A DNA stretch of 64,000 nucleotides from Candidatus Portnoybacteria bacterium RBG_19FT_COMBO_36_7 (GCA_001819495.1 MHMW01000018.1:3322-67321), one strand, 5' to 3'. Positions 1-64,000 are shown, numbered from the stretch's first letter. The notes: generated from the letters alone by a model not told the origin. A program made the numbers and translations.

Positions 1-1202
1 CCGACCATCAGCACCCCAAAAAGGGCCATGTTCAAAAAATCTATGCGCTTGCGCCTGAATGCCCGCCAAAGAGTCGCAAACACTGCGCCAAAGATCGCCA
101 GATAGCTTAAAAATCCGAGAATTCCGGTGGTTATCAGGGTGTCAAAAACAATGTTATGCGCCCGGTCAAACCAATTTTCAGTCGGAAATAAATTCGGGTC
201 GTAATATCTGTTAAAAACAGTGGCATAATTCTCCCAGCCCCAGCCCAATATCGGCCGCGCGGCCAAACCTTTCAAGCTCATTTTCCAGGCCAGCAACCTT
301 GTCTGAACGTCCATGCCAGAAAGCGATATTGTGGTCATGCGTGAAAGCGTCACCGAGCTTCTGATAAAATCGGTATTTCTAAGCATATAGACGGAAGCGC
401 CAAAAACAACAGACAGGATAAGCGAAATCAGCGCTATTTTTTTTATTTTCCGGCGGAATTTTGCCATAAATTCCTTTTCTTCCTGCCCTTTGGGCCAAAA
501 AGCCAACGCCAAAAAAAACAAGATTACCGAAACTGCCAAGCCGACAACAGCACCTCTGGTCTCGGTCCAGTAAAGCATCAGGATGCTGAATAAAAACGCA
601 ACGCCGTAATATATTTTCCAGTTTTTTGACTGCTTCTGGAAAAACATAAAGACAATGAAAAAAAGAACGAATAAAAGATAGGCGGCAAAATAAGCCGGGT
701 TACCAAAAGTTGAGGAAACTCTTCCCTGGCCTGCCAGAAGAAAGCTTTGAATGTTCAGTTTCTGGCCGAGGGCAAAAAAAGAAAGAAGCAGGCTGACAGC
801 GATAAAAAAATCAAAAATGAGCAGCCAGTCTTTTTTTGTCTTAAAAACCGAGGCCAAAATCAAAAAATAGGCAAAATAATGCAGAAGGGTGACAATGCCG
901 GTCATTCTTTCATAAGCGCTCCAGAAGCTTAAACCGAAATTGACGCCAAAAATTGAAGCCAAAATGACAATGAACAAAAAAAGCGAAATTGCCCAGAAGA
1001 TCCTTGAGCGCTTCGGCCGGTATTCGGGGCGGCTGATTATCAAAATGAGCCAGAGGAAAAACGCAATTTCAACCACGATCTGGAAAGCGGCGGTTTTGGG
1101 AAAAACAAAGGGAAAAATAAAATCGCTGCTGACAACCAATGGGGCAAAAAGAGAAATTATTATCAGTGCTTTAATAATTGTCGCTAAAGTTTGGCTTTTC
1201 AT
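1..1202 (-). CDS. O-antigen ligase / O-oligosaccharyltransferase-like membrane protein (partial, runs off left edge)
   Basis: Not in the ORF track; read by hand from ATG at 1202 (MKSQTLATIIKALIIISLFAPL...). Contains STFGNPAYFAAY, TETRGA, RPILGWGWENY and FDRAHN, paralogous to the neighbouring 662-aa gene. Confidence 0.85.
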   Translation of the reverse strand, partial: MKSQTLATIIKALIIISLFAPLVVSSDFIFPFVFPKTAAFQIVVEIAFFLWLILIISRPEYRPKRSRIFWAISLFLFIVILASIFGVNFGLSFWSAYERMTGIVTLLHYFAYFLILASVFKTKKDWLLIFDFFIAVSLLLSFFALGQKLNIQSFLLAGQGRVSSTFGNPAYFAAYLLFVLFFIVFMFFQKQSKNWKIYYGVAFLFSILMLYWTETRGAVVGLAVSVILFFLALAFWPKGQEEKEFMAKFRRKIKKIALISLILSVVFGASVYMLRNTDFIRSSVTLSRMTTISLSGMDVQTRLLAWKMSLKGLAARPILGWGWENYATVFNRYYDPNLFPTENWFDRAHNIVFDTLITTGILGFLSYLAIFGAVFATLWRAFRRKRIDFLNMALFGVLMV

Positions 1203-1203
1203 T

Positions 1204-3192
1204 TTATTGATTTAAATTATTATAATACTCTTCTATCTGCCTGCCGATTTCTTCGTCTGTCTGGCGGGCCTGCAAAATTATATTTTCGGCTTTTTCTCTC
1301 TCGTTCTTCAATGAATAAGCCGCCACCAAAATCATATAAGCTTCCTTTTTCATCGGGCTTAATTCTTTAATTTTTTCTCCCTGCTCTATCGCCGAGTCTA
1401 TTCTTTGCTGATCATTGTTTAAAAAATAAAGATTCATCCAGGCCAAAGCAATATAATTGCGCGCCTGAGAAGGCGAGCGGACTATCGTCTCGGCCAAATA
1501 TGATGTTATCAATTTATATAAATTTTCATTTTCAGTCAATTGCGGATCATCCTGGGTACCTTCAAGATACCATAACGCAGCCTGATAGACGATCTCGTCG
1601 GAAGCAAAAGTTTTCTCTTCCACCGCTTTTTCAAGGAGGGGCCCGACTTGACTGTAATTTTGCGATTCAAGAGAAAATATCTGATTGCCTGCAATACTGG
1701 CCGAGATTACCTTAATATTCAAAAAATATACCGAAAAAACAGCGATAATGGCAAAGCTGCCCAATAAAATCTTTTTGCCAAAATTCATTACGGCAGGATA
1801 AGTTCTCGGCTCGGAGGATTGCTCTCTGGCCGCCAGGTAATAAAAATTTATCAGCGCCAGAACAAAAAACAGCATCAAAAAAGAAACAAAAGTATCAAAG
1901 ACAAAAAGATTTTGGACCAAATACGCCAAGAGCAAGCCGACAAGAAAAACCGTCAAAATAAAAATTCTGAAAGTTATTGTGCCGGCCTTGTCTTTTTCTT
2001 CAGGTCTGTTTTTGGTGCCAATAACCTGATAAAAATTTCGCCGGCTGATCTTTTTAAGATAGAAAATAGCTATCGCCATGAGCGCCAGATAGCTTAATAG
2101 CCCCAGCCAGCCGCCCGCCACGCCGTAATCAAAAATAAAATTATGCGCCCGGTCATACCAGGCCTCATAGGGCAGAAGGCGCGCGTCAAAATATTTATTG
2201 ATGGCCACTTCATAATTTTCCGGCCCCCAGCCAAACACCGGCCTCTCCCGCCACGCTTTCCAGGCTTTTTGCCAGAGAATAAGCCGGTTTTGCGCAGTTA
2301 CGTCTTTTAACGATATTGAAGCAAGGCGATTCAAATCGGGATTATTTTGCACAAATGAACTATTTCTGAAAGCAAAGATCAGGCCGCCCAAAATTATAAT
2401 TGCCGCCAAAAAGGCCAAAAAATATTTTCTGAATATTTTGGCCGGGTAAAAAAGCGCAAAAAGAATCAGGTACAATATCGCGCCGGCAAAAAAACCCACA
2501 TATCCGCCTCTTGTGCCTGTCAAAAAAAGCGCGCCAAGCTGAATAAAAAAAGAGGTAACCCATAAAATTGTCTGCTTATCTTTCCAATTTCTTTTTTCTG
2601 CCCAAGAAAGAAAGATTAGATATCCCGCAAAAAATATATTGAATATTAAATAACTAGCCAAGAATGCCGGATTGCCGATAGTGCCAAAAACGCGGCCAGT
2701 CTCGGGCATTGTTGCACCAAGACTGAAAAATCTCTGCAAAATTGCCAACAGACCGACAAAAGAACTGACTGCCACAGAAATCTTAAGCAAATTAACCCAG
2801 CTTTTTTCTGTTTTGAAAATTCCGGCCAGCATCAGAAAAAATGCGCCAAAATGCAGCAGGCCAAAAAAGCCGAGCATCCGCTCAAGATTCCCCCAAAAGC
2901 TTAAATAAGAATCCACGCCAAAAAGAGATGAAAGAAACAAAACCAGCAAAAATGCGCCGACCGCGATTAAAAGCGTGGTTTTTTTTGGCCGGAAAGCCGG
3001 GTATTTCAAGGCCAGGTAAAAATAAAAAAACGCCGAAATCTCAATAAGAATGCGGAAAGAAAATGCCTTGATGGAAGTATAAGGAAAAAGAAGCGAGGCC
3101 GATACAAGAAGTGGAGTTGCCAAGCATAATACCAGCAATATTTTTACCAGCCAGAGAATGCGGTTATCTATTTTGGATAAAATTAAATTCAT
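1204..3192 (-). CDS. O-antigen ligase (Wzy_C) family membrane protein with helical/TPR-like C-terminus
   Basis: Many TM segments; GTIGNPAFLA, TGTRGG, RPVFGWGPENY and YDRAHN motifs. Confidence 0.85.
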   Translation of the reverse strand: MNLILSKIDNRILWLVKILLVLCLATPLLVSASLLFPYTSIKAFSFRILIEISAFFYFYLALKYPAFRPKKTTLLIAVGAFLLVLFLSSLFGVDSYLSFWGNLERMLGFFGLLHFGAFFLMLAGIFKTEKSWVNLLKISVAVSSFVGLLAILQRFFSLGATMPETGRVFGTIGNPAFLASYLIFNIFFAGYLIFLSWAEKRNWKDKQTILWVTSFFIQLGALFLTGTRGGYVGFFAGAILYLILFALFYPAKIFRKYFLAFLAAIIILGGLIFAFRNSSFVQNNPDLNRLASISLKDVTAQNRLILWQKAWKAWRERPVFGWGPENYEVAINKYFDARLLPYEAWYDRAHNFIFDYGVAGGWLGLLSYLALMAIAIFYLKKISRRNFYQVIGTKNRPEEKDKAGTITFRIFILTVFLVGLLLAYLVQNLFVFDTFVSFLMLFFVLALINFYYLAAREQSSEPRTYPAVMNFGKKILLGSFAIIAVFSVYFLNIKVISASIAGNQIFSLESQNYSQVGPLLEKAVEEKTFASDEIVYQAALWYLEGTQDDPQLTENENLYKLITSYLAETIVRSPSQARNYIALAWMNLYFLNNDQQRIDSAIEQGEKIKELSPMKKEAYMILVAAYSLKNEREKAENIILQARQTDEEIGRQIEEYYNNLNQ

Positions 3193-3194
3193 TC

Positions 3195-3320
3195 AAAATT
3201 CCTAATTTCCAATTCCCGATTTCTAATAAAAATCGGAATGTCTAATGCCAAAATTTAAAAATTGAACATTTGAGAATTAGACATTTTATTGAAAATTGGT
3301 AATTGGTAATTGAAAATTTA
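3195..3320. repeat. Degenerate 7-bp tandem repeats in two inverted arms
   Basis: caaaatt-cctaatt-tccaatt-cccgatt on the left; aaaattg-gtaattg-gtaattg-aaaattt on the right. Confidence 0.7.
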
Positions 3321-3338
3321 CAAAAATAATTTTTGAGA

Positions 3339-4037
3339 TTATTTTTGTTGTTTCAGCTCTTCTAAATCCTGCCTGGCGGTCTCGTTATCGGGATTTAGCT
3401 TAACTAATTTTTCATAAAACTGGATTGCCTTTTCGGTCTGATTTGTTAAACGATAATAGGATGCTAAAGAGCTAATGATATTAACATCATCTATAAATTT
3501 ATTTAAGGCTTCTAGCAGCGTCTGTTCATAAAGCGCTTCCTTGCCGGGAATTTTGTAGCGGTAAATATCGGCTAAAGAAAAATAAAAATTTATATCATTG
3601 GGATCATTTTCAATAGCTTTTTTGATATTTTCTTCCGCTTTAGCCGGCTCGTTCAAAAAGTTCGCGTAGAGATCACCTAAATTGGCGAATGGCGAGCTGC
3701 TTTTTGGCCTAATCTGTCCGGCATAGATCCAAACGTCTCTGGCTCCTTCGTAATCATTGACTGTTTTTTTTAATATCCCCAAAGTCACCCAACTGTTAAA
3801 GTCATCTGGGTTTTGCTGCAATTTTGATTTAAGATTTTCAAATTGCCCCTGAAATCTCTGGACATAATCCGCTGATAACATCGTGTCTTTGACCTCAAAA
3901 CTCAATAATTTTTCAACGGATGTCTGTTCGTTTTTTGGCCCGAACCAGTCTACCAGATAGCCTTTTTCATAAACGTAAAAGTTGCCGGCAGCAATTAATA
4001 AGATAACGAAAATGATGGCAAAAAAAATTTTAGACAT
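3339..4037 (-). CDS. Membrane-anchored tetratricopeptide-repeat protein
   Basis: N-terminal TM followed by TPR-like helices (PFANLGDLY, AIQFYEKLVKLNPDN). Confidence 0.8.
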   Translation of the reverse strand: MSKIFFAIIFVILLIAAGNFYVYEKGYLVDWFGPKNEQTSVEKLLSFEVKDTMLSADYVQRFQGQFENLKSKLQQNPDDFNSWVTLGILKKTVNDYEGARDVWIYAGQIRPKSSSPFANLGDLYANFLNEPAKAEENIKKAIENDPNDINFYFSLADIYRYKIPGKEALYEQTLLEALNKFIDDVNIISSLASYYRLTNQTEKAIQFYEKLVKLNPDNETARQDLEELKQQK

Positions 4038-4097
4038 TTATTTAGCACCTTTATAAAAAATCAGCTTTTTTATTCTATCACATTTTTTCAAAAAATG

Positions 4098-4143
4098 AAA
4101 GACCCCCGCTAATCCGCCAACTGGCGGAGGCGGGGGTCTTTTT
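4098..4143 (-). terminator. Intrinsic terminator after the surface-protein gene, with a palindrome in its loop
   Basis: aaagacccccgc...gcgggggtcttt stem enclosing tccgccaactggcgga. Confidence 0.7.
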
Positions 4144-4240
4144 GAATCCCTCACAACTTCCTACGTCCGTCTAAAACGAAACGTACACAAGTGGAAGCGA
4201 GGGCCCGAGTCAGAAAATTTATCCTGAGTTTGTCGAAAGA

Positions 4241-7200
4241 TTAGAAGCTCAATGTCTGAGCGGTCAAGCCGGAAGCCGGCAAGCCTGAAACCAGATAACC
4301 ATTGGTCCAGTCAGCTGTAGCAGTTGAATGAGCTGCTTTGCTGAAATCAGACCAGATAAAGTTATCGTCGACATCTGGAATAGCAGTCGCATCAACCCCC
4401 GCAGCGGTTGTCATATGCGTGCCCCAAGCTTGACGAGGACTGGTATCACCACGCAAATATGTTACCACAGTTGCGTTAGTGGTTGCGCCAGTAACTGTTC
4501 CGCGCACAACGAAATCTCTATAGGTGCCGGCCGAAACCGTCCTAGGAGTCGCTGTGCCGCCCGGAGTGCCGGGAGAAGCCATTAAGACAACATCAATATC
4601 ATTTGTGCTAACACCAGGCATAATAAGTTGAGTGCTGCTGGCATAAAGCACTGTGTTTCCTCCGCTAGTCACATCAACCAAATTAAAGTAAGTGACATTG
4701 GCAACAGTAGTTGAGATGCGGAAGGTAAATTTGTATAAATCGATATCGCCTTTGGCATCAGCCGCTACTCGGAATTTAAGCAAGTCCATATCGCTGTTAC
4801 TCAACTTGGTTGTTGATACATCAAGTTTAGACACGGTCGGAACAGACCTGTAAATATAGGCGTATGGCTGGGCCGTAACTGTGCTGTAGTTGGCGATCTT
4901 TGCGCCCGAAGACATACCAGTCGCTTCGTTTTCTGAAGTGCTGGTTGAAGGCCAGAAGTTAATTGCCAATTGATGACCGGCAATCGCTGTTGGATTACTC
5001 GTATCATCCATACTGGCAATATCAACTTTTATTCTCACCACCTTATCAGTGTTTGCAGGTAATACCAATGGCGTTGTGAAGACAATGGTTGAGCTGGCAT
5101 TAGTTGAGCCGGCTATTGCATTGCCTATTCCAAGCACACTGCCGCCTGCATTCAGCAAGGTTTCGTCTGGACCGTAGACATAGACTTTGGCAATATCATT
5201 ACAGGTTGAGCTGGCAGTCGTTACTGTGTCCCAAGACGAACTGGCTGATGTCAGAGATAAGCGAAGCTTGGTAATGTTAATCTGCTCCGAAGTTGCTCTG
5301 AAGCGCAAAGCGGTCACAATGTTGCCAGTGGTATTAGCAGCAATCAGTCTTCCGGTCGGACTGGAAGAATCCAGAGCCACGCTCCATTGACCGGCTGCCG
5401 CAATTGTCATTATAGCCCCAAATTCAGACGTAGTCGTATTAACCGTAACAGTTTGACCGGTTGAAACGCCAGTCGCTGTCACATTGGTTGTAACGCCATC
5501 TGTAAAGCCCCATCTCTGGGTATTGCCAGTGGCAGCTGTTGCAAGAATATTGCCTTTCACCGCAATTGTCTTTGAAGTCCCTTTGGTAATAACCAGAGGG
5601 TTGTCAAAGGTAACAGTGTTGGCTCCCGGATTAGCCGCAGCGGAAGGAGTGATGATGTTGGAACCCGTATTTAACGCAGTAGTGTCGTCGAATAATTGAA
5701 CGCCAAACACGTCGGTTGCTGTGGTATAAGCATTTCTCAAAACAACTTGAGTAACCCTAACGTCTTCTCCCGAAGCAGATGCATCAAATATAATATTGCT
5801 GAAAATGTAGCCTTGTGTTCCCGCAATGACTGACTGGGCAACAGGAGTACCGCCAATATGAACTGCCAGCGTACCGCCTCTAATAGTCATTATATTGCCG
5901 TAGATATTTGAGTTAGGAGTAACAGTGATGCTGTTGCCGGTGATTGCGCCGGTGGCTCCGGTTATTCTGGTTTGCGGTGTGGCGAATCCGACTGCAATTG
6001 TGTCACCTGCCACAAAATCGGTGCCCACATTACCTTTAACTAAGACCTGGGTTGTACCGACCGGCAAAGAGACAGAACCAGTGAAGGTGGCCGTGCTATC
6101 TGGATTAGCAGTAGTAGTATCTGCTCCACCATTAACAGGGCCGGCTAAAACCGTACCATCGGCTTTAGCTAAGACAATGTTGGTAATATCCGAAGAACTG
6201 CCATTACCGGTTAACGCCCCAGCCGTAATATCAATGTCCAGGATAATGCTGGTTGGTCTTACTTCTTCGCCCTGAACAACAAAATCAAAGGAACCAAGGA
6301 TTTGGCCGGTTGCGCCTCTTGTAATGTTAGCTGTTGGCGCGCCTGTGGTGCTTTTATCAACTCTTAATGCGCCACCGCCGATAGTGACATCTGAGCCGCC
6401 AAAATACGGCGAGGCATTAATATCTATAAAGGTATTGGTGTTGCCAGGAGTCCCATAATCAGTAGTCCCAAAACTTAGCACGATATAATAACCGTAGGTA
6501 TTGCCCTTGACCACAATATCGGTATTCCGATAGATATCAAAGGAAACTGTGCGGCCTGAACCGTTTATTATATCACCCGAGATGGTAAATTCCTTGTTAA
6601 GGCCTTTGGCAATGACAACCCCTGCTCCAAAAGAAGCAGTGTAGTATTTGCCATCGGATGAAACGGTTGTTGCGTAGTCAGTTGTGCCGTCTGAAACCTT
6701 AACATTAGCCAAGTCAGAAGAAGCGGCTGAACCAGATTGATTCCATCTGATTGAAGCAACTGTTACGTCTTCCACCGAACCAGCAGTGATCCTCAAACCG
6801 GAAAATTTAAAGGCTGTTGTGCCAACATTTTTATTGGCACTTGCCGTTAATGGATCTAAACTGCCAACGCTGACGGTGGCCGAGCCAATACTCAAGCTTC
6901 CGTTAATCGTCATGTAGTTGCCGGTAATCGGCAATGCGCCAGACACGCTCGAAGCAGTTGAAACCCCTACTAAGCTTAATGTAACTACCTGCCCGGCATA
7001 AGTGGAAGTTACTGAAGGCATATTGGCGGCAATCAAAATAGATTTGGTTGTGCCGGCCGGAATCGTAATTGTGTCAGGGAATATGGCTTGATGGTTTGCG
7101 TTTAATGCCTGATTAAGGCCAATTTGGCTGTTATCCGCAGTGTCAATCAACATTACAGTTGAAATAGCCGCGTCAACTGCCAAACCTGTTCGCTGAACTG

Positions 7201-7873
7201 TAATGCCGGTAATTGTCACGGCACCGGCTGAAGAAGCAGTCAGATTGACTTTTGTAAAGCCAACGCGGGCTGCACTAGCAGGAGCCATGCCGGCTACTGG
7301 TGTGTCTGAAGCCAAAGCAACAGACAAAGCGCCGGCTGGTCCGGGCGTGATGCCTTCGCCAGACAACGTGCAGGTGGTATCGTCATTGCTGGCTGCGTAA
7401 TTGTCGCGGTCAACCGCATTTATCTGGTATATTGAATCCCAGTCAAACAAGGTATTTGATAAACCGCAGGCTGTAAACGCCTCGGCTGTCATATTTACCC
7501 AGTGTTTTCCGCCAACGTCGCTGTTGGGTGTCGGAAACAGATTGTAGACTTTGGGATCGCCTTCGGCTCTCACCAAAGTAGATTCTATGAATTGATCCAA
7601 CGTTGCCTGATCAACGGTTTTGACGTTCTCCCATTTGAGATGCTGATAGCTGTTGAACACGGTCGGGCTCAAAATCAATCTTTTGAATTGTTTGGAACCG
7701 ACGTATTTTGCGATGTAGATATCAGGGCTAGTGGCGGTTTTAATCATATCGCCTTCATTAACCCCTGTAACTACCGCGCCAGCTGCCAGAGGAGCAAGCA
7801 TCGCTACTCCGCTTACCATGGCAATCGTGGTGAAACTTGTCGTGATAGAAACTAATTTTTTAAGTTTACTCAT
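4241..7873 (-). CDS. Large secreted S/T/G/A-rich surface (S-layer-like) protein
   Basis: 1210 aa with signal peptide; N-terminal GDMIKT..DIY/LVRAEGDPKVY repeats; repeated beta-rich modules; strong SD (GGGAGG) and long leader. Confidence 0.75.
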   Translation of the reverse strand: MSKLKKLVSITTSFTTIAMVSGVAMLAPLAAGAVVTGVNEGDMIKTATSPDIYIAKYVGSKQFKRLILSPTVFNSYQHLKWENVKTVDQATLDQFIESTLVRAEGDPKVYNLFPTPNSDVGGKHWVNMTAEAFTACGLSNTLFDWDSIYQINAVDRDNYAASNDDTTCTLSGEGITPGPAGALSVALASDTPVAGMAPASAARVGFTKVNLTASSAGAVTITGITVQRTGLAVDAAISTVMLIDTADNSQIGLNQALNANHQAIFPDTITIPAGTTKSILIAANMPSVTSTYAGQVVTLSLVGVSTASSVSGALPITGNYMTINGSLSIGSATVSVGSLDPLTASANKNVGTTAFKFSGLRITAGSVEDVTVASIRWNQSGSAASSDLANVKVSDGTTDYATTVSSDGKYYTASFGAGVVIAKGLNKEFTISGDIINGSGRTVSFDIYRNTDIVVKGNTYGYYIVLSFGTTDYGTPGNTNTFIDINASPYFGGSDVTIGGGALRVDKSTTGAPTANITRGATGQILGSFDFVVQGEEVRPTSIILDIDITAGALTGNGSSSDITNIVLAKADGTVLAGPVNGGADTTTANPDSTATFTGSVSLPVGTTQVLVKGNVGTDFVAGDTIAVGFATPQTRITGATGAITGNSITVTPNSNIYGNIMTIRGGTLAVHIGGTPVAQSVIAGTQGYIFSNIIFDASASGEDVRVTQVVLRNAYTTATDVFGVQLFDDTTALNTGSNIITPSAAANPGANTVTFDNPLVITKGTSKTIAVKGNILATAATGNTQRWGFTDGVTTNVTATGVSTGQTVTVNTTTSEFGAIMTIAAAGQWSVALDSSSPTGRLIAANTTGNIVTALRFRATSEQINITKLRLSLTSASSSWDTVTTASSTCNDIAKVYVYGPDETLLNAGGSVLGIGNAIAGSTNASSTIVFTTPLVLPANTDKVVRIKVDIASMDDTSNPTAIAGHQLAINFWPSTSTSENEATGMSSGAKIANYSTVTAQPYAYIYRSVPTVSKLDVSTTKLSNSDMDLLKFRVAADAKGDIDLYKFTFRISTTVANVTYFNLVDVTSGGNTVLYASSTQLIMPGVSTNDIDVVLMASPGTPGGTATPRTVSAGTYRDFVVRGTVTGATTNATVVTYLRGDTSPRQAWGTHMTTAAGVDATAIPDVDDNFIWSDFSKAAHSTATADWTNGYLVSGLPASGLTAQTLSF

Positions 7874-8080
7874 TTTAATGTTTGTTTTTTGATTCCTCCC
7901 GGATTGATTTAAAAATCAAGCAGAGAGTTTTTATGAAGTGCAATCACCTTTCGGTTTTAGATTAATTGCTATCGACATAGCAATCTGTTCTCCCCGCGCT
8001 TTTATAAGCGAGGTGTCCTCGAGGTTTCATTATATTTCCACCCCCCTTATTATAATGACGGGGGTGCACTTCAATTTTTT

Positions 8081-8390
8081 CTTCGACTTCGCTCAAAATA
8101 TTATTAAAATCCTGAGTTTATCGAAGGATTATCTTTTTTATTTTGGCTGATTAAGGAGCTTAGCTCCTTGGGGGCAGCTAAGCTGCCTTCCAAAAAAATA
8201 GAACAAGAACAAACCGCCGGGGAATTTCACCCCGATGGCCGTCGACCTTTTCCTTATTCTTTCCAAATTTTAACGTGTTAAACACTCTAATGTCAAATAA
8301 ATTAATTGTGGATAACCGAACCCATTTTACCCTAAATAACTCATACTAAATGGGTTCGTCCTGACCCCGCTTTTGCGGGAGAAGGATCTA
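8081..8390. repeat. Cluster of short palindromes / REP-like elements
   Basis: cttcgacttcgctca...cctgagtttatcgaagg, aaggagcttagctcctt, ggcagctaagctgcc, cgaacccattt...aaatgggttcg, cccgcttttgcggga. Confidence 0.65.
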
Positions 8391-8399
8391 AAACATAGA

Positions 8400-9599
8400 C
8401 TATTCGTTATTTACGCTTGTGCCAAACACCGAAATATTCAGCCAGACAGGCGGGGTAGTCGTTTCATGGACAAAGTCTATTTCAATATCAATAATGGCAC
8501 TGGGAGTTGAAGTTGCGAAAGGCGTTGTTGCCGGCGAGGTTGTCGCGTTTTCTATCACAGGGTTTTGAACCGGGTCTTGCGTCTCTGGCAAAGAAGCCGC
8601 ATCCACCATCTGCTGGGCGCTTTTTACCATTTCAGTGGCTGTTTTTATAATCGTCAAAGCGCCGGCAAAATCGCCGTTTCTTAAACACTCTAATGCCTGC
8701 TCAATTGCCTTATCGGATTCATCAAGAATAATGGTTGCATTTATCGGCAATTTATCGGAAATTGCCGAATTGCTTACTGTTTCCGAAAGAATATTAGCTA
8801 TTTGTCTGGTTTTCTGGATCTTATCGTCAACTTTAGCCGCGATTTCCGTTTCGCTCATCCCTCCTTCACCCTGCATCTGGACCATCATTTCAAGCGCCCT
8901 TATGCTTGTTTTATCGGCTTCTTCAGTAGCTTCGGCTATTTTATCGGTTAAATTGTTCTTCATATCCGGCGATAGTGCCAATTTTGCCTGACTTAGGCTT
9001 TGTTCGGCTGAAGCAGCACTCTCGTCTATCTTTCTGGCTGCTGCAACTACTTTTTTAGCCTCGGTTTTGCTCAATTTGGGCAATTCGTCTTTTGCGCTTA
9101 AAAGATGGCGCTGCAAGTTATTTACTGCCTCTTCAATTTTGGTCTGTTTTTGTTCCATTGATCCTTCAGTGCTAATAATTTTATTCAGCTCGTCAATCCT
9201 GGCTGAAATCATATCGGTCTGAACCTGAGCTTTGCCTTCGGCAGAAGTCGTGGCAAAAAGTCTTGCTTCTTCCAGCGCGATTTTAACTGGAAAAAGCCTG
9301 TCCCCGGGCAAGCTATTTTTGGCTCCGGCAATAACAGCCAGACTGCTGCTGAACATAAAGCCGAAAATAAGAACAAAAGCCGCTACTGGTTTTAATACGG
9401 GGTGGGGATTTCTGATATAGCACCAAATTGAGACAATTGCCGAAGAAAAATTAAATGCCGGAATTGTTTCTTTTTTGCTATTTTTGGCCATTTCAAGCGT
9501 AATTTTCTCACGGCAAAAAATAACCCAATTTTCATCCGGCTTTATCTTTTTTAATTGATTTAAGCGTTCTATTAGATTGTTTTCGCTTATTTCGCTCAT
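8400..9599 (-). CDS. DUF5667-like membrane-anchored helical protein (candidate anti-sigma factor)
   Basis: SLPGDRLFPVKIALEEARL motif after a TM segment; downstream of an ECF sigma factor. Start moved to ATG 9599 because 9600-9741 is a repeat cassette. Confidence 0.7.
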   Translation of the reverse strand: MSEISENNLIERLNQLKKIKPDENWVIFCREKITLEMAKNSKKETIPAFNFSSAIVSIWCYIRNPHPVLKPVAAFVLIFGFMFSSSLAVIAGAKNSLPGDRLFPVKIALEEARLFATTSAEGKAQVQTDMISARIDELNKIISTEGSMEQKQTKIEEAVNNLQRHLLSAKDELPKLSKTEAKKVVAAARKIDESAASAEQSLSQAKLALSPDMKNNLTDKIAEATEEADKTSIRALEMMVQMQGEGGMSETEIAAKVDDKIQKTRQIANILSETVSNSAISDKLPINATIILDESDKAIEQALECLRNGDFAGALTIIKTATEMVKSAQQMVDAASLPETQDPVQNPVIENATTSPATTPFATSTPSAIIDIEIDFVHETTTPPVWLNISVFGTSVNNE

Positions 9600-9741
9600 C
9601 CAGGTAGTAGAAATTCGACTTGATTTTTTAATTATTGCCAGCCCCGTAGTAGAATTTTGACAAGAACGTAGCTCCAATCCCGTAATGAAAAGTCGAAATT
9701 TCACTACGGGGCCAGGCAGCAGTCGAATTTTCACTACCTGG
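9600..9741. mobile_element. MITE-like cassette (family A) at a start codon, containing a nested cassette
   Basis: Ends ccaggtagtagaaattcgac / gtcgaattttcactacctgg; CAT on both sides (9597-9599, 9742-9744). Confidence 0.8.
9642..9711. mobile_element. Nested 70-bp MITE-like cassette with 4-bp target duplication
   Basis: ccccgtagtagaattttgac...gtcgaaatttcactacgggg flanked by CCAG at 9638-9641 and 9712-9715. Confidence 0.75.
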
Positions 9742-9754
9742 CATTCTAATAAAT

Positions 9755-9782
9755 ATGACGCGAAAACGCCTTTTTTATTACA
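9755..9782 (-). promoter_or_regulatory. Candidate ECF-type promoter
   Basis: Minus strand TGTAAT-16 nt-CGTCAT, between the ECF sigma gene and the DUF5667-like gene. Confidence 0.35.
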
Positions 9783-9888
9783 GTCAAATAGACAAGAAAA
9801 GAAAACGGCGGAGCCGATATCGGCCCTGCCGCCTTAAATATACGATTTTAGCTTCCCCCTCCACACTAAGCTTGATTTGGGGGCAAAA

Positions 9889-10398
9889 TTAAGCCTCTAA
9901 GGCCTCTCTCAGAGCTTTTATAGCTCTTGATAAGGAAGTCCTGACTGTCCCCTCTGATTTACCTAAAATTTGGGCTATTTCCTCTACCTCAAAGTCGTCT
10001 ACATAATACCAGATAATAATCTCCTGATACTCCTCCCTGATAAGACGGAGATATTCCATTATCCGGTCAATTTTTAAATTTTTATCAGTTTTTTCTTCTA
10101 TGCCCGATTCGGCAATGCCCAAATGTTTTTCGGAAACCTCTTCCAAAGTTATCGGCAAATTAGGATTCTTTCGGAAATAATCGGAAATGAGGTTCCGACA
10201 AATTTGGTAAGTCATTGCCGAAAGATTTCCGATAAAATTTCCTTCTTTCAGGTACTGCCAACCTTTTAAGAACGCTTCGGAGGCAAGATCCTGGGCCACT
10301 TCCTGCGAACCAACCCTAAAATAAACATAGCGATATATCTTCGTTATGTTTTCGTCATAAAACTTAAGAAAATTCTGTTCATTTTCGACTAAACTCAT
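9889..10398 (-). CDS. ECF-subfamily RNA polymerase sigma factor
   Basis: AQDLASEAFLKGW (region 2) and EIAQILGKSEGTVRTSLSRA (region 4); 169 aa. Confidence 0.92.
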   Translation of the reverse strand: MSLVENEQNFLKFYDENITKIYRYVYFRVGSQEVAQDLASEAFLKGWQYLKEGNFIGNLSAMTYQICRNLISDYFRKNPNLPITLEEVSEKHLGIAESGIEEKTDKNLKIDRIMEYLRLIREEYQEIIIWYYVDDFEVEEIAQILGKSEGTVRTSLSRAIKALREALEA

Positions 10399-10407
10399 TA
10401 TTATGGG

Positions 10408-11268
10408 CTACTTGCAGTTTTTGGAGATAAACGCCTTAAGGTCATCTTTCAAATCTTGACGGTCAAGAGCATATTTTAGGGTCGCTTTTAAATAATTCAG
10501 CGGATCGCCGGTGGTCAGCCACTCTCCGTCTTCCACTTTTTTAGCATAAAATATATTCCCGCGCTTAACATATGTTTTTATTGCGTCCACGATCCAGAGC
10601 TCATTTCCTTTTCCCAGCGGAGTATCTCTTAAGATATCAATTATTTCCTGGTTCAGGATCATCCGGCCAAAATCGGCATAGCGCGATGGCGCTTCTTTAA
10701 TGCTCGGTTTTTCAATTATATCTTCAATTTCCATAGTTCCCTTTTTAAGCTTTACAATTCCATACCTGACGACATCTTCTTTTGGCACCTCCTGGACGCC
10801 TATTATAGGACAACCATGCTTCTCATAGTCTTTGACCATCTGCTTGGTAAAAGAAACTTTTGACTTGACCAGATCGTCGCCCCAGACAAAAACGAAAGGT
10901 TCGTCATCAACCAGATTGGCGGCGCACAAAACCGGAGTACCGTTGCCGTAAGGACCTTTTTGTCTTATATACACGAAATTGGCCATTTCCGAGATTCTTT
11001 TTACCTGTTGCCAAAGCTTGTCTTTCCCGGCTTTTTTCAGCTCATTGGCCAAGGCCCAGTTGTGATCAAAATGATCCTCAAGGGGCTTTTTATCCCATTT
11101 GGTCACCAAAATTATATCCTCAATCCCGCCCTCAACCAATTCTTCAACAACCAGCTGAATAATCGGCTTGTCCACAATCGGCAGCATCTCTTTAGGCATT
11201 GATTTGGTCGCCGGCAAAAGGCGGGTGCCCGAACCGGCTACCGCCACTACTGCTTTTTTAATTTTCAT
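10408..11268 (-). CDS. galU: UTP--glucose-1-phosphate uridylyltransferase
   Basis: AVVAVAGSGTRLLPATKSMPKEMLPIVDKP signature. Confidence 0.93.
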   Translation of the reverse strand: MKIKKAVVAVAGSGTRLLPATKSMPKEMLPIVDKPIIQLVVEELVEGGIEDIILVTKWDKKPLEDHFDHNWALANELKKAGKDKLWQQVKRISEMANFVYIRQKGPYGNGTPVLCAANLVDDEPFVFVWGDDLVKSKVSFTKQMVKDYEKHGCPIIGVQEVPKEDVVRYGIVKLKKGTMEIEDIIEKPSIKEAPSRYADFGRMILNQEIIDILRDTPLGKGNELWIVDAIKTYVKRGNIFYAKKVEDGEWLTTGDPLNYLKATLKYALDRQDLKDDLKAFISKNCK

Positions 11269-11311
11269 AACTTTTTTTTAATTTCTATTCTAGCTACTGA
11301 AAAATCAATGG

Positions 11312-11935
11312 TTATGCATTTAATAAATACCTGACGCCTCTCCGTCGGCCCACTCTCCTAATAAAGTTTCTGCCCATCAGCACCGCCAAATCATTCCTGA
11401 CCGTTCTATCGCTAACCTTGCCCAAAATATTACGCAGGTCATTTACGGTGGTTTCTTTATTTTTATTGAAATATTCAACGATCTTTTCCTGGCGCAGTTG
11501 TGCTTCACCGATAATAAATCTGATCTCTTTTTCTTTTTCCTCTTTGGGCAAAGATAAGCTTATTTCCGGCGGGGGATTCATGACTGTTTTTTCTCCCCTC
11601 TCGCGGCTTTTTATTGCCCGGCCGGCCAGATCATAGAGAAGCAAAGAATAAGCGGCTATAAGTAAATCAAAGTTTAGCGGCACCAGCCACTTCTGATTTT
11701 TAGCAATTTCCAGATAAATTTTTACTTCTTCTATTTTTAAAATTGTATCACTAATCTTCCCTGTTGCTAAAAAGACCACTATCTTTGATGAGCCCTGCCG
11801 AAGCTGCGAGATAAGCGCTTCGCCAGCCGGAAATAATTTGGTTATCCGATAAATTGCCAGACAAAGTTCAAAAGCCCTCCCTTTGTAACTGTCTAAATTT
11901 TTGCCGCCGTCCTCCGGAAATTCTTGTTCGGCCAT
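11312..11935 (-). CDS. Four-helix-bundle (IVS/bAvd-like) domain fused to a DeoR-type winged HTH
   Basis: AFELCLAIYRITKLFPAGEALISQLR at the N-terminus; VSDRTVRNDLAVL at the C-terminus. Start set at ATG 11935 because the upstream sequence is a repeat cassette. Confidence 0.65.
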   Translation of the reverse strand: MAEQEFPEDGGKNLDSYKGRAFELCLAIYRITKLFPAGEALISQLRQGSSKIVVFLATGKISDTILKIEEVKIYLEIAKNQKWLVPLNFDLLIAAYSLLLYDLAGRAIKSRERGEKTVMNPPPEISLSLPKEEKEKEIRFIIGEAQLRQEKIVEYFNKNKETTVNDLRNILGKVSDRTVRNDLAVLMGRNFIRRVGRRRGVRYLLNA

Positions 11936-11936
11936 A

Positions 11937-12083
11937 CCCGGTATATCAACTTCCAGTGACAAATGCTTTTTGCAAAAACGCTTGTATCGTGGAAGTCGCA
12001 AGCCCAGAAATTTACTTCCTTATAATTGTTTCTGAATTTGTGCTCTTCTTTTAGAAGAATACACCGGAAGTTGTATTACCGGG
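11937..12083. mobile_element. MITE-like cassette (family B) at a start codon
   Basis: 22-bp imperfect terminal IRs cccggtatatcaacttccagtg / caccggaagttgtattaccggg; flanked by CATA and CATG. Confidence 0.65.
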
Positions 12084-12095
12084 CATGTTTAATTC

Positions 12096-12125
12096 ATTCT
12101 ATTTGCCAGAAAGCCAGTCTGTCAA
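12096..12125 (-). promoter_or_regulatory. Sigma70-like promoter
   Basis: TTGACA-18 nt-TAGAAT, 9 nt before the ATG at 12086. Confidence 0.6.
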
Positions 12126-12483
12126 CATTATAACATTATAAGCCCTCCTTAATAAACTCTAAACAAAATTTAACGGAATAATAAAAGATATAAAAATAAA
12201 AAAAAGCGTCTGAAACAAATAGGGGAGTTCCAATATATTTTTTCGTTTTTGTTTTTTTATAATCTTTAAAACACTTTTCCGATTTTATTTATTGCCGCAA
12301 TTCCCTTTTTTTTCTGATATTATTTTATTGTGCGACATAATATTTACAGGAGAACAAAAGAACTCCCCCTTTAGTTTTTTTGACGTTCTAAATAATTTAT
12401 TTGTCGCCAATATTGTACGACATCTCTTTTCTACAGAAATAAAAAAAGCCGGTTAAGGCATCCGGCATTTATGGCCAAAAAGA

Positions 12484-13239
12484 TTATTTTAATAATTGTT
12501 TTATCTCTGAAGATTTTGTTATTTTTGCCAAGCCTGCGCTGTCGGCCCAGTTCAAGCCGGCTATCTCCCCTTTCAGATTGAATATCGGACAGCCGATAAT
12601 TTCTCTGCCCGAAAAACCGATATCAAAAACAGGAGAAATCTGCCTGACAATATCAAAATCAGCAAATTTATTAAAATCTGGCGATTTTACGCCGATTAAA
12701 AAAAGCTGCTCGCCCAGCCTTGGTTCTTTCTCGGCAAAAGGCAAAACCGGCAGATTGTTTTCGTTTATTTTCAAAACGGCAATTCCGGACGCCTCGTCTG
12801 CTTTTTTAATCTCTGCCTCTATCTGTCTGCTGTTATAGACGACCAGAATTTTTTGAGCCGAATCCGGAATCAAATTTTTGGCCGTAACAATCAAACCGTC
12901 GCTGGAAGCGATAAATCCTGTCCCCTGCGCCAAAATTTCCGGCTTCTCAAGAATAATTTTTTTTCCGGCGGTTATTTTTTCAGTTACCTCCGATATTACC
13001 CCGACAACAACACCGCTGCATTTGTCAATCGCGTCTTCCAACGCTTCATTTTCCGTAATCACCACTCTTTCTGTCCGGTTTATAACGGTCGTGCCTTCGC
13101 CGGCCTGCCTGATCCAGTCAACATTTTTCAAAAATCCGATGCCGGCCAGCCAGGGAAAAAGAAATTGAGAACCCAAAATCCCCCCAACCGCCCCTAAAAC
13201 AAAAATAAGACCGAACTTAATTAATTTATCTTTTATCAT
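12484..13239 (-). CDS. Membrane-anchored trypsin-like (HtrA-type) protease homologue, catalytic motifs degenerate
   Basis: GTGFIASSDGLIVTA and PIFNLKGEIAGL resemble HtrA; TNxH and GNSGG are absent. Confidence 0.7.
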   Translation of the reverse strand: MIKDKLIKFGLIFVLGAVGGILGSQFLFPWLAGIGFLKNVDWIRQAGEGTTVINRTERVVITENEALEDAIDKCSGVVVGVISEVTEKITAGKKIILEKPEILAQGTGFIASSDGLIVTAKNLIPDSAQKILVVYNSRQIEAEIKKADEASGIAVLKINENNLPVLPFAEKEPRLGEQLFLIGVKSPDFNKFADFDIVRQISPVFDIGFSGREIIGCPIFNLKGEIAGLNWADSAGLAKITKSSEIKQLLK

Positions 13240-13254
13240 TGTGTCTCCAATTTT

Positions 13255-15891
13255 TTAAACTTTTGAAACCCTAACTGCTTCCTGTGTCTGAATTACAATT
13301 TCGTTATTTTTCTCGTCAAAGACTATCATGCTGCCTTCTTTTATTTTTCCTTCAATTATCTGCTTGGCTGCCTGGTCCAGAATAAGCTGCTGGATTATCC
13401 TTTTTAAAGGCCGGGCCCCGAAATTCGGATCGTATCCCTTGGCCGCCAATAATCTTTTTGCCTCTTTGGTTACTTTTATTTTTATCTTTTTCTCCGCCAG
13501 TCTTCTTTGCACCTGCTCCAGCTGCAGCTCAACTATCATTGCCAGATCCGCCTGGCTCAGCGCGTCAAAAACGATTATTTCGTCAACCCGGTTCAGAAAT
13601 TCCGGCTTGAACTGCTGACGAAGAGATTCCAGAACTTTGTTTTTCATCTGCTGAGCCTCTTTTTCGGGCCGATCGGCAGTAAAACCAAGAATATATTCTT
13701 TGACTATTTCATTGCCGGCGTTTGAAGTCATAATAACAACCGAGTTCTTGAAATTGACATGGCGGCCCTTAGCGTCGGTCAGCCTGCCGTCATCCAGAAT
13801 CTGCAGCAGAATATTGAAAACTTCGGGATGGGCTTTTTCTATTTCGTCAAACAAAACAACGCTGTAAGGCCGGCGGCGGATCGCTTCGGTCAGTTGGCCT
13901 CCTTCTTCAAAACCAATGTATCCGGGAGGAGAGCCGATCATCCGGGCAACCGTGTGTTTCTCCATATATTCGGACATATCCAACCTGACGAGCGCGTTCT
14001 CGTCATTGAACATAAATTCGGCCAGCGCTTTGGCTAATTCGGTTTTGCCCACACCAGTGGGCCCAAGAAATATAAAAGAGCCGATTGGTTTTTTTTCTTC
14101 GGAAATTCCGGCGCGGGCGCGGCGCACGGCGTTGGCCACCGCTTTAATCGCCTGCTCCTGATCAATGATGCGCTCGTGCAATTCATCTTCCATGCGCGAT
14201 AATTTTTCCATTTCTCCTTCGAGCATTTTTTGCACCGGGATGCCCGTCCAGCGCGAGACAACTTTCGCAATATCCTGCTCGCCTATTTCTTCCTTGAGCA
14301 GGGGGTTGCCGCGCTGAATTTCCACTAATTTTTTCTGCAAAGATTTTATCTCTTTCTCAAAATTGGGAACTTTGCCGTAGCGGATCTCGGCCACCTTCTG
14401 CAATTCTGCTTTCCTTTCTGCAATCTCGGCTTCCTGCTTTAAAAAGTCTATCTGTTTTTTTGATTCCCTGATTTTGGCGATAATATCATGCTCGGCCCGC
14501 CACCGCAGCTCCATGCCGCGGCTTTTTTCTTTAAGCTCGCTTAGGTTTTTTTTAACTTTGCGCAGCTGCTGTTGCGTTTCTTTTGATTTTTCGCGCTTGA
14601 GCGCCTGGCCTTCGATTTCCAGTTTCATGATCTGGCGCTTGGTCTGGTCAAGCTCAACAGGCATGCTGTCAATTTCCATTCGCAAAGCCGAGGCCGCTTC
14701 ATCTATCAGGTCGACTGCTTTATCGGGCAAAAATCTGTCTGAAATATAGCGCGCCGAAAAACTGGCCGCTGCGATAATTGCCGCGTCCGTTATGCGCACA
14801 CCGTGATGAATCTCGTATTTTTCCTTGATGCCGCGCAAAATGGCGACCGTGTCCTCTATAGAAGGCTCGGAAACAAAGACCGGCTGGAATCGCCGGGCCA
14901 GCGCCGGATCTTTCTCAATGTATTTTTGATATTCCTTCAGGGTTGTTGCGCCGATAGCATGCAATTCTCCTCTGGCCAAGGCCGGCTTGAGCAGGTTTGA
15001 AGCATCAATCGCTCCCTCGGCTGCTCCGGCACCAACCAAAGTGTGAAGCTCGTCAATAAAGAGAATGAATTTTCCGGCTGAACGGTCTATCTCTTTCAAA
15101 ACCGCCTTTATTCTGTCTTCAAATTCCCCGCGGAATTTTGTTCCGGCTACCAAGCCTCCAAGATCCAAACCGATAAGCTCCCTGTCTTTTAAGCTTTCGG
15201 GCACGTCGCCGGCGACAATGCGCTGGGCCAAACCCTCAACAATCGCTGTCTTTCCGACTCCTGCCTCTCCGATAAGAACCGGATTGTTCTTTGTCCGGCG
15301 CGATAATACCTGCATAACTCTCCTGATTTCTTCATCCCGGCCAATGACCGGATCGAGTTTTTCTTTGCGGGCAAGATCAGTCAGATTTCTGGTATATTTT
15401 TCCAGAACCTGATATTTGCTCTCCGGCTCAATGTCGGTGACGTGCTGGCCGCCTCTCACATCCTCCATCACATTCAAGATCTTCTGCTTGTCAACGCTGA
15501 AAATCTGCAATATTTCCTTGACCTTTGTTGACGTCTCAAAAACAGCCAGAAGCAAATGCTCGCAGCTGATAAATTCATCCTGCAGGTTCTGCGCTTCTTT
15601 GCTGGCCTGATTGATGAGTTTCCCCAGCTCCGGGCTCAAAAATACCTGGCCAAAAGGAATTTCGCCGACCACTTTTGGCAGCTTGGTCATTTCTTTTTCC
15701 AGTTCCGATTCAAGCAAGGCCAAATTGACGCCCAGTCTCTGCAAAATGGAAACAACGATGCTTTCGGCCTGCCAAACAAGAGCCAAGACCAAATGCAAAA
15801 TGTCTATCTGCTGCTGTCCGCGTTCCGAGGCTAGATTATGCGCGTCTTTTAGCGCTTCCTGAGCTTTGATTGTGAATTTATCGATTTGCAA
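13255..15891 (-). CDS. clpB: ATP-dependent chaperone ClpB
   Basis: Two AAA+ modules ([16 protein letters not shown]) and a long coiled-coil M domain; TTG start is uncertain. Confidence 0.95.
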
Positions 15892-15935
15892 GTTCGCTTA
15901 CGCTCAAGTTAAAAATTAAAAGTGACAACTTTGTT

Positions 15936-16007
15936 GTCATCCTGAGGGCGAAGCCCGAAGGATCCTGCTGAATTTCCATAAAGTCCTCCCTTAACGCTCA
16001 GGATGGC
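15936..16007. repeat. REP-like palindromic element embedded in heptamer tracts
   Basis: gtcatcctgagggcgaagcccgaaggatc...cgctcaggatggc; related cores at 4221-4240, 8109-8129, 27879-27899 and 38007-38026. Confidence 0.7.
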
Positions 16008-16072
16008 GCCATGCGCCAGTTTTTAATTTTTAATTGTCGTTTTTATTTTTTATGTCTTACTTTTTAAATTTA

Positions 16073-17293
16073 TCACGATTTCTCTCCCAAAGTCGCCTGT
16101 ATTGTTTTTTCCTGTCCGTTTCGCAAAATTCTTAAAGTTATTTTATCTCCGACATTATGGCTCTGGATAATTTTAGCCAGAGTATTGGTCGTGTTAATCT
16201 TTGAACCGTCCACTTCCAATATTATATCATTTTCCTGCAATCCTGCATCTTGCGCCGGGCTGCCGCTCGTTACAGCCGGTTCGTTTACGCTGTTTCCCCG
16301 CAGGATCAGCGCGCCGTAATCAACTGATAAATTTTTTTCCGCTTTTATTTCTGGCGTAACAATGACATAACGGACTCCCAGGAACGGATAGGAAATTTTC
16401 CCTTCTTTTTGCACCTGCGCAATATCGCGTTTGGCCAGATTTATCGGCAGGGCGAATCCGATGCTCTGGGCGCCCTGCGCCACTGCCACATTTATTCCGA
16501 TGACTTCGCCTGACAAATTGAGCAAGGGCCCGCCCGAATTGCCTGAATTGATAGCAGCGTCGGTCTGAATGACGTCTTCCAGCTGTTCGGTTTGCGAACC
16601 AAAAATATCATTGGACACTGTAACAGAGCGGCTCAGCCCGGAGATAACGCCCACGCTAACGGTATTCCTGAATTCGCCCAAAGCATTGCCTATAGCAATC
16701 GCGGTCTGGCCGATATTCATTTCATCTGAATCACCTAATTTGACGACCGGCAAATTATTTTTATCTATTTTCAAAATAGCGATATCCTGCACCGGGTCTT
16801 TGGCAATAACCTCGGCCGGATATTTCTGTCCGTCGTTAGTCAGAACAGTAAAGCTTGCGCCTTCAGCCTCAACTACATGCTTATTGGTCAGAATCATACC
16901 ATCAGAAGATATGATAAAGCCGCTGCCGCCGCCAATCTCCTGCTCTTGACTGTCCTGTTGATTGGGATAATTTAATCCGGGAAAAAGATTTCCGAAAAAA
17001 TCATTAAGAGGATTACCGAATTGCCCGGCAGCAGATAAATTAGCAGTGGCGATAATAGAAACTACCGAAGGCGAAACAACTTTGACCACCGCCTCTACTG
17101 CTTCTTCCTGCGTTGTTACGATTTGCGTATTATTATCTGAATTATCTGGCTGCGCTAAAAGATTTGAAAGACCAGGCGTTTCTCCGGAAAGCAGGCTGAA
17201 AGACAAGAAACCGCCGCCAAAACCGGCTAAGGCAGAGATTATCACTACAATGATAATCATCCTTGTTAATTGATTTTTTTGTTCACCATTCAT
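16073..17293 (-). CDS. htrA: HtrA/DegP serine protease with PDZ domain
   Basis: TNKHV, DIA, QTDAAINSGNSGGPL; C-terminal PDZ; N-terminal TM. Confidence 0.93.
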   Translation of the reverse strand: MNGEQKNQLTRMIIIVVIISALAGFGGGFLSFSLLSGETPGLSNLLAQPDNSDNNTQIVTTQEEAVEAVVKVVSPSVVSIIATANLSAAGQFGNPLNDFFGNLFPGLNYPNQQDSQEQEIGGGSGFIISSDGMILTNKHVVEAEGASFTVLTNDGQKYPAEVIAKDPVQDIAILKIDKNNLPVVKLGDSDEMNIGQTAIAIGNALGEFRNTVSVGVISGLSRSVTVSNDIFGSQTEQLEDVIQTDAAINSGNSGGPLLNLSGEVIGINVAVAQGAQSIGFALPINLAKRDIAQVQKEGKISYPFLGVRYVIVTPEIKAEKNLSVDYGALILRGNSVNEPAVTSGSPAQDAGLQENDIILEVDGSKINTTNTLAKIIQSHNVGDKITLRILRNGQEKTIQATLGEKS

Positions 17294-17299
17294 AATTCT

Positions 17300-17707
17300 T
17301 CATTTTTCATTTTTACTTTTTAATTTATTCCTATAGTCTTCTATCGCTTTATGCAAGGCCTGCGCCGCCATGTTTGAACAATGCATCTTAATCGGAGGCA
17401 ATCCGCCCAGTTCCTTAGCCACTGTTTCTCGGTTTAATTCTAAGGCTTCTCTTAAAGTTTTCCCTTTGGCCAATTCTGTAATCATTGAAGAAGTGGCAAT
17501 AGCCGCCGCACAGCCAAAACTTTCAAATTTTATATCATTAATTGTTTCTACGGTTTTTCCTTTTTCATTTTTACTTTTTACTTTTATGTAGAGCGTCATC
17601 CGGTCGCCGCAGACTATATTGCCGATTTTTCCGACTCCATCGGCATCTTTTATAGATCCCATGTTCTTGGGATGCAAAAATTGTTCAAGGACTTTTTTAG
17701 AATACAT
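17300..17707 (-). CDS. iscU: Fe-S cluster scaffold, IscU/NifU N-terminal family
   Basis: CGD, FGCAAAIA and LPPIKMHCS motifs. Confidence 0.9.
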   Translation of the reverse strand: MYSKKVLEQFLHPKNMGSIKDADGVGKIGNIVCGDRMTLYIKVKSKNEKGKTVETINDIKFESFGCAAAIATSSMITELAKGKTLREALELNRETVAKELGGLPPIKMHCSNMAAQALHKAIEDYRNKLKSKNEK

Positions 17708-17708
17708 A

Positions 17709-17849
17709 CCAGGTTAGTAGAAATTCGACTTTAAATTTAACATTGCCTGCTAAAGGTAAAATCTTCAATTATACAATGTGCCAAATCGTGAGTTTCTTTT
17801 TGGTTCATTCCGTTAAACGGAATGAACCTGTCTAATTTTCACTACCTGG
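17709..17849. mobile_element. MITE-like cassette (family A, enlarged) at the iscU start codon
   Basis: ccaggttagtagaaattcgac...aattttcactacctgg flanked by CATA on both sides; internal hairpin ggttcattccgttaaacggaatgaacc. Confidence 0.75.
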
Positions 17850-17896
17850 CATATATATTTAACTTAGAAAGAATGAGAAATTAATGAAATTGATTT

Positions 17897-19138
17897 CTAA
17901 CAGCCGAAGTCATCCGGCAATTTCTTTTTGGCTTCTTGGCCCGAGCCGCTTATTTTTCTTAATTTTTCCACGACTTTTGGCAAAACTTCCAAAAATCTAT
18001 CAATTTCCTCATCGCTCGTATATTTTCCCAAGGTAACCCTGATGCTGGTATGCGATTCTTCCAGTTTAAGATCCAAAGCCATTAAAACGTGGGATGGCTG
18101 GAGGTTTTCCGAGGCGCAGGCCGAGCCGGTTGAAACGGCAATTCCCTCCATGTCCAGCGCCATCATAATTGATTCGCCTTCTGCCCCGGGAAAACTAAAA
18201 TTGCAGTTATTTTGCAGGCGTTTTTCCGGCGAGCCGTTCAATTTTGAATTCGGGACATTTTCCAAAACTCCGCTGATTAGTTTATCCCTTAATTTTTTGA
18301 CTCTATCGGCCGTCTCTTTATTTACCATTGAAATCGCTTTTCCCAAGCCGACTATCCCTGCAATATTATAAGTTCCAGCCCGCAAATCGTATTCGTGAGC
18401 TCCTCCGTCCTGAATTTTTTTGACAGGAGTGCCTTTTTTGATATATAGTGCGCCAACCCCCTTGGGTCCGTAAAACTTATGAGCTGACATAGAAAGCAAA
18501 TCAATCCCCAGATCATCAACCTTACAGTTCAAATAATTTATCGCTTGGACCGCGTCGGTGTGAAAATATATCTTCTGCTCGCGCGACTGATTAAGCTTTT
18601 TTATCAATTTTCCGATTTCCTCAATTGGCTGGACTGTCCCGATTTCGTTATTAGCATACATTATAGAAACTAAAACCGTATTCTCTTTTATGACCTTCTC
18701 TAAGCTTGAAACTTCAACTAAGCCTTCTTTGTTGACCGACAAAAACGTAACTTCCGCCAAACCTGATTCTTGCAGGCTCTTGCATGTATCTAATACGCAG
18801 TGGTGCTCAATTTGTGACGTAATTATATGCGGCAAATTTTGACCTTTGACATTTGATTTTTGAATTTTTGTTTTATATACCAATCCTTTTATCGCCAGAT
18901 TATTGCTTTCTGTCGCTCCGCTATTAAAAATAACCTCTTCATTACGGCAGCCCAAAAAATCTGCCACCTGAGCCCTGGCTTTATCAAGGGCTTGCCGAGC
19001 TTTCTGGCCAAACTGATGGGCGCTCGAAGCATTGCCAAAATCTTCGCCAAAATACGGCTTCATCGCCTCAAAAACCTCCTGGTCAAGGGGGGTTGTGGCA
19101 GCGTAATCTAAGTATATTTTTGATTTATTTTCAGTCAT
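17897..19138 (-). CDS. iscS: Cysteine desulfurase
   Basis: YLDYAATTP, HTDAVQA, SAHKFYGPKG and STGSAC motifs. Confidence 0.94.
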   Translation of the reverse strand: MTENKSKIYLDYAATTPLDQEVFEAMKPYFGEDFGNASSAHQFGQKARQALDKARAQVADFLGCRNEEVIFNSGATESNNLAIKGLVYKTKIQKSNVKGQNLPHIITSQIEHHCVLDTCKSLQESGLAEVTFLSVNKEGLVEVSSLEKVIKENTVLVSIMYANNEIGTVQPIEEIGKLIKKLNQSREQKIYFHTDAVQAINYLNCKVDDLGIDLLSMSAHKFYGPKGVGALYIKKGTPVKKIQDGGAHEYDLRAGTYNIAGIVGLGKAISMVNKETADRVKKLRDKLISGVLENVPNSKLNGSPEKRLQNNCNFSFPGAEGESIMMALDMEGIAVSTGSACASENLQPSHVLMALDLKLEESHTSIRVTLGKYTSDEEIDRFLEVLPKVVEKLRKISGSGQEAKKKLPDDFGC

Positions 19139-19188
19139 ATACCTTGCAATTTTAACTCAAAATTTTATTAAAGTCAAACTTAAAAATA

Positions 19189-19218
19189 AGCCCTGTTTTC
19201 AATTTGAAAACAGGGCTG
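19189..19218 (-). terminator. Intrinsic terminator
   Basis: agccctgttttcaa-t-ttgaaaacagggct hairpin after the 96-aa gene. Confidence 0.6.
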
Positions 19219-19234
19219 CATGCCAGAAAAAAAT

Positions 19235-19525
19235 TTAAGCTCTTGCCTTGGGCCTAACCCTGTAAATAAGGGCTTCACCTTTTCTTCCGTTGTCATCTGT
19301 GCATTTAGGACACCAAGGCATGGCAATGGCCGTGCCAAATGTTACTTCCTGGCCAGTAAATTTAGCCAGTTCTTCTTCTTTTTTTTCGCTTAGGTCAAAC
19401 TTGGCGTGGCATTTTATGCATGTCGCTATGATTTTTGTAGGATTACCACAATTGCTGCAAACTCCCTTTTTCCCGTTTTCTGAACCAACTCCACAAATTA
19501 TACATTTATTTCCATCAGCGCCCAT
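19235..19525 (-). CDS. Cys-rich (4x CxxC) putative zinc-ribbon protein
   Basis: CIIC, CSNC, CIKC, CPKC; strong SD (GAGGAGG). Confidence 0.65.
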   Translation of the reverse strand: MGADGNKCIICGVGSENGKKGVCSNCGNPTKIIATCIKCHAKFDLSEKKEEELAKFTGQEVTFGTAIAMPWCPKCTDDNGRKGEALIYRVRPKARA

Positions 19526-19576
19526 AAAAGCATCCTCCTCTCAATTTTTTTCTAAAGAACTTCCCGCATTTTTATC

Positions 19577-20194
19577 CTAAATTTTTGGCTCCCAATATTT
19601 TTTTTCTTTTATTTTATTATTTAAAATTTCAAAGCTTATTTTCCCGTAATTCTCGACAATATCGCAATATTTTTTTGAATCATAGTCATCATCAGAAGGA
19701 TCTGGCACATCTTCTTCAACCAAAAAATCAGCTTTTTTTATTTTTTCCGGATGCCTGGTTACGTCACCTGTAACTATATATTCTTTTCCGTCGTCCGCTA
19801 TAAAAGACAAGAAAAAATCAATTCCATGATGAAAGTCTGCCGGACTTTTTTCCCTGCCTGCGCATGTAAAAAATCTCAATCTTTCTAATTCCTCATCTGT
19901 TTTCAGCCCCAGAAAATCGCCAACAGATATCCTTATATCTCTGGCAAATTCCTTTTTAGGATGTGCCGGGTCTTTATCCGGCTGAAACTTTCTGGCCAGC
20001 TCAATCGCATATTCAACCGGCATATTATTATCTCCTTTAAATTTATGGCCGGATTTTCGTGCTAAATCCTGATATCTCTTTAATTCTGACTGATAATCAG
20101 GATGTTCTGTGTCAACTTTCCCTATCAGATCATATTCATAAAATTCAGCCGGATATGATTTATCAAATTTATCAAATTTTTCCCCAAATTTCAT
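19577..20194 (-). CDS. Hypothetical protein
   Basis: 205-aa AT-rich ORF with DFHHGIDFF...DVT motif. Confidence 0.65.
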   Translation of the reverse strand: MKFGEKFDKFDKSYPAEFYEYDLIGKVDTEHPDYQSELKRYQDLARKSGHKFKGDNNMPVEYAIELARKFQPDKDPAHPKKEFARDIRISVGDFLGLKTDEELERLRFFTCAGREKSPADFHHGIDFFLSFIADDGKEYIVTGDVTRHPEKIKKADFLVEEDVPDPSDDDYDSKKYCDIVENYGKISFEILNNKIKEKKYWEPKI

Positions 20195-20266
20195 AAAAGT
20201 AAACTAATCTATTGAATTTATATATTTAAGCATAAAACATATAATAAGTCAATTTCTGGAGCGTTC

Positions 20267-21118
20267 TTATTCAAACAATAACGCCGCGCCCAGCGCGCCT
20301 CCGAATTTTCCCAGCTCGCTGAACAAAATCGGAGTTTTTTTTGCTTCGGGAGAAATAACATATTTTTCTATCGCTTCTTTGATGCCCGGCATTATAAATT
20401 CCTGCGTGCCCACAATTCCCCCGCCGATAATCACGGCTTCGGGGTCAAAAACATTGATGATATTGGCAATGCCGATTCCCAGATTTTTGCCTCTTTCTTC
20501 AAAAAAATCTTCTGCTTTTTCGTCTCCCGAACGCACCAATTGTTCTGCTTCTTTGCCCGTAACCCCCAGCATATTTTTTACAAAATTATTCGCCGTCAGG
20601 CTTTCAAAATCCTGACCGGAATTTCTTTCAATTATCATATGGCCGGCTTCGCCCGAAGCGCCGTGAGCGCCGATGAATATTTCTCTATTTATCATGAAAG
20701 CGCCGCCAACGCCCGTGCCGACCGCCAGATAAAAAACATTTTTTAGGTCTTTGGCCAGGCCAATATCTTTCTCCGCCTGCAAAAAACAATGGACATCGTG
20801 CTCTAATTTTATCGGCAACGGCGCCATTTTTTTCTCCAACATTTTTTTAATCGGCTGACCGTCCAAATATGGGATATTCGGGCTGTGAAGCATCTTTTCT
20901 CTTTCAACATCAAGCGCGCCGGCGATACTAAAACCAACGCCGCTAATTTCGCCGGCTGATAATTGAGCACATAGATCATATTTCATTTTTCCCAGCAGCA
21001 AAAGCAGGTTTTCCAAATTATCTGAGGTGTTTTCTAAGGCCTTCCTGATTATTTCTTTATTTTTTATCAAAGCAGCTTTGATGTTTGAGCCGCCGATGTC
21101 AAATCCAAGATAATACAT
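20267..21118 (-). CDS. ROK-family sugar kinase (glucokinase-like)
   Basis: GFDIGGSNIK, GTGVGGA, GEAGHM and GALGAA motifs. Confidence 0.9.
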   Translation of the reverse strand: MYYLGFDIGGSNIKAALIKNKEIIRKALENTSDNLENLLLLLGKMKYDLCAQLSAGEISGVGFSIAGALDVEREKMLHSPNIPYLDGQPIKKMLEKKMAPLPIKLEHDVHCFLQAEKDIGLAKDLKNVFYLAVGTGVGGAFMINREIFIGAHGASGEAGHMIIERNSGQDFESLTANNFVKNMLGVTGKEAEQLVRSGDEKAEDFFEERGKNLGIGIANIINVFDPEAVIIGGGIVGTQEFIMPGIKEAIEKYVISPEAKKTPILFSELGKFGGALGAALLFE

Positions 21119-21188
21119 AATTTTTTAATTTCTTAATGTTTAAAAATTAAAATATTAAGATTTATTTACAAAATTAAAAATTCAAAAA

Positions 21189-22202
21189 TTAAAAATTATT
21201 CAGTTGTTTAACATATTCCCAATATTCCGGATGTCCATTCTGTTTAAGACTCCACCACCATTCCGCACCCCACAAATAATAATCAGAGAATCCCGTTTTC
21301 TTGGCGTATTCAATCGTTTCCTTAAAATTATCAAACGGCATATTTTTCATCTGCTCTTCAGTTGATATTTCATATATCTGCAAATGCTGCCACGGCTCGC
21401 CTTGCAATTCAATGACAACAAATGGTTTTTCCTGTCCGACAAAAAGCCGGACGATTCTTTCTTTGGCCCGGAAAAATGAAGGCGGGATCGGATATTTATA
21501 AGCGCCTATCCATTTGCTCCAGACATAGCGGTACATGGTCGTGCCAAAAATATCGGCCCGCTTGGCCGCTCTCACCCAAATGCTCAATTCTCCGCTGTCG
21601 GTCACCATTATTGGCCGGCTATCCAGACTTTTCACAAGAGCGATTTCTTTATCCAAAAAGACGGCGTCAGCCTCCGGGCATTCGCCAAAATCAAGAAACG
21701 GCTCATTTTCCACTTCCCAGGCAATTATATTTGGATTATTCTTGTAGCGCTCAACAGTTACTCTGATGTAATCCATCAAATACTCTCTTTCGTTGTATGA
21801 AAGATATAAAGATGCATTCAAATCCAGTTTCAGTTTTTTTGCCCATTCTGGAGTATGGCATTCCGGCCATCTGGGCAGCTTACGCCCGACAGCCAGAATG
21901 ATTTTTGCGCCCCGAACGCTGGCCTGCTCTATCTGCCAGTCCAGATCTGAAAAATCAAAAACGCCTTTGCTCGGCTGGATCTGCGGCCAATATGCGATCA
22001 GCCGCAAATTCCTTATCTTTAAATCATCCAATATTTCAATATACGCTTTTTTCCAGTCAAGTTTCAGCTTCTGGGCAAAAAGCTGCGAGAAAGTTACTCC
22101 CCATTCGATTTTTCGATTCGGGTCGGCAGTATCTCGGCCCAGATAATATAGACTGCCGCCGATTATCGCAATAATAATTAAAAATTTAAAAAGTTTTCTC
22201 AT
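21189..22202 (-). CDS. Secreted/anchored clan GH-A glycoside hydrolase
   Basis: N-terminal TM; WEVENEP acid/base motif; VIELQ and YLWG. Confidence 0.65.
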   Translation of the reverse strand: MRKLFKFLIIIAIIGGSLYYLGRDTADPNRKIEWGVTFSQLFAQKLKLDWKKAYIEILDDLKIRNLRLIAYWPQIQPSKGVFDFSDLDWQIEQASVRGAKIILAVGRKLPRWPECHTPEWAKKLKLDLNASLYLSYNEREYLMDYIRVTVERYKNNPNIIAWEVENEPFLDFGECPEADAVFLDKEIALVKSLDSRPIMVTDSGELSIWVRAAKRADIFGTTMYRYVWSKWIGAYKYPIPPSFFRAKERIVRLFVGQEKPFVVIELQGEPWQHLQIYEISTEEQMKNMPFDNFKETIEYAKKTGFSDYYLWGAEWWWSLKQNGHPEYWEYVKQLNNF

Positions 22203-22213
22203 TTTGAAATAAA

Positions 22214-23107
22214 TTAAAATGCCAAAATTGCCAAACCTGCGATTATTAATATTATAGCTAAAATTTTCTGCATAAGAATTCCCCGAGTGATTTTTTCCTG
22301 AATTATTTGAGGGAATTTTTTGGAAAGGAAAATCGTTAAAATCAGCAAAAAAGCGTATTGAATTCCCTGCATGGCATTAACCAAAGAAGCGCTGGCTAGA
22401 AAAATTGCATAATTAACAGCGATAGTCCCAATGCCGGCCATTGCCTTATTGGAAACAAAAAGCATGCTTAATCCTGCCGTGGCCTGCCTGCCGCCGGAAA
22501 AAATCGAACGGCGCAGCCTCGGAAAAATCAGAAAGGTTAATGCTGTTAAAAAAATCCCTATCCGAATCCAAATAAATCCGCTGACAAAATTTTGATTAAT
22601 GAAAACATATTTTGTTAAAACAAGTGAAATGGCGGTCAGCAAAATTGAAAAAACAATAAATTTAAATCTTTTTTGCTGTTTCTCTCTGGGCTCTTTTTTA
22701 AAAGAAATCAGCACTCCGCCAAGAACCAAAAGGAGAAAAGCCGCTATTTGCGCCAAGGCGAGCCTCTCGCCCAAAAATAAAAAAGAAAGTCCCAAAACCA
22801 AAATTGGCGTCAGGCCGCCAAAAGAGGGCAGAACGCGCGAAGCTGAACCGATGTCCAGCGCATGAAAAAGATACAAAAAGCCAAAAAGCGTAAATGCACC
22901 GGTCCCAAGCGCGATTAAAAATTGGGTTGTTCCGGGCCAAACCAAGCCAAAAGGGGCCAAAGCCAAGGCAAAAATGCTCAAAAGCCCGACATAAAAAGTG
23001 TAGACTGCCGGCTTGGTCACCGGCCGCTGGCCAAGCAAAAACTTATCCAACACTCCGACAACAGCTATTAAAAAATATCCGGCAATGGCAAATAAAAACC
23101 AGCTCAT
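22214..23107 (-). CDS. DMT/EamA-family transporter
   Basis: About 10 TM segments in two repeats; FLFLGERL motif. Confidence 0.75.
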   Translation of the reverse strand: MSWFLFAIAGYFLIAVVGVLDKFLLGQRPVTKPAVYTFYVGLLSIFALALAPFGLVWPGTTQFLIALGTGAFTLFGFLYLFHALDIGSASRVLPSFGGLTPILVLGLSFLFLGERLALAQIAAFLLLVLGGVLISFKKEPREKQQKRFKFIVFSILLTAISLVLTKYVFINQNFVSGFIWIRIGIFLTALTFLIFPRLRRSIFSGGRQATAGLSMLFVSNKAMAGIGTIAVNYAIFLASASLVNAMQGIQYAFLLILTIFLSKKFPQIIQEKITRGILMQKILAIILIIAGLAILAF

Positions 23108-24342
23108 AAATTTATTGAATTATTTTTACAGATCTTCGCGTATTCCAAGGCACTGGGCCTAATGCGCCGCTCCATGGTTTTGTAGTTAACTTCAACCAAG
23201 CCGAAGCGCGGCCAGAAACCTTTATCCCATTCAAAATTATCCAAAAGAGACCAATGGAAATATCCCTGTATATTGACGCCGCGTTCCAAAGCTCGCGAAA
23301 CCGCTTTTAAAGTTTCTTCAATAAACCATCTTCTATATTTGTCTTCTTTGTCTGCCATGCCGCTTTCAGTTATATAGACCGGCTTATCGTATCTTTTTAA
23401 GTTCGCCAGAACATTTTCTATTCCTTCCGGGTGCGTGTCCCAGCCCACATCGGAAACAACCTCTTTTTTATTTTTATTTATTCCGTAATCTATTCTGTTG
23501 TGGAAATAAAAATTAAGACCTATAAAATCAAGCTGGTGATGAACCCTTCTCAAATATCTATGATTCCAAAATCTTTCAAAAAGAATCTTCAAAATTGCGT
23601 TGACAACTCCTTCCGAAGATTTAAAATCCGAAAGATTGCATACTCCTCCGACCATTGACAGAGGCGTTATTTTTTTGATGGCCCGGTATGCCCTTTTATG
23701 GGCTTTCATCAATGAACGCATTGAGAAATAAAAATTTAAAATCCCTTTTTTTTGAGGAGTCCATCTTCCGCGATAATATGAATTAAGAGAATAAATTTCC
23801 GGCTCGTTTATAGTCAGCCAATATTTGACATCGCGCCCTAAAACTTCAACCATCTTTTTAACGTATTTTTCAAAATATTTCGGGAAATCCGCATTCCTCA
23901 CCCCGCCTTTTTTTGCCAGCCAAATAGGCAATGTCCAATGCCACAAGGTCACAAAGGGTTCCAGTCCTCTCTCTTTTAACGCTTTTATGACCAGCTGATA
24001 GTGCTCTATTTCTCTTTCGTCAAACTTTCCTTCTTCTGGCTCTATGCGGCTCCATTCAATTGAAAAACGATGAGCGTTCTGGCCAAGCTCTTTGACAATA
24101 TCAAAATCCTGCTCAAAACGTTTGTAATGGCCGCAGGCGTGATCTGAAATATAATTTTTGGGCTCAAACATCTCCGGAAATTTTTCCTGCTGCCATTCTT
24201 GAAATTCCATTCTGGTTTCCTTTGCCAGACGATTGGCATTGGTTTTTTCCCATTCTGTCCAGTCGTTAAAATTCCAGCCCTCAACTTGATGAGCCGAGGT
24301 AGCCGCGCCCCATAAAAACCCTGAGGGAAATTTGTATTCCAT
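23104..24342 (-). CDS. Glycoside hydrolase family 1 (beta-glucosidase)
   Basis: FLWGAATSAHQVEG, RFSIEWSRI, TINEP, ITESG and WSLLDNFEW. Confidence 0.93.
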   Translation of the reverse strand: MEYKFPSGFLWGAATSAHQVEGWNFNDWTEWEKTNANRLAKETRMEFQEWQQEKFPEMFEPKNYISDHACGHYKRFEQDFDIVKELGQNAHRFSIEWSRIEPEEGKFDEREIEHYQLVIKALKERGLEPFVTLWHWTLPIWLAKKGGVRNADFPKYFEKYVKKMVEVLGRDVKYWLTINEPEIYSLNSYYRGRWTPQKKGILNFYFSMRSLMKAHKRAYRAIKKITPLSMVGGVCNLSDFKSSEGVVNAILKILFERFWNHRYLRRVHHQLDFIGLNFYFHNRIDYGINKNKKEVVSDVGWDTHPEGIENVLANLKRYDKPVYITESGMADKEDKYRRWFIEETLKAVSRALERGVNIQGYFHWSLLDNFEWDKGFWPRFGLVEVNYKTMERRIRPSALEYAKICKNNSINL

Positions 24343-24343
24343 A

Positions 24344-24410
24344 CCGGGTAGTAGAAATTCGACAATTACTAGTATCGCTGCCGGGCAGCAGTCGAATTTT
24401 CACTACCCGG
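24344..24410. mobile_element. MITE-like cassette (family A, 67 bp) at the GH1 start codon
   Basis: ccgggtagtagaaattcgac...gtcgaattttcactacccgg flanked by CATA (24340-24343, 24411-24414). Confidence 0.85.
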
Positions 24411-24420
24411 CATATTTTTT

Positions 24421-24429
24421 ATTATACCA
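24421..24429 (-). promoter_or_regulatory. Extended -10 promoter
   Basis: TGGTATAAT, 7 nt before the ATG at 24413. Confidence 0.55.
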
Positions 24430-24471
24430 AAAAACAGCCGGTTGGGCTGTTTTTTTATACACATCGCTGTT

Positions 24472-24687
24472 TTAGCGCTTGGCTATCGTATAAGTTCCAT
24501 CGTCATTATGAATTAACGAATAATTTTTGCCTGTCTGCGTCTCAAAATGCGCGGCGCCATGGACTTTGGCGTAACGAAAAAGCATTTCCGATTCTTCACG
24601 GTCTATTTTCCTGACTATATATACGTAGCCCGGATCATCATTATCTTCGTAAATTGTCGGATGACCGTTTATATTCATTTTTGGCAT
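24472..24687 (-). CDS. Small hypothetical protein
   Basis: 71-aa ORF followed by a terminator-like hairpin at 24430-24455. Confidence 0.6.
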   Translation of the reverse strand: MPKMNINGHPTIYEDNDDPGYVYIVRKIDREESEMLFRYAKVHGAAHFETQTGKNYSLIHNDDGTYTIAKR

Positions 24688-24794
24688 GATTTTAAATTTA
24701 ATTTATTATAACGGCGGTTTGTGTATTCTTTTTTAAATCTTAACCGACAAACTCATGTTATCACAAAATCTTCTTTTCAACAATTTTTTGATAA

Positions 24795-25073
24795 TTATTT
24801 TTTTCTGATTTTTATAGCCTTGCCTCCAATCAAGGCTTCAGCGACTTTTTTACGGGCCGAAGCCAAAATCCGCTGAAGAGTGCTTTGGGAAATCTTCATT
24901 TTTATTGCCCCTTCCTCCTGTTCTAAATCTTCCAAATCGCAAAGTCGCAGCGCTTCCAGCTCATCTATGCTTAAATCTACCTCTTCCAGCATGGACAATG
25001 GCACAGCTCGCGGCTTAAAATAAACTACTTCTGGATCAAATAATATTCTTCTTGGCTTTAATGGTCTTGTCAT
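24795..25073 (-). CDS. DUF134 (UPF0251) putative DNA-binding protein
   Basis: MTRPLKPR, DELEALRLCD and ARKKVAEALIGGK. Confidence 0.85.
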   Translation of the reverse strand: MTRPLKPRRILFDPEVVYFKPRAVPLSMLEEVDLSIDELEALRLCDLEDLEQEEGAIKMKISQSTLQRILASARKKVAEALIGGKAIKIRKK

Positions 25074-25096
25074 ATATTTATATGGAGTTTATTCGG

Positions 25097-26146
25097 TTAT
25101 TCTCTAATCAAATTGCTTTTACATTTTGGACACTCGAATTTTGAGCAAGGAGTGCCGCGTTCGTGAATAAATTTATATCCGCATTTTGGACAAACGCAAT
25201 ATCCGCCCGGTCCTCCTCCTTTAGATTCTTTTATTTCTTCTTTAAATTTGCCTCTTCTCTGCCAGCCAAAACTTCGGCCAAAAGCGGGCTTGTAATATCC
25301 AGTTGAAACTTCATGGCTTTTAATTTGAATAGCAACATAAGATAATCGCTCAACCTCTTTTATCAATTTTCCCTTTAGGTCTTCGGAGGTTTTCACTGCT
25401 TCTTCTACAGTTAGACTACTGGGTAGCTTTATTTCTAAATTAGCCGTAACGGCTGATCCCTTTTTCTGGGTTTTTAAAGAATCTATCTCTATGTTTTGCA
25501 TACTGACAATTGATTTTATTTTTTCTTCGGTTTCAGGGCTCGCTGAAATATCAAGCAAAGAATCAACTGCCTCTTTGCCCAGCGAAAACGATTCTTTGAT
25601 GATATATAAACCAATAAATAACGCCATAACCAAATCAACATAAATCCAGTATCTGGTTAAAAATAATCCCGTCAGAACAACCAATGAAGCATAAACATCA
25701 ACTCTGGAATGAATTCCGTCAGACAGCAGGCTAACTGAATTCTCCTTTTTACCATAATGAATTTTTAATCTTGCCATCACTTCGTTAACAGCAGCTGATG
25801 CCAACATAACGCCGAAAGCCAAATAGCCGATGCCAACAGGCGAAGGGTTTTTAAAGTCGCGAACCGATTCAAAAACAATAAACAGTCCTGTTAAAAATAA
25901 AATTATAGTTATAAGCAGGCCGGCCAAAACTTCAAATTTATAATGGCCGTAAGGATGTTTTTTGTCTACCGGTTTTTTTGCTATCTTTATGCCGGCAAAA
26001 CTTATTGCCGAAGACAAAATATCCATTCCCGAATGCAAACCTTCAGCAAATACAGCGCCAGAACCGGCTATAATTCCGGCTGTCAATTTGCTTCCGGCCA
26101 AAAAAATATTTGCCAATATTGAAATTGTTGCTATTTTTTCTTTCAT
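25097..26146 (-). CDS. Cation diffusion facilitator transporter with a C-terminal Cys-rich domain
   Basis: HSGMD, HPYGHYKFE and HSRVD; tail GGGPGGYCVCPKCG...CPKC. Confidence 0.88.
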   Translation of the reverse strand: MKEKIATISILANIFLAGSKLTAGIIAGSGAVFAEGLHSGMDILSSAISFAGIKIAKKPVDKKHPYGHYKFEVLAGLLITIILFLTGLFIVFESVRDFKNPSPVGIGYLAFGVMLASAAVNEVMARLKIHYGKKENSVSLLSDGIHSRVDVYASLVVLTGLFLTRYWIYVDLVMALFIGLYIIKESFSLGKEAVDSLLDISASPETEEKIKSIVSMQNIEIDSLKTQKKGSAVTANLEIKLPSSLTVEEAVKTSEDLKGKLIKEVERLSYVAIQIKSHEVSTGYYKPAFGRSFGWQRRGKFKEEIKESKGGGPGGYCVCPKCGYKFIHERGTPCSKFECPKCKSNLIRE

Positions 26147-26174
26147 ACAAAATTGATGTTTAATCTGTTAATAA

Positions 26175-27326
26175 CTAGTTTTTATTAACATTAATCTTCT
26201 CGGCCGTTCTTTTATAAATATAAGCTGCCAAAAATGTCGTAATCGGCACAGCCAAAGCCAATCCGATGCTGCCAACCAAAGCCCTCACTATTTCCGTAGC
26301 AATGACTTCGTTATTTATAACCCGGTTAAGCGTTTCAAAAGGAGGCTGCTTAAAGACAAACAGAAGCAAAAGCGGAAAAGATGCCCCGGCATATGCTAAA
26401 AACAAAGTATTGACCATTGAGGCAACGTGGTCAATGCCTATCTTCATCGCTCTTTTATATATTTCAAATTTGGATAGACCAGGATTGGCTTTCGTTAATT
26501 CTTCAACGGCTGAAACCTGACTGATGGTTATATCGTCCAAAACGCCCAAAGCGCCGATTATAAATCCTGCCAGCAACAAACCTTTTAGATTTAAACTGCT
26601 ACCCATTAAATTTACCAGAAATATAGTTTCCTCCTGAGCGAAGCCAGCCAGCCTGACAAGTTCAGTAAAAATAAGCGAAAGAATTCCGACAATCGTTATT
26701 CCGGCAAAAGTTCCTAAAATTGCCACGCTTGATTTTTTGTTCAGGCCATAGACTAAATAAGTAGAAACTAAGATAATAATCGCGGAAAATAACAGGCTGA
26801 CCGATAAAGGATCGGAACCGTCTAATATTTTAGGAATGACAAACTTAAAAATTATCAAAAAACTGAAACCAAGGCCCATTATTGCTCTTAAGCCCCGCCA
26901 TCGGCCGGTTAAAAGAATCACCAAACAAAAAATAGCGGCCAGCCAATATATCTTATCCAGCCGGACAAAATCAACTATATAATAATCGCTCTCCCCTTCT
27001 GCCTGCTCGCTGAAGGAAACCAAAACCTTATCGCCTTTTTGATACAGCTCATTAAAAGACGGATTAATTTCTATCCCAGAAACAATAACTTCAATATCCT
27101 CCCATCGGCCTTCAAGGCCTTCTACTTTCAATTTCTGCGAAATATATTTAGAATTATCTTCCCCGATAAATTCTTCCTGTTCTAAAACTTCTAAAACTTT
27201 TGCTTTAAAAATTTCTTCTTTGAAACTTTCGCTTGCTGATTCGGTTTCTTGTGCCAAAGAAAAACATATATTAAAGAACAAAACGCCGCAAATTATTAAA
27301 TAAGATAAAAATAATTTTTTGCTCAT
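26175..27326 (-). CDS. YibE/F-family membrane protein
   Basis: GALGVLDDITISQ, MVNTLFLAYAG and GSIGLALAVPITT. Confidence 0.85.
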   Translation of the reverse strand: MSKKLFLSYLIICGVLFFNICFSLAQETESASESFKEEIFKAKVLEVLEQEEFIGEDNSKYISQKLKVEGLEGRWEDIEVIVSGIEINPSFNELYQKGDKVLVSFSEQAEGESDYYIVDFVRLDKIYWLAAIFCLVILLTGRWRGLRAIMGLGFSFLIIFKFVIPKILDGSDPLSVSLLFSAIIILVSTYLVYGLNKKSSVAILGTFAGITIVGILSLIFTELVRLAGFAQEETIFLVNLMGSSLNLKGLLLAGFIIGALGVLDDITISQVSAVEELTKANPGLSKFEIYKRAMKIGIDHVASMVNTLFLAYAGASFPLLLLFVFKQPPFETLNRVINNEVIATEIVRALVGSIGLALAVPITTFLAAYIYKRTAEKINVNKN

Positions 27327-27446
27327 TTTAAAATATTTTTATTTTTTTCTAATTTTGATAGCCTCGCCACAGTTTAATTTTATTATACAATAAAACTGGA
27401 AAAAAGCCCTGCTTCCAATTTTAAACCAGAAACAGGGCTTTCTCTT

Positions 27447-27689
27447 TTACTGCTTCTTGAGTTCATTGAGCCTGTCTTTGAGAGCTTTCAGCTCTTCTTC
27501 TAAAATCTTTGCTTCTTCCTCCAATATCTGTTTTTCCTCTTTTTGCGGCACTTCAGAGCCAAATCTCCAGAATCTGCCAAATCCTCTTCCTAATCCTTTT
27601 CGCCAGCCCATACCAGCTCCGCAAGGCCCCATACCCCAGCCGGTGCCAGCTCCCATTCCCCAAGGACCAGTTCCGTCTCGTCTTGGCAT
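27447..27689 (-). CDS. DUF5320-family small Gly-rich protein
   Basis: MPRRDGTGPWGMG...GPC with a C-terminal coiled coil. Confidence 0.8.
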   Translation of the reverse strand: MPRRDGTGPWGMGAGTGWGMGPCGAGMGWRKGLGRGFGRFWRFGSEVPQKEEKQILEEEAKILEEELKALKDRLNELKKQ

Positions 27690-27898
27690 AGTTTTATTAA
27701 GTTATTGCTATTTAGCAGATAGCCCGACCTTTGGCAACGACTACCTATTATGAATATATACCCATAACTAATGCTTGTCAATACCCATCCCTTTTCCAAC
27801 TAAAAAACCGCCTTCTTGGCAAGGCGGTCTTTGACACTAATTTTATTCTTCCAACATCTGCTGATCAATCAAGGGCTTGCCCTGAGCTTGTCGAAGGG

Positions 27899-27969
27899 CT
27901 GCGGGGCTTGGAATCGAACCAAGATTCCCAGATTCAGAGTCTGGTTGCCTACCTTTAGCAGACCCCGCA
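27899..27969 (-). tRNA. tRNA-Gln (CTG)
   Basis: TGCGGGG/CCCCGCA acceptor; CCAGA-CTCTGAA-TCTGG anticodon arm; GGTTCGATTCC T arm; CCA not encoded. Confidence 0.92.
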
Positions 27970-27982
27970 GTAAACCCCGCAA

Positions 27983-28894
27983 TTATACCCTCAAATATCG
28001 CCTAATTGCAATAAAGCTGGACAGCGAACCAAGAACCGCGCCCACGCCGACCAAAAGCATTAATATTTGTCCGATATTTACTTCAAAAAAATACAGGAGG
28101 TCAACTTCGGGCAGGAATGAAGTAATCTTGGGCGAAACAAAATAAAGCGCCGGATAAAGAATTATTAAAGTGGCCATCGCCGCCAAAATGCCGTAAATTA
28201 CGCCCTCAACCACGAACGGCCCCCTGATATACCAATTGCTCGCCCCAACCAGCCTCATCACCGAAATCTCGTCTTTCCAGTTATACATGGTTAAGCGAAC
28301 CGTATTAAATGTGATAAAAATCGCCATGAGCGCCAAAACTAAACTCGCAATAATTCCTCCGCGGCCGATATTTGAGGCCAAGTTAGAAACGCGTTCAATT
28401 ACCTCCCTGTTTTGATGATAATTTACTTTATCTACCAGAGAAGCATACTTTGACTGTTCCAAAAATCCGGCAATGGTCTCAAACTGAGCAGCCGACTGGG
28501 CTTTGATGTTGAGACTGGCCTGAAGCGGATTGTCATCAAGCTCATCCAGGCTCTGCAAAAGGGTTTGGTTGTCTTTATGCCGCTCTTTAAATTGTTTTAA
28601 CGCTTCCTCTTTTGAAACATATTCAACTGATTTGACCTCAGACAACTTTATCAGATCCTGCCTGATAGCCAGAATATCATTCTCCGGCGACTCGGAATTA
28701 AAATAAGCGCTGACGTCAACTTTATTTTCCAAATCCGCTACCACCGATTGAGTTATCACGTTCAAAAGAAGAAGGCTTGTCATTACAAACAAGGTTAGCA
28801 CAATTATGGAAATCGTGGCGGCTGAAAGCCAGCTGTTGCGCCAGAAATTCTGAAAACCGGTTTTAATAATGCGCAAAAGATTCGTTCTAATCAT
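27983..28894 (-). CDS. ftsX: Cell division permease FtsX
   Basis: EISVMRLVGASNWYIRGPF; follows ftsE. Confidence 0.92.
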   Translation of the reverse strand: MIRTNLLRIIKTGFQNFWRNSWLSAATISIIVLTLFVMTSLLLLNVITQSVVADLENKVDVSAYFNSESPENDILAIRQDLIKLSEVKSVEYVSKEEALKQFKERHKDNQTLLQSLDELDDNPLQASLNIKAQSAAQFETIAGFLEQSKYASLVDKVNYHQNREVIERVSNLASNIGRGGIIASLVLALMAIFITFNTVRLTMYNWKDEISVMRLVGASNWYIRGPFVVEGVIYGILAAMATLIILYPALYFVSPKITSFLPEVDLLYFFEVNIGQILMLLVGVGAVLGSLSSFIAIRRYLRV

Positions 28895-28927
28895 AAGTTT
28901 TGAATTTTGACATTTGACCTTTGAACT

Positions 28928-29623
28928 TTAAAGAATATACCTCCCTTTCTGCTCATCTCTGATTAATTTTCCTTTATCCAGCGTTATTACCCGCCGGCTC
29001 AGATTGTTTATAATGTCTCTGTCGTGTGTCGCCAAAATTATCGTCGTGCCAAGTTCGTTGATTTTCAGCAGCAATTTAATGATGTCCCAGGTATTCAATA
29101 AATCAAGATTGCCTGTCGGCTCGTCGGCCAGAATAACCGAAGGCCGGTGCACCAGGGCTCTGGCAATGGCCACTCTCTGTTTTTCCCCGCCGGATAACTG
29201 ATGCGGAAAATAATCCCTTTTGTCAGCCAAGCCAACCACGTCCAAAACCTGAGGGACATCTTGTCCTATTTCTTTGTTGCTGTCGCCGGCCGCTTCCATG
29301 GCAAAAGCCACATTCTCATAAGCCGTTCGGTTGGCCAGCAATCTAAAATCCTGAAAAACCATGCCGATTTTTCTCCTGATTTCTGGCAGATGCTTTAAAC
29401 TGACAAGGTTAAGATTCTGATTATCAAGCATTACTTTGCCTTCGGTCGGCTTTTCTTCGCCAATCAGAAGCTTGAGGAGAGTCGATTTTCCCGCGCCCGA
29501 AGGCCCGGCCAGAGATATAAACTCCTGAGGGCGGATACGAAGATTAATACTGTCCAGCGCCACGCATGGATCAGAACTCCCGTTGCAATTATAGATTTTG
29601 CTTACATTTTCAAAATAAATCAT
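28928..29623 (-). CDS. ftsE: Cell division ATP-binding protein FtsE
   Basis: [25 protein letters not shown] and ADEPTGNLD. Confidence 0.93.
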
Positions 29624-29626
29624 TTT

Positions 29627-30725
29627 TTATTTCATTTTTATCTCTGCTTCTAAGAATTCATCAAGCTCTCCGTCTAGGATTTTTTCTGGCTGGCGGGATT
29701 CTGTTTCTGTTCGGTGGTCTTTGACTAATTTGTAAGGATGCAGGACGTATGAGCGGATTTGTGCGCCCCATTCGGCCGTACCTTCAGAAACTTTTTTGCC
29801 GCTTCTAATTTTCTGAGTTTCTTTTTCCTGTTTTTTGAGCTCCAGCGCAAAGAGCTTGCTGTAAAGAATGGCCATTGCCTTTTCTTTATTCATTGATTGG
29901 GAGCGTTCGCTTTGGGCCGCCACCGCGATGCCGGTCGGCTCATGAGTTATGCGCACAGCCGTTTCAACTTTATTGACATTCTGGCCGCCCGGGCCGGAAG
30001 AACGGAATGTATCAATGCGTAGGTCGTTGGGATTTATTTTTATTTCTGTTAGTTTTTCAAATTCAGGCAGGACTTCCACTAGGGCAAATGATGTATGGCG
30101 CAGATTGTTGGCGTTAAAAGGTGAAAGACGGACTAGCCGGTGCACGCCTCCTTCACCTTTCAAATATCCATACGCGTAAGGCCCGCGAATTTCCAAAGTG
30201 GCGTTTTTTATGCCTGCTTCAGCGCCTTCGTGAGTATGCAAAACTTTTGTGGCAAATCCGCGCGCTTGTCCGTATCTCTGATACATGCGCAGAAGCATTT
30301 GCGCCCAGTCCTGCGCCTCGGTTCCGCCCGCTCCTGAATAAATTGACAGAAGAGCGTTGTTTGAATCGTATTTGCCGGACAAAAAAGTTTTTAATTCTTC
30401 TTTGGCGATTATTTTTTCAAGCTCCAAATATTTTTCTTCGAGATCCTTGTTCAATTTTTCGTCTGACTCCGCAAGCTGCTGCAATTCTGCCAGCTCTGCC
30501 AGGTCTTTTTCTATTTTCTCCCATCTTTCTTTGTCTTCTTTGAGCGCGTTGACTTGCTGCGCTATTTCTTTGGCGCTTTCCTGGTCTTTCCAGAAATCAG
30601 GCTCCCCCATCATTTTCTCCAGTCCTTTGATTTTAACCTCTTTGGAAGGTAAATCAAAGATAGTCCGTGATCTTTTGGACCCGGCCTTTAAGATTTTCTA
30701 TTTGTTTTTCCAAATTCTCAATCAT
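29627..30725 (-). CDS. prfB: Peptide chain release factor 2, translated via +1 programmed frameshift
   Basis: SPF and GGQ motifs. The upstream ORF from ATG 30725 (MIENLEKQ...TDYL) ends in CTT TGA at 30659-30654; +1 continues DLPSKEVK into the 328-aa ORF. Confidence 0.93.
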
Positions 30726-30773
30726 TTACTCTACTAATTATATTATGCCTGTCAAAAAAAAACAACAAAAGAG

Positions 30774-30937
30774 AGCCAGCGGTCCCGCCATTGCGGGACG
30801 ACCGGAGTTTATCCCGCACCTTTTTGCTGAGCCGATGGTCGGGATTGAACCGACAACCTATCGCTTACGAAGCGATTGCTCTACCATTGAGCTACATCGG
30901 CATAAAGGTGCAGGGCTGCCGACTGAGCTACGCTGGC
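30774..30937 (-). pseudogene. Split remnant of a second tRNA (Thr-like) surrounding the intact tRNA-Thr
   Basis: 5' piece GCCAGCGTAGCTCAGTCGGCAG (30937-30916); 3' piece AACTCCGGT..CGCTGGCT (30809-30774); acceptor halves are perfectly complementary. Confidence 0.7.
30830..30901 (-). tRNA. tRNA-Thr (CGT)
   Basis: GCCGATG/CATCGGC acceptor; ATCGC-TTCGTAA-GCGAT anticodon arm; GGTTCAATCC T arm. Confidence 0.93.
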
Positions 30938-30982
30938 GATACACTTTTCAACCTATCATAAAACGTACCTCTTGTGAACTAC

Positions 30983-31042
30983 TTGACAAGATTTTTAGAA
31001 CTGATAAACTGACCTTATACCTATACCATAGGTATAGGTATA
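30983..31042 (+). promoter_or_regulatory. Copper operon promoter and probable CsoR operator
   Basis: TTGACA-16 nt-TAAACT, then palindrome TATACCTATACC-ATA-GGTATAGGTATA. Confidence 0.7.
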
Positions 31043-31063
31043 ATAATTTTTAATAAAACTTTT

Positions 31064-31333
31064 ATGAAAGACAAACAAGACGCTTTAGTAAATTTCAAAA
31101 AGGCCCACAGTCATCTGGCCAATCTTATCAAGATGACCGAGCAGGGCGAATACTGCATCAACATTATGCAGCAGAACCTGGCTGTCATCGGGCTTTTGAA
31201 ATCAGCCCATCAGATGCTGATGGAAAATCATTTAAACACCTGCTTCAAAACCGCGATGTCAACAAAGAACGAAAAAAGAAAGCAGGAGATGACGCAGGAA
31301 ATTTTGGGCGTCACAAGACTTTTTAATAAATAA
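31064..31333 (+). CDS. csoR: CsoR/RcnR metal-sensing repressor
   Basis: YCINIMQQ...HLNTC Cys-His-Cys pattern; first gene of the copper operon. Confidence 0.85.
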   Translation: MKDKQDALVNFKKAHSHLANLIKMTEQGEYCINIMQQNLAVIGLLKSAHQMLMENHLNTCFKTAMSTKNEKRKQEMTQEILGVTRLFNK

Positions 31334-31337
31334 AAAA

Positions 31338-32726
31338 ATGGACAATAAAATAAAAGAATTTACTTATGCCGTCCGCGGCATGCACTGCGCCTCCTGCGAA
31401 ATTCTGATAGAGAAAAAACTGCTGGAGCTGCCGCAGATAAAATCGGCCGACGCCTCAAACCCAAGGGGCCGGGTGACCATAGAATACGAAAACCAGAGGC
31501 CTTCTGCCAAAGAACTTTCGGCGATGTTTGAAAAAGAAAACTACGAATTTTTTGAAACATCCCAGAAAAAAGAGGAAAATCCGCCATCAAATAATCTGGC
31601 TAAATCCTTTCTTGTGGCTCTGGTTTTAATCGCCAGCTTCCTGGCGCTCAATAAGCTCGGCCTCTCAAAATTGATTAACGTCAACTCCGCCTCTTCCCTG
31701 CCGACATTCTTTGTCTTCGGCCTGCTGGCGGGTGTATCTTCCTGCGCCGCGCTGGTTGGCGGAATAATTCTTTCTATGTCAAAGCAATGGATGGCGCTTT
31801 ATTCCGCAAATGATTCGCTTCTTGTCAAATCGCGGCCGCACGTCATGTTCAACATCGGCCGCCTATTCTCTTATTTTGTTTTGGGGGGGATGCTCGGCCT
31901 CGTCGGCCAAAAACTCCATCTATCCCTAACTTTTTCATCGGTTCTGGTCATTGCTATCTCTGTCATTATGGTGTTTTTGGCTCTACAGATGATCGGCGTC
32001 AAGTATTTCAAACAGTTCCAGTTCGCTCTGCCAAAATCGCTCACCAGATACATCGCCGACACGTCAAATTTCAAAGGCCGCTGGATGCCGACTTTATTGG
32101 GTGCCTTAACTTTTTTTCTCCCATGCGGATTCACCATCACAGCCCAGGGGCTGGCTCTGCTTTCAGGAAATTTTTTCCAGGGCGGCATGATCATGTTTTT
32201 TTTCGCTCTGGGAACGTTATTTCCCCTGCTTGCTATCGGGCTTTCAAGCGTCAAATTTTCTTCAAGCCATCATATATCAAACCAGTTTTTAAAAGTGGCC
32301 GGGCTGGTCGTCTTATTCTTTGCTGTTTTTAACATCAATTCGCAATTGAATGTTTTTGGCTTCAACGGATTTAGTGATTTGGTTTCTGGCGCCGCGCAAA
32401 AAAATCCAGTCAATCAGCAAAATGATCTGCCGCCGATAGTGGAAGGCAAACAAATCCTTAAAATGAATGCCTCATCTTCCGGATACAGCCCCAGGACCCT
32501 GAAAGTCAGAGTCGGCGTGCCTGTTCGCTGGGAAATCACCGATATTGGAACAAGCGGCTGCACCAACGCAATAATTTCACGAAATTTATTCAGCGGACAA
32601 ATCAATTTGACGCCAGGCCGGACCAGCATTAAAGAATTCACTCCGCAAAAAGTGGGACAATACAGATTTTCCTGCTGGATGGGCATGGTGACAGGCGTCA
32701 TTGAAGTTATCGACAATAATTCATAA
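31338..32726 (+). CDS. HMA + DsbD-like transmembrane + cupredoxin-like domain protein
   Basis: GMHCASC; SSC and LPCG in the TM part; FSCWMGM at the C-terminus. Confidence 0.8.
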
Positions 32727-32740
32727 TTCAGTGCAAAATT

Positions 32741-35017
32741 ATGGCCAATAAAATTATCCTGAAAATTTCTGGCATGCACTGTGCTTCCTGCGCTGCCAAC
32801 ATCGAACGCGCCCTGACAAAAGAAAAAGGTATCGTATCGGCTAATGTCAATTATGCTAACGAAAAAGCTTATCTGGAATTTAATCCGCAACAATCCTCCA
32901 TTGAAAGAATTAAGAAAGTTATTAAAGATACCGGCTACGCGGCAAACGAAGAATCTCGCGATATGACCATAGCCGGCCACCACGACCATCAAAAAGAAGC
33001 ATCCTTGAAAGAAATGACAAGTCTTAAAAAGCGCTTCTTTTATTCGCTCGTTCTGGGCCTGCCGGTTATTTACGCGGTTATGGGCGGACTGGCCGGCCTG
33101 CCTCTGCCTGAATTTTTTGAAAAATACGGCATGCCCATCCAATTTCTGCTTTCTACTGCGGTTATTCTGACCTGTTTTAACATCTGGACTTCGGGATTTA
33201 AAAGCCTTATCAAACTACGGCCAAATATGGATTCTCTGATATTTGTCGGCACGGCGGCCGCTTATTTTTACAGCTCTGCGCTTTTCGCTCAGACACTTTT
33301 TGGTGCAAAAATCGGAATGGAAAATCTCTATTTTGAAAGCGCGATTTTTATTTTAATCTTCATTTCCCTGGGCAAATATCTGGAAGCGATAACAAAAGGA
33401 AGAACATCCGAAGCGATAAAAAAACTGATAGGCCTGGCGCCAAAAGAAGCGACGATTATAAAAAATGGGCAGGAAGCGAGAATTCCGATTGCCGAGGTTC
33501 GCGAAGGCGATATAATTTTGGTGCGGCCCGGTGAAAAAATCCCGGTTGATGGCGTTGTTGTTGAGGGCTACTCGGCCGTTGACGAAAAAACCATTACCGG
33601 CGAAAGCATCCCGGTTGAGAAAAAAGAAGGCTCGCAAGTTATCGGCGCCACCATCAATAAAACCGGCTCATTTCGATTCCGGGCAACAAAAATCGGCAGT
33701 CAAACAATGCTAGCCCAGATAATAAAAATAGTTGAAGAGGCGATGGGTTCAAAAGCATCCATTCAGCTTATGGCCGATAGAGTATCCTTATATTTTGTGC
33801 CTGCGGTTATTACGATAGCCATTTTATCTTCTGCTATCTGGCTTTTTTTTGGATACCAGTTTGCATTTGTGTTAACAATCTTTGTTTCAGTGCTCATCAT
33901 CGCCTGCCCCTGCGCGCTGGGGCTGGCCACGCCGACAGCCATTATGGTCGGCTCGGGCCTGGCAGCGCAGCGCGGCATTTTAATAAAAACTGGAGATGCC
34001 TTAGAAATAGCCCGAAAAGTGAATTTTGTAGTCTTTGACAAAACCGGCACGCTGACCAGCGGCGAGCCGTCAGTAACTGATGTTTTAGGTGAAGGACAGA
34101 ATGAAATTTTACAGCTAGCCGCTTCAATTGAAAAAAAATCAGAGCATCCTCTGGCGCAAGCGATTGTAAAAAAAGCGGAGCAGGATAATATAGCGATAAA
34201 AAATGCCACTGATTTTGAAGCTGTCCCGGGCAAAGGAGTAAAAGCGAAAATTGACGGGCAAGAAATCCTATTTGGGACCCGTAAATTAATGGCTGAAAAT
34301 AATATCAAAATCGATTCTACGGAAAACGATATGATCGCTTTAGAAGATAACGGCAAAACAGTCATGATCCTGGCGGCCGATAGCAAAATTGTCGGCTTGA
34401 TCGCGGTGGCTGATACGCTCAAAGAATATTCTCAAGAAGCGATAGATATTTTGCATAAAATGGGCAAAAAAGTCGCTATGCTAACCGGCGATAATAAACG
34501 CGTCGGCCAGGCAATCGCCAAACAAGTCGGCATAGATTATGTAATTGCAGAAGTTCTACCTCAAAATAAAGCAAAGGTTATTAAAGATTTACAGGCAGGA
34601 AATCAAATTGGAAATTGGAAATTGGAAATTGGAAATTCCCGCCAGGGGCGGGTGGTGGCTATGGTCGGCGACGGCATTAACGACGCGCCGGCTCTCGCCC
34701 AAGCTGACCTTGGCATCGCTTTGGGTTCGGGCACTGATGTGGCCATGGAAACCGGCCAGATAGTTTTGATCAAAGACGACCTCCGCGATGTGGTGACAGC
34801 AATAGACCTGAGCAAATACACTATCAAAAAAATTAAACAGAATCTTTTCTGGGCGTTCATCTATAATGTCGTGGGAATACCGATTGCCGCAGGTATCCTC
34901 TTCCCTTTCACCGGATGGCTCATGAGCCCGACAATTGCAGCCGCTGCCATGGCTTTCTCCTCAGTATCAGTCGTCTCAAATTCGCTTCTGATGCGGACAT
35001 ACAGGCCAAAAATCTAA
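32741..35017 (+). CDS. copA: Cu(I)-translocating P1B ATPase
   Basis: [31 protein letters not shown] and MAFSS. Confidence 0.95.
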
Positions 35018-35023
35018 TCAACC

Positions 35024-35050
35024 AAAAACGCCCCACAAGGGCGTTTTTTT
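35024..35050. terminator. Bidirectional intrinsic terminator
   Basis: aaaaacgccc-cacaa-gggcgttttt between convergent genes. Confidence 0.7.
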
Positions 35051-35068
35051 ATTTGACCTCGGTTCTTC

Positions 35069-35380
35069 CTAAAAGGAATACAGCAATATAAAAGTAATTA
35101 TAGTAACGATGAATAAACAGCCGACGGTGTAGGCAAGCAATGTAATCGCGTCCGATTTTTTGCCGTCCAGATAAAGCAATATCGGCCGACCAAGGATCAG
35201 CGCTCCGACAATTGTGGCCGAAATTACGAATAAAAGCAACAGCGCCACTGGCATCCAGAAACTTTCTGCCTTGCCGAAAAACTTTTCACCGTTAAACATC
35301 AGCCACGCCACGCCCGAAATATAAACGAACGCGGCCAGCGAATTAATGATGCTCCAAGATAATATTTTTGAGTTTTTCAT
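35069..35380 (-). CDS. Small membrane protein (3 TM)
   Basis: Hydrophobic ORF from MKNSKILSW; the longer ORF-track start overlaps tRNA-Gly. Confidence 0.7.
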   Translation of the reverse strand: MKNSKILSWSIINSLAAFVYISGVAWLMFNGEKFFGKAESFWMPVALLLLFVISATIVGALILGRPILLYLDGKKSDAITLLAYTVGCLFIVTIITFILLYSF

Positions 35381-35402
35381 AATTTTATTATTAATGATTA
35401 TG

Positions 35403-35473
35403 AGCGGGATACGGGAATCGGACCCGTCTCTCGACCTTGGGAAGGTCGCATAATACCGATATACTAATCCCGC
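35403..35473 (-). tRNA. tRNA-Gly (CCC)
   Basis: GCGGGAT/ATCCCGC acceptor; CGACC-TTCCCAA-GGTCG anticodon arm; T loop reads TCCGATT. Confidence 0.9.
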
Positions 35474-35503
35474 ACTTCGCCCCACAGACGGGCTCAGTAT
35501 AAA

Positions 35504-35926
35504 CTATCGGAAGAAAAACTTCCACCACTTTGAAAAATTAGATTCCATTTTTTTGACTGCCGAGGCCGGCAAAATATCTTTATTTTCCTCTTTTTGCGGC
35601 TGTGAATTTTGAGTAGCTAACGAATCTTTAAGCGGCTCGATTATCACCACTTCCTCCCCCGGTTTTTTCATATTTAATTTTTCCCTCGCTTCTTTTTCCA
35701 AAAAACTCTGACTGTCCAGATAATCTATCATTTCCGATATCTGCTGGTTAGATCTTTCCGCATTGCCAATCTGGGCTTTCAAATTATCGATTTCTTTGTT
35801 AATTTTATATTTCCTGTAATAGACATTGACCACGCTTAAAACCAGCCAAATAAAACCGAGCAATAGAAAAAACAGCGTTATCCGCGAACTTAATATTTTT
35901 TTTATTTTTGCGCCTTGCTCTGCCAT
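35504..35926 (-). CDS. Septum formation initiator (FtsB/DivIC family)
   Basis: TM, coiled coil and LEKEAREKLNMKKPGEEV motif. Confidence 0.8.
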   Translation of the reverse strand: MAEQGAKIKKILSSRITLFFLLLGFIWLVLSVVNVYYRKYKINKEIDNLKAQIGNAERSNQQISEMIDYLDSQSFLEKEAREKLNMKKPGEEVVIIEPLKDSLATQNSQPQKEENKDILPASAVKKMESNFSKWWKFFFR

Positions 35927-35952
35927 AAAAATATTGATATACTCAAAATATG

Positions 35953-36020
35953 CCAGGTAGTGAAAATTCGACTGCTGCCCGGCAACAAATCCTAAATTAT
36001 GTCGAATTTCTACTACCTGG
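35953..36020. mobile_element. MITE-like cassette (family A, 68 bp) at a start codon
   Basis: ccaggtagtgaaaattcgac...gtcgaatttctactacctgg flanked by TATG (35949-35952, 36021-36024). Confidence 0.85.
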
Positions 36021-36021
36021 T

Positions 36022-36120
36022 ATGAAAAAGGGACAAATTTTTAAGATTGTTTGGACGCTTGTCATTGTTTTAATTGTCTTGAGCATGGTAATTCTTTTAA
36101 TCGCACCAATTTTTTATTAG
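36022..36120 (+). CDS. 32-aa single-TM microprotein
   Basis: MKKGQIFKIVWTLVIVLIVLSMVILLIAPIFY; upstream TGnTATACT; below the ORF-track size cutoff. Confidence 0.55.
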   Translation: MKKGQIFKIVWTLVIVLIVLSMVILLIAPIFY

Positions 36121-36199
36121 ATGTTCTGTTTTTACACCTGAAAATCTTGTAAGAAAATCGCGCGAGCGATTTTTTATTTTCGCCATAAAGGTAATTCCG

Positions 36200-37999
36200 T
36201 CATTTTTTCAGGATCTCCAGAAAAGCTTTCTGCGGGATTTTTAATTTGCCGATGGCTTTCATCTTCTTTTTGCCTCGCTTCTGTTTCTCCAACAACTTTT
36301 TCTTGCGCGTGTAATCGCCCCCGTACAGATACCCTGTTACATCTTTCTTCATGGCCGCGATGGTTTCTCTGGCAATAATCTTTCCGCCAATAGCCGCCTG
36401 AATGGCAACCGCAAACATCTGGCGCGGCAAAACTTCTTTCAACTTTTTGACCATCTGTCTTCCTGTTTCAAAAACTTGGTCTTTTGGAATGATGCGGGCC
36501 AGCGCCGGTACCTCTTCGCCCGCCACTAAAATATCCATTTTCACAAGATCAGCCGCCCGCCAATCAGCCAGCTCGTAACTCATCGAGGCATAGCCGGAAG
36601 TAATGGATTTTAGTCTGTCGTAAAAATCAACAATAATCTCACGCAGAGGCGCTTCGTATTTTATTATAACTCTTTCAGCGCCCAAATACTGAGTAGCTTT
36701 ATACACACCGCCCGCCCCCTGCAATAATTTCATCACCGCGCCCAGATATTCATTCGGGCAGACCACTTCTATTTTTATCCAAGGCTCTTTTATTTTTTCT
36801 ATTTTGCTCGGCTCTGGTAATTCGTGCGGAGAAAAAATTGTTTTTTCCGTGCCGGAATGTTTTTCAATAATTTGATAAGCGACGCTGGGAGTGCTCAAGA
36901 CTAATTCCAGGCCATATTCCCGCTTGAGTCTCTCACTGACGATTTCTAAATGCAACATTCCCAGAAATCCGCATTTGAATCCCCTGCCCAGTGCCTCGGA
37001 TGATTCTGGTTCAAAGGTTAGCGAAGCGTCATTTAATTTCAGTTTATTCAGCGAATCTTTCAAATGTTCGAAATTCGCTTCTTCGGAAGGATAAAAAGAA
37101 GCAAAAACCATTGGTTTTGGTTCTCGGTATCCGGAAAGCGGCTCTTTTGCCTGTTCTGTAAAAAGAGTGATTGTGTCTCCAACGCGGCACATCACCACAT
37201 CCTTTAGGCCAGTGGCAATATATCCTATTTCGCCGGCTTCCAATGAGTCTTTTTGGATCAGCGCCGGCTTAAAAACCCCGACTTCCAAAACTTCTGCCTG
37301 AGCCCGAGAACCTATTAAATATATTTTGTCGCCTCTTTTTATTTTTCCGTCAAAGACGCGGATATATGCCAAAGCGCCCTTAAAAGAATCATAGACAGAA
37401 TCAAAGATAAGCGCCCGCGCCTGCTTCTCCGCATGCCCTTTTGGCGCGGGAATCTTTTCTGTCACTGCTTCAAGGACTTTTTCGACATTTAAGCCGTCTT
37501 TGGCCGATATTTTCAAAATCTCATCGCTTGACTGAATTTCACCCATGAATATTTCTTTTATTTCGCTTTCAACTTCGGCCACTCTGGCACTGCCCAAATC
37601 AACCTTATTTATTACCGGAATAACTTTTAATTTTTGGCCAAGCGCCAAATAAAAATTTGCCAGGGTCTGGGCCTGTACTCCTTTTGTCGCGTCAACCAGC
37701 AAAATTGCGCCTTCAACCGCGGCCAGAGAGCGCGAAACTTCATAGGTAAAATCAACATGGCCTGGCGTGTCTATCAGATTAAGGATAAAATTTTCGGCAG
37801 ACGACAGCCTGAAATCCATCCTGACGGGCTGTAATTTAATGGTTATTCCCCGCTCCCGCTCCAGATCCATCTGGTCCAAAAACTGTTCCCTCATCTTTCT
37901 TTTTTCAACCGTGCCGGTCAATTCTAAAAATCTGTCCGCCAAAGTGGATTTTCCGTGATCAATGTGCGCTATAATACAAAAATTCCTGATGTTTTGCAT
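36200..37999 (-). CDS. lepA: Translation elongation factor 4
   Basis: IRNFCIIAHIDHGKSTL, CGFLGMLHLEI and YGGDYTRKKKL; start taken at MQNIRNF. Confidence 0.95.
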   Translation of the reverse strand: MQNIRNFCIIAHIDHGKSTLADRFLELTGTVEKRKMREQFLDQMDLERERGITIKLQPVRMDFRLSSAENFILNLIDTPGHVDFTYEVSRSLAAVEGAILLVDATKGVQAQTLANFYLALGQKLKVIPVINKVDLGSARVAEVESEIKEIFMGEIQSSDEILKISAKDGLNVEKVLEAVTEKIPAPKGHAEKQARALIFDSVYDSFKGALAYIRVFDGKIKRGDKIYLIGSRAQAEVLEVGVFKPALIQKDSLEAGEIGYIATGLKDVVMCRVGDTITLFTEQAKEPLSGYREPKPMVFASFYPSEEANFEHLKDSLNKLKLNDASLTFEPESSEALGRGFKCGFLGMLHLEIVSERLKREYGLELVLSTPSVAYQIIEKHSGTEKTIFSPHELPEPSKIEKIKEPWIKIEVVCPNEYLGAVMKLLQGAGGVYKATQYLGAERVIIKYEAPLREIIVDFYDRLKSITSGYASMSYELADWRAADLVKMDILVAGEEVPALARIIPKDQVFETGRQMVKKLKEVLPRQMFAVAIQAAIGGKIIARETIAAMKKDVTGYLYGGDYTRKKKLLEKQKRGKKKMKAIGKLKIPQKAFLEILKK

Positions 38000-38201
38000 A
38001 AAATTTATCCCGAGCCCCTGCGAAGAATTATCCCATAAAACGCTGTTTTTCTCAACCCCGTTAAAAGTTTGATATTTATCCATTTATCTATCGGAAATCA
38101 TCCTTAGGCGATTCGCAAAAAATTTATATTGCCTTAATCAAACACGGCTAAATTTCCAAAGAATTCAACTTAAAAAGCAGATGTTTTCTCCATCTGCTTT
38201 T

Positions 38202-39902
38202 TTATAATTCTTCTGTCTCGCCCACTCCCACGTATTCTTCTGTTCTAAAAACTTTACGCCGGAAGGCGGCGGCCAAGTTTATCATTTCTTCCGATCTTAA
38301 AAGCAACGCTACCAGGATAAAAGCACCCCCGCCAATCATGGTGGCAAATAAAAGCTGGATCAATATTCCAATAAAGGTGTAGGTATTTAAAAACGGCTCA
38401 ATAAAATATAGACCAGCGTAGGCAGTCACTCCCGCCGCTATGCCGGCTGTTAAATATTTGATAAAGGCGACAATTATTTTTCTGCCTTCCAGGCGCCCGA
38501 AAAATCTGCGCAGCAGCACAAATAGAATGACTGTGTTAAAAAAAGAAGCGACTGAAAAACCAAAAGGCAAAGCCAGAACTCCGATATTGCCCAAACCTTC
38601 AAGTTTCAAAAAAGAAACAACTCCATTCATTACAGTAAAGTCACGCTCCAGCAGGTTTAAAAAAAGATAAGTTGAGGCGACGTTGATACCAATGGAAAAA
38701 AGACTGGAAAATAATGGGATCAACGAATTTTTTAAGGCAAAAAATGAACGGGCCAGCAGAGGCGAGATGCCCTGAAAAATAAAACTAAAAGCAAAAATTG
38801 CCAGGGCACCGGCCGCCAGCCTCGTCTCGTCCCAGGATAAGTTTTGCGTTCCAATAATAAGCCTGATTATCTGCGCCCGGAAAATGAAGGTCAGGATGGC
38901 TAAAGGAATGAGAAAAAAGAGGATTTGCCGGGCAGTATAGGAAAAATCCTGCCTGAATTTTTCCCGTTCGGCTCTGGCAATATGGTGGCTCAGCGAAGGA
39001 AAAACAGAAACCACAAAAGAGATGGCAAAAATACCCACCGGCACGGCCTCAATATTGTAGACCAGATTAAAGATCGAAACACTGCCGGCCACGAGAGTTG
39101 AGGCAATAATGGTACCGACCAGCTGGCTGATATGGGAAATATCGAGTGTGAGCAGGCGGGGCAGAATGAGCTTTAAAATTTCTTTCACTCCCCTGATTTT
39201 CAAATCAATAACTGCTTGCCAGGAAAAGCCAAATTTTATGACGCCGGGAACCTGAATGAGGATATGCATGAGCGCCCCGAAAATTACGCCGGCCACTGCG
39301 CCATAAATCCCCCAAATTGGCGCCAGGAACAAAATTCCAAAAATTATTCCCAGATTATAAAGCAGAGGTGCGATAGCCACCAGAGTAAAACTTCTGAAAG
39401 AATTCAAAATGCTGGAAAAAACGGAGCTGATGGAGAAAAGCCATGGCGATAAAACCAGGATTCTCGTCAAGTTGACTGTCAGACGATATTTTTCTCCGGA
39501 AAACCCCGGGCTAACAAGCTTAACTAATTCTGGCGCCAGAAAGAAAAGAGCGATAGACAAAATTCCGATAGCAATAAACACTAGATTTAAAATGGAATTG
39601 GCGATGCGCCAGGCCTCTGTTTTATCTCGGTTCAAGTATTCACAAAAAACAGGAATAAAAGCAACCGAAAGAGTAGCCAGAATCAGAAGGTTATAGGCAA
39701 AGTCTGGCACCTGAAAAGCGGCAAAATATGCGTCTAACGTGTCAGAAGCGCCAAATGAGCCGACTAAAAGCCTCTGCCTGATCATGCCCAGCACCCGGCT
39801 AGCTAAAGAAGCCGCCCCTATTAAGATGGCGGCTGAAGTGATGGTCTGCGTTTTGTTGTTAAAAATCCTTTCCAGGATTTTCTGTTTTATTTTATTTAAC
39901 AT
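38202..39902 (-). CDS. murJ: MurJ/MviN lipid II flippase
   Basis: SRVLGMIR, DAYFAAFQVPD and SVAFIPVF; about 14 TM. Confidence 0.88.
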   Translation of the reverse strand: MLNKIKQKILERIFNNKTQTITSAAILIGAASLASRVLGMIRQRLLVGSFGASDTLDAYFAAFQVPDFAYNLLILATLSVAFIPVFCEYLNRDKTEAWRIANSILNLVFIAIGILSIALFFLAPELVKLVSPGFSGEKYRLTVNLTRILVLSPWLFSISSVFSSILNSFRSFTLVAIAPLLYNLGIIFGILFLAPIWGIYGAVAGVIFGALMHILIQVPGVIKFGFSWQAVIDLKIRGVKEILKLILPRLLTLDISHISQLVGTIIASTLVAGSVSIFNLVYNIEAVPVGIFAISFVVSVFPSLSHHIARAEREKFRQDFSYTARQILFFLIPLAILTFIFRAQIIRLIIGTQNLSWDETRLAAGALAIFAFSFIFQGISPLLARSFFALKNSLIPLFSSLFSIGINVASTYLFLNLLERDFTVMNGVVSFLKLEGLGNIGVLALPFGFSVASFFNTVILFVLLRRFFGRLEGRKIIVAFIKYLTAGIAAGVTAYAGLYFIEPFLNTYTFIGILIQLLFATMIGGGAFILVALLLRSEEMINLAAAFRRKVFRTEEYVGVGETEEL

Positions 39903-42555
39903 CTGAAAATGTCAAATTAATTAACCTGTCCACGCTCAAATCACTCTGCAATGCTGTCTGATTACCTGAAATACTTAATGATGCGTCATCAGTGGCTACC
40001 TGCCAAGAAACCGGCCATCTGACACCTAATATAAGTTTGTTGCTCAGACTCCCCGACTGCTTCTGCGCCAACAAAGAATAAATAGAATTTTTTCCATACA
40101 CATCAACTTTGAACGGCAGCTGATACTGATAAGTTATAATAACCGTCTCGCCGGGACTGACATAGACCCAGTTGCCAAAAACCGTTTTGCCAGATTCTTC
40201 AAAAATGTCGGTGCCAGAAACAGGATCTTTTTTCAATCCCTGCTTTTGCGCCAAAACATCCTCGTCCGTTAAAAATCCAGCTTGTTCGTAATCTATCGGC
40301 GGATTAACCTCTTCTTTGGTCTGGCCGGAGACCGAAATGAGATTACTGCCCTTGGGAACATAAACTCTCATATAATCAGAATTAACCTTATTGTACCAAT
40401 CATATTGGGAATTACCTCCTTGATGATGCCTGGTAATTTTAAGCGTGTCAACGATAGAACCATTTGCTTTGATCTGGCTTGTGTGTTCTATTTTTTCATC
40501 AATTACTTTATCGGTCTTGTAACCGTTAATATTAGTGTTAATCACTGAAAAATAATCATGCTGAGCTTCTTTAATCTCGCCCGCCCATCCTTGTTTTATA
40601 ATAAATTCTTGAAGTGTCGGCTCACTGAAATATACCAAGATGTGTTTTTCTTTCAGCAGCTGATTAATGATTTTTATAACTTCAATGTTGTTCTTGCTCA
40701 ATTGCTCACTGACCTTATCGATAAATTTTGGCGCAAAATCAGCCAATATCTTTTTAGGCTGATTAATTTCTTTGTCGTAATCAACTTCAACTTTATACTG
40801 GGTTATTTCCGCAAAATTTTGAGAATTTAGAGAAATACCGTATTCGGACATGTCTATCGGACCGGTTAGGACAAGTAATCGTTCAATCACTGTTGGTGTT
40901 AGGCTGATGACGCCGTCCGGTGTCGGCCCACCCGTCTTTTCATAGAACCACATTATTTTCTTGGCCGAAGTCGGGAAATCCGCAAACCAATTGGCGTCGT
41001 GCATTGACCAGGCGGTTGAAATTTTCTGAATCGGTTCGGGCGGCACGACATTTTCCCTCAGCTGGCCGTCGGCGTTGAATATGCCGTCAATAAAAATTTT
41101 CTTCACTTGTCCCTGATCAAGATCTAACAGGCCGTAAGTGCCGATGAATCCGCCCGTGGCGCGCATCTCGGCGTTATTTTGAAAAACAAGAAGATATTTT
41201 TTGGCGCTTTGCTGGCCTAAAATTGCGAGAAAATTATCGGTCCAATCAATCGCCAGCGCGGCCGTTTGTATCATCTGCGGCATTTTTTCTGAAAGCTGAA
41301 CTAGCTGCGGCCGCATTGATTCTGGCAAAGCGGAAACCTTAATGCCTTCTATGTTCTGCTTGGCCGAAACCAAAAAGACGAGGCCGGCTTCCAGATGATT
41401 CTTCCCCTGCGCGATAATTTCTGAAAAAGGAGCCTGATTGTCTCTGGAAGAATCCTCGTATCCTTTTTGCAAAAGAGTTATCATGGCAGAAAACTCTTCG
41501 CCTGCTTTGCTCATATCTTGACCGGCTTCAATCAATTTTAGGCGCGAAGACAGATAAGAAAACCCCGGTAGCTTAGCCAGAAGAGGAATCAGCCAGCCGC
41601 CCGTATCTTTAATTTGGGAATCAGCGGCGGCAAAATAATTATAAGCATTACTGAAATCTTTTCCGGCCTGCCCAAAATCAGCGTTTTCCAAAGAATCTTT
41701 TGCCTGCATCAAAGATTGATAAGCGGCAAACCCGAAATTTAAAGCTTCTTCTTTGGCTATCAAAGCTCCTCTTGCCCAGCTAAACAAAGAAATAGATGAA
41801 AAAATAAGAAAAGCCGCGGTCAAAAAAATAACGATTGGTTTTTTTATGGCACGCCAGCCCAAAAATTCTCCGGCTGCGTGTCTGCCCAATAAAAATTCCG
41901 GGGTCAAAAACTCGTTTCCCGGAACAAATTCTGTCTGGGCTTGCGCTTGAGGCCGATTCCAGAATGTCAGATCGGGTTCCCGGCCATAAGAATATTCGCT
42001 ATTAAAATTAAAAACCGGCTCCGATTCCGCTATCTGCGCCGCTGCCTGAATTTCGGGGAAAACAAGTTCTGGCTCGGTTGTCTGGATTTGCGGTTGTTCA
42101 ATTTCCAATACTGGATCTTCCAGCGACGCAACTTCCAATACCGGTTCTTCCTGTTTTTCCACAAAAATATTTCTGACGGGGATATTATGGGCAATCTCTC
42201 TTTCCTGTGTTTTTTTTAAAAGTTCATCAGTCGCCTCAATGATATCAAAAACCGAAAGGATATCTGATTCTTCGGGAAGATTACCATCATAAAGCCGGGA
42301 TAGAAAATCGATGTTTTTTTCGGATGTTTTTGTGCCAGAGGAAAATAATGTTCCGCCTGGCGGCGTCTCACCTGTGCAACACAAATTTACCCGTTTCGGC
42401 CTCAAATTAATGGTTCTTGTACCTGGTATCTCTGCTTCCTCAATCCTCAAATTCAAAAATTCCTCTAGTTTTGCCATTTTTTCCAAATCCAAATCGCCGA
42501 GAGTTGTCCTCGGACGTACATCAAACATTTGGCTAAAGATAAAACGATAGCCCAT
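39892..42555 (-). CDS. DUF4012-domain membrane-anchored protein
   Basis: YLLVFQNNAEMRATGGFIG, DANWFADFP and YMRVYVPKGS. Confidence 0.8.
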   Translation of the reverse strand: MGYRFIFSQMFDVRPRTTLGDLDLEKMAKLEEFLNLRIEEAEIPGTRTINLRPKRVNLCCTGETPPGGTLFSSGTKTSEKNIDFLSRLYDGNLPEESDILSVFDIIEATDELLKKTQEREIAHNIPVRNIFVEKQEEPVLEVASLEDPVLEIEQPQIQTTEPELVFPEIQAAAQIAESEPVFNFNSEYSYGREPDLTFWNRPQAQAQTEFVPGNEFLTPEFLLGRHAAGEFLGWRAIKKPIVIFLTAAFLIFSSISLFSWARGALIAKEEALNFGFAAYQSLMQAKDSLENADFGQAGKDFSNAYNYFAAADSQIKDTGGWLIPLLAKLPGFSYLSSRLKLIEAGQDMSKAGEEFSAMITLLQKGYEDSSRDNQAPFSEIIAQGKNHLEAGLVFLVSAKQNIEGIKVSALPESMRPQLVQLSEKMPQMIQTAALAIDWTDNFLAILGQQSAKKYLLVFQNNAEMRATGGFIGTYGLLDLDQGQVKKIFIDGIFNADGQLRENVVPPEPIQKISTAWSMHDANWFADFPTSAKKIMWFYEKTGGPTPDGVISLTPTVIERLLVLTGPIDMSEYGISLNSQNFAEITQYKVEVDYDKEINQPKKILADFAPKFIDKVSEQLSKNNIEVIKIINQLLKEKHILVYFSEPTLQEFIIKQGWAGEIKEAQHDYFSVINTNINGYKTDKVIDEKIEHTSQIKANGSIVDTLKITRHHQGGNSQYDWYNKVNSDYMRVYVPKGSNLISVSGQTKEEVNPPIDYEQAGFLTDEDVLAQKQGLKKDPVSGTDIFEESGKTVFGNWVYVSPGETVIITYQYQLPFKVDVYGKNSIYSLLAQKQSGSLSNKLILGVRWPVSWQVATDDASLSISGNQTALQSDLSVDRLINLTFSDVK

Positions 42556-42643
42556 CTTAAGTGAATTATACCATAATTAAAAATTTCTTTAATCCACAAA
42601 TAAAAAAGGCGGAAAATTTTTTCCGCCTAAGAACGAACTGTTT

Positions 42644-42967
42644 TTACCTTGGAGGATCATAAATACCACCAGCGTGCTCCATTTCCCGCCTTATTTGATC
42701 AATTACCGGCACGGGTTTCAAATATTTTTGCTTTTTCCTTGGGCGCCTCGGTTTATTGTACTTGGCCGCCAGCTTATGGGATTTGTAACCCCATAAATAC
42801 TGGTTTAAGTCATTAACCTCTTTTTTAATTCTCACTAATCTTTTTGATGTCGGCAGAAGCTTTGGTATATCCATGGTTCTGGCCAAATAAACTTGCTTCC
42901 GTTTCCTTTCCAGAAATCTCAATATTTCATCAAATTTTTTAATGTCTCTCTCTAGTTTAATTTTCAT
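42644..42967 (-). CDS. Basic hypothetical protein
   Basis: 107 aa; strong SD (AAGGAGG); terminator hairpin at 42602-42628. Confidence 0.6.
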   Translation of the reverse strand: MKIKLERDIKKFDEILRFLERKRKQVYLARTMDIPKLLPTSKRLVRIKKEVNDLNQYLWGYKSHKLAAKYNKPRRPRKKQKYLKPVPVIDQIRREMEHAGGIYDPPR

Positions 42968-43149
42968 TTTTACCCTCCTTTTATCACCTAGTTTCTGGAT
43001 ACTACTTCACCGATTTGCCAAAAAGAAATATTCCTTGCTTCCCCCGCATCATTTTTCCTGCAGTATATACATTCCCCACTCATTTCTTTCCTCTTTTATT
43101 AAATTATTTAAGAGCTAATAAATTATACTCCCATAAATCATATTAAAAA

Positions 43150-44292
43150 TCAAGTTTTTTCAATATATATTTTTAATGTTTCTTCCGCCATTTTTTGCCA
43201 GGAATATTTTTTTATTTGCCTATAACCGGTTTCTCTTGTTTTCTCAGCCAGATTATTATTGGTTAAAATATTGTTTATTTTTTCCGCTATATCTTGTGGG
43301 TTCCCCGCGTCAAAATAAACTGCCGCGTCACCCAAAATTTCGGGCAGGCAGGTTGATTTTGACGAAACAACTGGAACGCCACGAAAAATTGCTTCAAGCG
43401 GCGGCAGGCCGAATCCCTCGCATAACGAAGGAAAAACATAAAGTTTTGCCCCGCTATACAATTCGTTTAAGCTCTCGTCGCTTATAAAACCGGTAAAAAT
43501 AATCTGATTAAAGATTCCGGAACCATGAAGCATGGTATTTGTTTCCGCCTTTAATCTCCTAAAAAAATAATCTTCTTCTCCTACCAAGACCAGCTGCAAA
43601 TCTTGATTAAATTTTTCAATTAAAATTTTAAATGCCACGATTAAATTTTCAAGATTTTTATGCGGATAAGCATTACCTACATAAAGAAGATATGGCCTGT
43701 TAATTTTGTATTTTTCAAAAATATATTTTTGATTTTTGATTTTTGATTTTTGATTTAAATATGGCGCTCCTTCATAAGTGACAACGATTTTTCCATCTTT
43801 CACACCAAAATTATTTAAAATATCGTTTCTTACATAATTTGAAGGAACAATGATTTTTCTGGTTCTTTTTATTGCCAGCCATATAACTATTCTATATGCT
43901 AAATTTTTCAACCAATACTTTATCGGTCCCATGGCTGAGGCACGGCGGGTCGGAAAATGCCGCAATATAAGATCGTGAATGGTCACCACAAAAGGCCTTA
44001 AATAAAAAATTGGCACGTTAAAATGCGGAAAGTGCATCAAATCGATTTTTTCCCGATAAATTTTGGCTGGCAACCGAATTTGTTCGGCCAAAGAATACCA
44101 GCGATAATCGGCCAAGACTTTTTTAAAACGCGGCGAACTTGGTTCATATTCCCCCCAGTTTTCCCGACGCAGAAAAATTACGTATTGATTCTCCGAATCA
44201 ATTTTTTCAAGATTTTCAATCAATTTTTCCGTGTAGCGGCCAAGGCCCTTGCCTTTCGGCCCTAAAAAACGCGCGTCAATTCCGATTCGCAT
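43150..44292 (-). CDS. Glycosyltransferase, GT4
   Basis: MRIGIDAR, PHKN and EGFGLPPLEA. Confidence 0.92.
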   Translation of the reverse strand: MRIGIDARFLGPKGKGLGRYTEKLIENLEKIDSENQYVIFLRRENWGEYEPSSPRFKKVLADYRWYSLAEQIRLPAKIYREKIDLMHFPHFNVPIFYLRPFVVTIHDLILRHFPTRRASAMGPIKYWLKNLAYRIVIWLAIKRTRKIIVPSNYVRNDILNNFGVKDGKIVVTYEGAPYLNQKSKIKNQKYIFEKYKINRPYLLYVGNAYPHKNLENLIVAFKILIEKFNQDLQLVLVGEEDYFFRRLKAETNTMLHGSGIFNQIIFTGFISDESLNELYSGAKLYVFPSLCEGFGLPPLEAIFRGVPVVSSKSTCLPEILGDAAVYFDAGNPQDIAEKINNILTNNNLAEKTRETGYRQIKKYSWQKMAEETLKIYIEKT

Positions 44293-44298
44293 AATGAA

Positions 44299-45444
44299 TT
44301 ATGACGTTAAAAAATCAAGGGTTTCCTTTGCGCATTTGTCCCAAGAGAATATTTTTGCTCTCTCAAGGCTCCTTTTGCTCATTTCCTTGCTTAAGCTGCT
44401 GTCAGACAAGATTTTTTCCATGGCCCAGGCCAGTTCCTCAATATCATACGGGTCTATCATTATAGCCGCTTCGCCGGCGATCTCGGGCAAAGAAGAGGTA
44501 TTGGAAGTGATAGTGGGCACTCCGCAGGCCATCGCTTCCAGCGGCGGGAAGCCAAATCCTTCAAAAAAGCTCGGGTAGACGAAAAGTTCGGCCAAATTAT
44601 AGAGATAAACTTTGTCTTCTGGGCTGACAAAACCAGTAAAGATTATCTGTTTGGCATATTTGGATTTTTCCGCCGCCTCAAATATTTCTTTGAACAACCA
44701 TCCTCTTCCGCCCCCAATGACAAGACTGACATTCTTGAAATCCTTGTTTTTTTCTTTCAGAAGCTCAAATGCCTTTATCAATCCGAAAATATTTTTTCGC
44801 GGCTCAATCGTCCCAAAGTATAGAATATATCTTTTTGGCAGATGATATTTTTGGGCAATATTGGACATCCTGCATTCAAAATCTGACATTTTTATGAATT
44901 CTTCCCCGACTCCTGAATAAATTACTTTTATTTTTTCCGGATCGATCTTATACAGATCTACCAGGTCCTGTTTTGTTGATTCTGAAACAGCAATAATCTT
45001 GTCAGAGCTTCTGGCTTCTTTTTTCGCATTCATCAGGAATCTCTGCCAGGCACGCTTTCGCCAGGAAAAAAGTTCCGGATGCAGCTTGAAAGAAAGATCA
45101 TGAAAGGTCATAACTTTTTTGGCTTTTTTGCTAATCGGAGCGCTGAAAAAATGCGGATTGAAAAAGATATCCGCTCCGCCCAACAACCTGTCGATCTTGG
45201 GAAAATTAAAGTATCTGGCGCTGATAAATAAAAAACGGTTGGGAATCCTGAATTCTCTCAATTTGACGTTGTGCAGACCGGCCCAATCATAATTTATTTT
45301 TGTTTTATTAAAAGCGTTGAAAAAAAGCTTAAAATTGATATTTTGATTCAATCTTAAAAGCCGGGATAAGAGGTTAATTGTATATTCCTCTACCCCGGTC
45401 CTGGTCCCCCGAGTTAAAACTCTGATGTCAATTCCAATTGTCAT
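44299..45444 (-). CDS. Glycosyltransferase, GT4
   Basis: GTIEPRKN and EGFGFPPLEAMACG. Confidence 0.92.
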   Translation of the reverse strand: MTIGIDIRVLTRGTRTGVEEYTINLLSRLLRLNQNINFKLFFNAFNKTKINYDWAGLHNVKLREFRIPNRFLFISARYFNFPKIDRLLGGADIFFNPHFFSAPISKKAKKVMTFHDLSFKLHPELFSWRKRAWQRFLMNAKKEARSSDKIIAVSESTKQDLVDLYKIDPEKIKVIYSGVGEEFIKMSDFECRMSNIAQKYHLPKRYILYFGTIEPRKNIFGLIKAFELLKEKNKDFKNVSLVIGGGRGWLFKEIFEAAEKSKYAKQIIFTGFVSPEDKVYLYNLAELFVYPSFFEGFGFPPLEAMACGVPTITSNTSSLPEIAGEAAIMIDPYDIEELAWAMEKILSDSSLSKEMSKRSLERAKIFSWDKCAKETLDFLTS

Positions 45445-46027
45445 CTTCTTTTAACAATACAAAAAGAATTCCCAAAATCACTCCGCCCAGCAAAGCTAAT
45501 AGCCCGTCAAGAATAAAATTTGCCTGATTTTTGGTGACCTGCGGCTCTCCTCCCAAAATCGTAAAAACAACGTTGCCGGAATTCTTGCTCGCCAAATCGG
45601 CTTTCTCCTGTAAAACAGAAACTAAAGCTTGCCCTATTTTGCCGCCGTCGCCGGGACTTTTAACCATAAATTCCGCTGCCACATACTGGGGAGCCATTTT
45701 TTGCGCTTTCAGTGGCCTGCCAAGCAAAGATTTTACGGGCGCAACTTGCGCTTTCTGATAGACCGCGTTGACAACTTCCGGGCTGCTCACCCATTGCGAA
45801 ACTGTATTGGAAAATTCATCAGCCGCCTTAACGCTCCAGTATCCGTCATATTGATAATCCTGCGTTGGCTGGCTGATTTTAGAATATACCGAAATCGCCA
45901 GCGAAACATCATATCCCCTGCTCTGCCATACAAAAAATGCTTCAACTAAAATAACCACTACGCCGGTAAAAATTAAAAGGAATCTTAAATTTTTTTTGAT
46001 AATGAGATAAAGTTTTTTAAAATCCAT
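45428..46027 (-). CDS. Wzz/CapA-like chain-length determinant
   Basis: TM at each end with a short extracytoplasmic loop; inside the GT cluster. Confidence 0.6.
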   Translation of the reverse strand: MDFKKLYLIIKKNLRFLLIFTGVVVILVEAFFVWQSRGYDVSLAISVYSKISQPTQDYQYDGYWSVKAADEFSNTVSQWVSSPEVVNAVYQKAQVAPVKSLLGRPLKAQKMAPQYVAAEFMVKSPGDGGKIGQALVSVLQEKADLASKNSGNVVFTILGGEPQVTKNQANFILDGLLALLGGVILGILFVLLKEDDNWN

Positions 46028-46077
46028 GGTAATTAATATTAATTAAGTCTGTAATTTTTTTCTTATTTTTTCTATTT

Positions 46078-46689
46078 CTAATAAACTAGTTCGCCTTCTT
46101 TATATGTTTTATCTAAGATTTTATTAAAAAACAAAAAATCATCTTCTTTATAATATTCTTTCAGCATCTCCGCTATTTCCTGCCTTGTTTTGCCCTGATT
46201 TTTCAAATATTCAAATTGCTGTGAAAAAGCATATTCTTCTACTTTGTTATTTGGATATGTGTATTCTGATTTTATATTATTAAAAGCAAAAGTTTGATTG
46301 TCTTTTTTGTATGCTTCTGAAGATTCCGAATCCAAAAATCGTTTGCAATGCGCAAGCTCATGGAGCATCCAAGCAATTTCATCAGGTTTTTCAATATTCT
46401 TAAAATAGCTCTCCTTAAAAGAGACTAATTGTTTGTCGGCGGCAGATTCGGAAGGTTGACTTTTTTGCCATACATCGTCCGGGACAACTAATATTTTCAC
46501 GTTTTCTAACTTTTTATCGTTTAATGCTTCGTATTGTCTTTTATAGTGTTCAGAAAGACTCTCTGCTTCAAATAGTTCGATTTTTTCAGCTTCTTCATCA
46601 TCAATTTCAAAACGTTCTTTTACATATTGTTTATAATCAATCTCATCTTTCTTTTCAATCGATGATAAAACTGGCTTTTCATCTTTCAT
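46078..46689 (-). CDS. Hypothetical protein with HExxH motif
   Basis: MLHELAH...VEEYA; AT-rich. Confidence 0.6.
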   Translation of the reverse strand: MKDEKPVLSSIEKKDEIDYKQYVKERFEIDDEEAEKIELFEAESLSEHYKRQYEALNDKKLENVKILVVPDDVWQKSQPSESAADKQLVSFKESYFKNIEKPDEIAWMLHELAHCKRFLDSESSEAYKKDNQTFAFNNIKSEYTYPNNKVEEYAFSQQFEYLKNQGKTRQEIAEMLKEYYKEDDFLFFNKILDKTYKEGELVY

Positions 46690-46692
46690 GAT

Positions 46693-47799
46693 TTATTTTT
46701 TAATTTTTTTATGTTCTTCCCAGCAATTTTGGACAAAATCTTTTATTTTTTGCTTAAAAATTTCTTTATCAAATTGCATTGCCTGTTCTCTGATTACCTG
46801 CGGATTAAAATCGCTGGCGACAAATTGTTTAAGAGACGAAATCAAAGATTCAACTGTCTGTTCTTTGAAAAATAAGCCACTCACTCCATGCTTTATCGTT
46901 TCCAAGGCGCCACCAGCCTGGTAGGCTATCACCGGCCGGCCCGAAGCCATTGCTTCAAGAGCAGTTATACCAAAGTCCTCTTCTTGTGGAAAAATAAAAG
47001 CCTGACATTTGGCATAAAGTTCGCGGAGTTTAAAATCAGCAACTAGGCCCAAAAATTCAATATTGGGACCGGCCAGACGCCGCAGCTTCACCGAATCAGG
47101 TCCGTCACCGACGATTTTGAGCGGCAGGCCCAGCCGATTAAAAGCTCCAATGGCTATATCAAGGCGTTTATATGAAAGGAGCCTGGCCACTATCAAAAAG
47201 AATCTGTCGATCTGGGGCGAAACATAAAAAAGTTTTGCGTTGACTGGCGGATGGATGACAACGGCTTTTTTTTGATAGTATTTTTGAATCCGCGAAGCGA
47301 CAAATTCGGAATTGGCAATAAATTTATCCGGCCGCTCTGCCGCCGCCTGATCCCAGACACGCAAATAGTTCATAAAAATCGGGATGACGCTTCTGACAAA
47401 AGAAGGATAACCAAATTCTCTGATATATTTATGGCTGTCATCCCAGGCATAGCGGGTCGGCGTGTGACAATAGCAAATATGGAGAGTGCTCGGACGCGTA
47501 ATGATGCCCTTGGCAAAGCTGGCTGAGTCCGAAATAACCAAATCATATTTTGAAAAGTCAAAAGATTCAATCGCCAGGGGCATCAGCATCAAAAAAGGCC
47601 GGTGATGCGATCTGACAAACGGAATTTTCTGCAGAAAAGAAGTTTTTATCCGCCGGCCGTCAAAGGCCTGGCCGGTTCTTGCCCGATCATAAATCAGAGT
47701 AAAGATCGGCGCATCCGGCCAGATCTCGCAAAATGCTTCCAAGACACGCTCGGCGCCGCCATATTGGTTCAAATAGTCGTGAACTAAAGCCACTCTCAT
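46693..47799 (-). CDS. Glycosyltransferase, GT4
   Basis: MRVALVHDYLNQYGGAERVL and EDFGITALEAMASG. Confidence 0.92.
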   Translation of the reverse strand: MRVALVHDYLNQYGGAERVLEAFCEIWPDAPIFTLIYDRARTGQAFDGRRIKTSFLQKIPFVRSHHRPFLMLMPLAIESFDFSKYDLVISDSASFAKGIITRPSTLHICYCHTPTRYAWDDSHKYIREFGYPSFVRSVIPIFMNYLRVWDQAAAERPDKFIANSEFVASRIQKYYQKKAVVIHPPVNAKLFYVSPQIDRFFLIVARLLSYKRLDIAIGAFNRLGLPLKIVGDGPDSVKLRRLAGPNIEFLGLVADFKLRELYAKCQAFIFPQEEDFGITALEAMASGRPVIAYQAGGALETIKHGVSGLFFKEQTVESLISSLKQFVASDFNPQVIREQAMQFDKEIFKQKIKDFVQNCWEEHKKIKK

Positions 47800-47832
47800 A
47801 AATGACAAATGCACCCCTCCAGAACAAAAATT

Positions 47833-49257
47833 TTAAACTTTTGATTTTCTGAATAAAACCGCCAAGGGCGTTTTTAACAAAATCTTAAAATCAAGACCTA
47901 AAGACCAATTCTCAATATAATAGGTGTCAATTTTTGCCTCTTCATCAAAATCAATTTCTGAACGGCCGGAAATCTGCGCCAAGCCGGTGACTCCCGGCTT
48001 GATATTGAAAACTTTTTTATGCCATCGCTCGTATTTTGCCACTTCTTTTGGCTGATGAGGCCGCGGCCCGACCAGGCTCATGTTACCAACGAGGACATTA
48101 AAAAATTGTGGCAGCTCGTCCAAGCTGGTTTTTTCCAAAAAGCCACCCAAACGCGTGCGGCGCGGGTCATTGGCTATTTTGTAAACCGGACCGCTTCGGA
48201 TGCTCTGCTTTTCTATCAGTTTGTTTTCCAGAGTGTCAGCCGCGCCGGTTTTATCATACTGGCCGCCGGTACAATATTCAATCTTCATTGAACGAAATTT
48301 ATAAGTATCAAAGTTATTTCTGGGGCCGACGCGTAAGTTTTTATAAATCACCGGCCCCGGCGAATCAAGTTTAATCAAAATGGCAACCGTTGCCATCACC
48401 GGCGAAAAAATTATTATTGCAAAAAGCGAGCCAACCATATCAATTATCCGCTTAATAATTTTGCCCCATCCGTCAAGCGCTGTGCGTTTGAGCTCAATCA
48501 GAGGAACGGCTGCTAAAGTATCAAAATCAACATTCGTTGTCAGAGTCTGAAAAAGATTCGGAACAAATTTAAAGTTTATTTTTTTGTCTTCACAAAATGC
48601 AATAAGCTCCAAAACCTTTCCGCGCGGAAAATTGGGATTAGCCAGAATTATATCGTCAACAAAAAAAACATTTGCTGTTTCTTTGATTGTCTCTATTTCA
48701 AGGTCTCTAAAATATTTTATCAGGCGATACCCCAGCGAAGGCCTCTCTTTTATTTCCTGGATTATTTCCTCTGAAATACCGTCTCCGCCCACCACCACGA
48801 CATTGTGCGAGCCAAAATGATATCTGCCAACGAGGTATCGCTGAAGAGCCCTCACCGCCAAACGACCCCAGCTGACAAAAAAGACAGCCAGAACCCAGGC
48901 CCCAAGGATCAAAAACCGCGAATCAAAGAATTCGCGTTTGATAAAAATATAGATAATGACAACCATTAGGCCCGCAGACGTGGCGATTACAATCCTGAAA
49001 AATTCCTCAAGCAGCTTATTATTTCTTTTCATTGAATAAAGCCCGATAATCGCAAAAACTCCCAGCCATATCAAAGAAACCAAAAACACCAAACCAAGAT
49101 ACCGTTTAAACGGCAGATTTAAAGAAAAAAGCACTGGCCGCCAATTAGCGATTAAGCTGCTGGTTCGTAAGAAATAAGCGGCTATACCGGCTAAAACCAG
49201 CATCAAAAAATCAACCGGAACCAAAATTGCTGTAAAAATAAGCTCGGAACGTTTCAT
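47833..49257 (-). CDS. Polyprenyl-phosphate glycosylphosphotransferase (WcaJ/WbaP-like)
   Basis: [28 protein letters not shown] and KPGVTGLAQ. Confidence 0.92.
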
Positions 49258-49319
49258 ATTTATAATAATCTTAATCTTTTTAAACAAAAATTGCAACTGT
49301 GCGGAAAATATACAAAATA

Positions 49320-49348
49320 TTGACAGATTTTATATTTTGATTTACTAT
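49320..49348 (+). promoter_or_regulatory. Sigma70-like promoter
   Basis: TTGACA-17 nt-TACTAT upstream of 49482. Confidence 0.6.
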
Positions 49349-49481
49349 AGTCAATATTCAAATTTAGCCGGTGAAGGTTAATTTTTTGTTCTTTAAAATT
49401 AATTAAAATTTATTTTGCGAAAGGGGGTGAAATTTTTTCGGGCAGAAGGAAAAAAGAAAAATAAAAAAGGAGGAAAAACAG

Positions 49482-50378
49482 ATGAAAAAGACGAAAGTGT
49501 TTATTTTGTTATTGGTGGCTTTATTGATTTTTCCGGCAATCTCAGCGGCAAAAAGCCTTGTTGTAATAGGCTGGGACGGAGCGGGCAGCAGAAACGTCAT
49601 CCCGATGCTCCAGGCCGGCAAGTTACCAGGTCTTCAGTCAATTTTGGATGCGGGAGGGGTGTTTTGTGACATTGAGACAATTAATAAGACGGTGACCGTG
49701 CCGACGTGGACACTGATGTTCACAAGTTTAGATTCATCCCAGACTGGTGTAACCACCAATAGAAACACCAGGCAAAAAATTCCTATTGAGGACATAATAA
49801 CAAACCCAATAAGGAATTCGGGATACCTTATTGGGTGGTTTGTGGCCAAGGATTTTTTGTGGAATAACAGCCCCTTGAAAAAAATTATGTCTAATGTTGA
49901 CGCGGGCGGATTATTTACGGCGGTAGATAACGCCGGCGCCTGTCTTGATAATTCGGTAACTGATATAAACCAAAGAGCTGTTCAGTTTATAATGGACAAC
50001 AGAGGAAAAGATTTTTTCCTTTTTGTCCACATCGGCCCGGACTGCTACGGGCACGGGCACGGGGAGAACAGCGAAAGATATCTGTACGAATTCGTCCGTT
50101 CGGACGAGGTAGTACAGAATATCTTGGCTGTGATAGACTTTGACACCCGGATCATGGTTGTGAATGACCACGGATTTGATGAAGGCGCGAGTGACCACCA
50201 GTCTGCGCCAGACCTGTGGATGGTTACAGATCTCCTTATAAAGGAAATTTATCACAACGGGGAGACGAGGGGAACGGTAAGGGATATTCCTCTTACAATC
50301 TGGGATTTCTTCGGAGTTTACGGTTGGCGTGATAATCCTTCCAAGTATCGGGGGAAGAGCATGTTAATTATTGAATAA
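49482..50378 (+). CDS. Secreted alkaline-phosphatase-superfamily (NPP-like) enzyme
   Basis: Signal peptide; IGWDG, TVTVPTW, PDCYGH and NDHG metal-site motifs; SD AGGAGG; terminator at 50388-50420. Confidence 0.75.
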   Translation: MKKTKVFILLLVALLIFPAISAAKSLVVIGWDGAGSRNVIPMLQAGKLPGLQSILDAGGVFCDIETINKTVTVPTWTLMFTSLDSSQTGVTTNRNTRQKIPIEDIITNPIRNSGYLIGWFVAKDFLWNNSPLKKIMSNVDAGGLFTAVDNAGACLDNSVTDINQRAVQFIMDNRGKDFFLFVHIGPDCYGHGHGENSERYLYEFVRSDEVVQNILAVIDFDTRIMVVNDHGFDEGASDHQSAPDLWMVTDLLIKEIYHNGETRGTVRDIPLTIWDFFGVYGWRDNPSKYRGKSMLIIE

Positions 50379-50471
50379 AAACACATCGGGCTTTGCCTTA
50401 TTTCAGGCAAAGCCCTTTCTTTTTTACATCATCAAATTAAAAAGTAAAAAACAGAAACAATTTTACTTGTC

Positions 50472-50500
50472 TTGACAGATGGAAAAATAAGCATTAAAAT
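50472..50500 (+). promoter_or_regulatory. rnpB promoter
   Basis: TTGACA-17 nt-TAAAAT, 7 nt before the RNA 5' stem. Confidence 0.75.
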
Positions 50501-50507
50501 ATGAATA

Positions 50508-50879
50508 TCCAAGCAAGCTGGGTAATTGCCCTGCACTTTTAATAAAGGTCCAGGGAGGAAAGTCCGAACTCCATCGTTCACTAAAAAGTGAAGGTAAAAA
50601 AGTAGCGGCTAACCGCCGTCCATCGTAAGATGCGAGGTGCGAACAGAGACGCCTGAAACCGAAAGGAATCGGGTATCCTTAATGGATAATTCTTAATGGC
50701 AACATTAAGACTGAAACGGCCAAATCCTTACTGGGAGCAAGATCAAACCTATGAGGCGACAAGCTTGATCTCATAGAGAAAAGTAGATCGCCAGAGCCCT
50801 TGAGCAATCAAAGGCCAAGACAGATAATTATCGCCCCGCAATTGCGGGGTACAGAATTCGGCTTATAGGCTTGCTTGGA
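50508..50879 (+). ncRNA. rnpB: RNase P RNA
   Basis: GAGGAAAGTCCG and ACAGAATTCGGCTTAT P4 halves; P1 tccaagcaagc/gcttgcttgga. Confidence 0.93.
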
Positions 50880-50880
50880 T

Positions 50881-50918
50881 AAATAAAAATCCGCTTCTAA
50901 AAAGCGGATTTTTATTTA
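50881..50918 (+). terminator. rnpB terminator
   Basis: aaataaaaatccgctt...aagcggatttttattt hairpin. Confidence 0.75.
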
Positions 50919-50942
50919 TCTGAGTTATTGCCAAAACGTTAT

Positions 50943-50974
50943 AAAAAAGGGAAGTCATAAATATGACTTCCCTT
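50943..50974 (-). terminator. Minus-strand intrinsic terminator
   Basis: gggaagtcata-a-atatgacttccc followed by a T run on the minus strand. Confidence 0.65.
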
Positions 50975-51215
50975 ACAAATTAACTGCCAGAGAACAAATG
51001 AACTAATAAGCAGTTTTGCGTCATGCTCGGGACAAAATACATGATCCGCAACACGAACAGTGGGTCGCGTGAGGAAATAACCAGCGCATCTTGCATCACC
51101 TCCTTTCTAGCCGGGGATGGAAATCTTTGTGCCATACTTCATTATAGCCTGTCAAAATTAAGGCTAATTGATATGTAGACATCAGGAACATGTTTTCCAC
51201 CCCCTCATTATTAAA

Positions 51216-51346
51216 GGGATGAGAGTGGATATCAGCTCTTCGTTGCAATATCTCAGCGTCCCAATCAAGGATTTTGAGTCCCCTGCTCTCACCTATAGAT
51301 CTGCCTTGATATCAATCTAGAAGATACACCCCTATCATCTCATCCC
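51216..51346. ncRNA. Candidate long-hairpin ncRNA (6S-like shape)
   Basis: gggatgaga/tctcatccc closing stem, with inner cttc/gaag and atcaagg/ccttgat pairings; no ORF. Confidence 0.35.
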
Positions 51347-51354
51347 CGCCTTTC

Positions 51355-51825
51355 TTAAAACATTTTTTCCTGTTTTTTGTCCAGCGCCTCATTAACCAAT
51401 CTATCTGCTTCTTTGTTTTCTTCTCTGGAAATAGCTTTGAATTTGATTGTACCAAAATCCAGCATTAAGTTCCAGACTTTCAAAAACAACTTCTGGATGT
51501 TTGGCTCTTCGATTTTGTATTCGTGGTTAAGTTGATTGGCGACGAGCTCCGAATCAAGGCGAATTTCGATATTAGATTTTTTTGCCTCTTCTTTGCCAAA
51601 AAGCGCCTTAAATTTTTTGAGCGCAAAAATCACCGCCTGATATTCGGCTTCGTTATTGGTTGCCTCGCCAATGGCTTCGGAATATTTTTTTATCGGCTCG
51701 CTTGCCTCGCCGAAGCCCTCAGTAGCGGACGAAGGCGGGCCTTTTTCGTTAATAATAACTACTCCGATTGCTGAAGGCCCAGGGTTGCCCCTGGAACCAC
51801 CATCTGTGTAAATTATATGCTTCAT
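51355..51825 (-). CDS. rnhA: Ribonuclease HI (with a short in-frame insert)
   Basis: YTDGGSRGNPG, TNNEAEY, DSELV and NKEAD. Confidence 0.9.
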   Translation of the reverse strand: MKHIIYTDGGSRGNPGPSAIGVVIINEKGPPSSATEGFGEASEPIKKYSEAIGEATNNEAEYQAVIFALKKFKALFGKEEAKKSNIEIRLDSELVANQLNHEYKIEEPNIQKLFLKVWNLMLDFGTIKFKAISREENKEADRLVNEALDKKQEKMF

Positions 51826-53579
51826 AGTTTTTTTATATCAGTTATTTTTAACTGCAATTCCCTGCTCCCGTTCCATTCGTCTATTATCAACTCAAACACT
51901 ATATCAATTTTATCGCCGATTTTCAAATCCTGATTGCCATTTTTGGCTAATCTAAAACCAATAGCTTTGAATATTTTATTAGAAAGTTTATCGCTTTTTA
52001 ATTCTAATTTTAAATGCTGGGAACCGTTGCCAACCTGACGCAGATTAACAATTTCAAGCTGTTTTATTAAAAAATTCGGCCGCGGATTGGTTTCTCTGTC
52101 GTATGGTTCAAAACAGGCCATCTCGTCAAAAAATTCCCAGACGATATTTTCCGGCTCAATTTCGGCGTCTATTTCTATAAAAGGCACCAGATCTTCATCC
52201 TTTAATTTTTTTCTGGCAATCTGATTGATTTTTTCCTTAAAATCACCGAATTTATTATTTTTCAGCGCCAAACCGGCTGCGCCAGGATGACCGCCAAATT
52301 CTTTCATCAATTGGCCGCACTGCCCAATTGCTTCAATGATATTAAAACACGGAATACTGCGGGCTGAACCGCGAACTTCTCCTTCGTTTTCTTTAAAAAT
52401 AATGGTCGGCCGGTGATAACGGTCGCAAATTTTACCAGCCACCAAACCAATTACGCCCGGCGACCATTTTTTGTCGCTTTCAATAATGATAGGGTCTAAT
52501 TTATTTTCAATATTCGGTTTTATTCTCGTTTCAATTTCCCGAACTATTTCATCTGTTAATTTTTGGCGCAGTTTATTTTGATCATTTATTTTTTCTGCCA
52601 AAGACCTGGCTTCGTCTCTCGTCTTGGCTAACAAAAGCTCCATCGCCAAACTCGCATGCTTCATTCTTCCTGCCGCATTTAAGCGCGGCGCCAAAATAAA
52701 ACCGAGCGAATAAGTATCAAGGTTGGTCGTCATTGTGTCGGTTTCAAAAACGGGATTCAGTTTAGCGATTTTCATTAATTCCTGCAGGCCAATTCTTTTT
52801 GTTTGAGCAAGCACGATTAAACCATATTTTACCAAAGTCCGATTTTCACCAAGCAAAGGCACACAGTCGGCCACCGTGGCTATCGCCACCAAATCCAACA
52901 GCCATTTTTCCCAGCCTTCTGGAATTGACGATTTGCGATTTGTGATTTGCGATTTGCTAAGCAGTGCTTGCGCTAATTTAAATGCCACTCCGGCGCCGGC
53001 TAATTCCTTAAAAGGGTACCTGTCTTTTTTTTGCCAGGGATCAATAATGATTTTAGACGGAGGCATTTTTTTTCCAATCTGATGATGATCCACAACTATT
53101 ACCTCAACCCCCAGCAAATTGGCTAATTCAATTTCCTTTATATCAGAAATACCACAATCGACTGTCAAAATCAGCATGACTTTCTGTTCGGCTATTTTTT
53201 TAATTGCCTCGGTGTTTAATCCATAGCCTTCAATGATTCTGTCCGGAATATAGACCCCGCCGGATAAATCAGCGCCCAGTTCTTCCAAAATGCTTTTTAA
53301 AATTATTGCTCCGCAGACACCATCGGCATCGTAATCACCAAAAATCGCAATTTTTTCCTTTTTTTCAATTGCTTCATAAATTCTTTTAACCGCTTCTTTG
53401 ACTCCCAACATTAAAAAAGGATCGTGCAGATCCTCTCCATAATCCGGATTAAAAAATTCATCAATCACCTTTTGGGTCTTTAACCCCCGGTTATACAAAA
53501 GCTGTAAAATCAAAGGGCTGTATTCTGGAAATTTTTTAATGAATTCATCCGGCACTTTATCCTTGATCTTCCAAATCAT
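51822..53579 (-). CDS. recJ: Single-stranded DNA exonuclease RecJ
   Basis: GDYDADG, TVDCG, DHH, PRLNAAGR, RGSARS and FGGH. Confidence 0.94.
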   Translation of the reverse strand: MIWKIKDKVPDEFIKKFPEYSPLILQLLYNRGLKTQKVIDEFFNPDYGEDLHDPFLMLGVKEAVKRIYEAIEKKEKIAIFGDYDADGVCGAIILKSILEELGADLSGGVYIPDRIIEGYGLNTEAIKKIAEQKVMLILTVDCGISDIKEIELANLLGVEVIVVDHHQIGKKMPPSKIIIDPWQKKDRYPFKELAGAGVAFKLAQALLSKSQITNRKSSIPEGWEKWLLDLVAIATVADCVPLLGENRTLVKYGLIVLAQTKRIGLQELMKIAKLNPVFETDTMTTNLDTYSLGFILAPRLNAAGRMKHASLAMELLLAKTRDEARSLAEKINDQNKLRQKLTDEIVREIETRIKPNIENKLDPIIIESDKKWSPGVIGLVAGKICDRYHRPTIIFKENEGEVRGSARSIPCFNIIEAIGQCGQLMKEFGGHPGAAGLALKNNKFGDFKEKINQIARKKLKDEDLVPFIEIDAEIEPENIVWEFFDEMACFEPYDRETNPRPNFLIKQLEIVNLRQVGNGSQHLKLELKSDKLSNKIFKAIGFRLAKNGNQDLKIGDKIDIVFELIIDEWNGSRELQLKITDIKKL

Positions 53580-53665
53580 ATAAGTTCAAAATGTAAATCT
53601 CAAAATGAAAACTTAAAATTATTTAAATCCCGCGGGGCGGGATACCTAAATTTTACATTTTTAAA

Positions 53666-54832
53666 CTAATTAAGGGCTTCTATTCCCGGCAATTTATCTC
53701 CTGCCAGAAATTCCAGCATGGCACCTCCCCCCGTGCTAACATGCGAAAAATTATCAATTAGACCGAATTTTTCAACAAAACAAGTCGTTTCACCCCCTCC
53801 GATAATCGAAAAACAGGTAGGGCAATTTGAAATCGAATGAGCCATTGCTTCAGTTCCGTGGCTAAACTTATCAACTTCAAAATATCCCATCGGACCGTTC
53901 CAGATAACCATTTTCGAAGCCCGAATCACCGAATCAAAAACCTTTTCAGTTTCCGGCCCGATATCCAGAATTAGTTCGCCCTCGCCGGTTCTGCCAACCG
54001 GATCGATTTTAATTTCGGCTTGGCCGGTCTTGTCTGCACTCGCCACCACATCAACAGGAATATGCAATTTAGTATCTGTCAGCTTTAATTTTTTTAAATC
54101 CGGAATTACTTCTTCTTCTATTAAAGACTTTCCAACGGCAATTCCCTGAGCGTGAAGAACGGTATTGGCCAGCGCTCCCCCAAGAATTATATGGTCTGCC
54201 TTTTTTAAATATTCCTCAATCAGCTTCATCTTGGTTGAAATTTTTGCGCCGCCGATGACGACTGTCAGGGGCCGCTCCGGATTTTCCAAAACCTTTGAAA
54301 GAGCCTCAAATTCTTTTTGTAAAAGCAACCCTGCAAATGACGGTAAATATCTTGTTACGCTGACAATTGAAGCATGGACTCTGTGCGAAGCGCCGAATGC
54401 ATCATTGACATAGACTTCTGCGAGTCCTGATAATTTTTTGGCGAAATCATCGCTATTTGCTTCTTCTTCGGGATGGAATCGTAAATTTTCCAGCAATAAA
54501 ATTTCATCGTTTTTCAGCTGATTGACTAATTTTTCTACTTCCGGACCGATACAATCCGGGGCCATTTTTATCTCTATGCCAAGCAGTTCACCCAGTCTTT
54601 TCTGCACCGGTGACAACCGCATTTCTCCAACCACTTTTCCTTCGGGCCGGGCGAAATGCGAGGACAAAATAATCTTTGTTTTCTGTTCCAATAAATATTT
54701 TATCGTCGGGAGGCTCGCCCGAATCCTATAATCATCCAGAATTTTGCCGCTGTCATCAATCGTGATATTGAAATCATTCCTAACCAGAACTTTTTTACCT
54801 GCTAAATTGCCTGCTTCGCTAATTGTTCTCAT
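53666..54832 (-). CDS. pgk: Phosphoglycerate kinase
   Basis: RNDFN, LLENLRF, NDAFG, WNGPMG and HVSTGGGA. Confidence 0.95.
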   Translation of the reverse strand: MRTISEAGNLAGKKVLVRNDFNITIDDSGKILDDYRIRASLPTIKYLLEQKTKIILSSHFARPEGKVVGEMRLSPVQKRLGELLGIEIKMAPDCIGPEVEKLVNQLKNDEILLLENLRFHPEEEANSDDFAKKLSGLAEVYVNDAFGASHRVHASIVSVTRYLPSFAGLLLQKEFEALSKVLENPERPLTVVIGGAKISTKMKLIEEYLKKADHIILGGALANTVLHAQGIAVGKSLIEEEVIPDLKKLKLTDTKLHIPVDVVASADKTGQAEIKIDPVGRTGEGELILDIGPETEKVFDSVIRASKMVIWNGPMGYFEVDKFSHGTEAMAHSISNCPTCFSIIGGGETTCFVEKFGLIDNFSHVSTGGGAMLEFLAGDKLPGIEALN

Positions 54833-55581
54833 GTTAAATCATTTAAACTATTGGCTATTTTTGAAAATTCTTGACCGTCTAAACTGGCACCGCCCACAAG
54901 CACCCCCTGTAAGCGCGCTTCCTTGACGTAGCTGGCCGCGTTTTGGGCGTCAACACTGCCGCCATAAAGAATACGGATTTTTTCCGCCAAAAAGCGGCTA
55001 TAGAGAACAGAAAGGGTTTTTTTAACAAAAAGACTGGCGCTCAACGCGTCATCAGGCAAACACGGCTTACCAGAACCAACTATTCCTGAACTTATAGCCC
55101 AAACCGGCTCATAAACCAGAATAATATCTTCTATCTGGTTCTTGGCGACATCCTTCAGGCATTTTTCCAGCTGAGCGGAAAGAACATGGCCCATTTCTTC
55201 GCCCTCTCGCTCGCCTAAGCAAAGAATCGGTGTCAAGCCGCATTTCAAAGCCATTTTTAATTTGCCGTTAATTATTTCATCTGATTCGCCTGCGTACTCC
55301 CGGAGTTCCGAATGACCTAAAATAACATAATCACAGCCGAGGTCTTTTAACATTTTTCCGGAAACTTGGCCGGTATAAGGCCCCTGCGCTTCCCAAAACA
55401 TATTCTGACCGCCAAGCTTAATACTTTTTGGCGAGCCAAATACTGAAAGAAAAGGAAAAGGCGGACAGATTATTGTCTCAACGTTCTTTAACCTGCCCAA
55501 ATCAACAATCATGTCAAATAAATGCCTGGCCTCCCGCGAGGTCTGCGGATTCATCTTCCAGTTAGCGACAAGAAATGTCAT
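54829..55581 (-). CDS. tpiA: Triosephosphate isomerase
   Basis: ANWKM, GHSE, YEPVWAI, YGGSV and LVGGASL. Confidence 0.94.
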   Translation of the reverse strand: MTFLVANWKMNPQTSREARHLFDMIVDLGRLKNVETIICPPFPFLSVFGSPKSIKLGGQNMFWEAQGPYTGQVSGKMLKDLGCDYVILGHSELREYAGESDEIINGKLKMALKCGLTPILCLGEREGEEMGHVLSAQLEKCLKDVAKNQIEDIILVYEPVWAISSGIVGSGKPCLPDDALSASLFVKKTLSVLYSRFLAEKIRILYGGSVDAQNAASYVKEARLQGVLVGGASLDGQEFSKIANSLNDLT

Positions 55582-55620
55582 GAATTATTTTGTGCTGATA
55601 AGATTATATTTGAATAAATA

Positions 55621-56109
55621 TTACATAAAAGGCAATTTAAGCACTCCTAATGTTATAGCACCGACAATCAGCCCAGCTATCAAAACGCCGACAATAATTG
55701 AAGGAATGGCTTGTTTTGGGGGAATTCCAAAAACAAAAGCTGCTACTGCGCCCGACCAGGCGCCGGTCAGCGGCAAAGGAATCGCCACAAATATTGCCAA
55801 TGCCAATGGACCCCAGATCTCAAAATGTCTAGAATGGCGATTTCTTGTTCTCTCGAAAAGCCAGGCAAAAAAACGATTAAACCAGTAATTGCGGTGACTA
55901 AGATATTGGGTGATTTTGTCCAGAAAAAAAACAAAAAAGATAGGCGGTATAAGGTTCCCGATGAATGACCATAAAAAAGCTGGCCAAAAAGACAAACCAA
56001 AATTCGTCAGAGCAATCGGCAGCGCCCCCCTAATCTCAAAGACGGGAAGCATTGCGATAAAGAATGTTTTAATTTCGGCAATGCTTATTTTTAAAAGGAG
56101 AACTTGCAT
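55621..56109 (-). CDS. Putative small multidrug export family membrane protein
   Basis: MLPVFEIRGALP and FVAIPLPLTGAWSG motifs; start uncertain. Confidence 0.8.
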   Translation of the reverse strand: MQVLLLKISIAEIKTFFIAMLPVFEIRGALPIALTNFGLSFWPAFLWSFIGNLIPPIFFVFFLDKITQYLSHRNYWFNRFFAWLFERTRNRHSRHFEIWGPLALAIFVAIPLPLTGAWSGAVAAFVFGIPPKQAIPSIIVGVLIAGLIVGAITLGVLKLPFM

Positions 56110-57120
56110 TTATTCAATTCTTCTTAAGTATTCGGCTGCTTTCTCCGGCTCAATAGTTGAAATTTGGATACCTGTTCCCAGCTCAAACCCCGCCCAGACA
56201 GAAGTTTTTGGCAGAATTTCAAAATGCCAATGATAATGATCGTAGTTCTTCCCGTCGCAGGGAGAAGTGTGAATAAAAAAATTATAAGCAGGATCAACTA
56301 ATCCTTTGCAAATCTTATTTAACGCCACCTGCAGGGCTTCTGCCAGTTTTTCTTTCTCGTCTTCCTTTATTCTTTCAAAATAAGCTTTGTGTTCTTTTGG
56401 ATAAATTCTAGTTTCAAAAGCAACTTTTGCCGCAAAGGGCGAGACGACCACAAACTTATCATTTTCAAAAATAATCCTTATTTTCTCTTCCAATTCCCAC
56501 TCAAGCATGGCGCAATGGACGCAGGAGCCATGGTTTTCAAAAAAAATGCGCGAGCCGTCAAGACTACGCCGTAAATCCGGATCTATCACAGGCATCGCAA
56601 TAATCTGGGAGTGAGGATGAACCATCGAGGCGCCCGCTTCTTTGCCGTTGTTATGAAAAATTGAGACATAATTAATATGTTTTTCATTCATCATTTCAAG
56701 GTATCTTTCCTGATAGGCATCTATAACTAGCTTAACTTTTTGGGCCGAAAATTGCGCCATATTCTGGCGGTGATCGCGCGTCACCACCACTTCATGGAAG
56801 CCGAGCCCATCCATTACCTGATAAGGCCCGACAGCCCGTTCATGAAGCTGATTGCCTTCGGAGAATGCCGGATATTTATTAGGGAAAACCACCACCTCCC
56901 ATTTTTCTTTATCGTCAGGATAAATATAAACCGGCGGCGCTTGAGTTTCTATATGACAGAAAGGGCAATCTTTTTCTAAACCTTCTTCTTTGGCGCGGCC
57001 GTTATTTTTGAAAGTTTCCGGCTTTCTCGCCCGGCCCGTGGCAATGACCACCCAGTCTTTGGAAACCAAATCAAATCTCAGCTCCGAAGATGGTTTTTTA
57101 TTATTCTGATTATTCTCCAT
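56110..57120 (-). CDS. galT: Galactose-1-phosphate uridylyltransferase family protein
   Basis: CPFC, NKYPA, GASMVHPHSQ and HYHWH. Confidence 0.88.
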   Translation of the reverse strand: MENNQNNKKPSSELRFDLVSKDWVVIATGRARKPETFKNNGRAKEEGLEKDCPFCHIETQAPPVYIYPDDKEKWEVVVFPNKYPAFSEGNQLHERAVGPYQVMDGLGFHEVVVTRDHRQNMAQFSAQKVKLVIDAYQERYLEMMNEKHINYVSIFHNNGKEAGASMVHPHSQIIAMPVIDPDLRRSLDGSRIFFENHGSCVHCAMLEWELEEKIRIIFENDKFVVVSPFAAKVAFETRIYPKEHKAYFERIKEDEKEKLAEALQVALNKICKGLVDPAYNFFIHTSPCDGKNYDHYHWHFEILPKTSVWAGFELGTGIQISTIEPEKAAEYLRRIE

Positions 57121-57122
57121 AA

Positions 57123-57920
57123 TTAAACAATTTTTTTATTTTGATGCTGCTCAACTTTGGGTTCATTTGATTCAGCGGATTTGGGCGATCTTAAATGATA
57201 TTTATCCGTCAGCAAATTCATCTTAATCTGAAAAAGTTCAACAAATGTTTTAAGATAGCTTTTTAAATTGACCGTGCTGCTCGAGTCATTTATCCAATAA
57301 ATCGGAATCTTGGCGATCTTATAACCAAGACGTTTAGCCACGGCCAAAACTTCAATATCAAAACCGAAACGATCGATCAAGCCCCGCGAAAAAATTTCTT
57401 TGGCCGCTTTGGCTGAAAAAGCCTTAAAGCCGCATTGGGTGTCCCAAATACCCCAAACAGCGAGAATCTGAATTAAAATATTGCCAATATCGCCCAATGC
57501 CCTTTTAAGAAATGACTGCGGAACTGCTTGTTTGGCATCTTTGTGGTCTCTTGAATCCCGCGTCCCTATCACAACGTCATACCCTTCTTTAAAATATGGC
57601 CAGGCTTTTTCTATGTGATCAATGGTCGTCGCATTATCGTCGTCCATAAAAACCCTGTAATCTCCCTGGGCTTCCAGCATTCCCTTCCGCACCACCCAGC
57701 CCTTGCCGTGATTCTCTTTGTTGTCGATCAGACGCAGATTATGGATCATTTGCTCAAAACTAGCGACCACTTCCGCTGTTTTGTCCGGAGAGCCATCGTT
57801 GACAACCAGGATCTCGTAATCATAATGCTGTTTTGTTAAATAATGATCAACTGCCAAAAGAGTCTTTGAAATTCTTTTTTCTCCCTTATAAGAAGGGATG
57901 ATAACTGATAAATAAAGCAT
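57123..57920 (-). CDS. GT2 polyprenyl-phosphate glycosyltransferase
   Basis: SVIIP, VNDGSPD, DTQCGFK and FGFDIE. Confidence 0.88.
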   Translation of the reverse strand: MLYLSVIIPSYKGEKRISKTLLAVDHYLTKQHYDYEILVVNDGSPDKTAEVVASFEQMIHNLRLIDNKENHGKGWVVRKGMLEAQGDYRVFMDDDNATTIDHIEKAWPYFKEGYDVVIGTRDSRDHKDAKQAVPQSFLKRALGDIGNILIQILAVWGIWDTQCGFKAFSAKAAKEIFSRGLIDRFGFDIEVLAVAKRLGYKIAKIPIYWINDSSSTVNLKSYLKTFVELFQIKMNLLTDKYHLRSPKSAESNEPKVEQHQNKKIV

Positions 57921-58136
57921 GACTTAAAATTTTCAATTACCAATTTCCAATAAACGCCTGCCTCTGGCAGGCGAGGATATAAAAAATCAGCAATCTAAAA
58001 TTGGTTATAGCTCTATAATATCACACTTCTCTTTACTTTCCCAACAAAAAAATCCACAGGCAGCCCTCTTTGACAATTGAAGACTTTGCTAATTTATGTT
58101 ATTTTTAATAGTAGTTTTTTAAAAACTTAGAAAGGG

Positions 58137-58448
58137 GTGATTCTTATGAACATAGCCGTTGTTTTTATTTCGCCGGATGAAAAAGATTATTATGAATATC
58201 TTAAGAGCTTTGAAATTAACAATCTGATAATATTGCAAATTGGTTTATCTCAAATTTTTAAGGAACTCGGCACGGCTTACAGTATCGTTGATAAGATTAG
58301 CGGCGCTTTTGTCGCCAGGCAATTTTTTGACGATACCCAAAGAATAGAAAATTTAATCATCTGCGGCCCGCTTAAATTATTGAATGATTGCAAAAAACTT
58401 TTTTTTGGCATGGCGGGTAAAACTCATTTTTTCCCCGAAAAAAAATAG
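58137..58448 (+). CDS. Hypothetical protein
   Basis: About 100-aa ORF with SD (AAGGGG) and a terminator-like hairpin at 58448-58480. Confidence 0.5.
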   Translation: MILMNIAVVFISPDEKDYYEYLKSFEINNLIILQIGLSQIFKELGTAYSIVDKISGAFVARQFFDDTQRIENLIICGPLKLLNDCKKLFFGMAGKTHFFPEKK

Positions 58449-58535
58449 CCCATCCGGATAAAAATCCGATTGGGCTTTTAATTTAAAAGTTAACTACAGT
58501 ATTTAGAAATTCAATACTTTAACTCTATAATATAA

Positions 58536-59336
58536 TTAAGTTTTTGTTAAAACATCGCACCCTTCTTTCGTCACCGCCACTGTATGTTCAAAATGAGCGG
58601 ACAGCGATTTATCGCTGGTCTCATAGGCAAAACCATCTTTACTTTGTTTTATTTTATAACCGCCGGCTGCTATCATCGGTTCGATTGCCAGAGTCATGCC
58701 TTCTTTTAAAATAGGGCCTTGACCCGGACGGCCGAAATTTGGCACTTCAGGGTCTTCGTGCAATTTTTCTCCCACGCCGTGGCCGACCAGATCTCTGATA
58801 ACCGAAAATCTCTGGCTTTCAACATATTTTTGGACGGTAAAACTGACATCTCCAAGATGCACACCAGGTTTTATTTTTCCAATTGCGATTTCCAGTGATT
58901 TTTTTGCCGTTTCAATCAATTTTTTGGCTTGCGGCGAAACTTTACCGACTGCCACCGTCAGGGCCGCGTCAGTAAAAAATGGTTTGTTTTCCGGATTACA
59001 AGTGCCTCCCATTGGACAAGAATGGCATTTTCCGACCGGATACAGAATTCCCAGATCCAAACCGATAATATCACTCTCTTTCAGTTTTCTGCCCGATGGC
59101 GCGCCGTGTACTACCTCTTCATTGATTGAAGTACACAGCGCCGCGGGAAACCCCTGATATCCCAAAAACGCGGGCTTGGCGCCGCAAGAAAAAACAAGGT
59201 CTTGCGCGACCTTGTCCAGCTCTATGGTTGTGGCGCCTGGCTTAACTCTTTTTGCTACTTCTTCAAGAATTTTTGCCAGCAGCCAGCCGCCTTCTTTCAT
59301 TATTTGGATTTCCTGAGGCGTTTTTATTATAATCAT
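58536..59336 (-). CDS. map: Methionine aminopeptidase type I (with Cys-rich insert)
   Basis: SINEEVVHG, GHGVG..LHE, AIEPM and SAHFEHT; follows adk. Confidence 0.94.
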   Translation of the reverse strand: MIIIKTPQEIQIMKEGGWLLAKILEEVAKRVKPGATTIELDKVAQDLVFSCGAKPAFLGYQGFPAALCTSINEEVVHGAPSGRKLKESDIIGLDLGILYPVGKCHSCPMGGTCNPENKPFFTDAALTVAVGKVSPQAKKLIETAKKSLEIAIGKIKPGVHLGDVSFTVQKYVESQRFSVIRDLVGHGVGEKLHEDPEVPNFGRPGQGPILKEGMTLAIEPMIAAGGYKIKQSKDGFAYETSDKSLSAHFEHTVAVTKEGCDVLTKT

Positions 59337-59341
59337 TTATT

Positions 59342-60010
59342 TTATTTCAAAATTCTCAGTATATTCTCATGCACTTCTTCGATCGGCCTGTTGCCGTCAA
59401 TTTTTATCAATAATCCGTTTTTCTCATAATGATCAATCACCAGCTGAATTTCCGTCTCAAAAACATCAAGCCGATGGCGGACAACTTCAGGATCATCATC
59501 AGCTCTTTTTACCAGAGTACCGCCACATTTATTACATTCGGTCATCTGTTTAAAATATCCAAAATAAGGAATTATCTGGCCGCATTTTTCACACATCCGC
59601 CGCTGGGTTAATCTGGCATAAGATTCTTCAGCCGAAATATCAATCAGAATAACTTTTGTAAATTCCAGCAAGTCGTACCATGCCAAAGCATCCTCCATCA
59701 AGCGCGCTTCAAGAATTTTTCTGGGATTTCCGTCAAAAACTGCACCTTTAAAATCCGGCTTATTTTTCATTACGTCAATCTTGTCAAGCCATAATTTAAA
59801 AATCAAAAAAGTCGGCACTAAATCTCCTCTGTCTAAAATTGCTTTCAGTTTAGAAGAACTGAAATCGTGATTCTCTTTCGCCATCTCGCGCAGCAAATCA
59901 CCGCTGCCGATATATTCCAAGCCAAATTTTTCCCTCAACAATTTTGCCTGAGTTCCTTTGCCGCAACCGGGCCGGCCTAAAATTATGGTGACAAGTGGAT
60001 TCTGGTTCAA
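59342..60010 (-). CDS. adk: Adenylate kinase (zinc-lid type)
   Basis: GRPGCGKGTQ, DGNPR and two CxxC in the lid; TTG start uncertain. Confidence 0.92.
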   Translation of the reverse strand: MNQNPLVTIILGRPGCGKGTQAKLLREKFGLEYIGSGDLLREMAKENHDFSSSKLKAILDRGDLVPTFLIFKLWLDKIDVMKNKPDFKGAVFDGNPRKILEARLMEDALAWYDLLEFTKVILIDISAEESYARLTQRRMCEKCGQIIPYFGYFKQMTECNKCGGTLVKRADDDPEVVRHRLDVFETEIQLVIDHYEKNGLLIKIDGNRPIEEVHENILRILK

Positions 60011-60028
60011 TTTCTAATTTCTAATTTC

Positions 60029-60136
60029 CCCGCCTGCCAAAGCCAATAGAAATTACTTGATATTGTCAATCGAAGACGGTTAAATTTATTAAATTATTTA
60101 ATTTGTATCTGCTCGCTTTGGCTATTGGCGGGCAGG
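60029..60136. mobile_element. 108-bp MITE-like cassette (family C)
   Basis: cccgcctgccaaagccaat...tttggctattggcgggcagg flanked by TAATTTC on both sides. Confidence 0.75.
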
Positions 60137-60198
60137 TAATTTCTAATCCAGTGCCACAAAACGGCACTTTATTGAAAATTGAAAATTGAAAATTTTAT

Positions 60199-61473
60199 TT
60201 AAAGACCTTCATACTCTCGCATCGTCAATTGAGAATCGACCTGCCTGATAGTTTCCAAAACCACTGCTACGACGATAAGGATAGAAGTACCGCCGACCGT
60301 AAAAGTAGTCACTCCTGTTGCGCCCTGAACGATATTTGGCGCAATGGCAATCAAGCCCAAAAATATAGCGCCGACCAGCAAGACTCTGTTCAAAATAAAA
60401 TTAAGAAAATCTGAAGTTGGCTTGCCGGGCCGGATACCCGGAATAAAACCGCCCATTTTTTGCAGATTTTCGGCGATATTTTTTGGATCAAAAGTGACGG
60501 CTGTATAAAAATATGTAAAAAGCAGAACCAGAACAAAATAAATAACGCTGTAGATAATCTGGCCTTGCTCGAATATATCTCGCAAAAATGTGGCAGCGTT
60601 GGCGATCCAGGGAGTAGAAGAATTGGCAAAAAAATTGCCGATCATACCCGGAAAAAGCATTATCGATAAAGCAAAGATAATCGGGATAACTCCTGCCGGA
60701 TTAACATTCATGGGCAGATAAGTTGAAACTCCGCCGTACATACGATTGCCACGAATTCTTTTGGCGTAAGATACGGGGATATTGCGCCGGCCTTCGGTTA
60801 TAATAACCACACCCACAATTACCAAAAGGCTAATCGCGATAAATCCAAGATAAGCAGGAATTTTGGTCGGGTCCCAGGTGGTCAGAGTCTGCCTGAAAGA
60901 AGTCGGAAATCCCGCCACGATGCCGGCAAAAATCAGCAATGATACTCCGTTACCAATCCCTTTCTCGGAAATTAACTCGCCTATCCACATCAAAAATATT
61001 GTTCCCGCAGTAATAACAGTTATTGTCGTCACTAATTGATAAGTGCTTAAAAATCCAATGACCTGCTGGTTACGCAAAATGCCGATCATGGCGTAAGCCT
61101 GCAATGCGGCCAGAGGAATAGTGAGCAATCTGGCATACTGATTGAATTTCTGCCGGCCGGCCTCGCCTTCTTCTTTGTACATCTGTTCCAGCCGCGGGAA
61201 GATCATCGTCAGAAGCTGCATAATGATAAGGCCGGTGATGTATGGACCTAATCCCAGCATCGCCACTGAAAAATTGCTCATTGCCCCGCCGGTAAAAAGA
61301 TTAAGCAGACCAAACAGCTGATTGCCCTCAAAAAAAGCACGAAGTTTTGTTAAATCAATTCCGGGCACAGGAATATTAGCTATAATCCGGAAAACGACAA
61401 AAGCACCAAGGACAAATAATATTTTGTTTCGTAGCTCTGGGACTTTAAAAATCTGAATTATCTTATTCCACAT
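60199..61473 (-). CDS. secY: Preprotein translocase SecY
   Basis: LGLGPYIT, GIGNGVSL, AGVIPIIFA and FIPGIRPG. Confidence 0.96.
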   Translation of the reverse strand: MWNKIIQIFKVPELRNKILFVLGAFVVFRIIANIPVPGIDLTKLRAFFEGNQLFGLLNLFTGGAMSNFSVAMLGLGPYITGLIIMQLLTMIFPRLEQMYKEEGEAGRQKFNQYARLLTIPLAALQAYAMIGILRNQQVIGFLSTYQLVTTITVITAGTIFLMWIGELISEKGIGNGVSLLIFAGIVAGFPTSFRQTLTTWDPTKIPAYLGFIAISLLVIVGVVIITEGRRNIPVSYAKRIRGNRMYGGVSTYLPMNVNPAGVIPIIFALSIMLFPGMIGNFFANSSTPWIANAATFLRDIFEQGQIIYSVIYFVLVLLFTYFYTAVTFDPKNIAENLQKMGGFIPGIRPGKPTSDFLNFILNRVLLVGAIFLGLIAIAPNIVQGATGVTTFTVGGTSILIVVAVVLETIRQVDSQLTMREYEGL

Positions 61474-61589
61474 ATATCCTATTAAAATTTAAATTGTAAA
61501 AATCAAAATTCAAAACTACAGTTCAAAATTAAAAATTTAAATTTTGCATTGCTCGCCTCGCTGTAGCTTTGGCGAAGCGGGTCATTTTG

Positions 61590-61697
61590 CCTGCCCGCCA
61601 ATTGCCAAAAAGAATAAATCACTCAAAGAATTTTTATTTGCTTTGACTAATTGTCGCTGTCAGTTAAGAATAATCACAATTGGCTCTGGCAGGCGGG
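61590..61697. mobile_element. 108-bp MITE-like cassette (family C), opposite orientation
   Basis: cctgcccgccaattgccaaa...attggctctggcaggcggg flanked by CATTTTG / CATTTTA. Confidence 0.75.
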
Positions 61698-61701
61698 CAT
61701 T

Positions 61702-62148
61702 TTAATATTTGATTTTTGAATTTATGGTGCCGCCAACTTTCTTTATCTTCTTTATCGCGCTTGCAGAAAATTTAAATTCTTTAAAAACAAGTTTCTTTGT
61801 GACTTCTCCCTCTCCTAAAATCTTAATGTTTGGCATCGCCCCTTTTATTCTACTAATTAATTTCTTCTTAAGCAATGAGGCGACTGAAACGATTTCCCCT
61901 TCTTTGAATGCCTTGTTTAAAATATCCAAGTTCATGATGATAAACTTCCGCGCCACTGGTTTAAATTTATAGCCTCTTTTTTTGGGAATTTGTTTTATCA
62001 AATCCCGCCAGGCCGGCCTGATTTTAGCACCGGCTCTTGACTTCTGCCCCTTGACGCCGCGGCCCGAAAAAGTGCCGTGAGCGCCGCCCCGGCCAACACG
62101 TTTTTTTGATTTTTGTTTTTGTTTTGGTGAAATTTGATGAAACTGCAT
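61702..62148 (-). CDS. rplO: 50S ribosomal protein L15
   Basis: KRVGRGG, GRGVKGQKSRAG and KILGEG. Confidence 0.94.
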   Translation of the reverse strand: MQFHQISPKQKQKSKKRVGRGGAHGTFSGRGVKGQKSRAGAKIRPAWRDLIKQIPKKRGYKFKPVARKFIIMNLDILNKAFKEGEIVSVASLLKKKLISRIKGAMPNIKILGEGEVTKKLVFKEFKFSASAIKKIKKVGGTINSKIKY

Positions 62149-62163
62149 AATCGTAATCAAAAA

Positions 62164-62643
62164 TTATTTCTTCATCCTTATTTTTTCAAACGCAGCCAAA
62201 GTGGCTCTGGCATTATTAATTTTATTGGTAGTGCGGCTGACCACTTTTGCGGAAATATTCTGAATTCCTACCAAATCACAGATAACTCTGACCACGCCGC
62301 CTGCCACCAAACCTCTGCCTTTTTTAGCTGGCTTTAAAATAACTTTTGCGGCGCCGAATTTTGCCGTTACTTCATGCGGAATAGTGGCGTCTTTTATTGG
62401 CACGATCAACAAATTTTTCTTGGCGCTGGCGACCGCCTTTTCAACCGCCGTGGTTACATCCTGGGCCTTGGCAATTCCCAAAGCCACTTTTCCAGCTCTG
62501 TTGCCAATAACAACAGCTGTCCGGAAACGGAAACGCCGGCCGCCGGCCACGACTCTGGTGACCCTGGCCACATCCAAAACTTTCTGATCATATTCAGATT
62601 TTTCTCTTTCTCTTCCTCTAAATTTTCTCATTGGTTCTGCCAT
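62164..62643 (-). CDS. rpsE: 30S ribosomal protein S5
   Basis: RVTRVVAGGRRFRF and TIPHEV. Confidence 0.95.
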   Translation of the reverse strand: MAEPMRKFRGREREKSEYDQKVLDVARVTRVVAGGRRFRFRTAVVIGNRAGKVALGIAKAQDVTTAVEKAVASAKKNLLIVPIKDATIPHEVTAKFGAAKVILKPAKKGRGLVAGGVVRVICDLVGIQNISAKVVSRTTNKINNARATLAAFEKIRMKK

Positions 62644-62707
62644 AATTGTCTAAATTTATGAACGGAGCGCATTGCGTAATAAAATAAATTTAGCTACAAC
62701 AATGAGC

Positions 62708-62773
62708 ACCGAGCACATAATTTATTCTTTGTGCTCTGAGTATATCTGATGAAGAATAAATTATGTGCTCGGT
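62708..62773. repeat. Perfect 22-bp inverted repeat
   Basis: accgagcacataatttattctt (62708-62729) / aagaataaattatgtgctcggt (62752-62773). Confidence 0.85.
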
Positions 62774-62831
62774 AAAGGTTTTGTTACAGAAAACTGTTCG
62801 TCTTTTCGACTCCAGATTTCTGACAAAGCCC

Positions 62832-63191
62832 TTAAAATTTTAATCCTCCTTCTTTCGCTCCTTGCGCCAGCTCCCTTATCCGTCCATGGAATTTACAGCC
62901 GCGCCTGTCAAAAACGACCTCTTTTATCTTCAGATCTGCCGCTTTTTTTGCCAGAAGCTTTCCTACTTCTTTGGCCAATTCAATCTTTTTCATTTTTCTT
63001 GATTTTATTTCCGAATCTTTGGCGCTGACTAAAGTTTTTGATTTTTCGTCGTCTATCAACTGACTATAAATGTGCTGATGACTGCGAAAAACCAAAAGTC
63101 GCGGCCGTTTGCTTGTCCCTTTTATCTTTCCCCTGATGCGCCGGTGCCGCATCGCAAGTTTTTGTCTTTTTATCTTAAGATTATCTTTCAT
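62832..63191 (-). CDS. rplR: 50S ribosomal protein L18
   Basis: [14 protein letters not shown] and FHGRI. Confidence 0.95.
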
Positions 63192-63194
63192 ATT

Positions 63195-63749
63195 TTATAA
63201 CTCTGCAGATACAGCTTTCTTGCCCGCTTTAATTTTTATCGTCTCACCCTGATATCTGATACCCTTGCCTTTATAAGGCTCTGGTTTTTTACGCGCACGG
63301 ATATTGGCGGCTGTTTGACCAACCATCTCTTTATCAGCACCACTGACAATAATCACATTTTTTTCAACTTTGAATTCTATCCCCGGCGGCGCCTCGATTT
63401 CCACGGGATGCGAAAAACCAATATTTAGCACCAGTTTATTCCCTTGAACTATGAAACGATAACCGACACCTTCAACTTCTAATCTTTTTTCATAACCGTC
63501 TTTTGCTCCTTTGACTAAATTTGCCAACAAAGCACGGCTTAACCCCCAAAGCGCCATTATTTTTTTATCGGCGGTGTTCTCTAAAATAGGAAAAACAACG
63601 ATATTATTATCTTCAATTTTTGCACTAATGCCGTCTGGCAACTGGCGCCTAAGCTCCCCTTTTGGCCCCTTGGCAATAACAAAATTACTTTCGATCTTGA
63701 CTTCGACTTTTTCCGGAATCGGGATTGGCTGTTTGCCTATGCGACTCAT
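63195..63749 (-). CDS. rplF: 50S ribosomal protein L6
   Basis: MSRIGKQP, GVGYR and PEPYKGKGIRY. Confidence 0.96.
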   Translation of the reverse strand: MSRIGKQPIPIPEKVEVKIESNFVIAKGPKGELRRQLPDGISAKIEDNNIVVFPILENTADKKIMALWGLSRALLANLVKGAKDGYEKRLEVEGVGYRFIVQGNKLVLNIGFSHPVEIEAPPGIEFKVEKNVIIVSGADKEMVGQTAANIRARKKPEPYKGKGIRYQGETIKIKAGKKAVSAEL

Positions 63750-63755
63750 AAAAAT

Positions 63756-64000
63756 TTAATAAATTTCGCAGATTAATTCTCCGCCCAAACCTGCTTTTTT
63801 AGCTTCGCTGCCGGACATCAGCCCCTTTGATGTTGAAATTATCAGTCTGCCAAAACCCTGCCTGGTTGTCTGAATTTCCTTCTTTCCGATATAGATACGG
63901 CGGCTCGGCTTGCTCTTTCTGATTATATTCTCTATGGCGGGCTGCCCCTCTTCATATCTTAGACTAATTATTATTTTTCTGGCTGCCTTTTTACCTTTTT
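63756..64000 (-). CDS. rpsH: 30S ribosomal protein S8 (partial, C-terminal part)
   Basis: Hand translation gives SKPSRRIY...ISTSKGLMS...GLGGELICEIY*. Confidence 0.93.
   Translation of the reverse strand, partial: KGKKAARKIIISLRYEEGQPAIENIIRKSKPSRRIYIGKKEIQTTRQGFGRLIISTSKGLMSGSEAKKAGLGGELICEIY

Follow-up and report, generated by a model that had tools for sequence, protein, structure and literature searches.

MITE-like hairpin cassettes at start codons of a Portnoybacteria genome share their ends with a tiny element encoding a GIY-YIG nuclease

The five hairpin cassettes present at gene starts in the window (the whole 64,000-nt stretch of Candidatus Portnoybacteria DNA that was analysed; Table 1) are MITE-like, gene-less copies of tiny mobile elements which form two related families, A and B, and are hosted by ultra-small Patescibacteria. 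They share one anatomy, duplicate their targets, occur as filled and empty alleles, land at two classes of sites, and are followed by a conserved downstream ATG. In the explanation that we favour, with a probability of roughly two in three, an element of 310-350 bp is the source of the cassettes, is moved by the nuclease which it encodes, settles at landmarks of gene expression, and is read as a cistron coupled to the host gene.

Table 1. Cassettes of the window with neighbouring genes and promoter-like sites
Feature	Position	Strand	Remarks
Host gene, weak DUF5667 match	8400..9599	-	Begins at downstream ATG
Family-A short copy (composite), 142 nt	9600..9741	-	Terminal inverted repeats and both ATGs; upstream ATG 9744-9742, downstream ATG 9599-9597; duplication AATG/ATG (upstream/downstream)
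Nested family-A variant, 70 nt, inside 9600 cassette	9642..9711	-	Own 4-bp duplication CTGG
ECF-type promoter-like motif GTAATA-15-CGTC	9755..9781	-	10 nt before upstream ATG; promoter function putative
Host gene, 207 aa, DeoR-like HTH domain	11312..11935	-	
Family-B short copy, 147 nt	11937..12083	-	Duplication CATG/TATG; ATGs: upstream 12086, downstream 11935
Sigma70-type promoter-like site TTGACA-18-TAGAAT	12096..12125	-	9 nt before upstream ATG; 11/12 positions match
Host gene nifU	17300..17707	-	
Family-A short copy, 141 nt, between nifS and nifU	17709..17849	-	Duplication TATG/TATG; no clear -10
Host gene, GH1 glycoside hydrolase	23104..24342	-	
Family-A short copy, 67 nt	24344..24410	-	Duplication TATG/TATG
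TATAAT	24426-24421	-	7 nt before upstream ATG of 24344 cassette
Family-A short copy, 68 nt	35953..36020	+	Duplication TATG/TATG; ATGs 35950 and 36022 in frame, open; TATACT at 35938-35943
Small hydrophobic ORF, 32 aa	36022..36120	+	Divergent from ftsB-like gene

Re-measurement confirmed the coordinates, terminal inverted repeats, and paired ATGs of the original prediction, as well as the ATG-to-ATG distances of 145, 151, 145, 71, and 72 nt, the last of these (35953) being the only one in frame. The four family-A copies do have the same orientation, with the same type of end beside the upstream ATG in all, and the fifth cassette, which had been set apart by its different repeats, belongs to family B. 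The composite type of the 9600 cassette occurs at two further places in the genome, and an ECF sigma gene lies directly upstream of its DUF5667-like host gene. The nested copy inside this cassette was absent from the original prediction. The cassettes form a stem of about 20 bp with one internal mismatch, and for the three that were folded the stem energy was -33 to -64 kcal/mol, with folding z-scores of -5.9 to -7.6. Searching the window with Rfam 15 at the gathering score returned RNase P and three tRNAs only, the cassettes being unmatched, and no Pfam match was obtained for the 32-aa ORF behind the 35953 copy.

Throughout the genome there are 41 paired copies, 31 at ATG, 9 at TTG, and 1 elsewhere; family B has six paired copies. 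Copies are 61-217 nt long with repeats of 20 bp, and their ends at a score of at least 14 are matched 78 times in the genome versus 1-2 times in each of three shuffled genomes. End matches number 0-103 per genome in the family, and 5 of 400 further genomes from the phylum contain the ends. Like MITEs, the copies are short, non-coding, and dispersed in large numbers, with terminal inverted repeats, target-site duplications, and empty alleles. The duplications comprise 4 bp, sometimes 3 bp; T or C precedes the ATG in 92% of targets, and upstream flanks are AT-rich, as at many starts. The imperfect stem has a fixed asymmetry: about 114 of 121 copies carry G.T/A.C, or this pair swapped, at positions 10-11. 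Among 31 copies whose upstream duplication begins with a base other than T, 16 have T as the first base downstream, and among 98 in which it begins with T, 6 have a different first base downstream, a pattern that may fit a donor-carried target tail, decay, or hairpin repair alike. Concerning placement relative to gene starts, 28 of the 31 ATG-flanked copies open at least 66 codons, whereas starts make up a fraction of 0.19-0.34 of all start and intergenic ATGs, the intergenic counts being rough because the gene caller (701 genes, 85% coding) was home-made. Genes intact behind copies include dnaA, rplS, and argS, which are among these 28, and also rpmE, pheS, priA, and rsmH. One copy sits at a 12-codon ATG within a convergent spacer (C28:11586).

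Relatives have empty orthologous alleles with a single ATG at four of the five sites of the window. The 9600 site is empty in G001, G011, and G013, and in G002 it holds a 66-nt copy with an AATG/AATG duplication and no nested insert. The 11937 site is empty in G001, the 17709 site in G001, G002, G003, G011, and G013, and the 24344 site in G001, G002, and G013; for the 35953 site there is only an element-free distant homologue, a similar small ORF at the same place in G013 (alignment judged by eye). The four predicted -10-like boxes are present, and three of them also occur in empty alleles, namely TATAAT of the GH1 gene, 7 nt before the single ATG, TTGACA-18-TAGAAT in G001, and the ECF-like GTAATA-15-CGTC, kept in 5/5 aligned genomes. 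This comparison, from which a spurious family-B match (C30), one wrongly placed site of G001 that is in fact filled, one paralogue, and one remnant (folD-like gene) were left out, gave mostly empty orthologous sites. This genome and G002 have at least 10 occupied starts in common, as against about 1.9 expected by chance, and some copies must therefore be old. Interiors differ or are nested at about half of these sites, which precludes comparing the conservation of repeats and interiors there. Copies genome-wide, empty alleles, and a coding long form bear out the proposal of a non-autonomous element that sits on start codons and leaves the ORF whole.

The full-length form consists, over 310-350 bp, of a 20-bp imperfect inverted repeat, a GIY-YIG gene, and the second repeat, flanked by a 4-bp duplication. 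A search for a long copy enclosing a transposase had been suggested; the long coding form exists, but its sole gene codes for a Slx1-like GIY-YIG nuclease of 84-97 aa, not for a known transposase. Full-length forms are represented by L055 in G002, by 52 distinct ones among 80 metagenome loci, and by 4 of family B in relatives. In this genome, two contigs break off within the 3' end of such a full-length form; their terminal 47 nt are identical, and these copies precede two different genes, one of them pheS. The element is sense to the host gene in 43/43 cases, and the upstream ATG is in frame with the nuclease in 27/38 (family A, where cases are not independent because full-length copies share ancestry) and 4/4 (family B). 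The nuclease matches PF01541 with an E of 5e-16 over 91 aa, and Y6, Y17, G19, R27, H31, and E63 are invariant in 26 aligned proteins. Its nearest solved relatives are UPF0213 proteins and Slx1/HIGLE (PDB 6seh, 7cq2, 7wme, 1zg2), with profile E of 3e-8 to 3e-3 and TM-scores of 0.53-0.68. Each of the two families, A and B, combines its own type of repeat with its own protein clade; in the nuclease tree, built on 91 columns, most forks are unresolved and the bootstrap did not converge, and only small clades are usable. Regarding viral carriage, viral_contigs gave one single-end match, without a partner end.

Two landing classes exist, start codons and the TTG of -35 boxes. In the latter class, 17 of 21 copies abut the -35 hexamer exactly, and TAnnnT follows 16-18 nt on in 8/10 cases here and in 9/11 distinct ones elsewhere (duplicate promoter at L344 left out), as compared with 229/1634 AT-matched intergenic TTGs. 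It is the start codon, and not the transcription start, that the cassettes mark. Their predicted location mostly at transcription starts holds for four of the five window sites, but genome-wide a -10 box at the leaderless spacing of 4-10 nt is found at 13/30 copy sites (131/596 other starts, p=0.012), and there is a trend away from tight operon junctions (5/27 versus 213/584, p=0.065). One clade has TGGA at the 3' ends of genes as its target, and in one subfamily this role falls to the left repeat of other copies, which means that cis or sequence cues also matter. The consensus pause of E. coli has G at -10 and TG at start codons; a pause-site idea was rejected, as G at the matching positions shows no excess (0.12 versus 0.12-0.16 at ordinary starts).

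Very probably, the nuclease is the mobiliser: it would recognise the stem in a single-stranded or extruded element and cut the stem base, the unit would be joined into a staggered 4-nt break, and the host would fill in. DDE transposition typically involves terminal inverted repeats and 4-bp duplications, and the GIY-YIG gene might be cargo in elements moved in trans by a conventional DDE, HUH, or IS110 enzyme. The genome contains one rve (PF00665) fragment of 106 aa, multi-copy IS genes are often absent from assemblies, and a transposase gene could be missing from this 97.6% complete one. Yet the nuclease ORF occupies the whole space between the repeats in the full-length copies examined, repeat type goes with protein clade, PF01609, PF01797, PF13701, PF12762, PF00872, PF13358, and PF02371 have no match in the genome, and the 3.3 kb scanned around the rve fragment hold no convincing family-A or -B end, all of which makes mobilisation in trans quite improbable. 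One X1 contig runs from 9744 back to 9600, a single letter intervening; it is not counted as a circle because a tandem pair, as seen for elements in L205, L206, L225, and L266, fits equally well. The nuclease-moved element probably chooses its sites by landmarks of gene expression, the likeliest being DNA that is unwound or bent at the position of RNA polymerase, and in addition prefers an AT-rich flank together with YATG or CAAG. Active targeting is favoured over selection, though not proven. If insertion instead occurred at any AT-rich YATG/CAAG-like site, selection would keep only rebuilt start codons or whole -35 boxes. The AT-rich flanks and the base before the ATG do resemble many starts, the copy in the convergent spacer suits this view, and the strictest null built on selection alone, under which convergent spacers are the only harmless sites and AT-rich YATG is preferred, is not rejected (P 0.17-0.76) once AT content and first base are matched. 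We nevertheless consider insertion without active targeting unlikely, as comparison of 184 matched non-start sites, 83 of which lie >60 nt from any start, with 288 matched starts gives P 5e-6 to 3e-4, and a null drawn from sites >60 nt from any start gives P 0.004 (<=1/31) or 0.06 (<=3/31). Moreover, selection leaves the exact contact with the -35 hexamer unexplained, and it is not obvious that a strong stem would be safe at the AUG of an essential gene.

At a start codon, a full-length element would add a cistron whose nuclease is translated from host signals and the upstream ATG and, stopping about 20 nt before the duplicated ATG, would couple the host gene translationally. Behind short copies, opening the 12 nt that precede the AUG costs a median of 13.5 versus 6.1 kcal/mol, a strong lock that ought to prevent normal initiation; the stem ends at the AUG, and the stretch from AUG to +15 appears about as open as at an ordinary start (median 5.7 in copies versus 4.2 kcal/mol). 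The gene may well be read by initiation beside the closed, looped-out stem, a route to which we give about an even chance, and the upstream AUG, where present, would help via the entering ribosome. T4 gene 25/38 offers a precedent for a looped-out leader hairpin, on which a literature search found nothing relevant. The main alternative, somewhat unlikely in our opinion, is that the stem is cut on the RNA by RNase III, as for Correia elements, or is removed, freeing the downstream AUG. The genome has an RNase III gene, the stem length and single mismatch agree with such cutting, and RNase III cleavage of Correia-containing mRNA is reported in two reviews (PMC10969869, PMC2229807); on the other hand, none of three folds shows a bulge-helix-bulge shape, and part of the right arm would presumably stay paired unless the fragments separate. 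An intron with bulge-helix-bulge ends was rejected on the same folds, and DNA contigs of four runs contain no joint skipping a whole cassette among the joints listed. The AUG-to-AUG bypass of the original prediction, in which leaderless transcription starts are targeted and ribosomes jump from the upstream AUG to its duplicate, has become very improbable. The leaderless look of the four window sites, the twofold excess of -10 boxes at 4-10 nt, and the trend away from operon-internal starts speak for it, but such a box is missing at 17/30 sites, the upstream ATG was lost 19 times among 129 copies (rpmE and rplS here included, composite rows L102 and L140 left out) versus once for the downstream one (to GTG), and short-copy ATG spacings are spread 30/17/24 over the three frames, with 4/71 open in frame. 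Programmed translational bypassing (T4 gene 60, byps) relies on conserved matching take-off and landing codons, in contrast to the frequent loss seen here. Least probable of all is a domesticated, riboswitch-like regulatory hairpin of the host instead of a selfish element: the starts shared with G002 would suit it, whereas mostly empty orthologous sites, host genes without common function, differing interiors at shared sites, the lack of an Rfam match, and the rarity of the ends in the phylum argue against it.

We know of no insertion-sequence family that moves by a GIY-YIG nuclease, nor of one that targets the start codon itself. Among the open-access papers listed in the literature searches, none describes a transposon family that lands at start codons or -35 boxes in this way, and PMC11893778, the supplements of which could list Patescibacteria homologues, is the only one that bears on the system. 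Taken as a whole, the proposal that a bare Slx1-like GIY-YIG protein is a new kind of transposase, with expression-guided targets, a coupled cistron, and initiation beside a closed 20-bp stem, is tentative and falls slightly short of even odds; if true, its 310-bp units would be among the smallest autonomous transposons. Should the proposed steps hold, they would enlarge the range of transposase chemistries, would provide a candidate tool of very small size for insertion at gene starts that leaves genes unbroken, and would allow a direct test of translation start in bacteria that hardly use Shine-Dalgarno pairing. As the element has only about 320 bp, the main claims are testable in laboratory strains.

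Slx1 cuts branched DNA, a shape that an extruded stem would share, and Slx1/HIGLE and UPF0213 proteins are closest in sequence and fold; unlike them, the element protein is a bare 91-aa domain within a mobile unit, and its activity is putative. IS200/IS605 elements make no target duplication, unlike those described here, which duplicate their target and lack a HUH/Y1 domain, as does the genome. Tiny enzymes and imperfect asymmetric stems are nevertheless common to them, to REP/RAYT, and to our elements, and their enzyme is thought to act on single-stranded hairpins (PMC11893778, main text).

Correia/NEMIS MITEs of Neisseria are likewise short and non-coding, with terminal inverted repeats and target duplications, and are often located just upstream of genes, co-transcribed, stem-forming, and invertible (PMC10969869, PMC2229807). 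In contrast, the cognate full-length element here encodes a GIY-YIG protein and the duplication is the start codon itself; "start codon" has no hit in either review, nor "GIY" in the 2024 one. Unlike the usual MITE, the cassettes share their ends with GIY-YIG-only elements and not with a known IS of the DDE type. ISLre2, TnGBS, and ISKra4, which employ a Mutator-type DDE transposase, insert at a fixed position 15-17 bp upstream of the -35 box of sigma-A promoters and leave these unbroken (Guerillot et al. 2014, PMC3942029). Here, unlike in ISLre2/ISKra4 (p-MULT), the duplication takes in the TTG of the -35 box, insertion is chiefly at the start codon, their PF00872 is unmatched in the genome, and the full-length element has room only for the GIY-YIG gene. 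The Ssn nucleases with their NTS/SRM hairpin repeats (Chenal et al. 2025, PMC11893778) come near in layout, and the main text remarks on an IS-like arrangement and proposes descent from a mobile element without testing it; Patescibacteria, CPR, target site, and start codon are not mentioned there. Both systems have a small single-domain GIY-YIG gene (about 90-100 aa) with repeats on both sides, which also occur alone in many copies. Hallmarks of Ssn are further a best CDD hit to cd10448 and site-specific cutting of ssDNA close to the repeat. The SRM pattern is nonetheless present in 0/52 full-length ends and 0/41 copies here, and among 23 GIY-YIGs compared the element protein has its lowest BLAST score with the Ssn-like one of the genome (a label given by reading), being closer to other small GIY-YIGs of the genome. 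Where Ssn, according to that text, has two separate short hairpins, the elements described here have one long terminal inverted repeat and a target duplication.

The feature is real, and the five cassettes of the window, which precede a DUF5667 gene, an HTH gene, nifU, a GH1 gene and a 32-aa small ORF, are best explained as gene-less derivatives of a nuclease-encoding mobile element. To this model, including its mobilization, targeting and expression steps, we assign a probability of about 0.68. Positions, ends, paired ATGs and ATG-to-ATG distances of all five cassettes are confirmed as originally predicted. The ends of the cassettes, which belong to two related inverted-repeat families, A and B, occur far above chance expectation, with 78 matches of score at least 14 in the 762-kb source genome vs. 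1–2 per shuffle in three shuffles. Three cassettes fold with −32.7, −41.3, and −64.1 kcal/mol (z −5.9 to −7.6). The first cassette contains a nested 70-nt copy with a 4-bp duplication of its own, and the fifth lies in the likely promoter region of a divergent ftsB-like gene (PF04977), since it starts 27 nt from the ATG of that gene. The two ATGs of the fifth cassette are in frame, and a product extended to the upstream one would start with MPGSENST.

Curation yields 41 paired outer copies in the genome, of which 35 belong to family A and 6 to family B. At their downstream end, an ATG is situated within 2 nt in 31 copies, a TTG in nine, and neither in one. Most of the ATG-flanked copies (28 of 31) open at least 66 codons, and the remaining three open 50 codons (32 on the other strand), 32 codons (the small ORF of the window), and 12 codons. 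Genes behind paired copies include dnaA, rpmE, rplS, priA, rsmH, and argS with intact profile matches, and pheS, equally intact, follows a single-ended copy. Of 15 other genomes of the taxonomic family, 11 contain family-A ends, with up to 103 matches, and the ends also occur in 5 of 400 genomes sampled across the phylum. Named records sharing the ends come mostly from Patescibacteria, which agrees with the small size of the source genome. Among them, an ATG is present in 61 of 72 paired rows (80 of at least 119 loci).

Empty alleles with a single ATG exist in relatives at four window sites, as the original prediction had anticipated. They are found for the DUF5667 gene in G001, G011, and G013, for the HTH gene in G001, for nifU in five of five relatives, and for the GH1 gene in G001, G002, and G013, with G003 likewise lacking the element; the small ORF has an element-free homolog in G013 (read by eye). 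In a comparison over some 742 kb of G001, overlaps included, and 230 kb of G002, with mis-assigned sites corrected, all 15 sites of the source genome with a G001 ortholog are empty in G001, and 23 element sites of G002 are empty in the source genome. The source genome and G002 share at least 10 occupied starts vs. about 1.9 expected. About half of these shared sites have related interiors and about half have different interiors or a swapped end type. This pattern suggests that the insertions are old and that copies have exchanged interiors, or that re-insertion has occurred.

A 322-bp copy in G002 consists of repeat, a 91-aa GIY-YIG ORF, and repeat, flanked by duplicated TATG. Among 80 metagenome loci for the GIY-YIG protein, 52 distinct ones possess both repeats. 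Of these full-length copies, 43 are located at a start codon, always with the nuclease in sense to the host gene. The upstream ATG shares the reading frame of the nuclease in 27 of 38, and in most cases the nuclease ORF stops where the right repeat begins. The two end types have changed places around the still sense-oriented nuclease gene in 10 of the 43, possibly by inversion of the interior. Family-B full-length forms are in frame in four of four cases, and their nucleases, 56–59% identical to that of family A, form a separate clade. Two contigs of the source genome break off within a full-length family-A copy, in its 3′ part, each before a different gene. The long copy enclosing a transposase that had been suggested exists as a coding form, but its gene is for a GIY-YIG protein and not for a known transposase. 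Searches for seven transposase families in the genome gave no match, and the 3.3 kb scanned at the single rve fragment contain no convincing family-A or -B end. Residues which we take to be catalytic, by roles known from I-TevI, are retained in the element protein; among proteins of solved structure, UPF0213 proteins and Slx1/HIGLE are the closest to it. We infer that this nuclease mobilizes the elements.

Start codons are over-represented among the targets, as the 28 of 31 gene-opening copies far exceed the share of starts among start-plus-intergenic ATGs (596 of 3080, 0.19; 0.34 with AT-rich flanks). Transcription starts had been proposed as the predominant site, and a −10 box 4–10 nt upstream is indeed enriched (13 of 30 copies vs. 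131 of 596 other starts, p = 0.012). However, the box is present in a minority only and 5 of 27 copies occupy tight operon junctions. What the copies have in common is the start codon rather than the transcription start. Copies of the TTG class mark −35 boxes: TAnnnT follows 16–18 nt downstream in 8 of 10 sites here (nine paired copies and one single end) and in 9 of 11 distinct ones elsewhere; 14% of AT-matched intergenic TTGs show this spacing. Selection alone might produce such a distribution if AT-rich YATG is preferred and only insertions into convergent spacers are harmless. With rough gene calls, this null is not rejected (P 0.17–0.76), whereas P drops to 0.004–0.06 once all sites more than 60 nt from a start count as harmless. 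Mainly because of the −35 class, active targeting of start codons and −35 boxes seems probable to us.

The downstream ATG is the conserved start, since the upstream ATG is lost in 19 of 129 pooled copies and the downstream one is altered once, to GTG. ATG spacings of short copies are distributed almost randomly over the frames (30/17/24), and an open in-frame connection exists in only 4 of 71. Both figures speak against fusion and against AUG-to-AUG bypassing. The original prediction is right in part: a start-codon element with empty alleles stands, the transcription start as a rule does not, and the bypass is not supported. For 28 copies vs. 150 ordinary starts, the computed median cost of opening the 12 nt before the AUG is 13.5 kcal/mol with the stem vs. 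6.1, and from the AUG to +15 it is near normal (5.7 vs. 4.2 kcal/mol). Ordinary starts of the genome have A/U-rich leaders; their base profile contains no Shine-Dalgarno signal, and the anti-SD is intact. In a simple reading, full-length copies would couple initiation at the host ATG to the nuclease stop. For short copies, we favor initiation beside a looped-out stem, which may be aided by coupling from the upstream AUG wherever it survives. Cleavage of the stem RNA by RNase III, whose gene is present, is another possibility.

Some copies show peculiarities of their own (see table). The decayed one comprises about 13 codons, and G002 retains the right repeat at its site. The copy in CCATGG has an ATG and ORF on both sides, likewise in G002. 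A few copies (L075, L084, L119, L134, and L147) either have TATA as their duplication at −10-like boxes or lie in GGAG-like stretches ahead of a start, and in the former the right repeat provides the TG of an extended −10. Many different resident copies carry the 71-nt subfamily at the same AAAA of their left repeat, a pattern suggestive of homing-like spread or of conversion between copies.

Other small GIY-YIG genes are each flanked by a duplicated tRNA-like 5′ part on one side and an intact-looking tRNA gene on the other (identities by eye); tRNA 5′ regions thus seem to be insertion sites of related cassettes. A nuclease clade with support of 98/89 (L247, L248, L249, and L252, with short copies in L222-L265) targets TGGA within the final codons of a conserved, presumably dockerin-like gene end; its left repeat provides a new stop codon and tandem arrays are formed. 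The family with CCCCGTTAGA ends comprises a GIY-YIG gene of its own as well as short copies, some of which adjoin tRNA-like genes.

Locations of cassettes and related features in the window and on source-genome contigs (C)
Feature	Sequence	Position	ATG-to-ATG (nt)	Other loci
First cassette	window	9600-9741	145	
Second cassette	window	11937-12083	151	
Third cassette	window	17709-17849	145	
Fourth cassette	window	24344-24410	71	
Fifth cassette	window	35953-36020	72	
Interval to ftsB-like ATG	window	35926-35953		
Promoter with copies at −35 box and next start codon	C21	78509-78754		
Same; start codon of rplS	C21	58674-58904		
Decayed copy, in-frame extension before folD-like gene (label by eye)	C16	22046		
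Copy within palindromic CCATGG	C11	11946-12081		L287
Separate short palindrome in right repeat, identical position	C12	18807		
Same	C22	8704		
Same	C28	99788		
71-nt subfamily	C25	12357-12427		L050, L051, L060, L279, L280
Small GIY-YIG gene at tRNA	C10	51-260		
Same	C28	5027-5239		
Same	C29	12379-12588		
Same	C21	10364-10573		
Third inverted-repeat family, CCCCGTTAGA ends	C23	8214-8486		
Same	C13	3655-3757		
Same	C27	near 6458		
GIY-YIG gene, longer C-terminus, GTCAT-led hairpin flanks	C2	5711-5935		

A search of open papers listed no description of a GIY-YIG start-codon element. The anatomy, combining terminal repeats, target duplication, a GIY-YIG-only gene, and landing at start codons and −35 boxes, seems to have no described counterpart. 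Short copies fit the definition of MITEs, save that no known transposase accompanies them. Among described systems, the nearest is Ssn/NTS (PMC11893778), whose SRM pattern occurs in 0 of 52 full-length ends and 0 of 41 copies here. The C2 gene looks to us like an Ssn member, although the SRM pattern has no match at this locus. ISLre2-type elements, which employ a Mutator DDE enzyme, insert 15–17 bp upstream of −35 boxes and offer a precedent for landing relative to promoters (PMC3942029).
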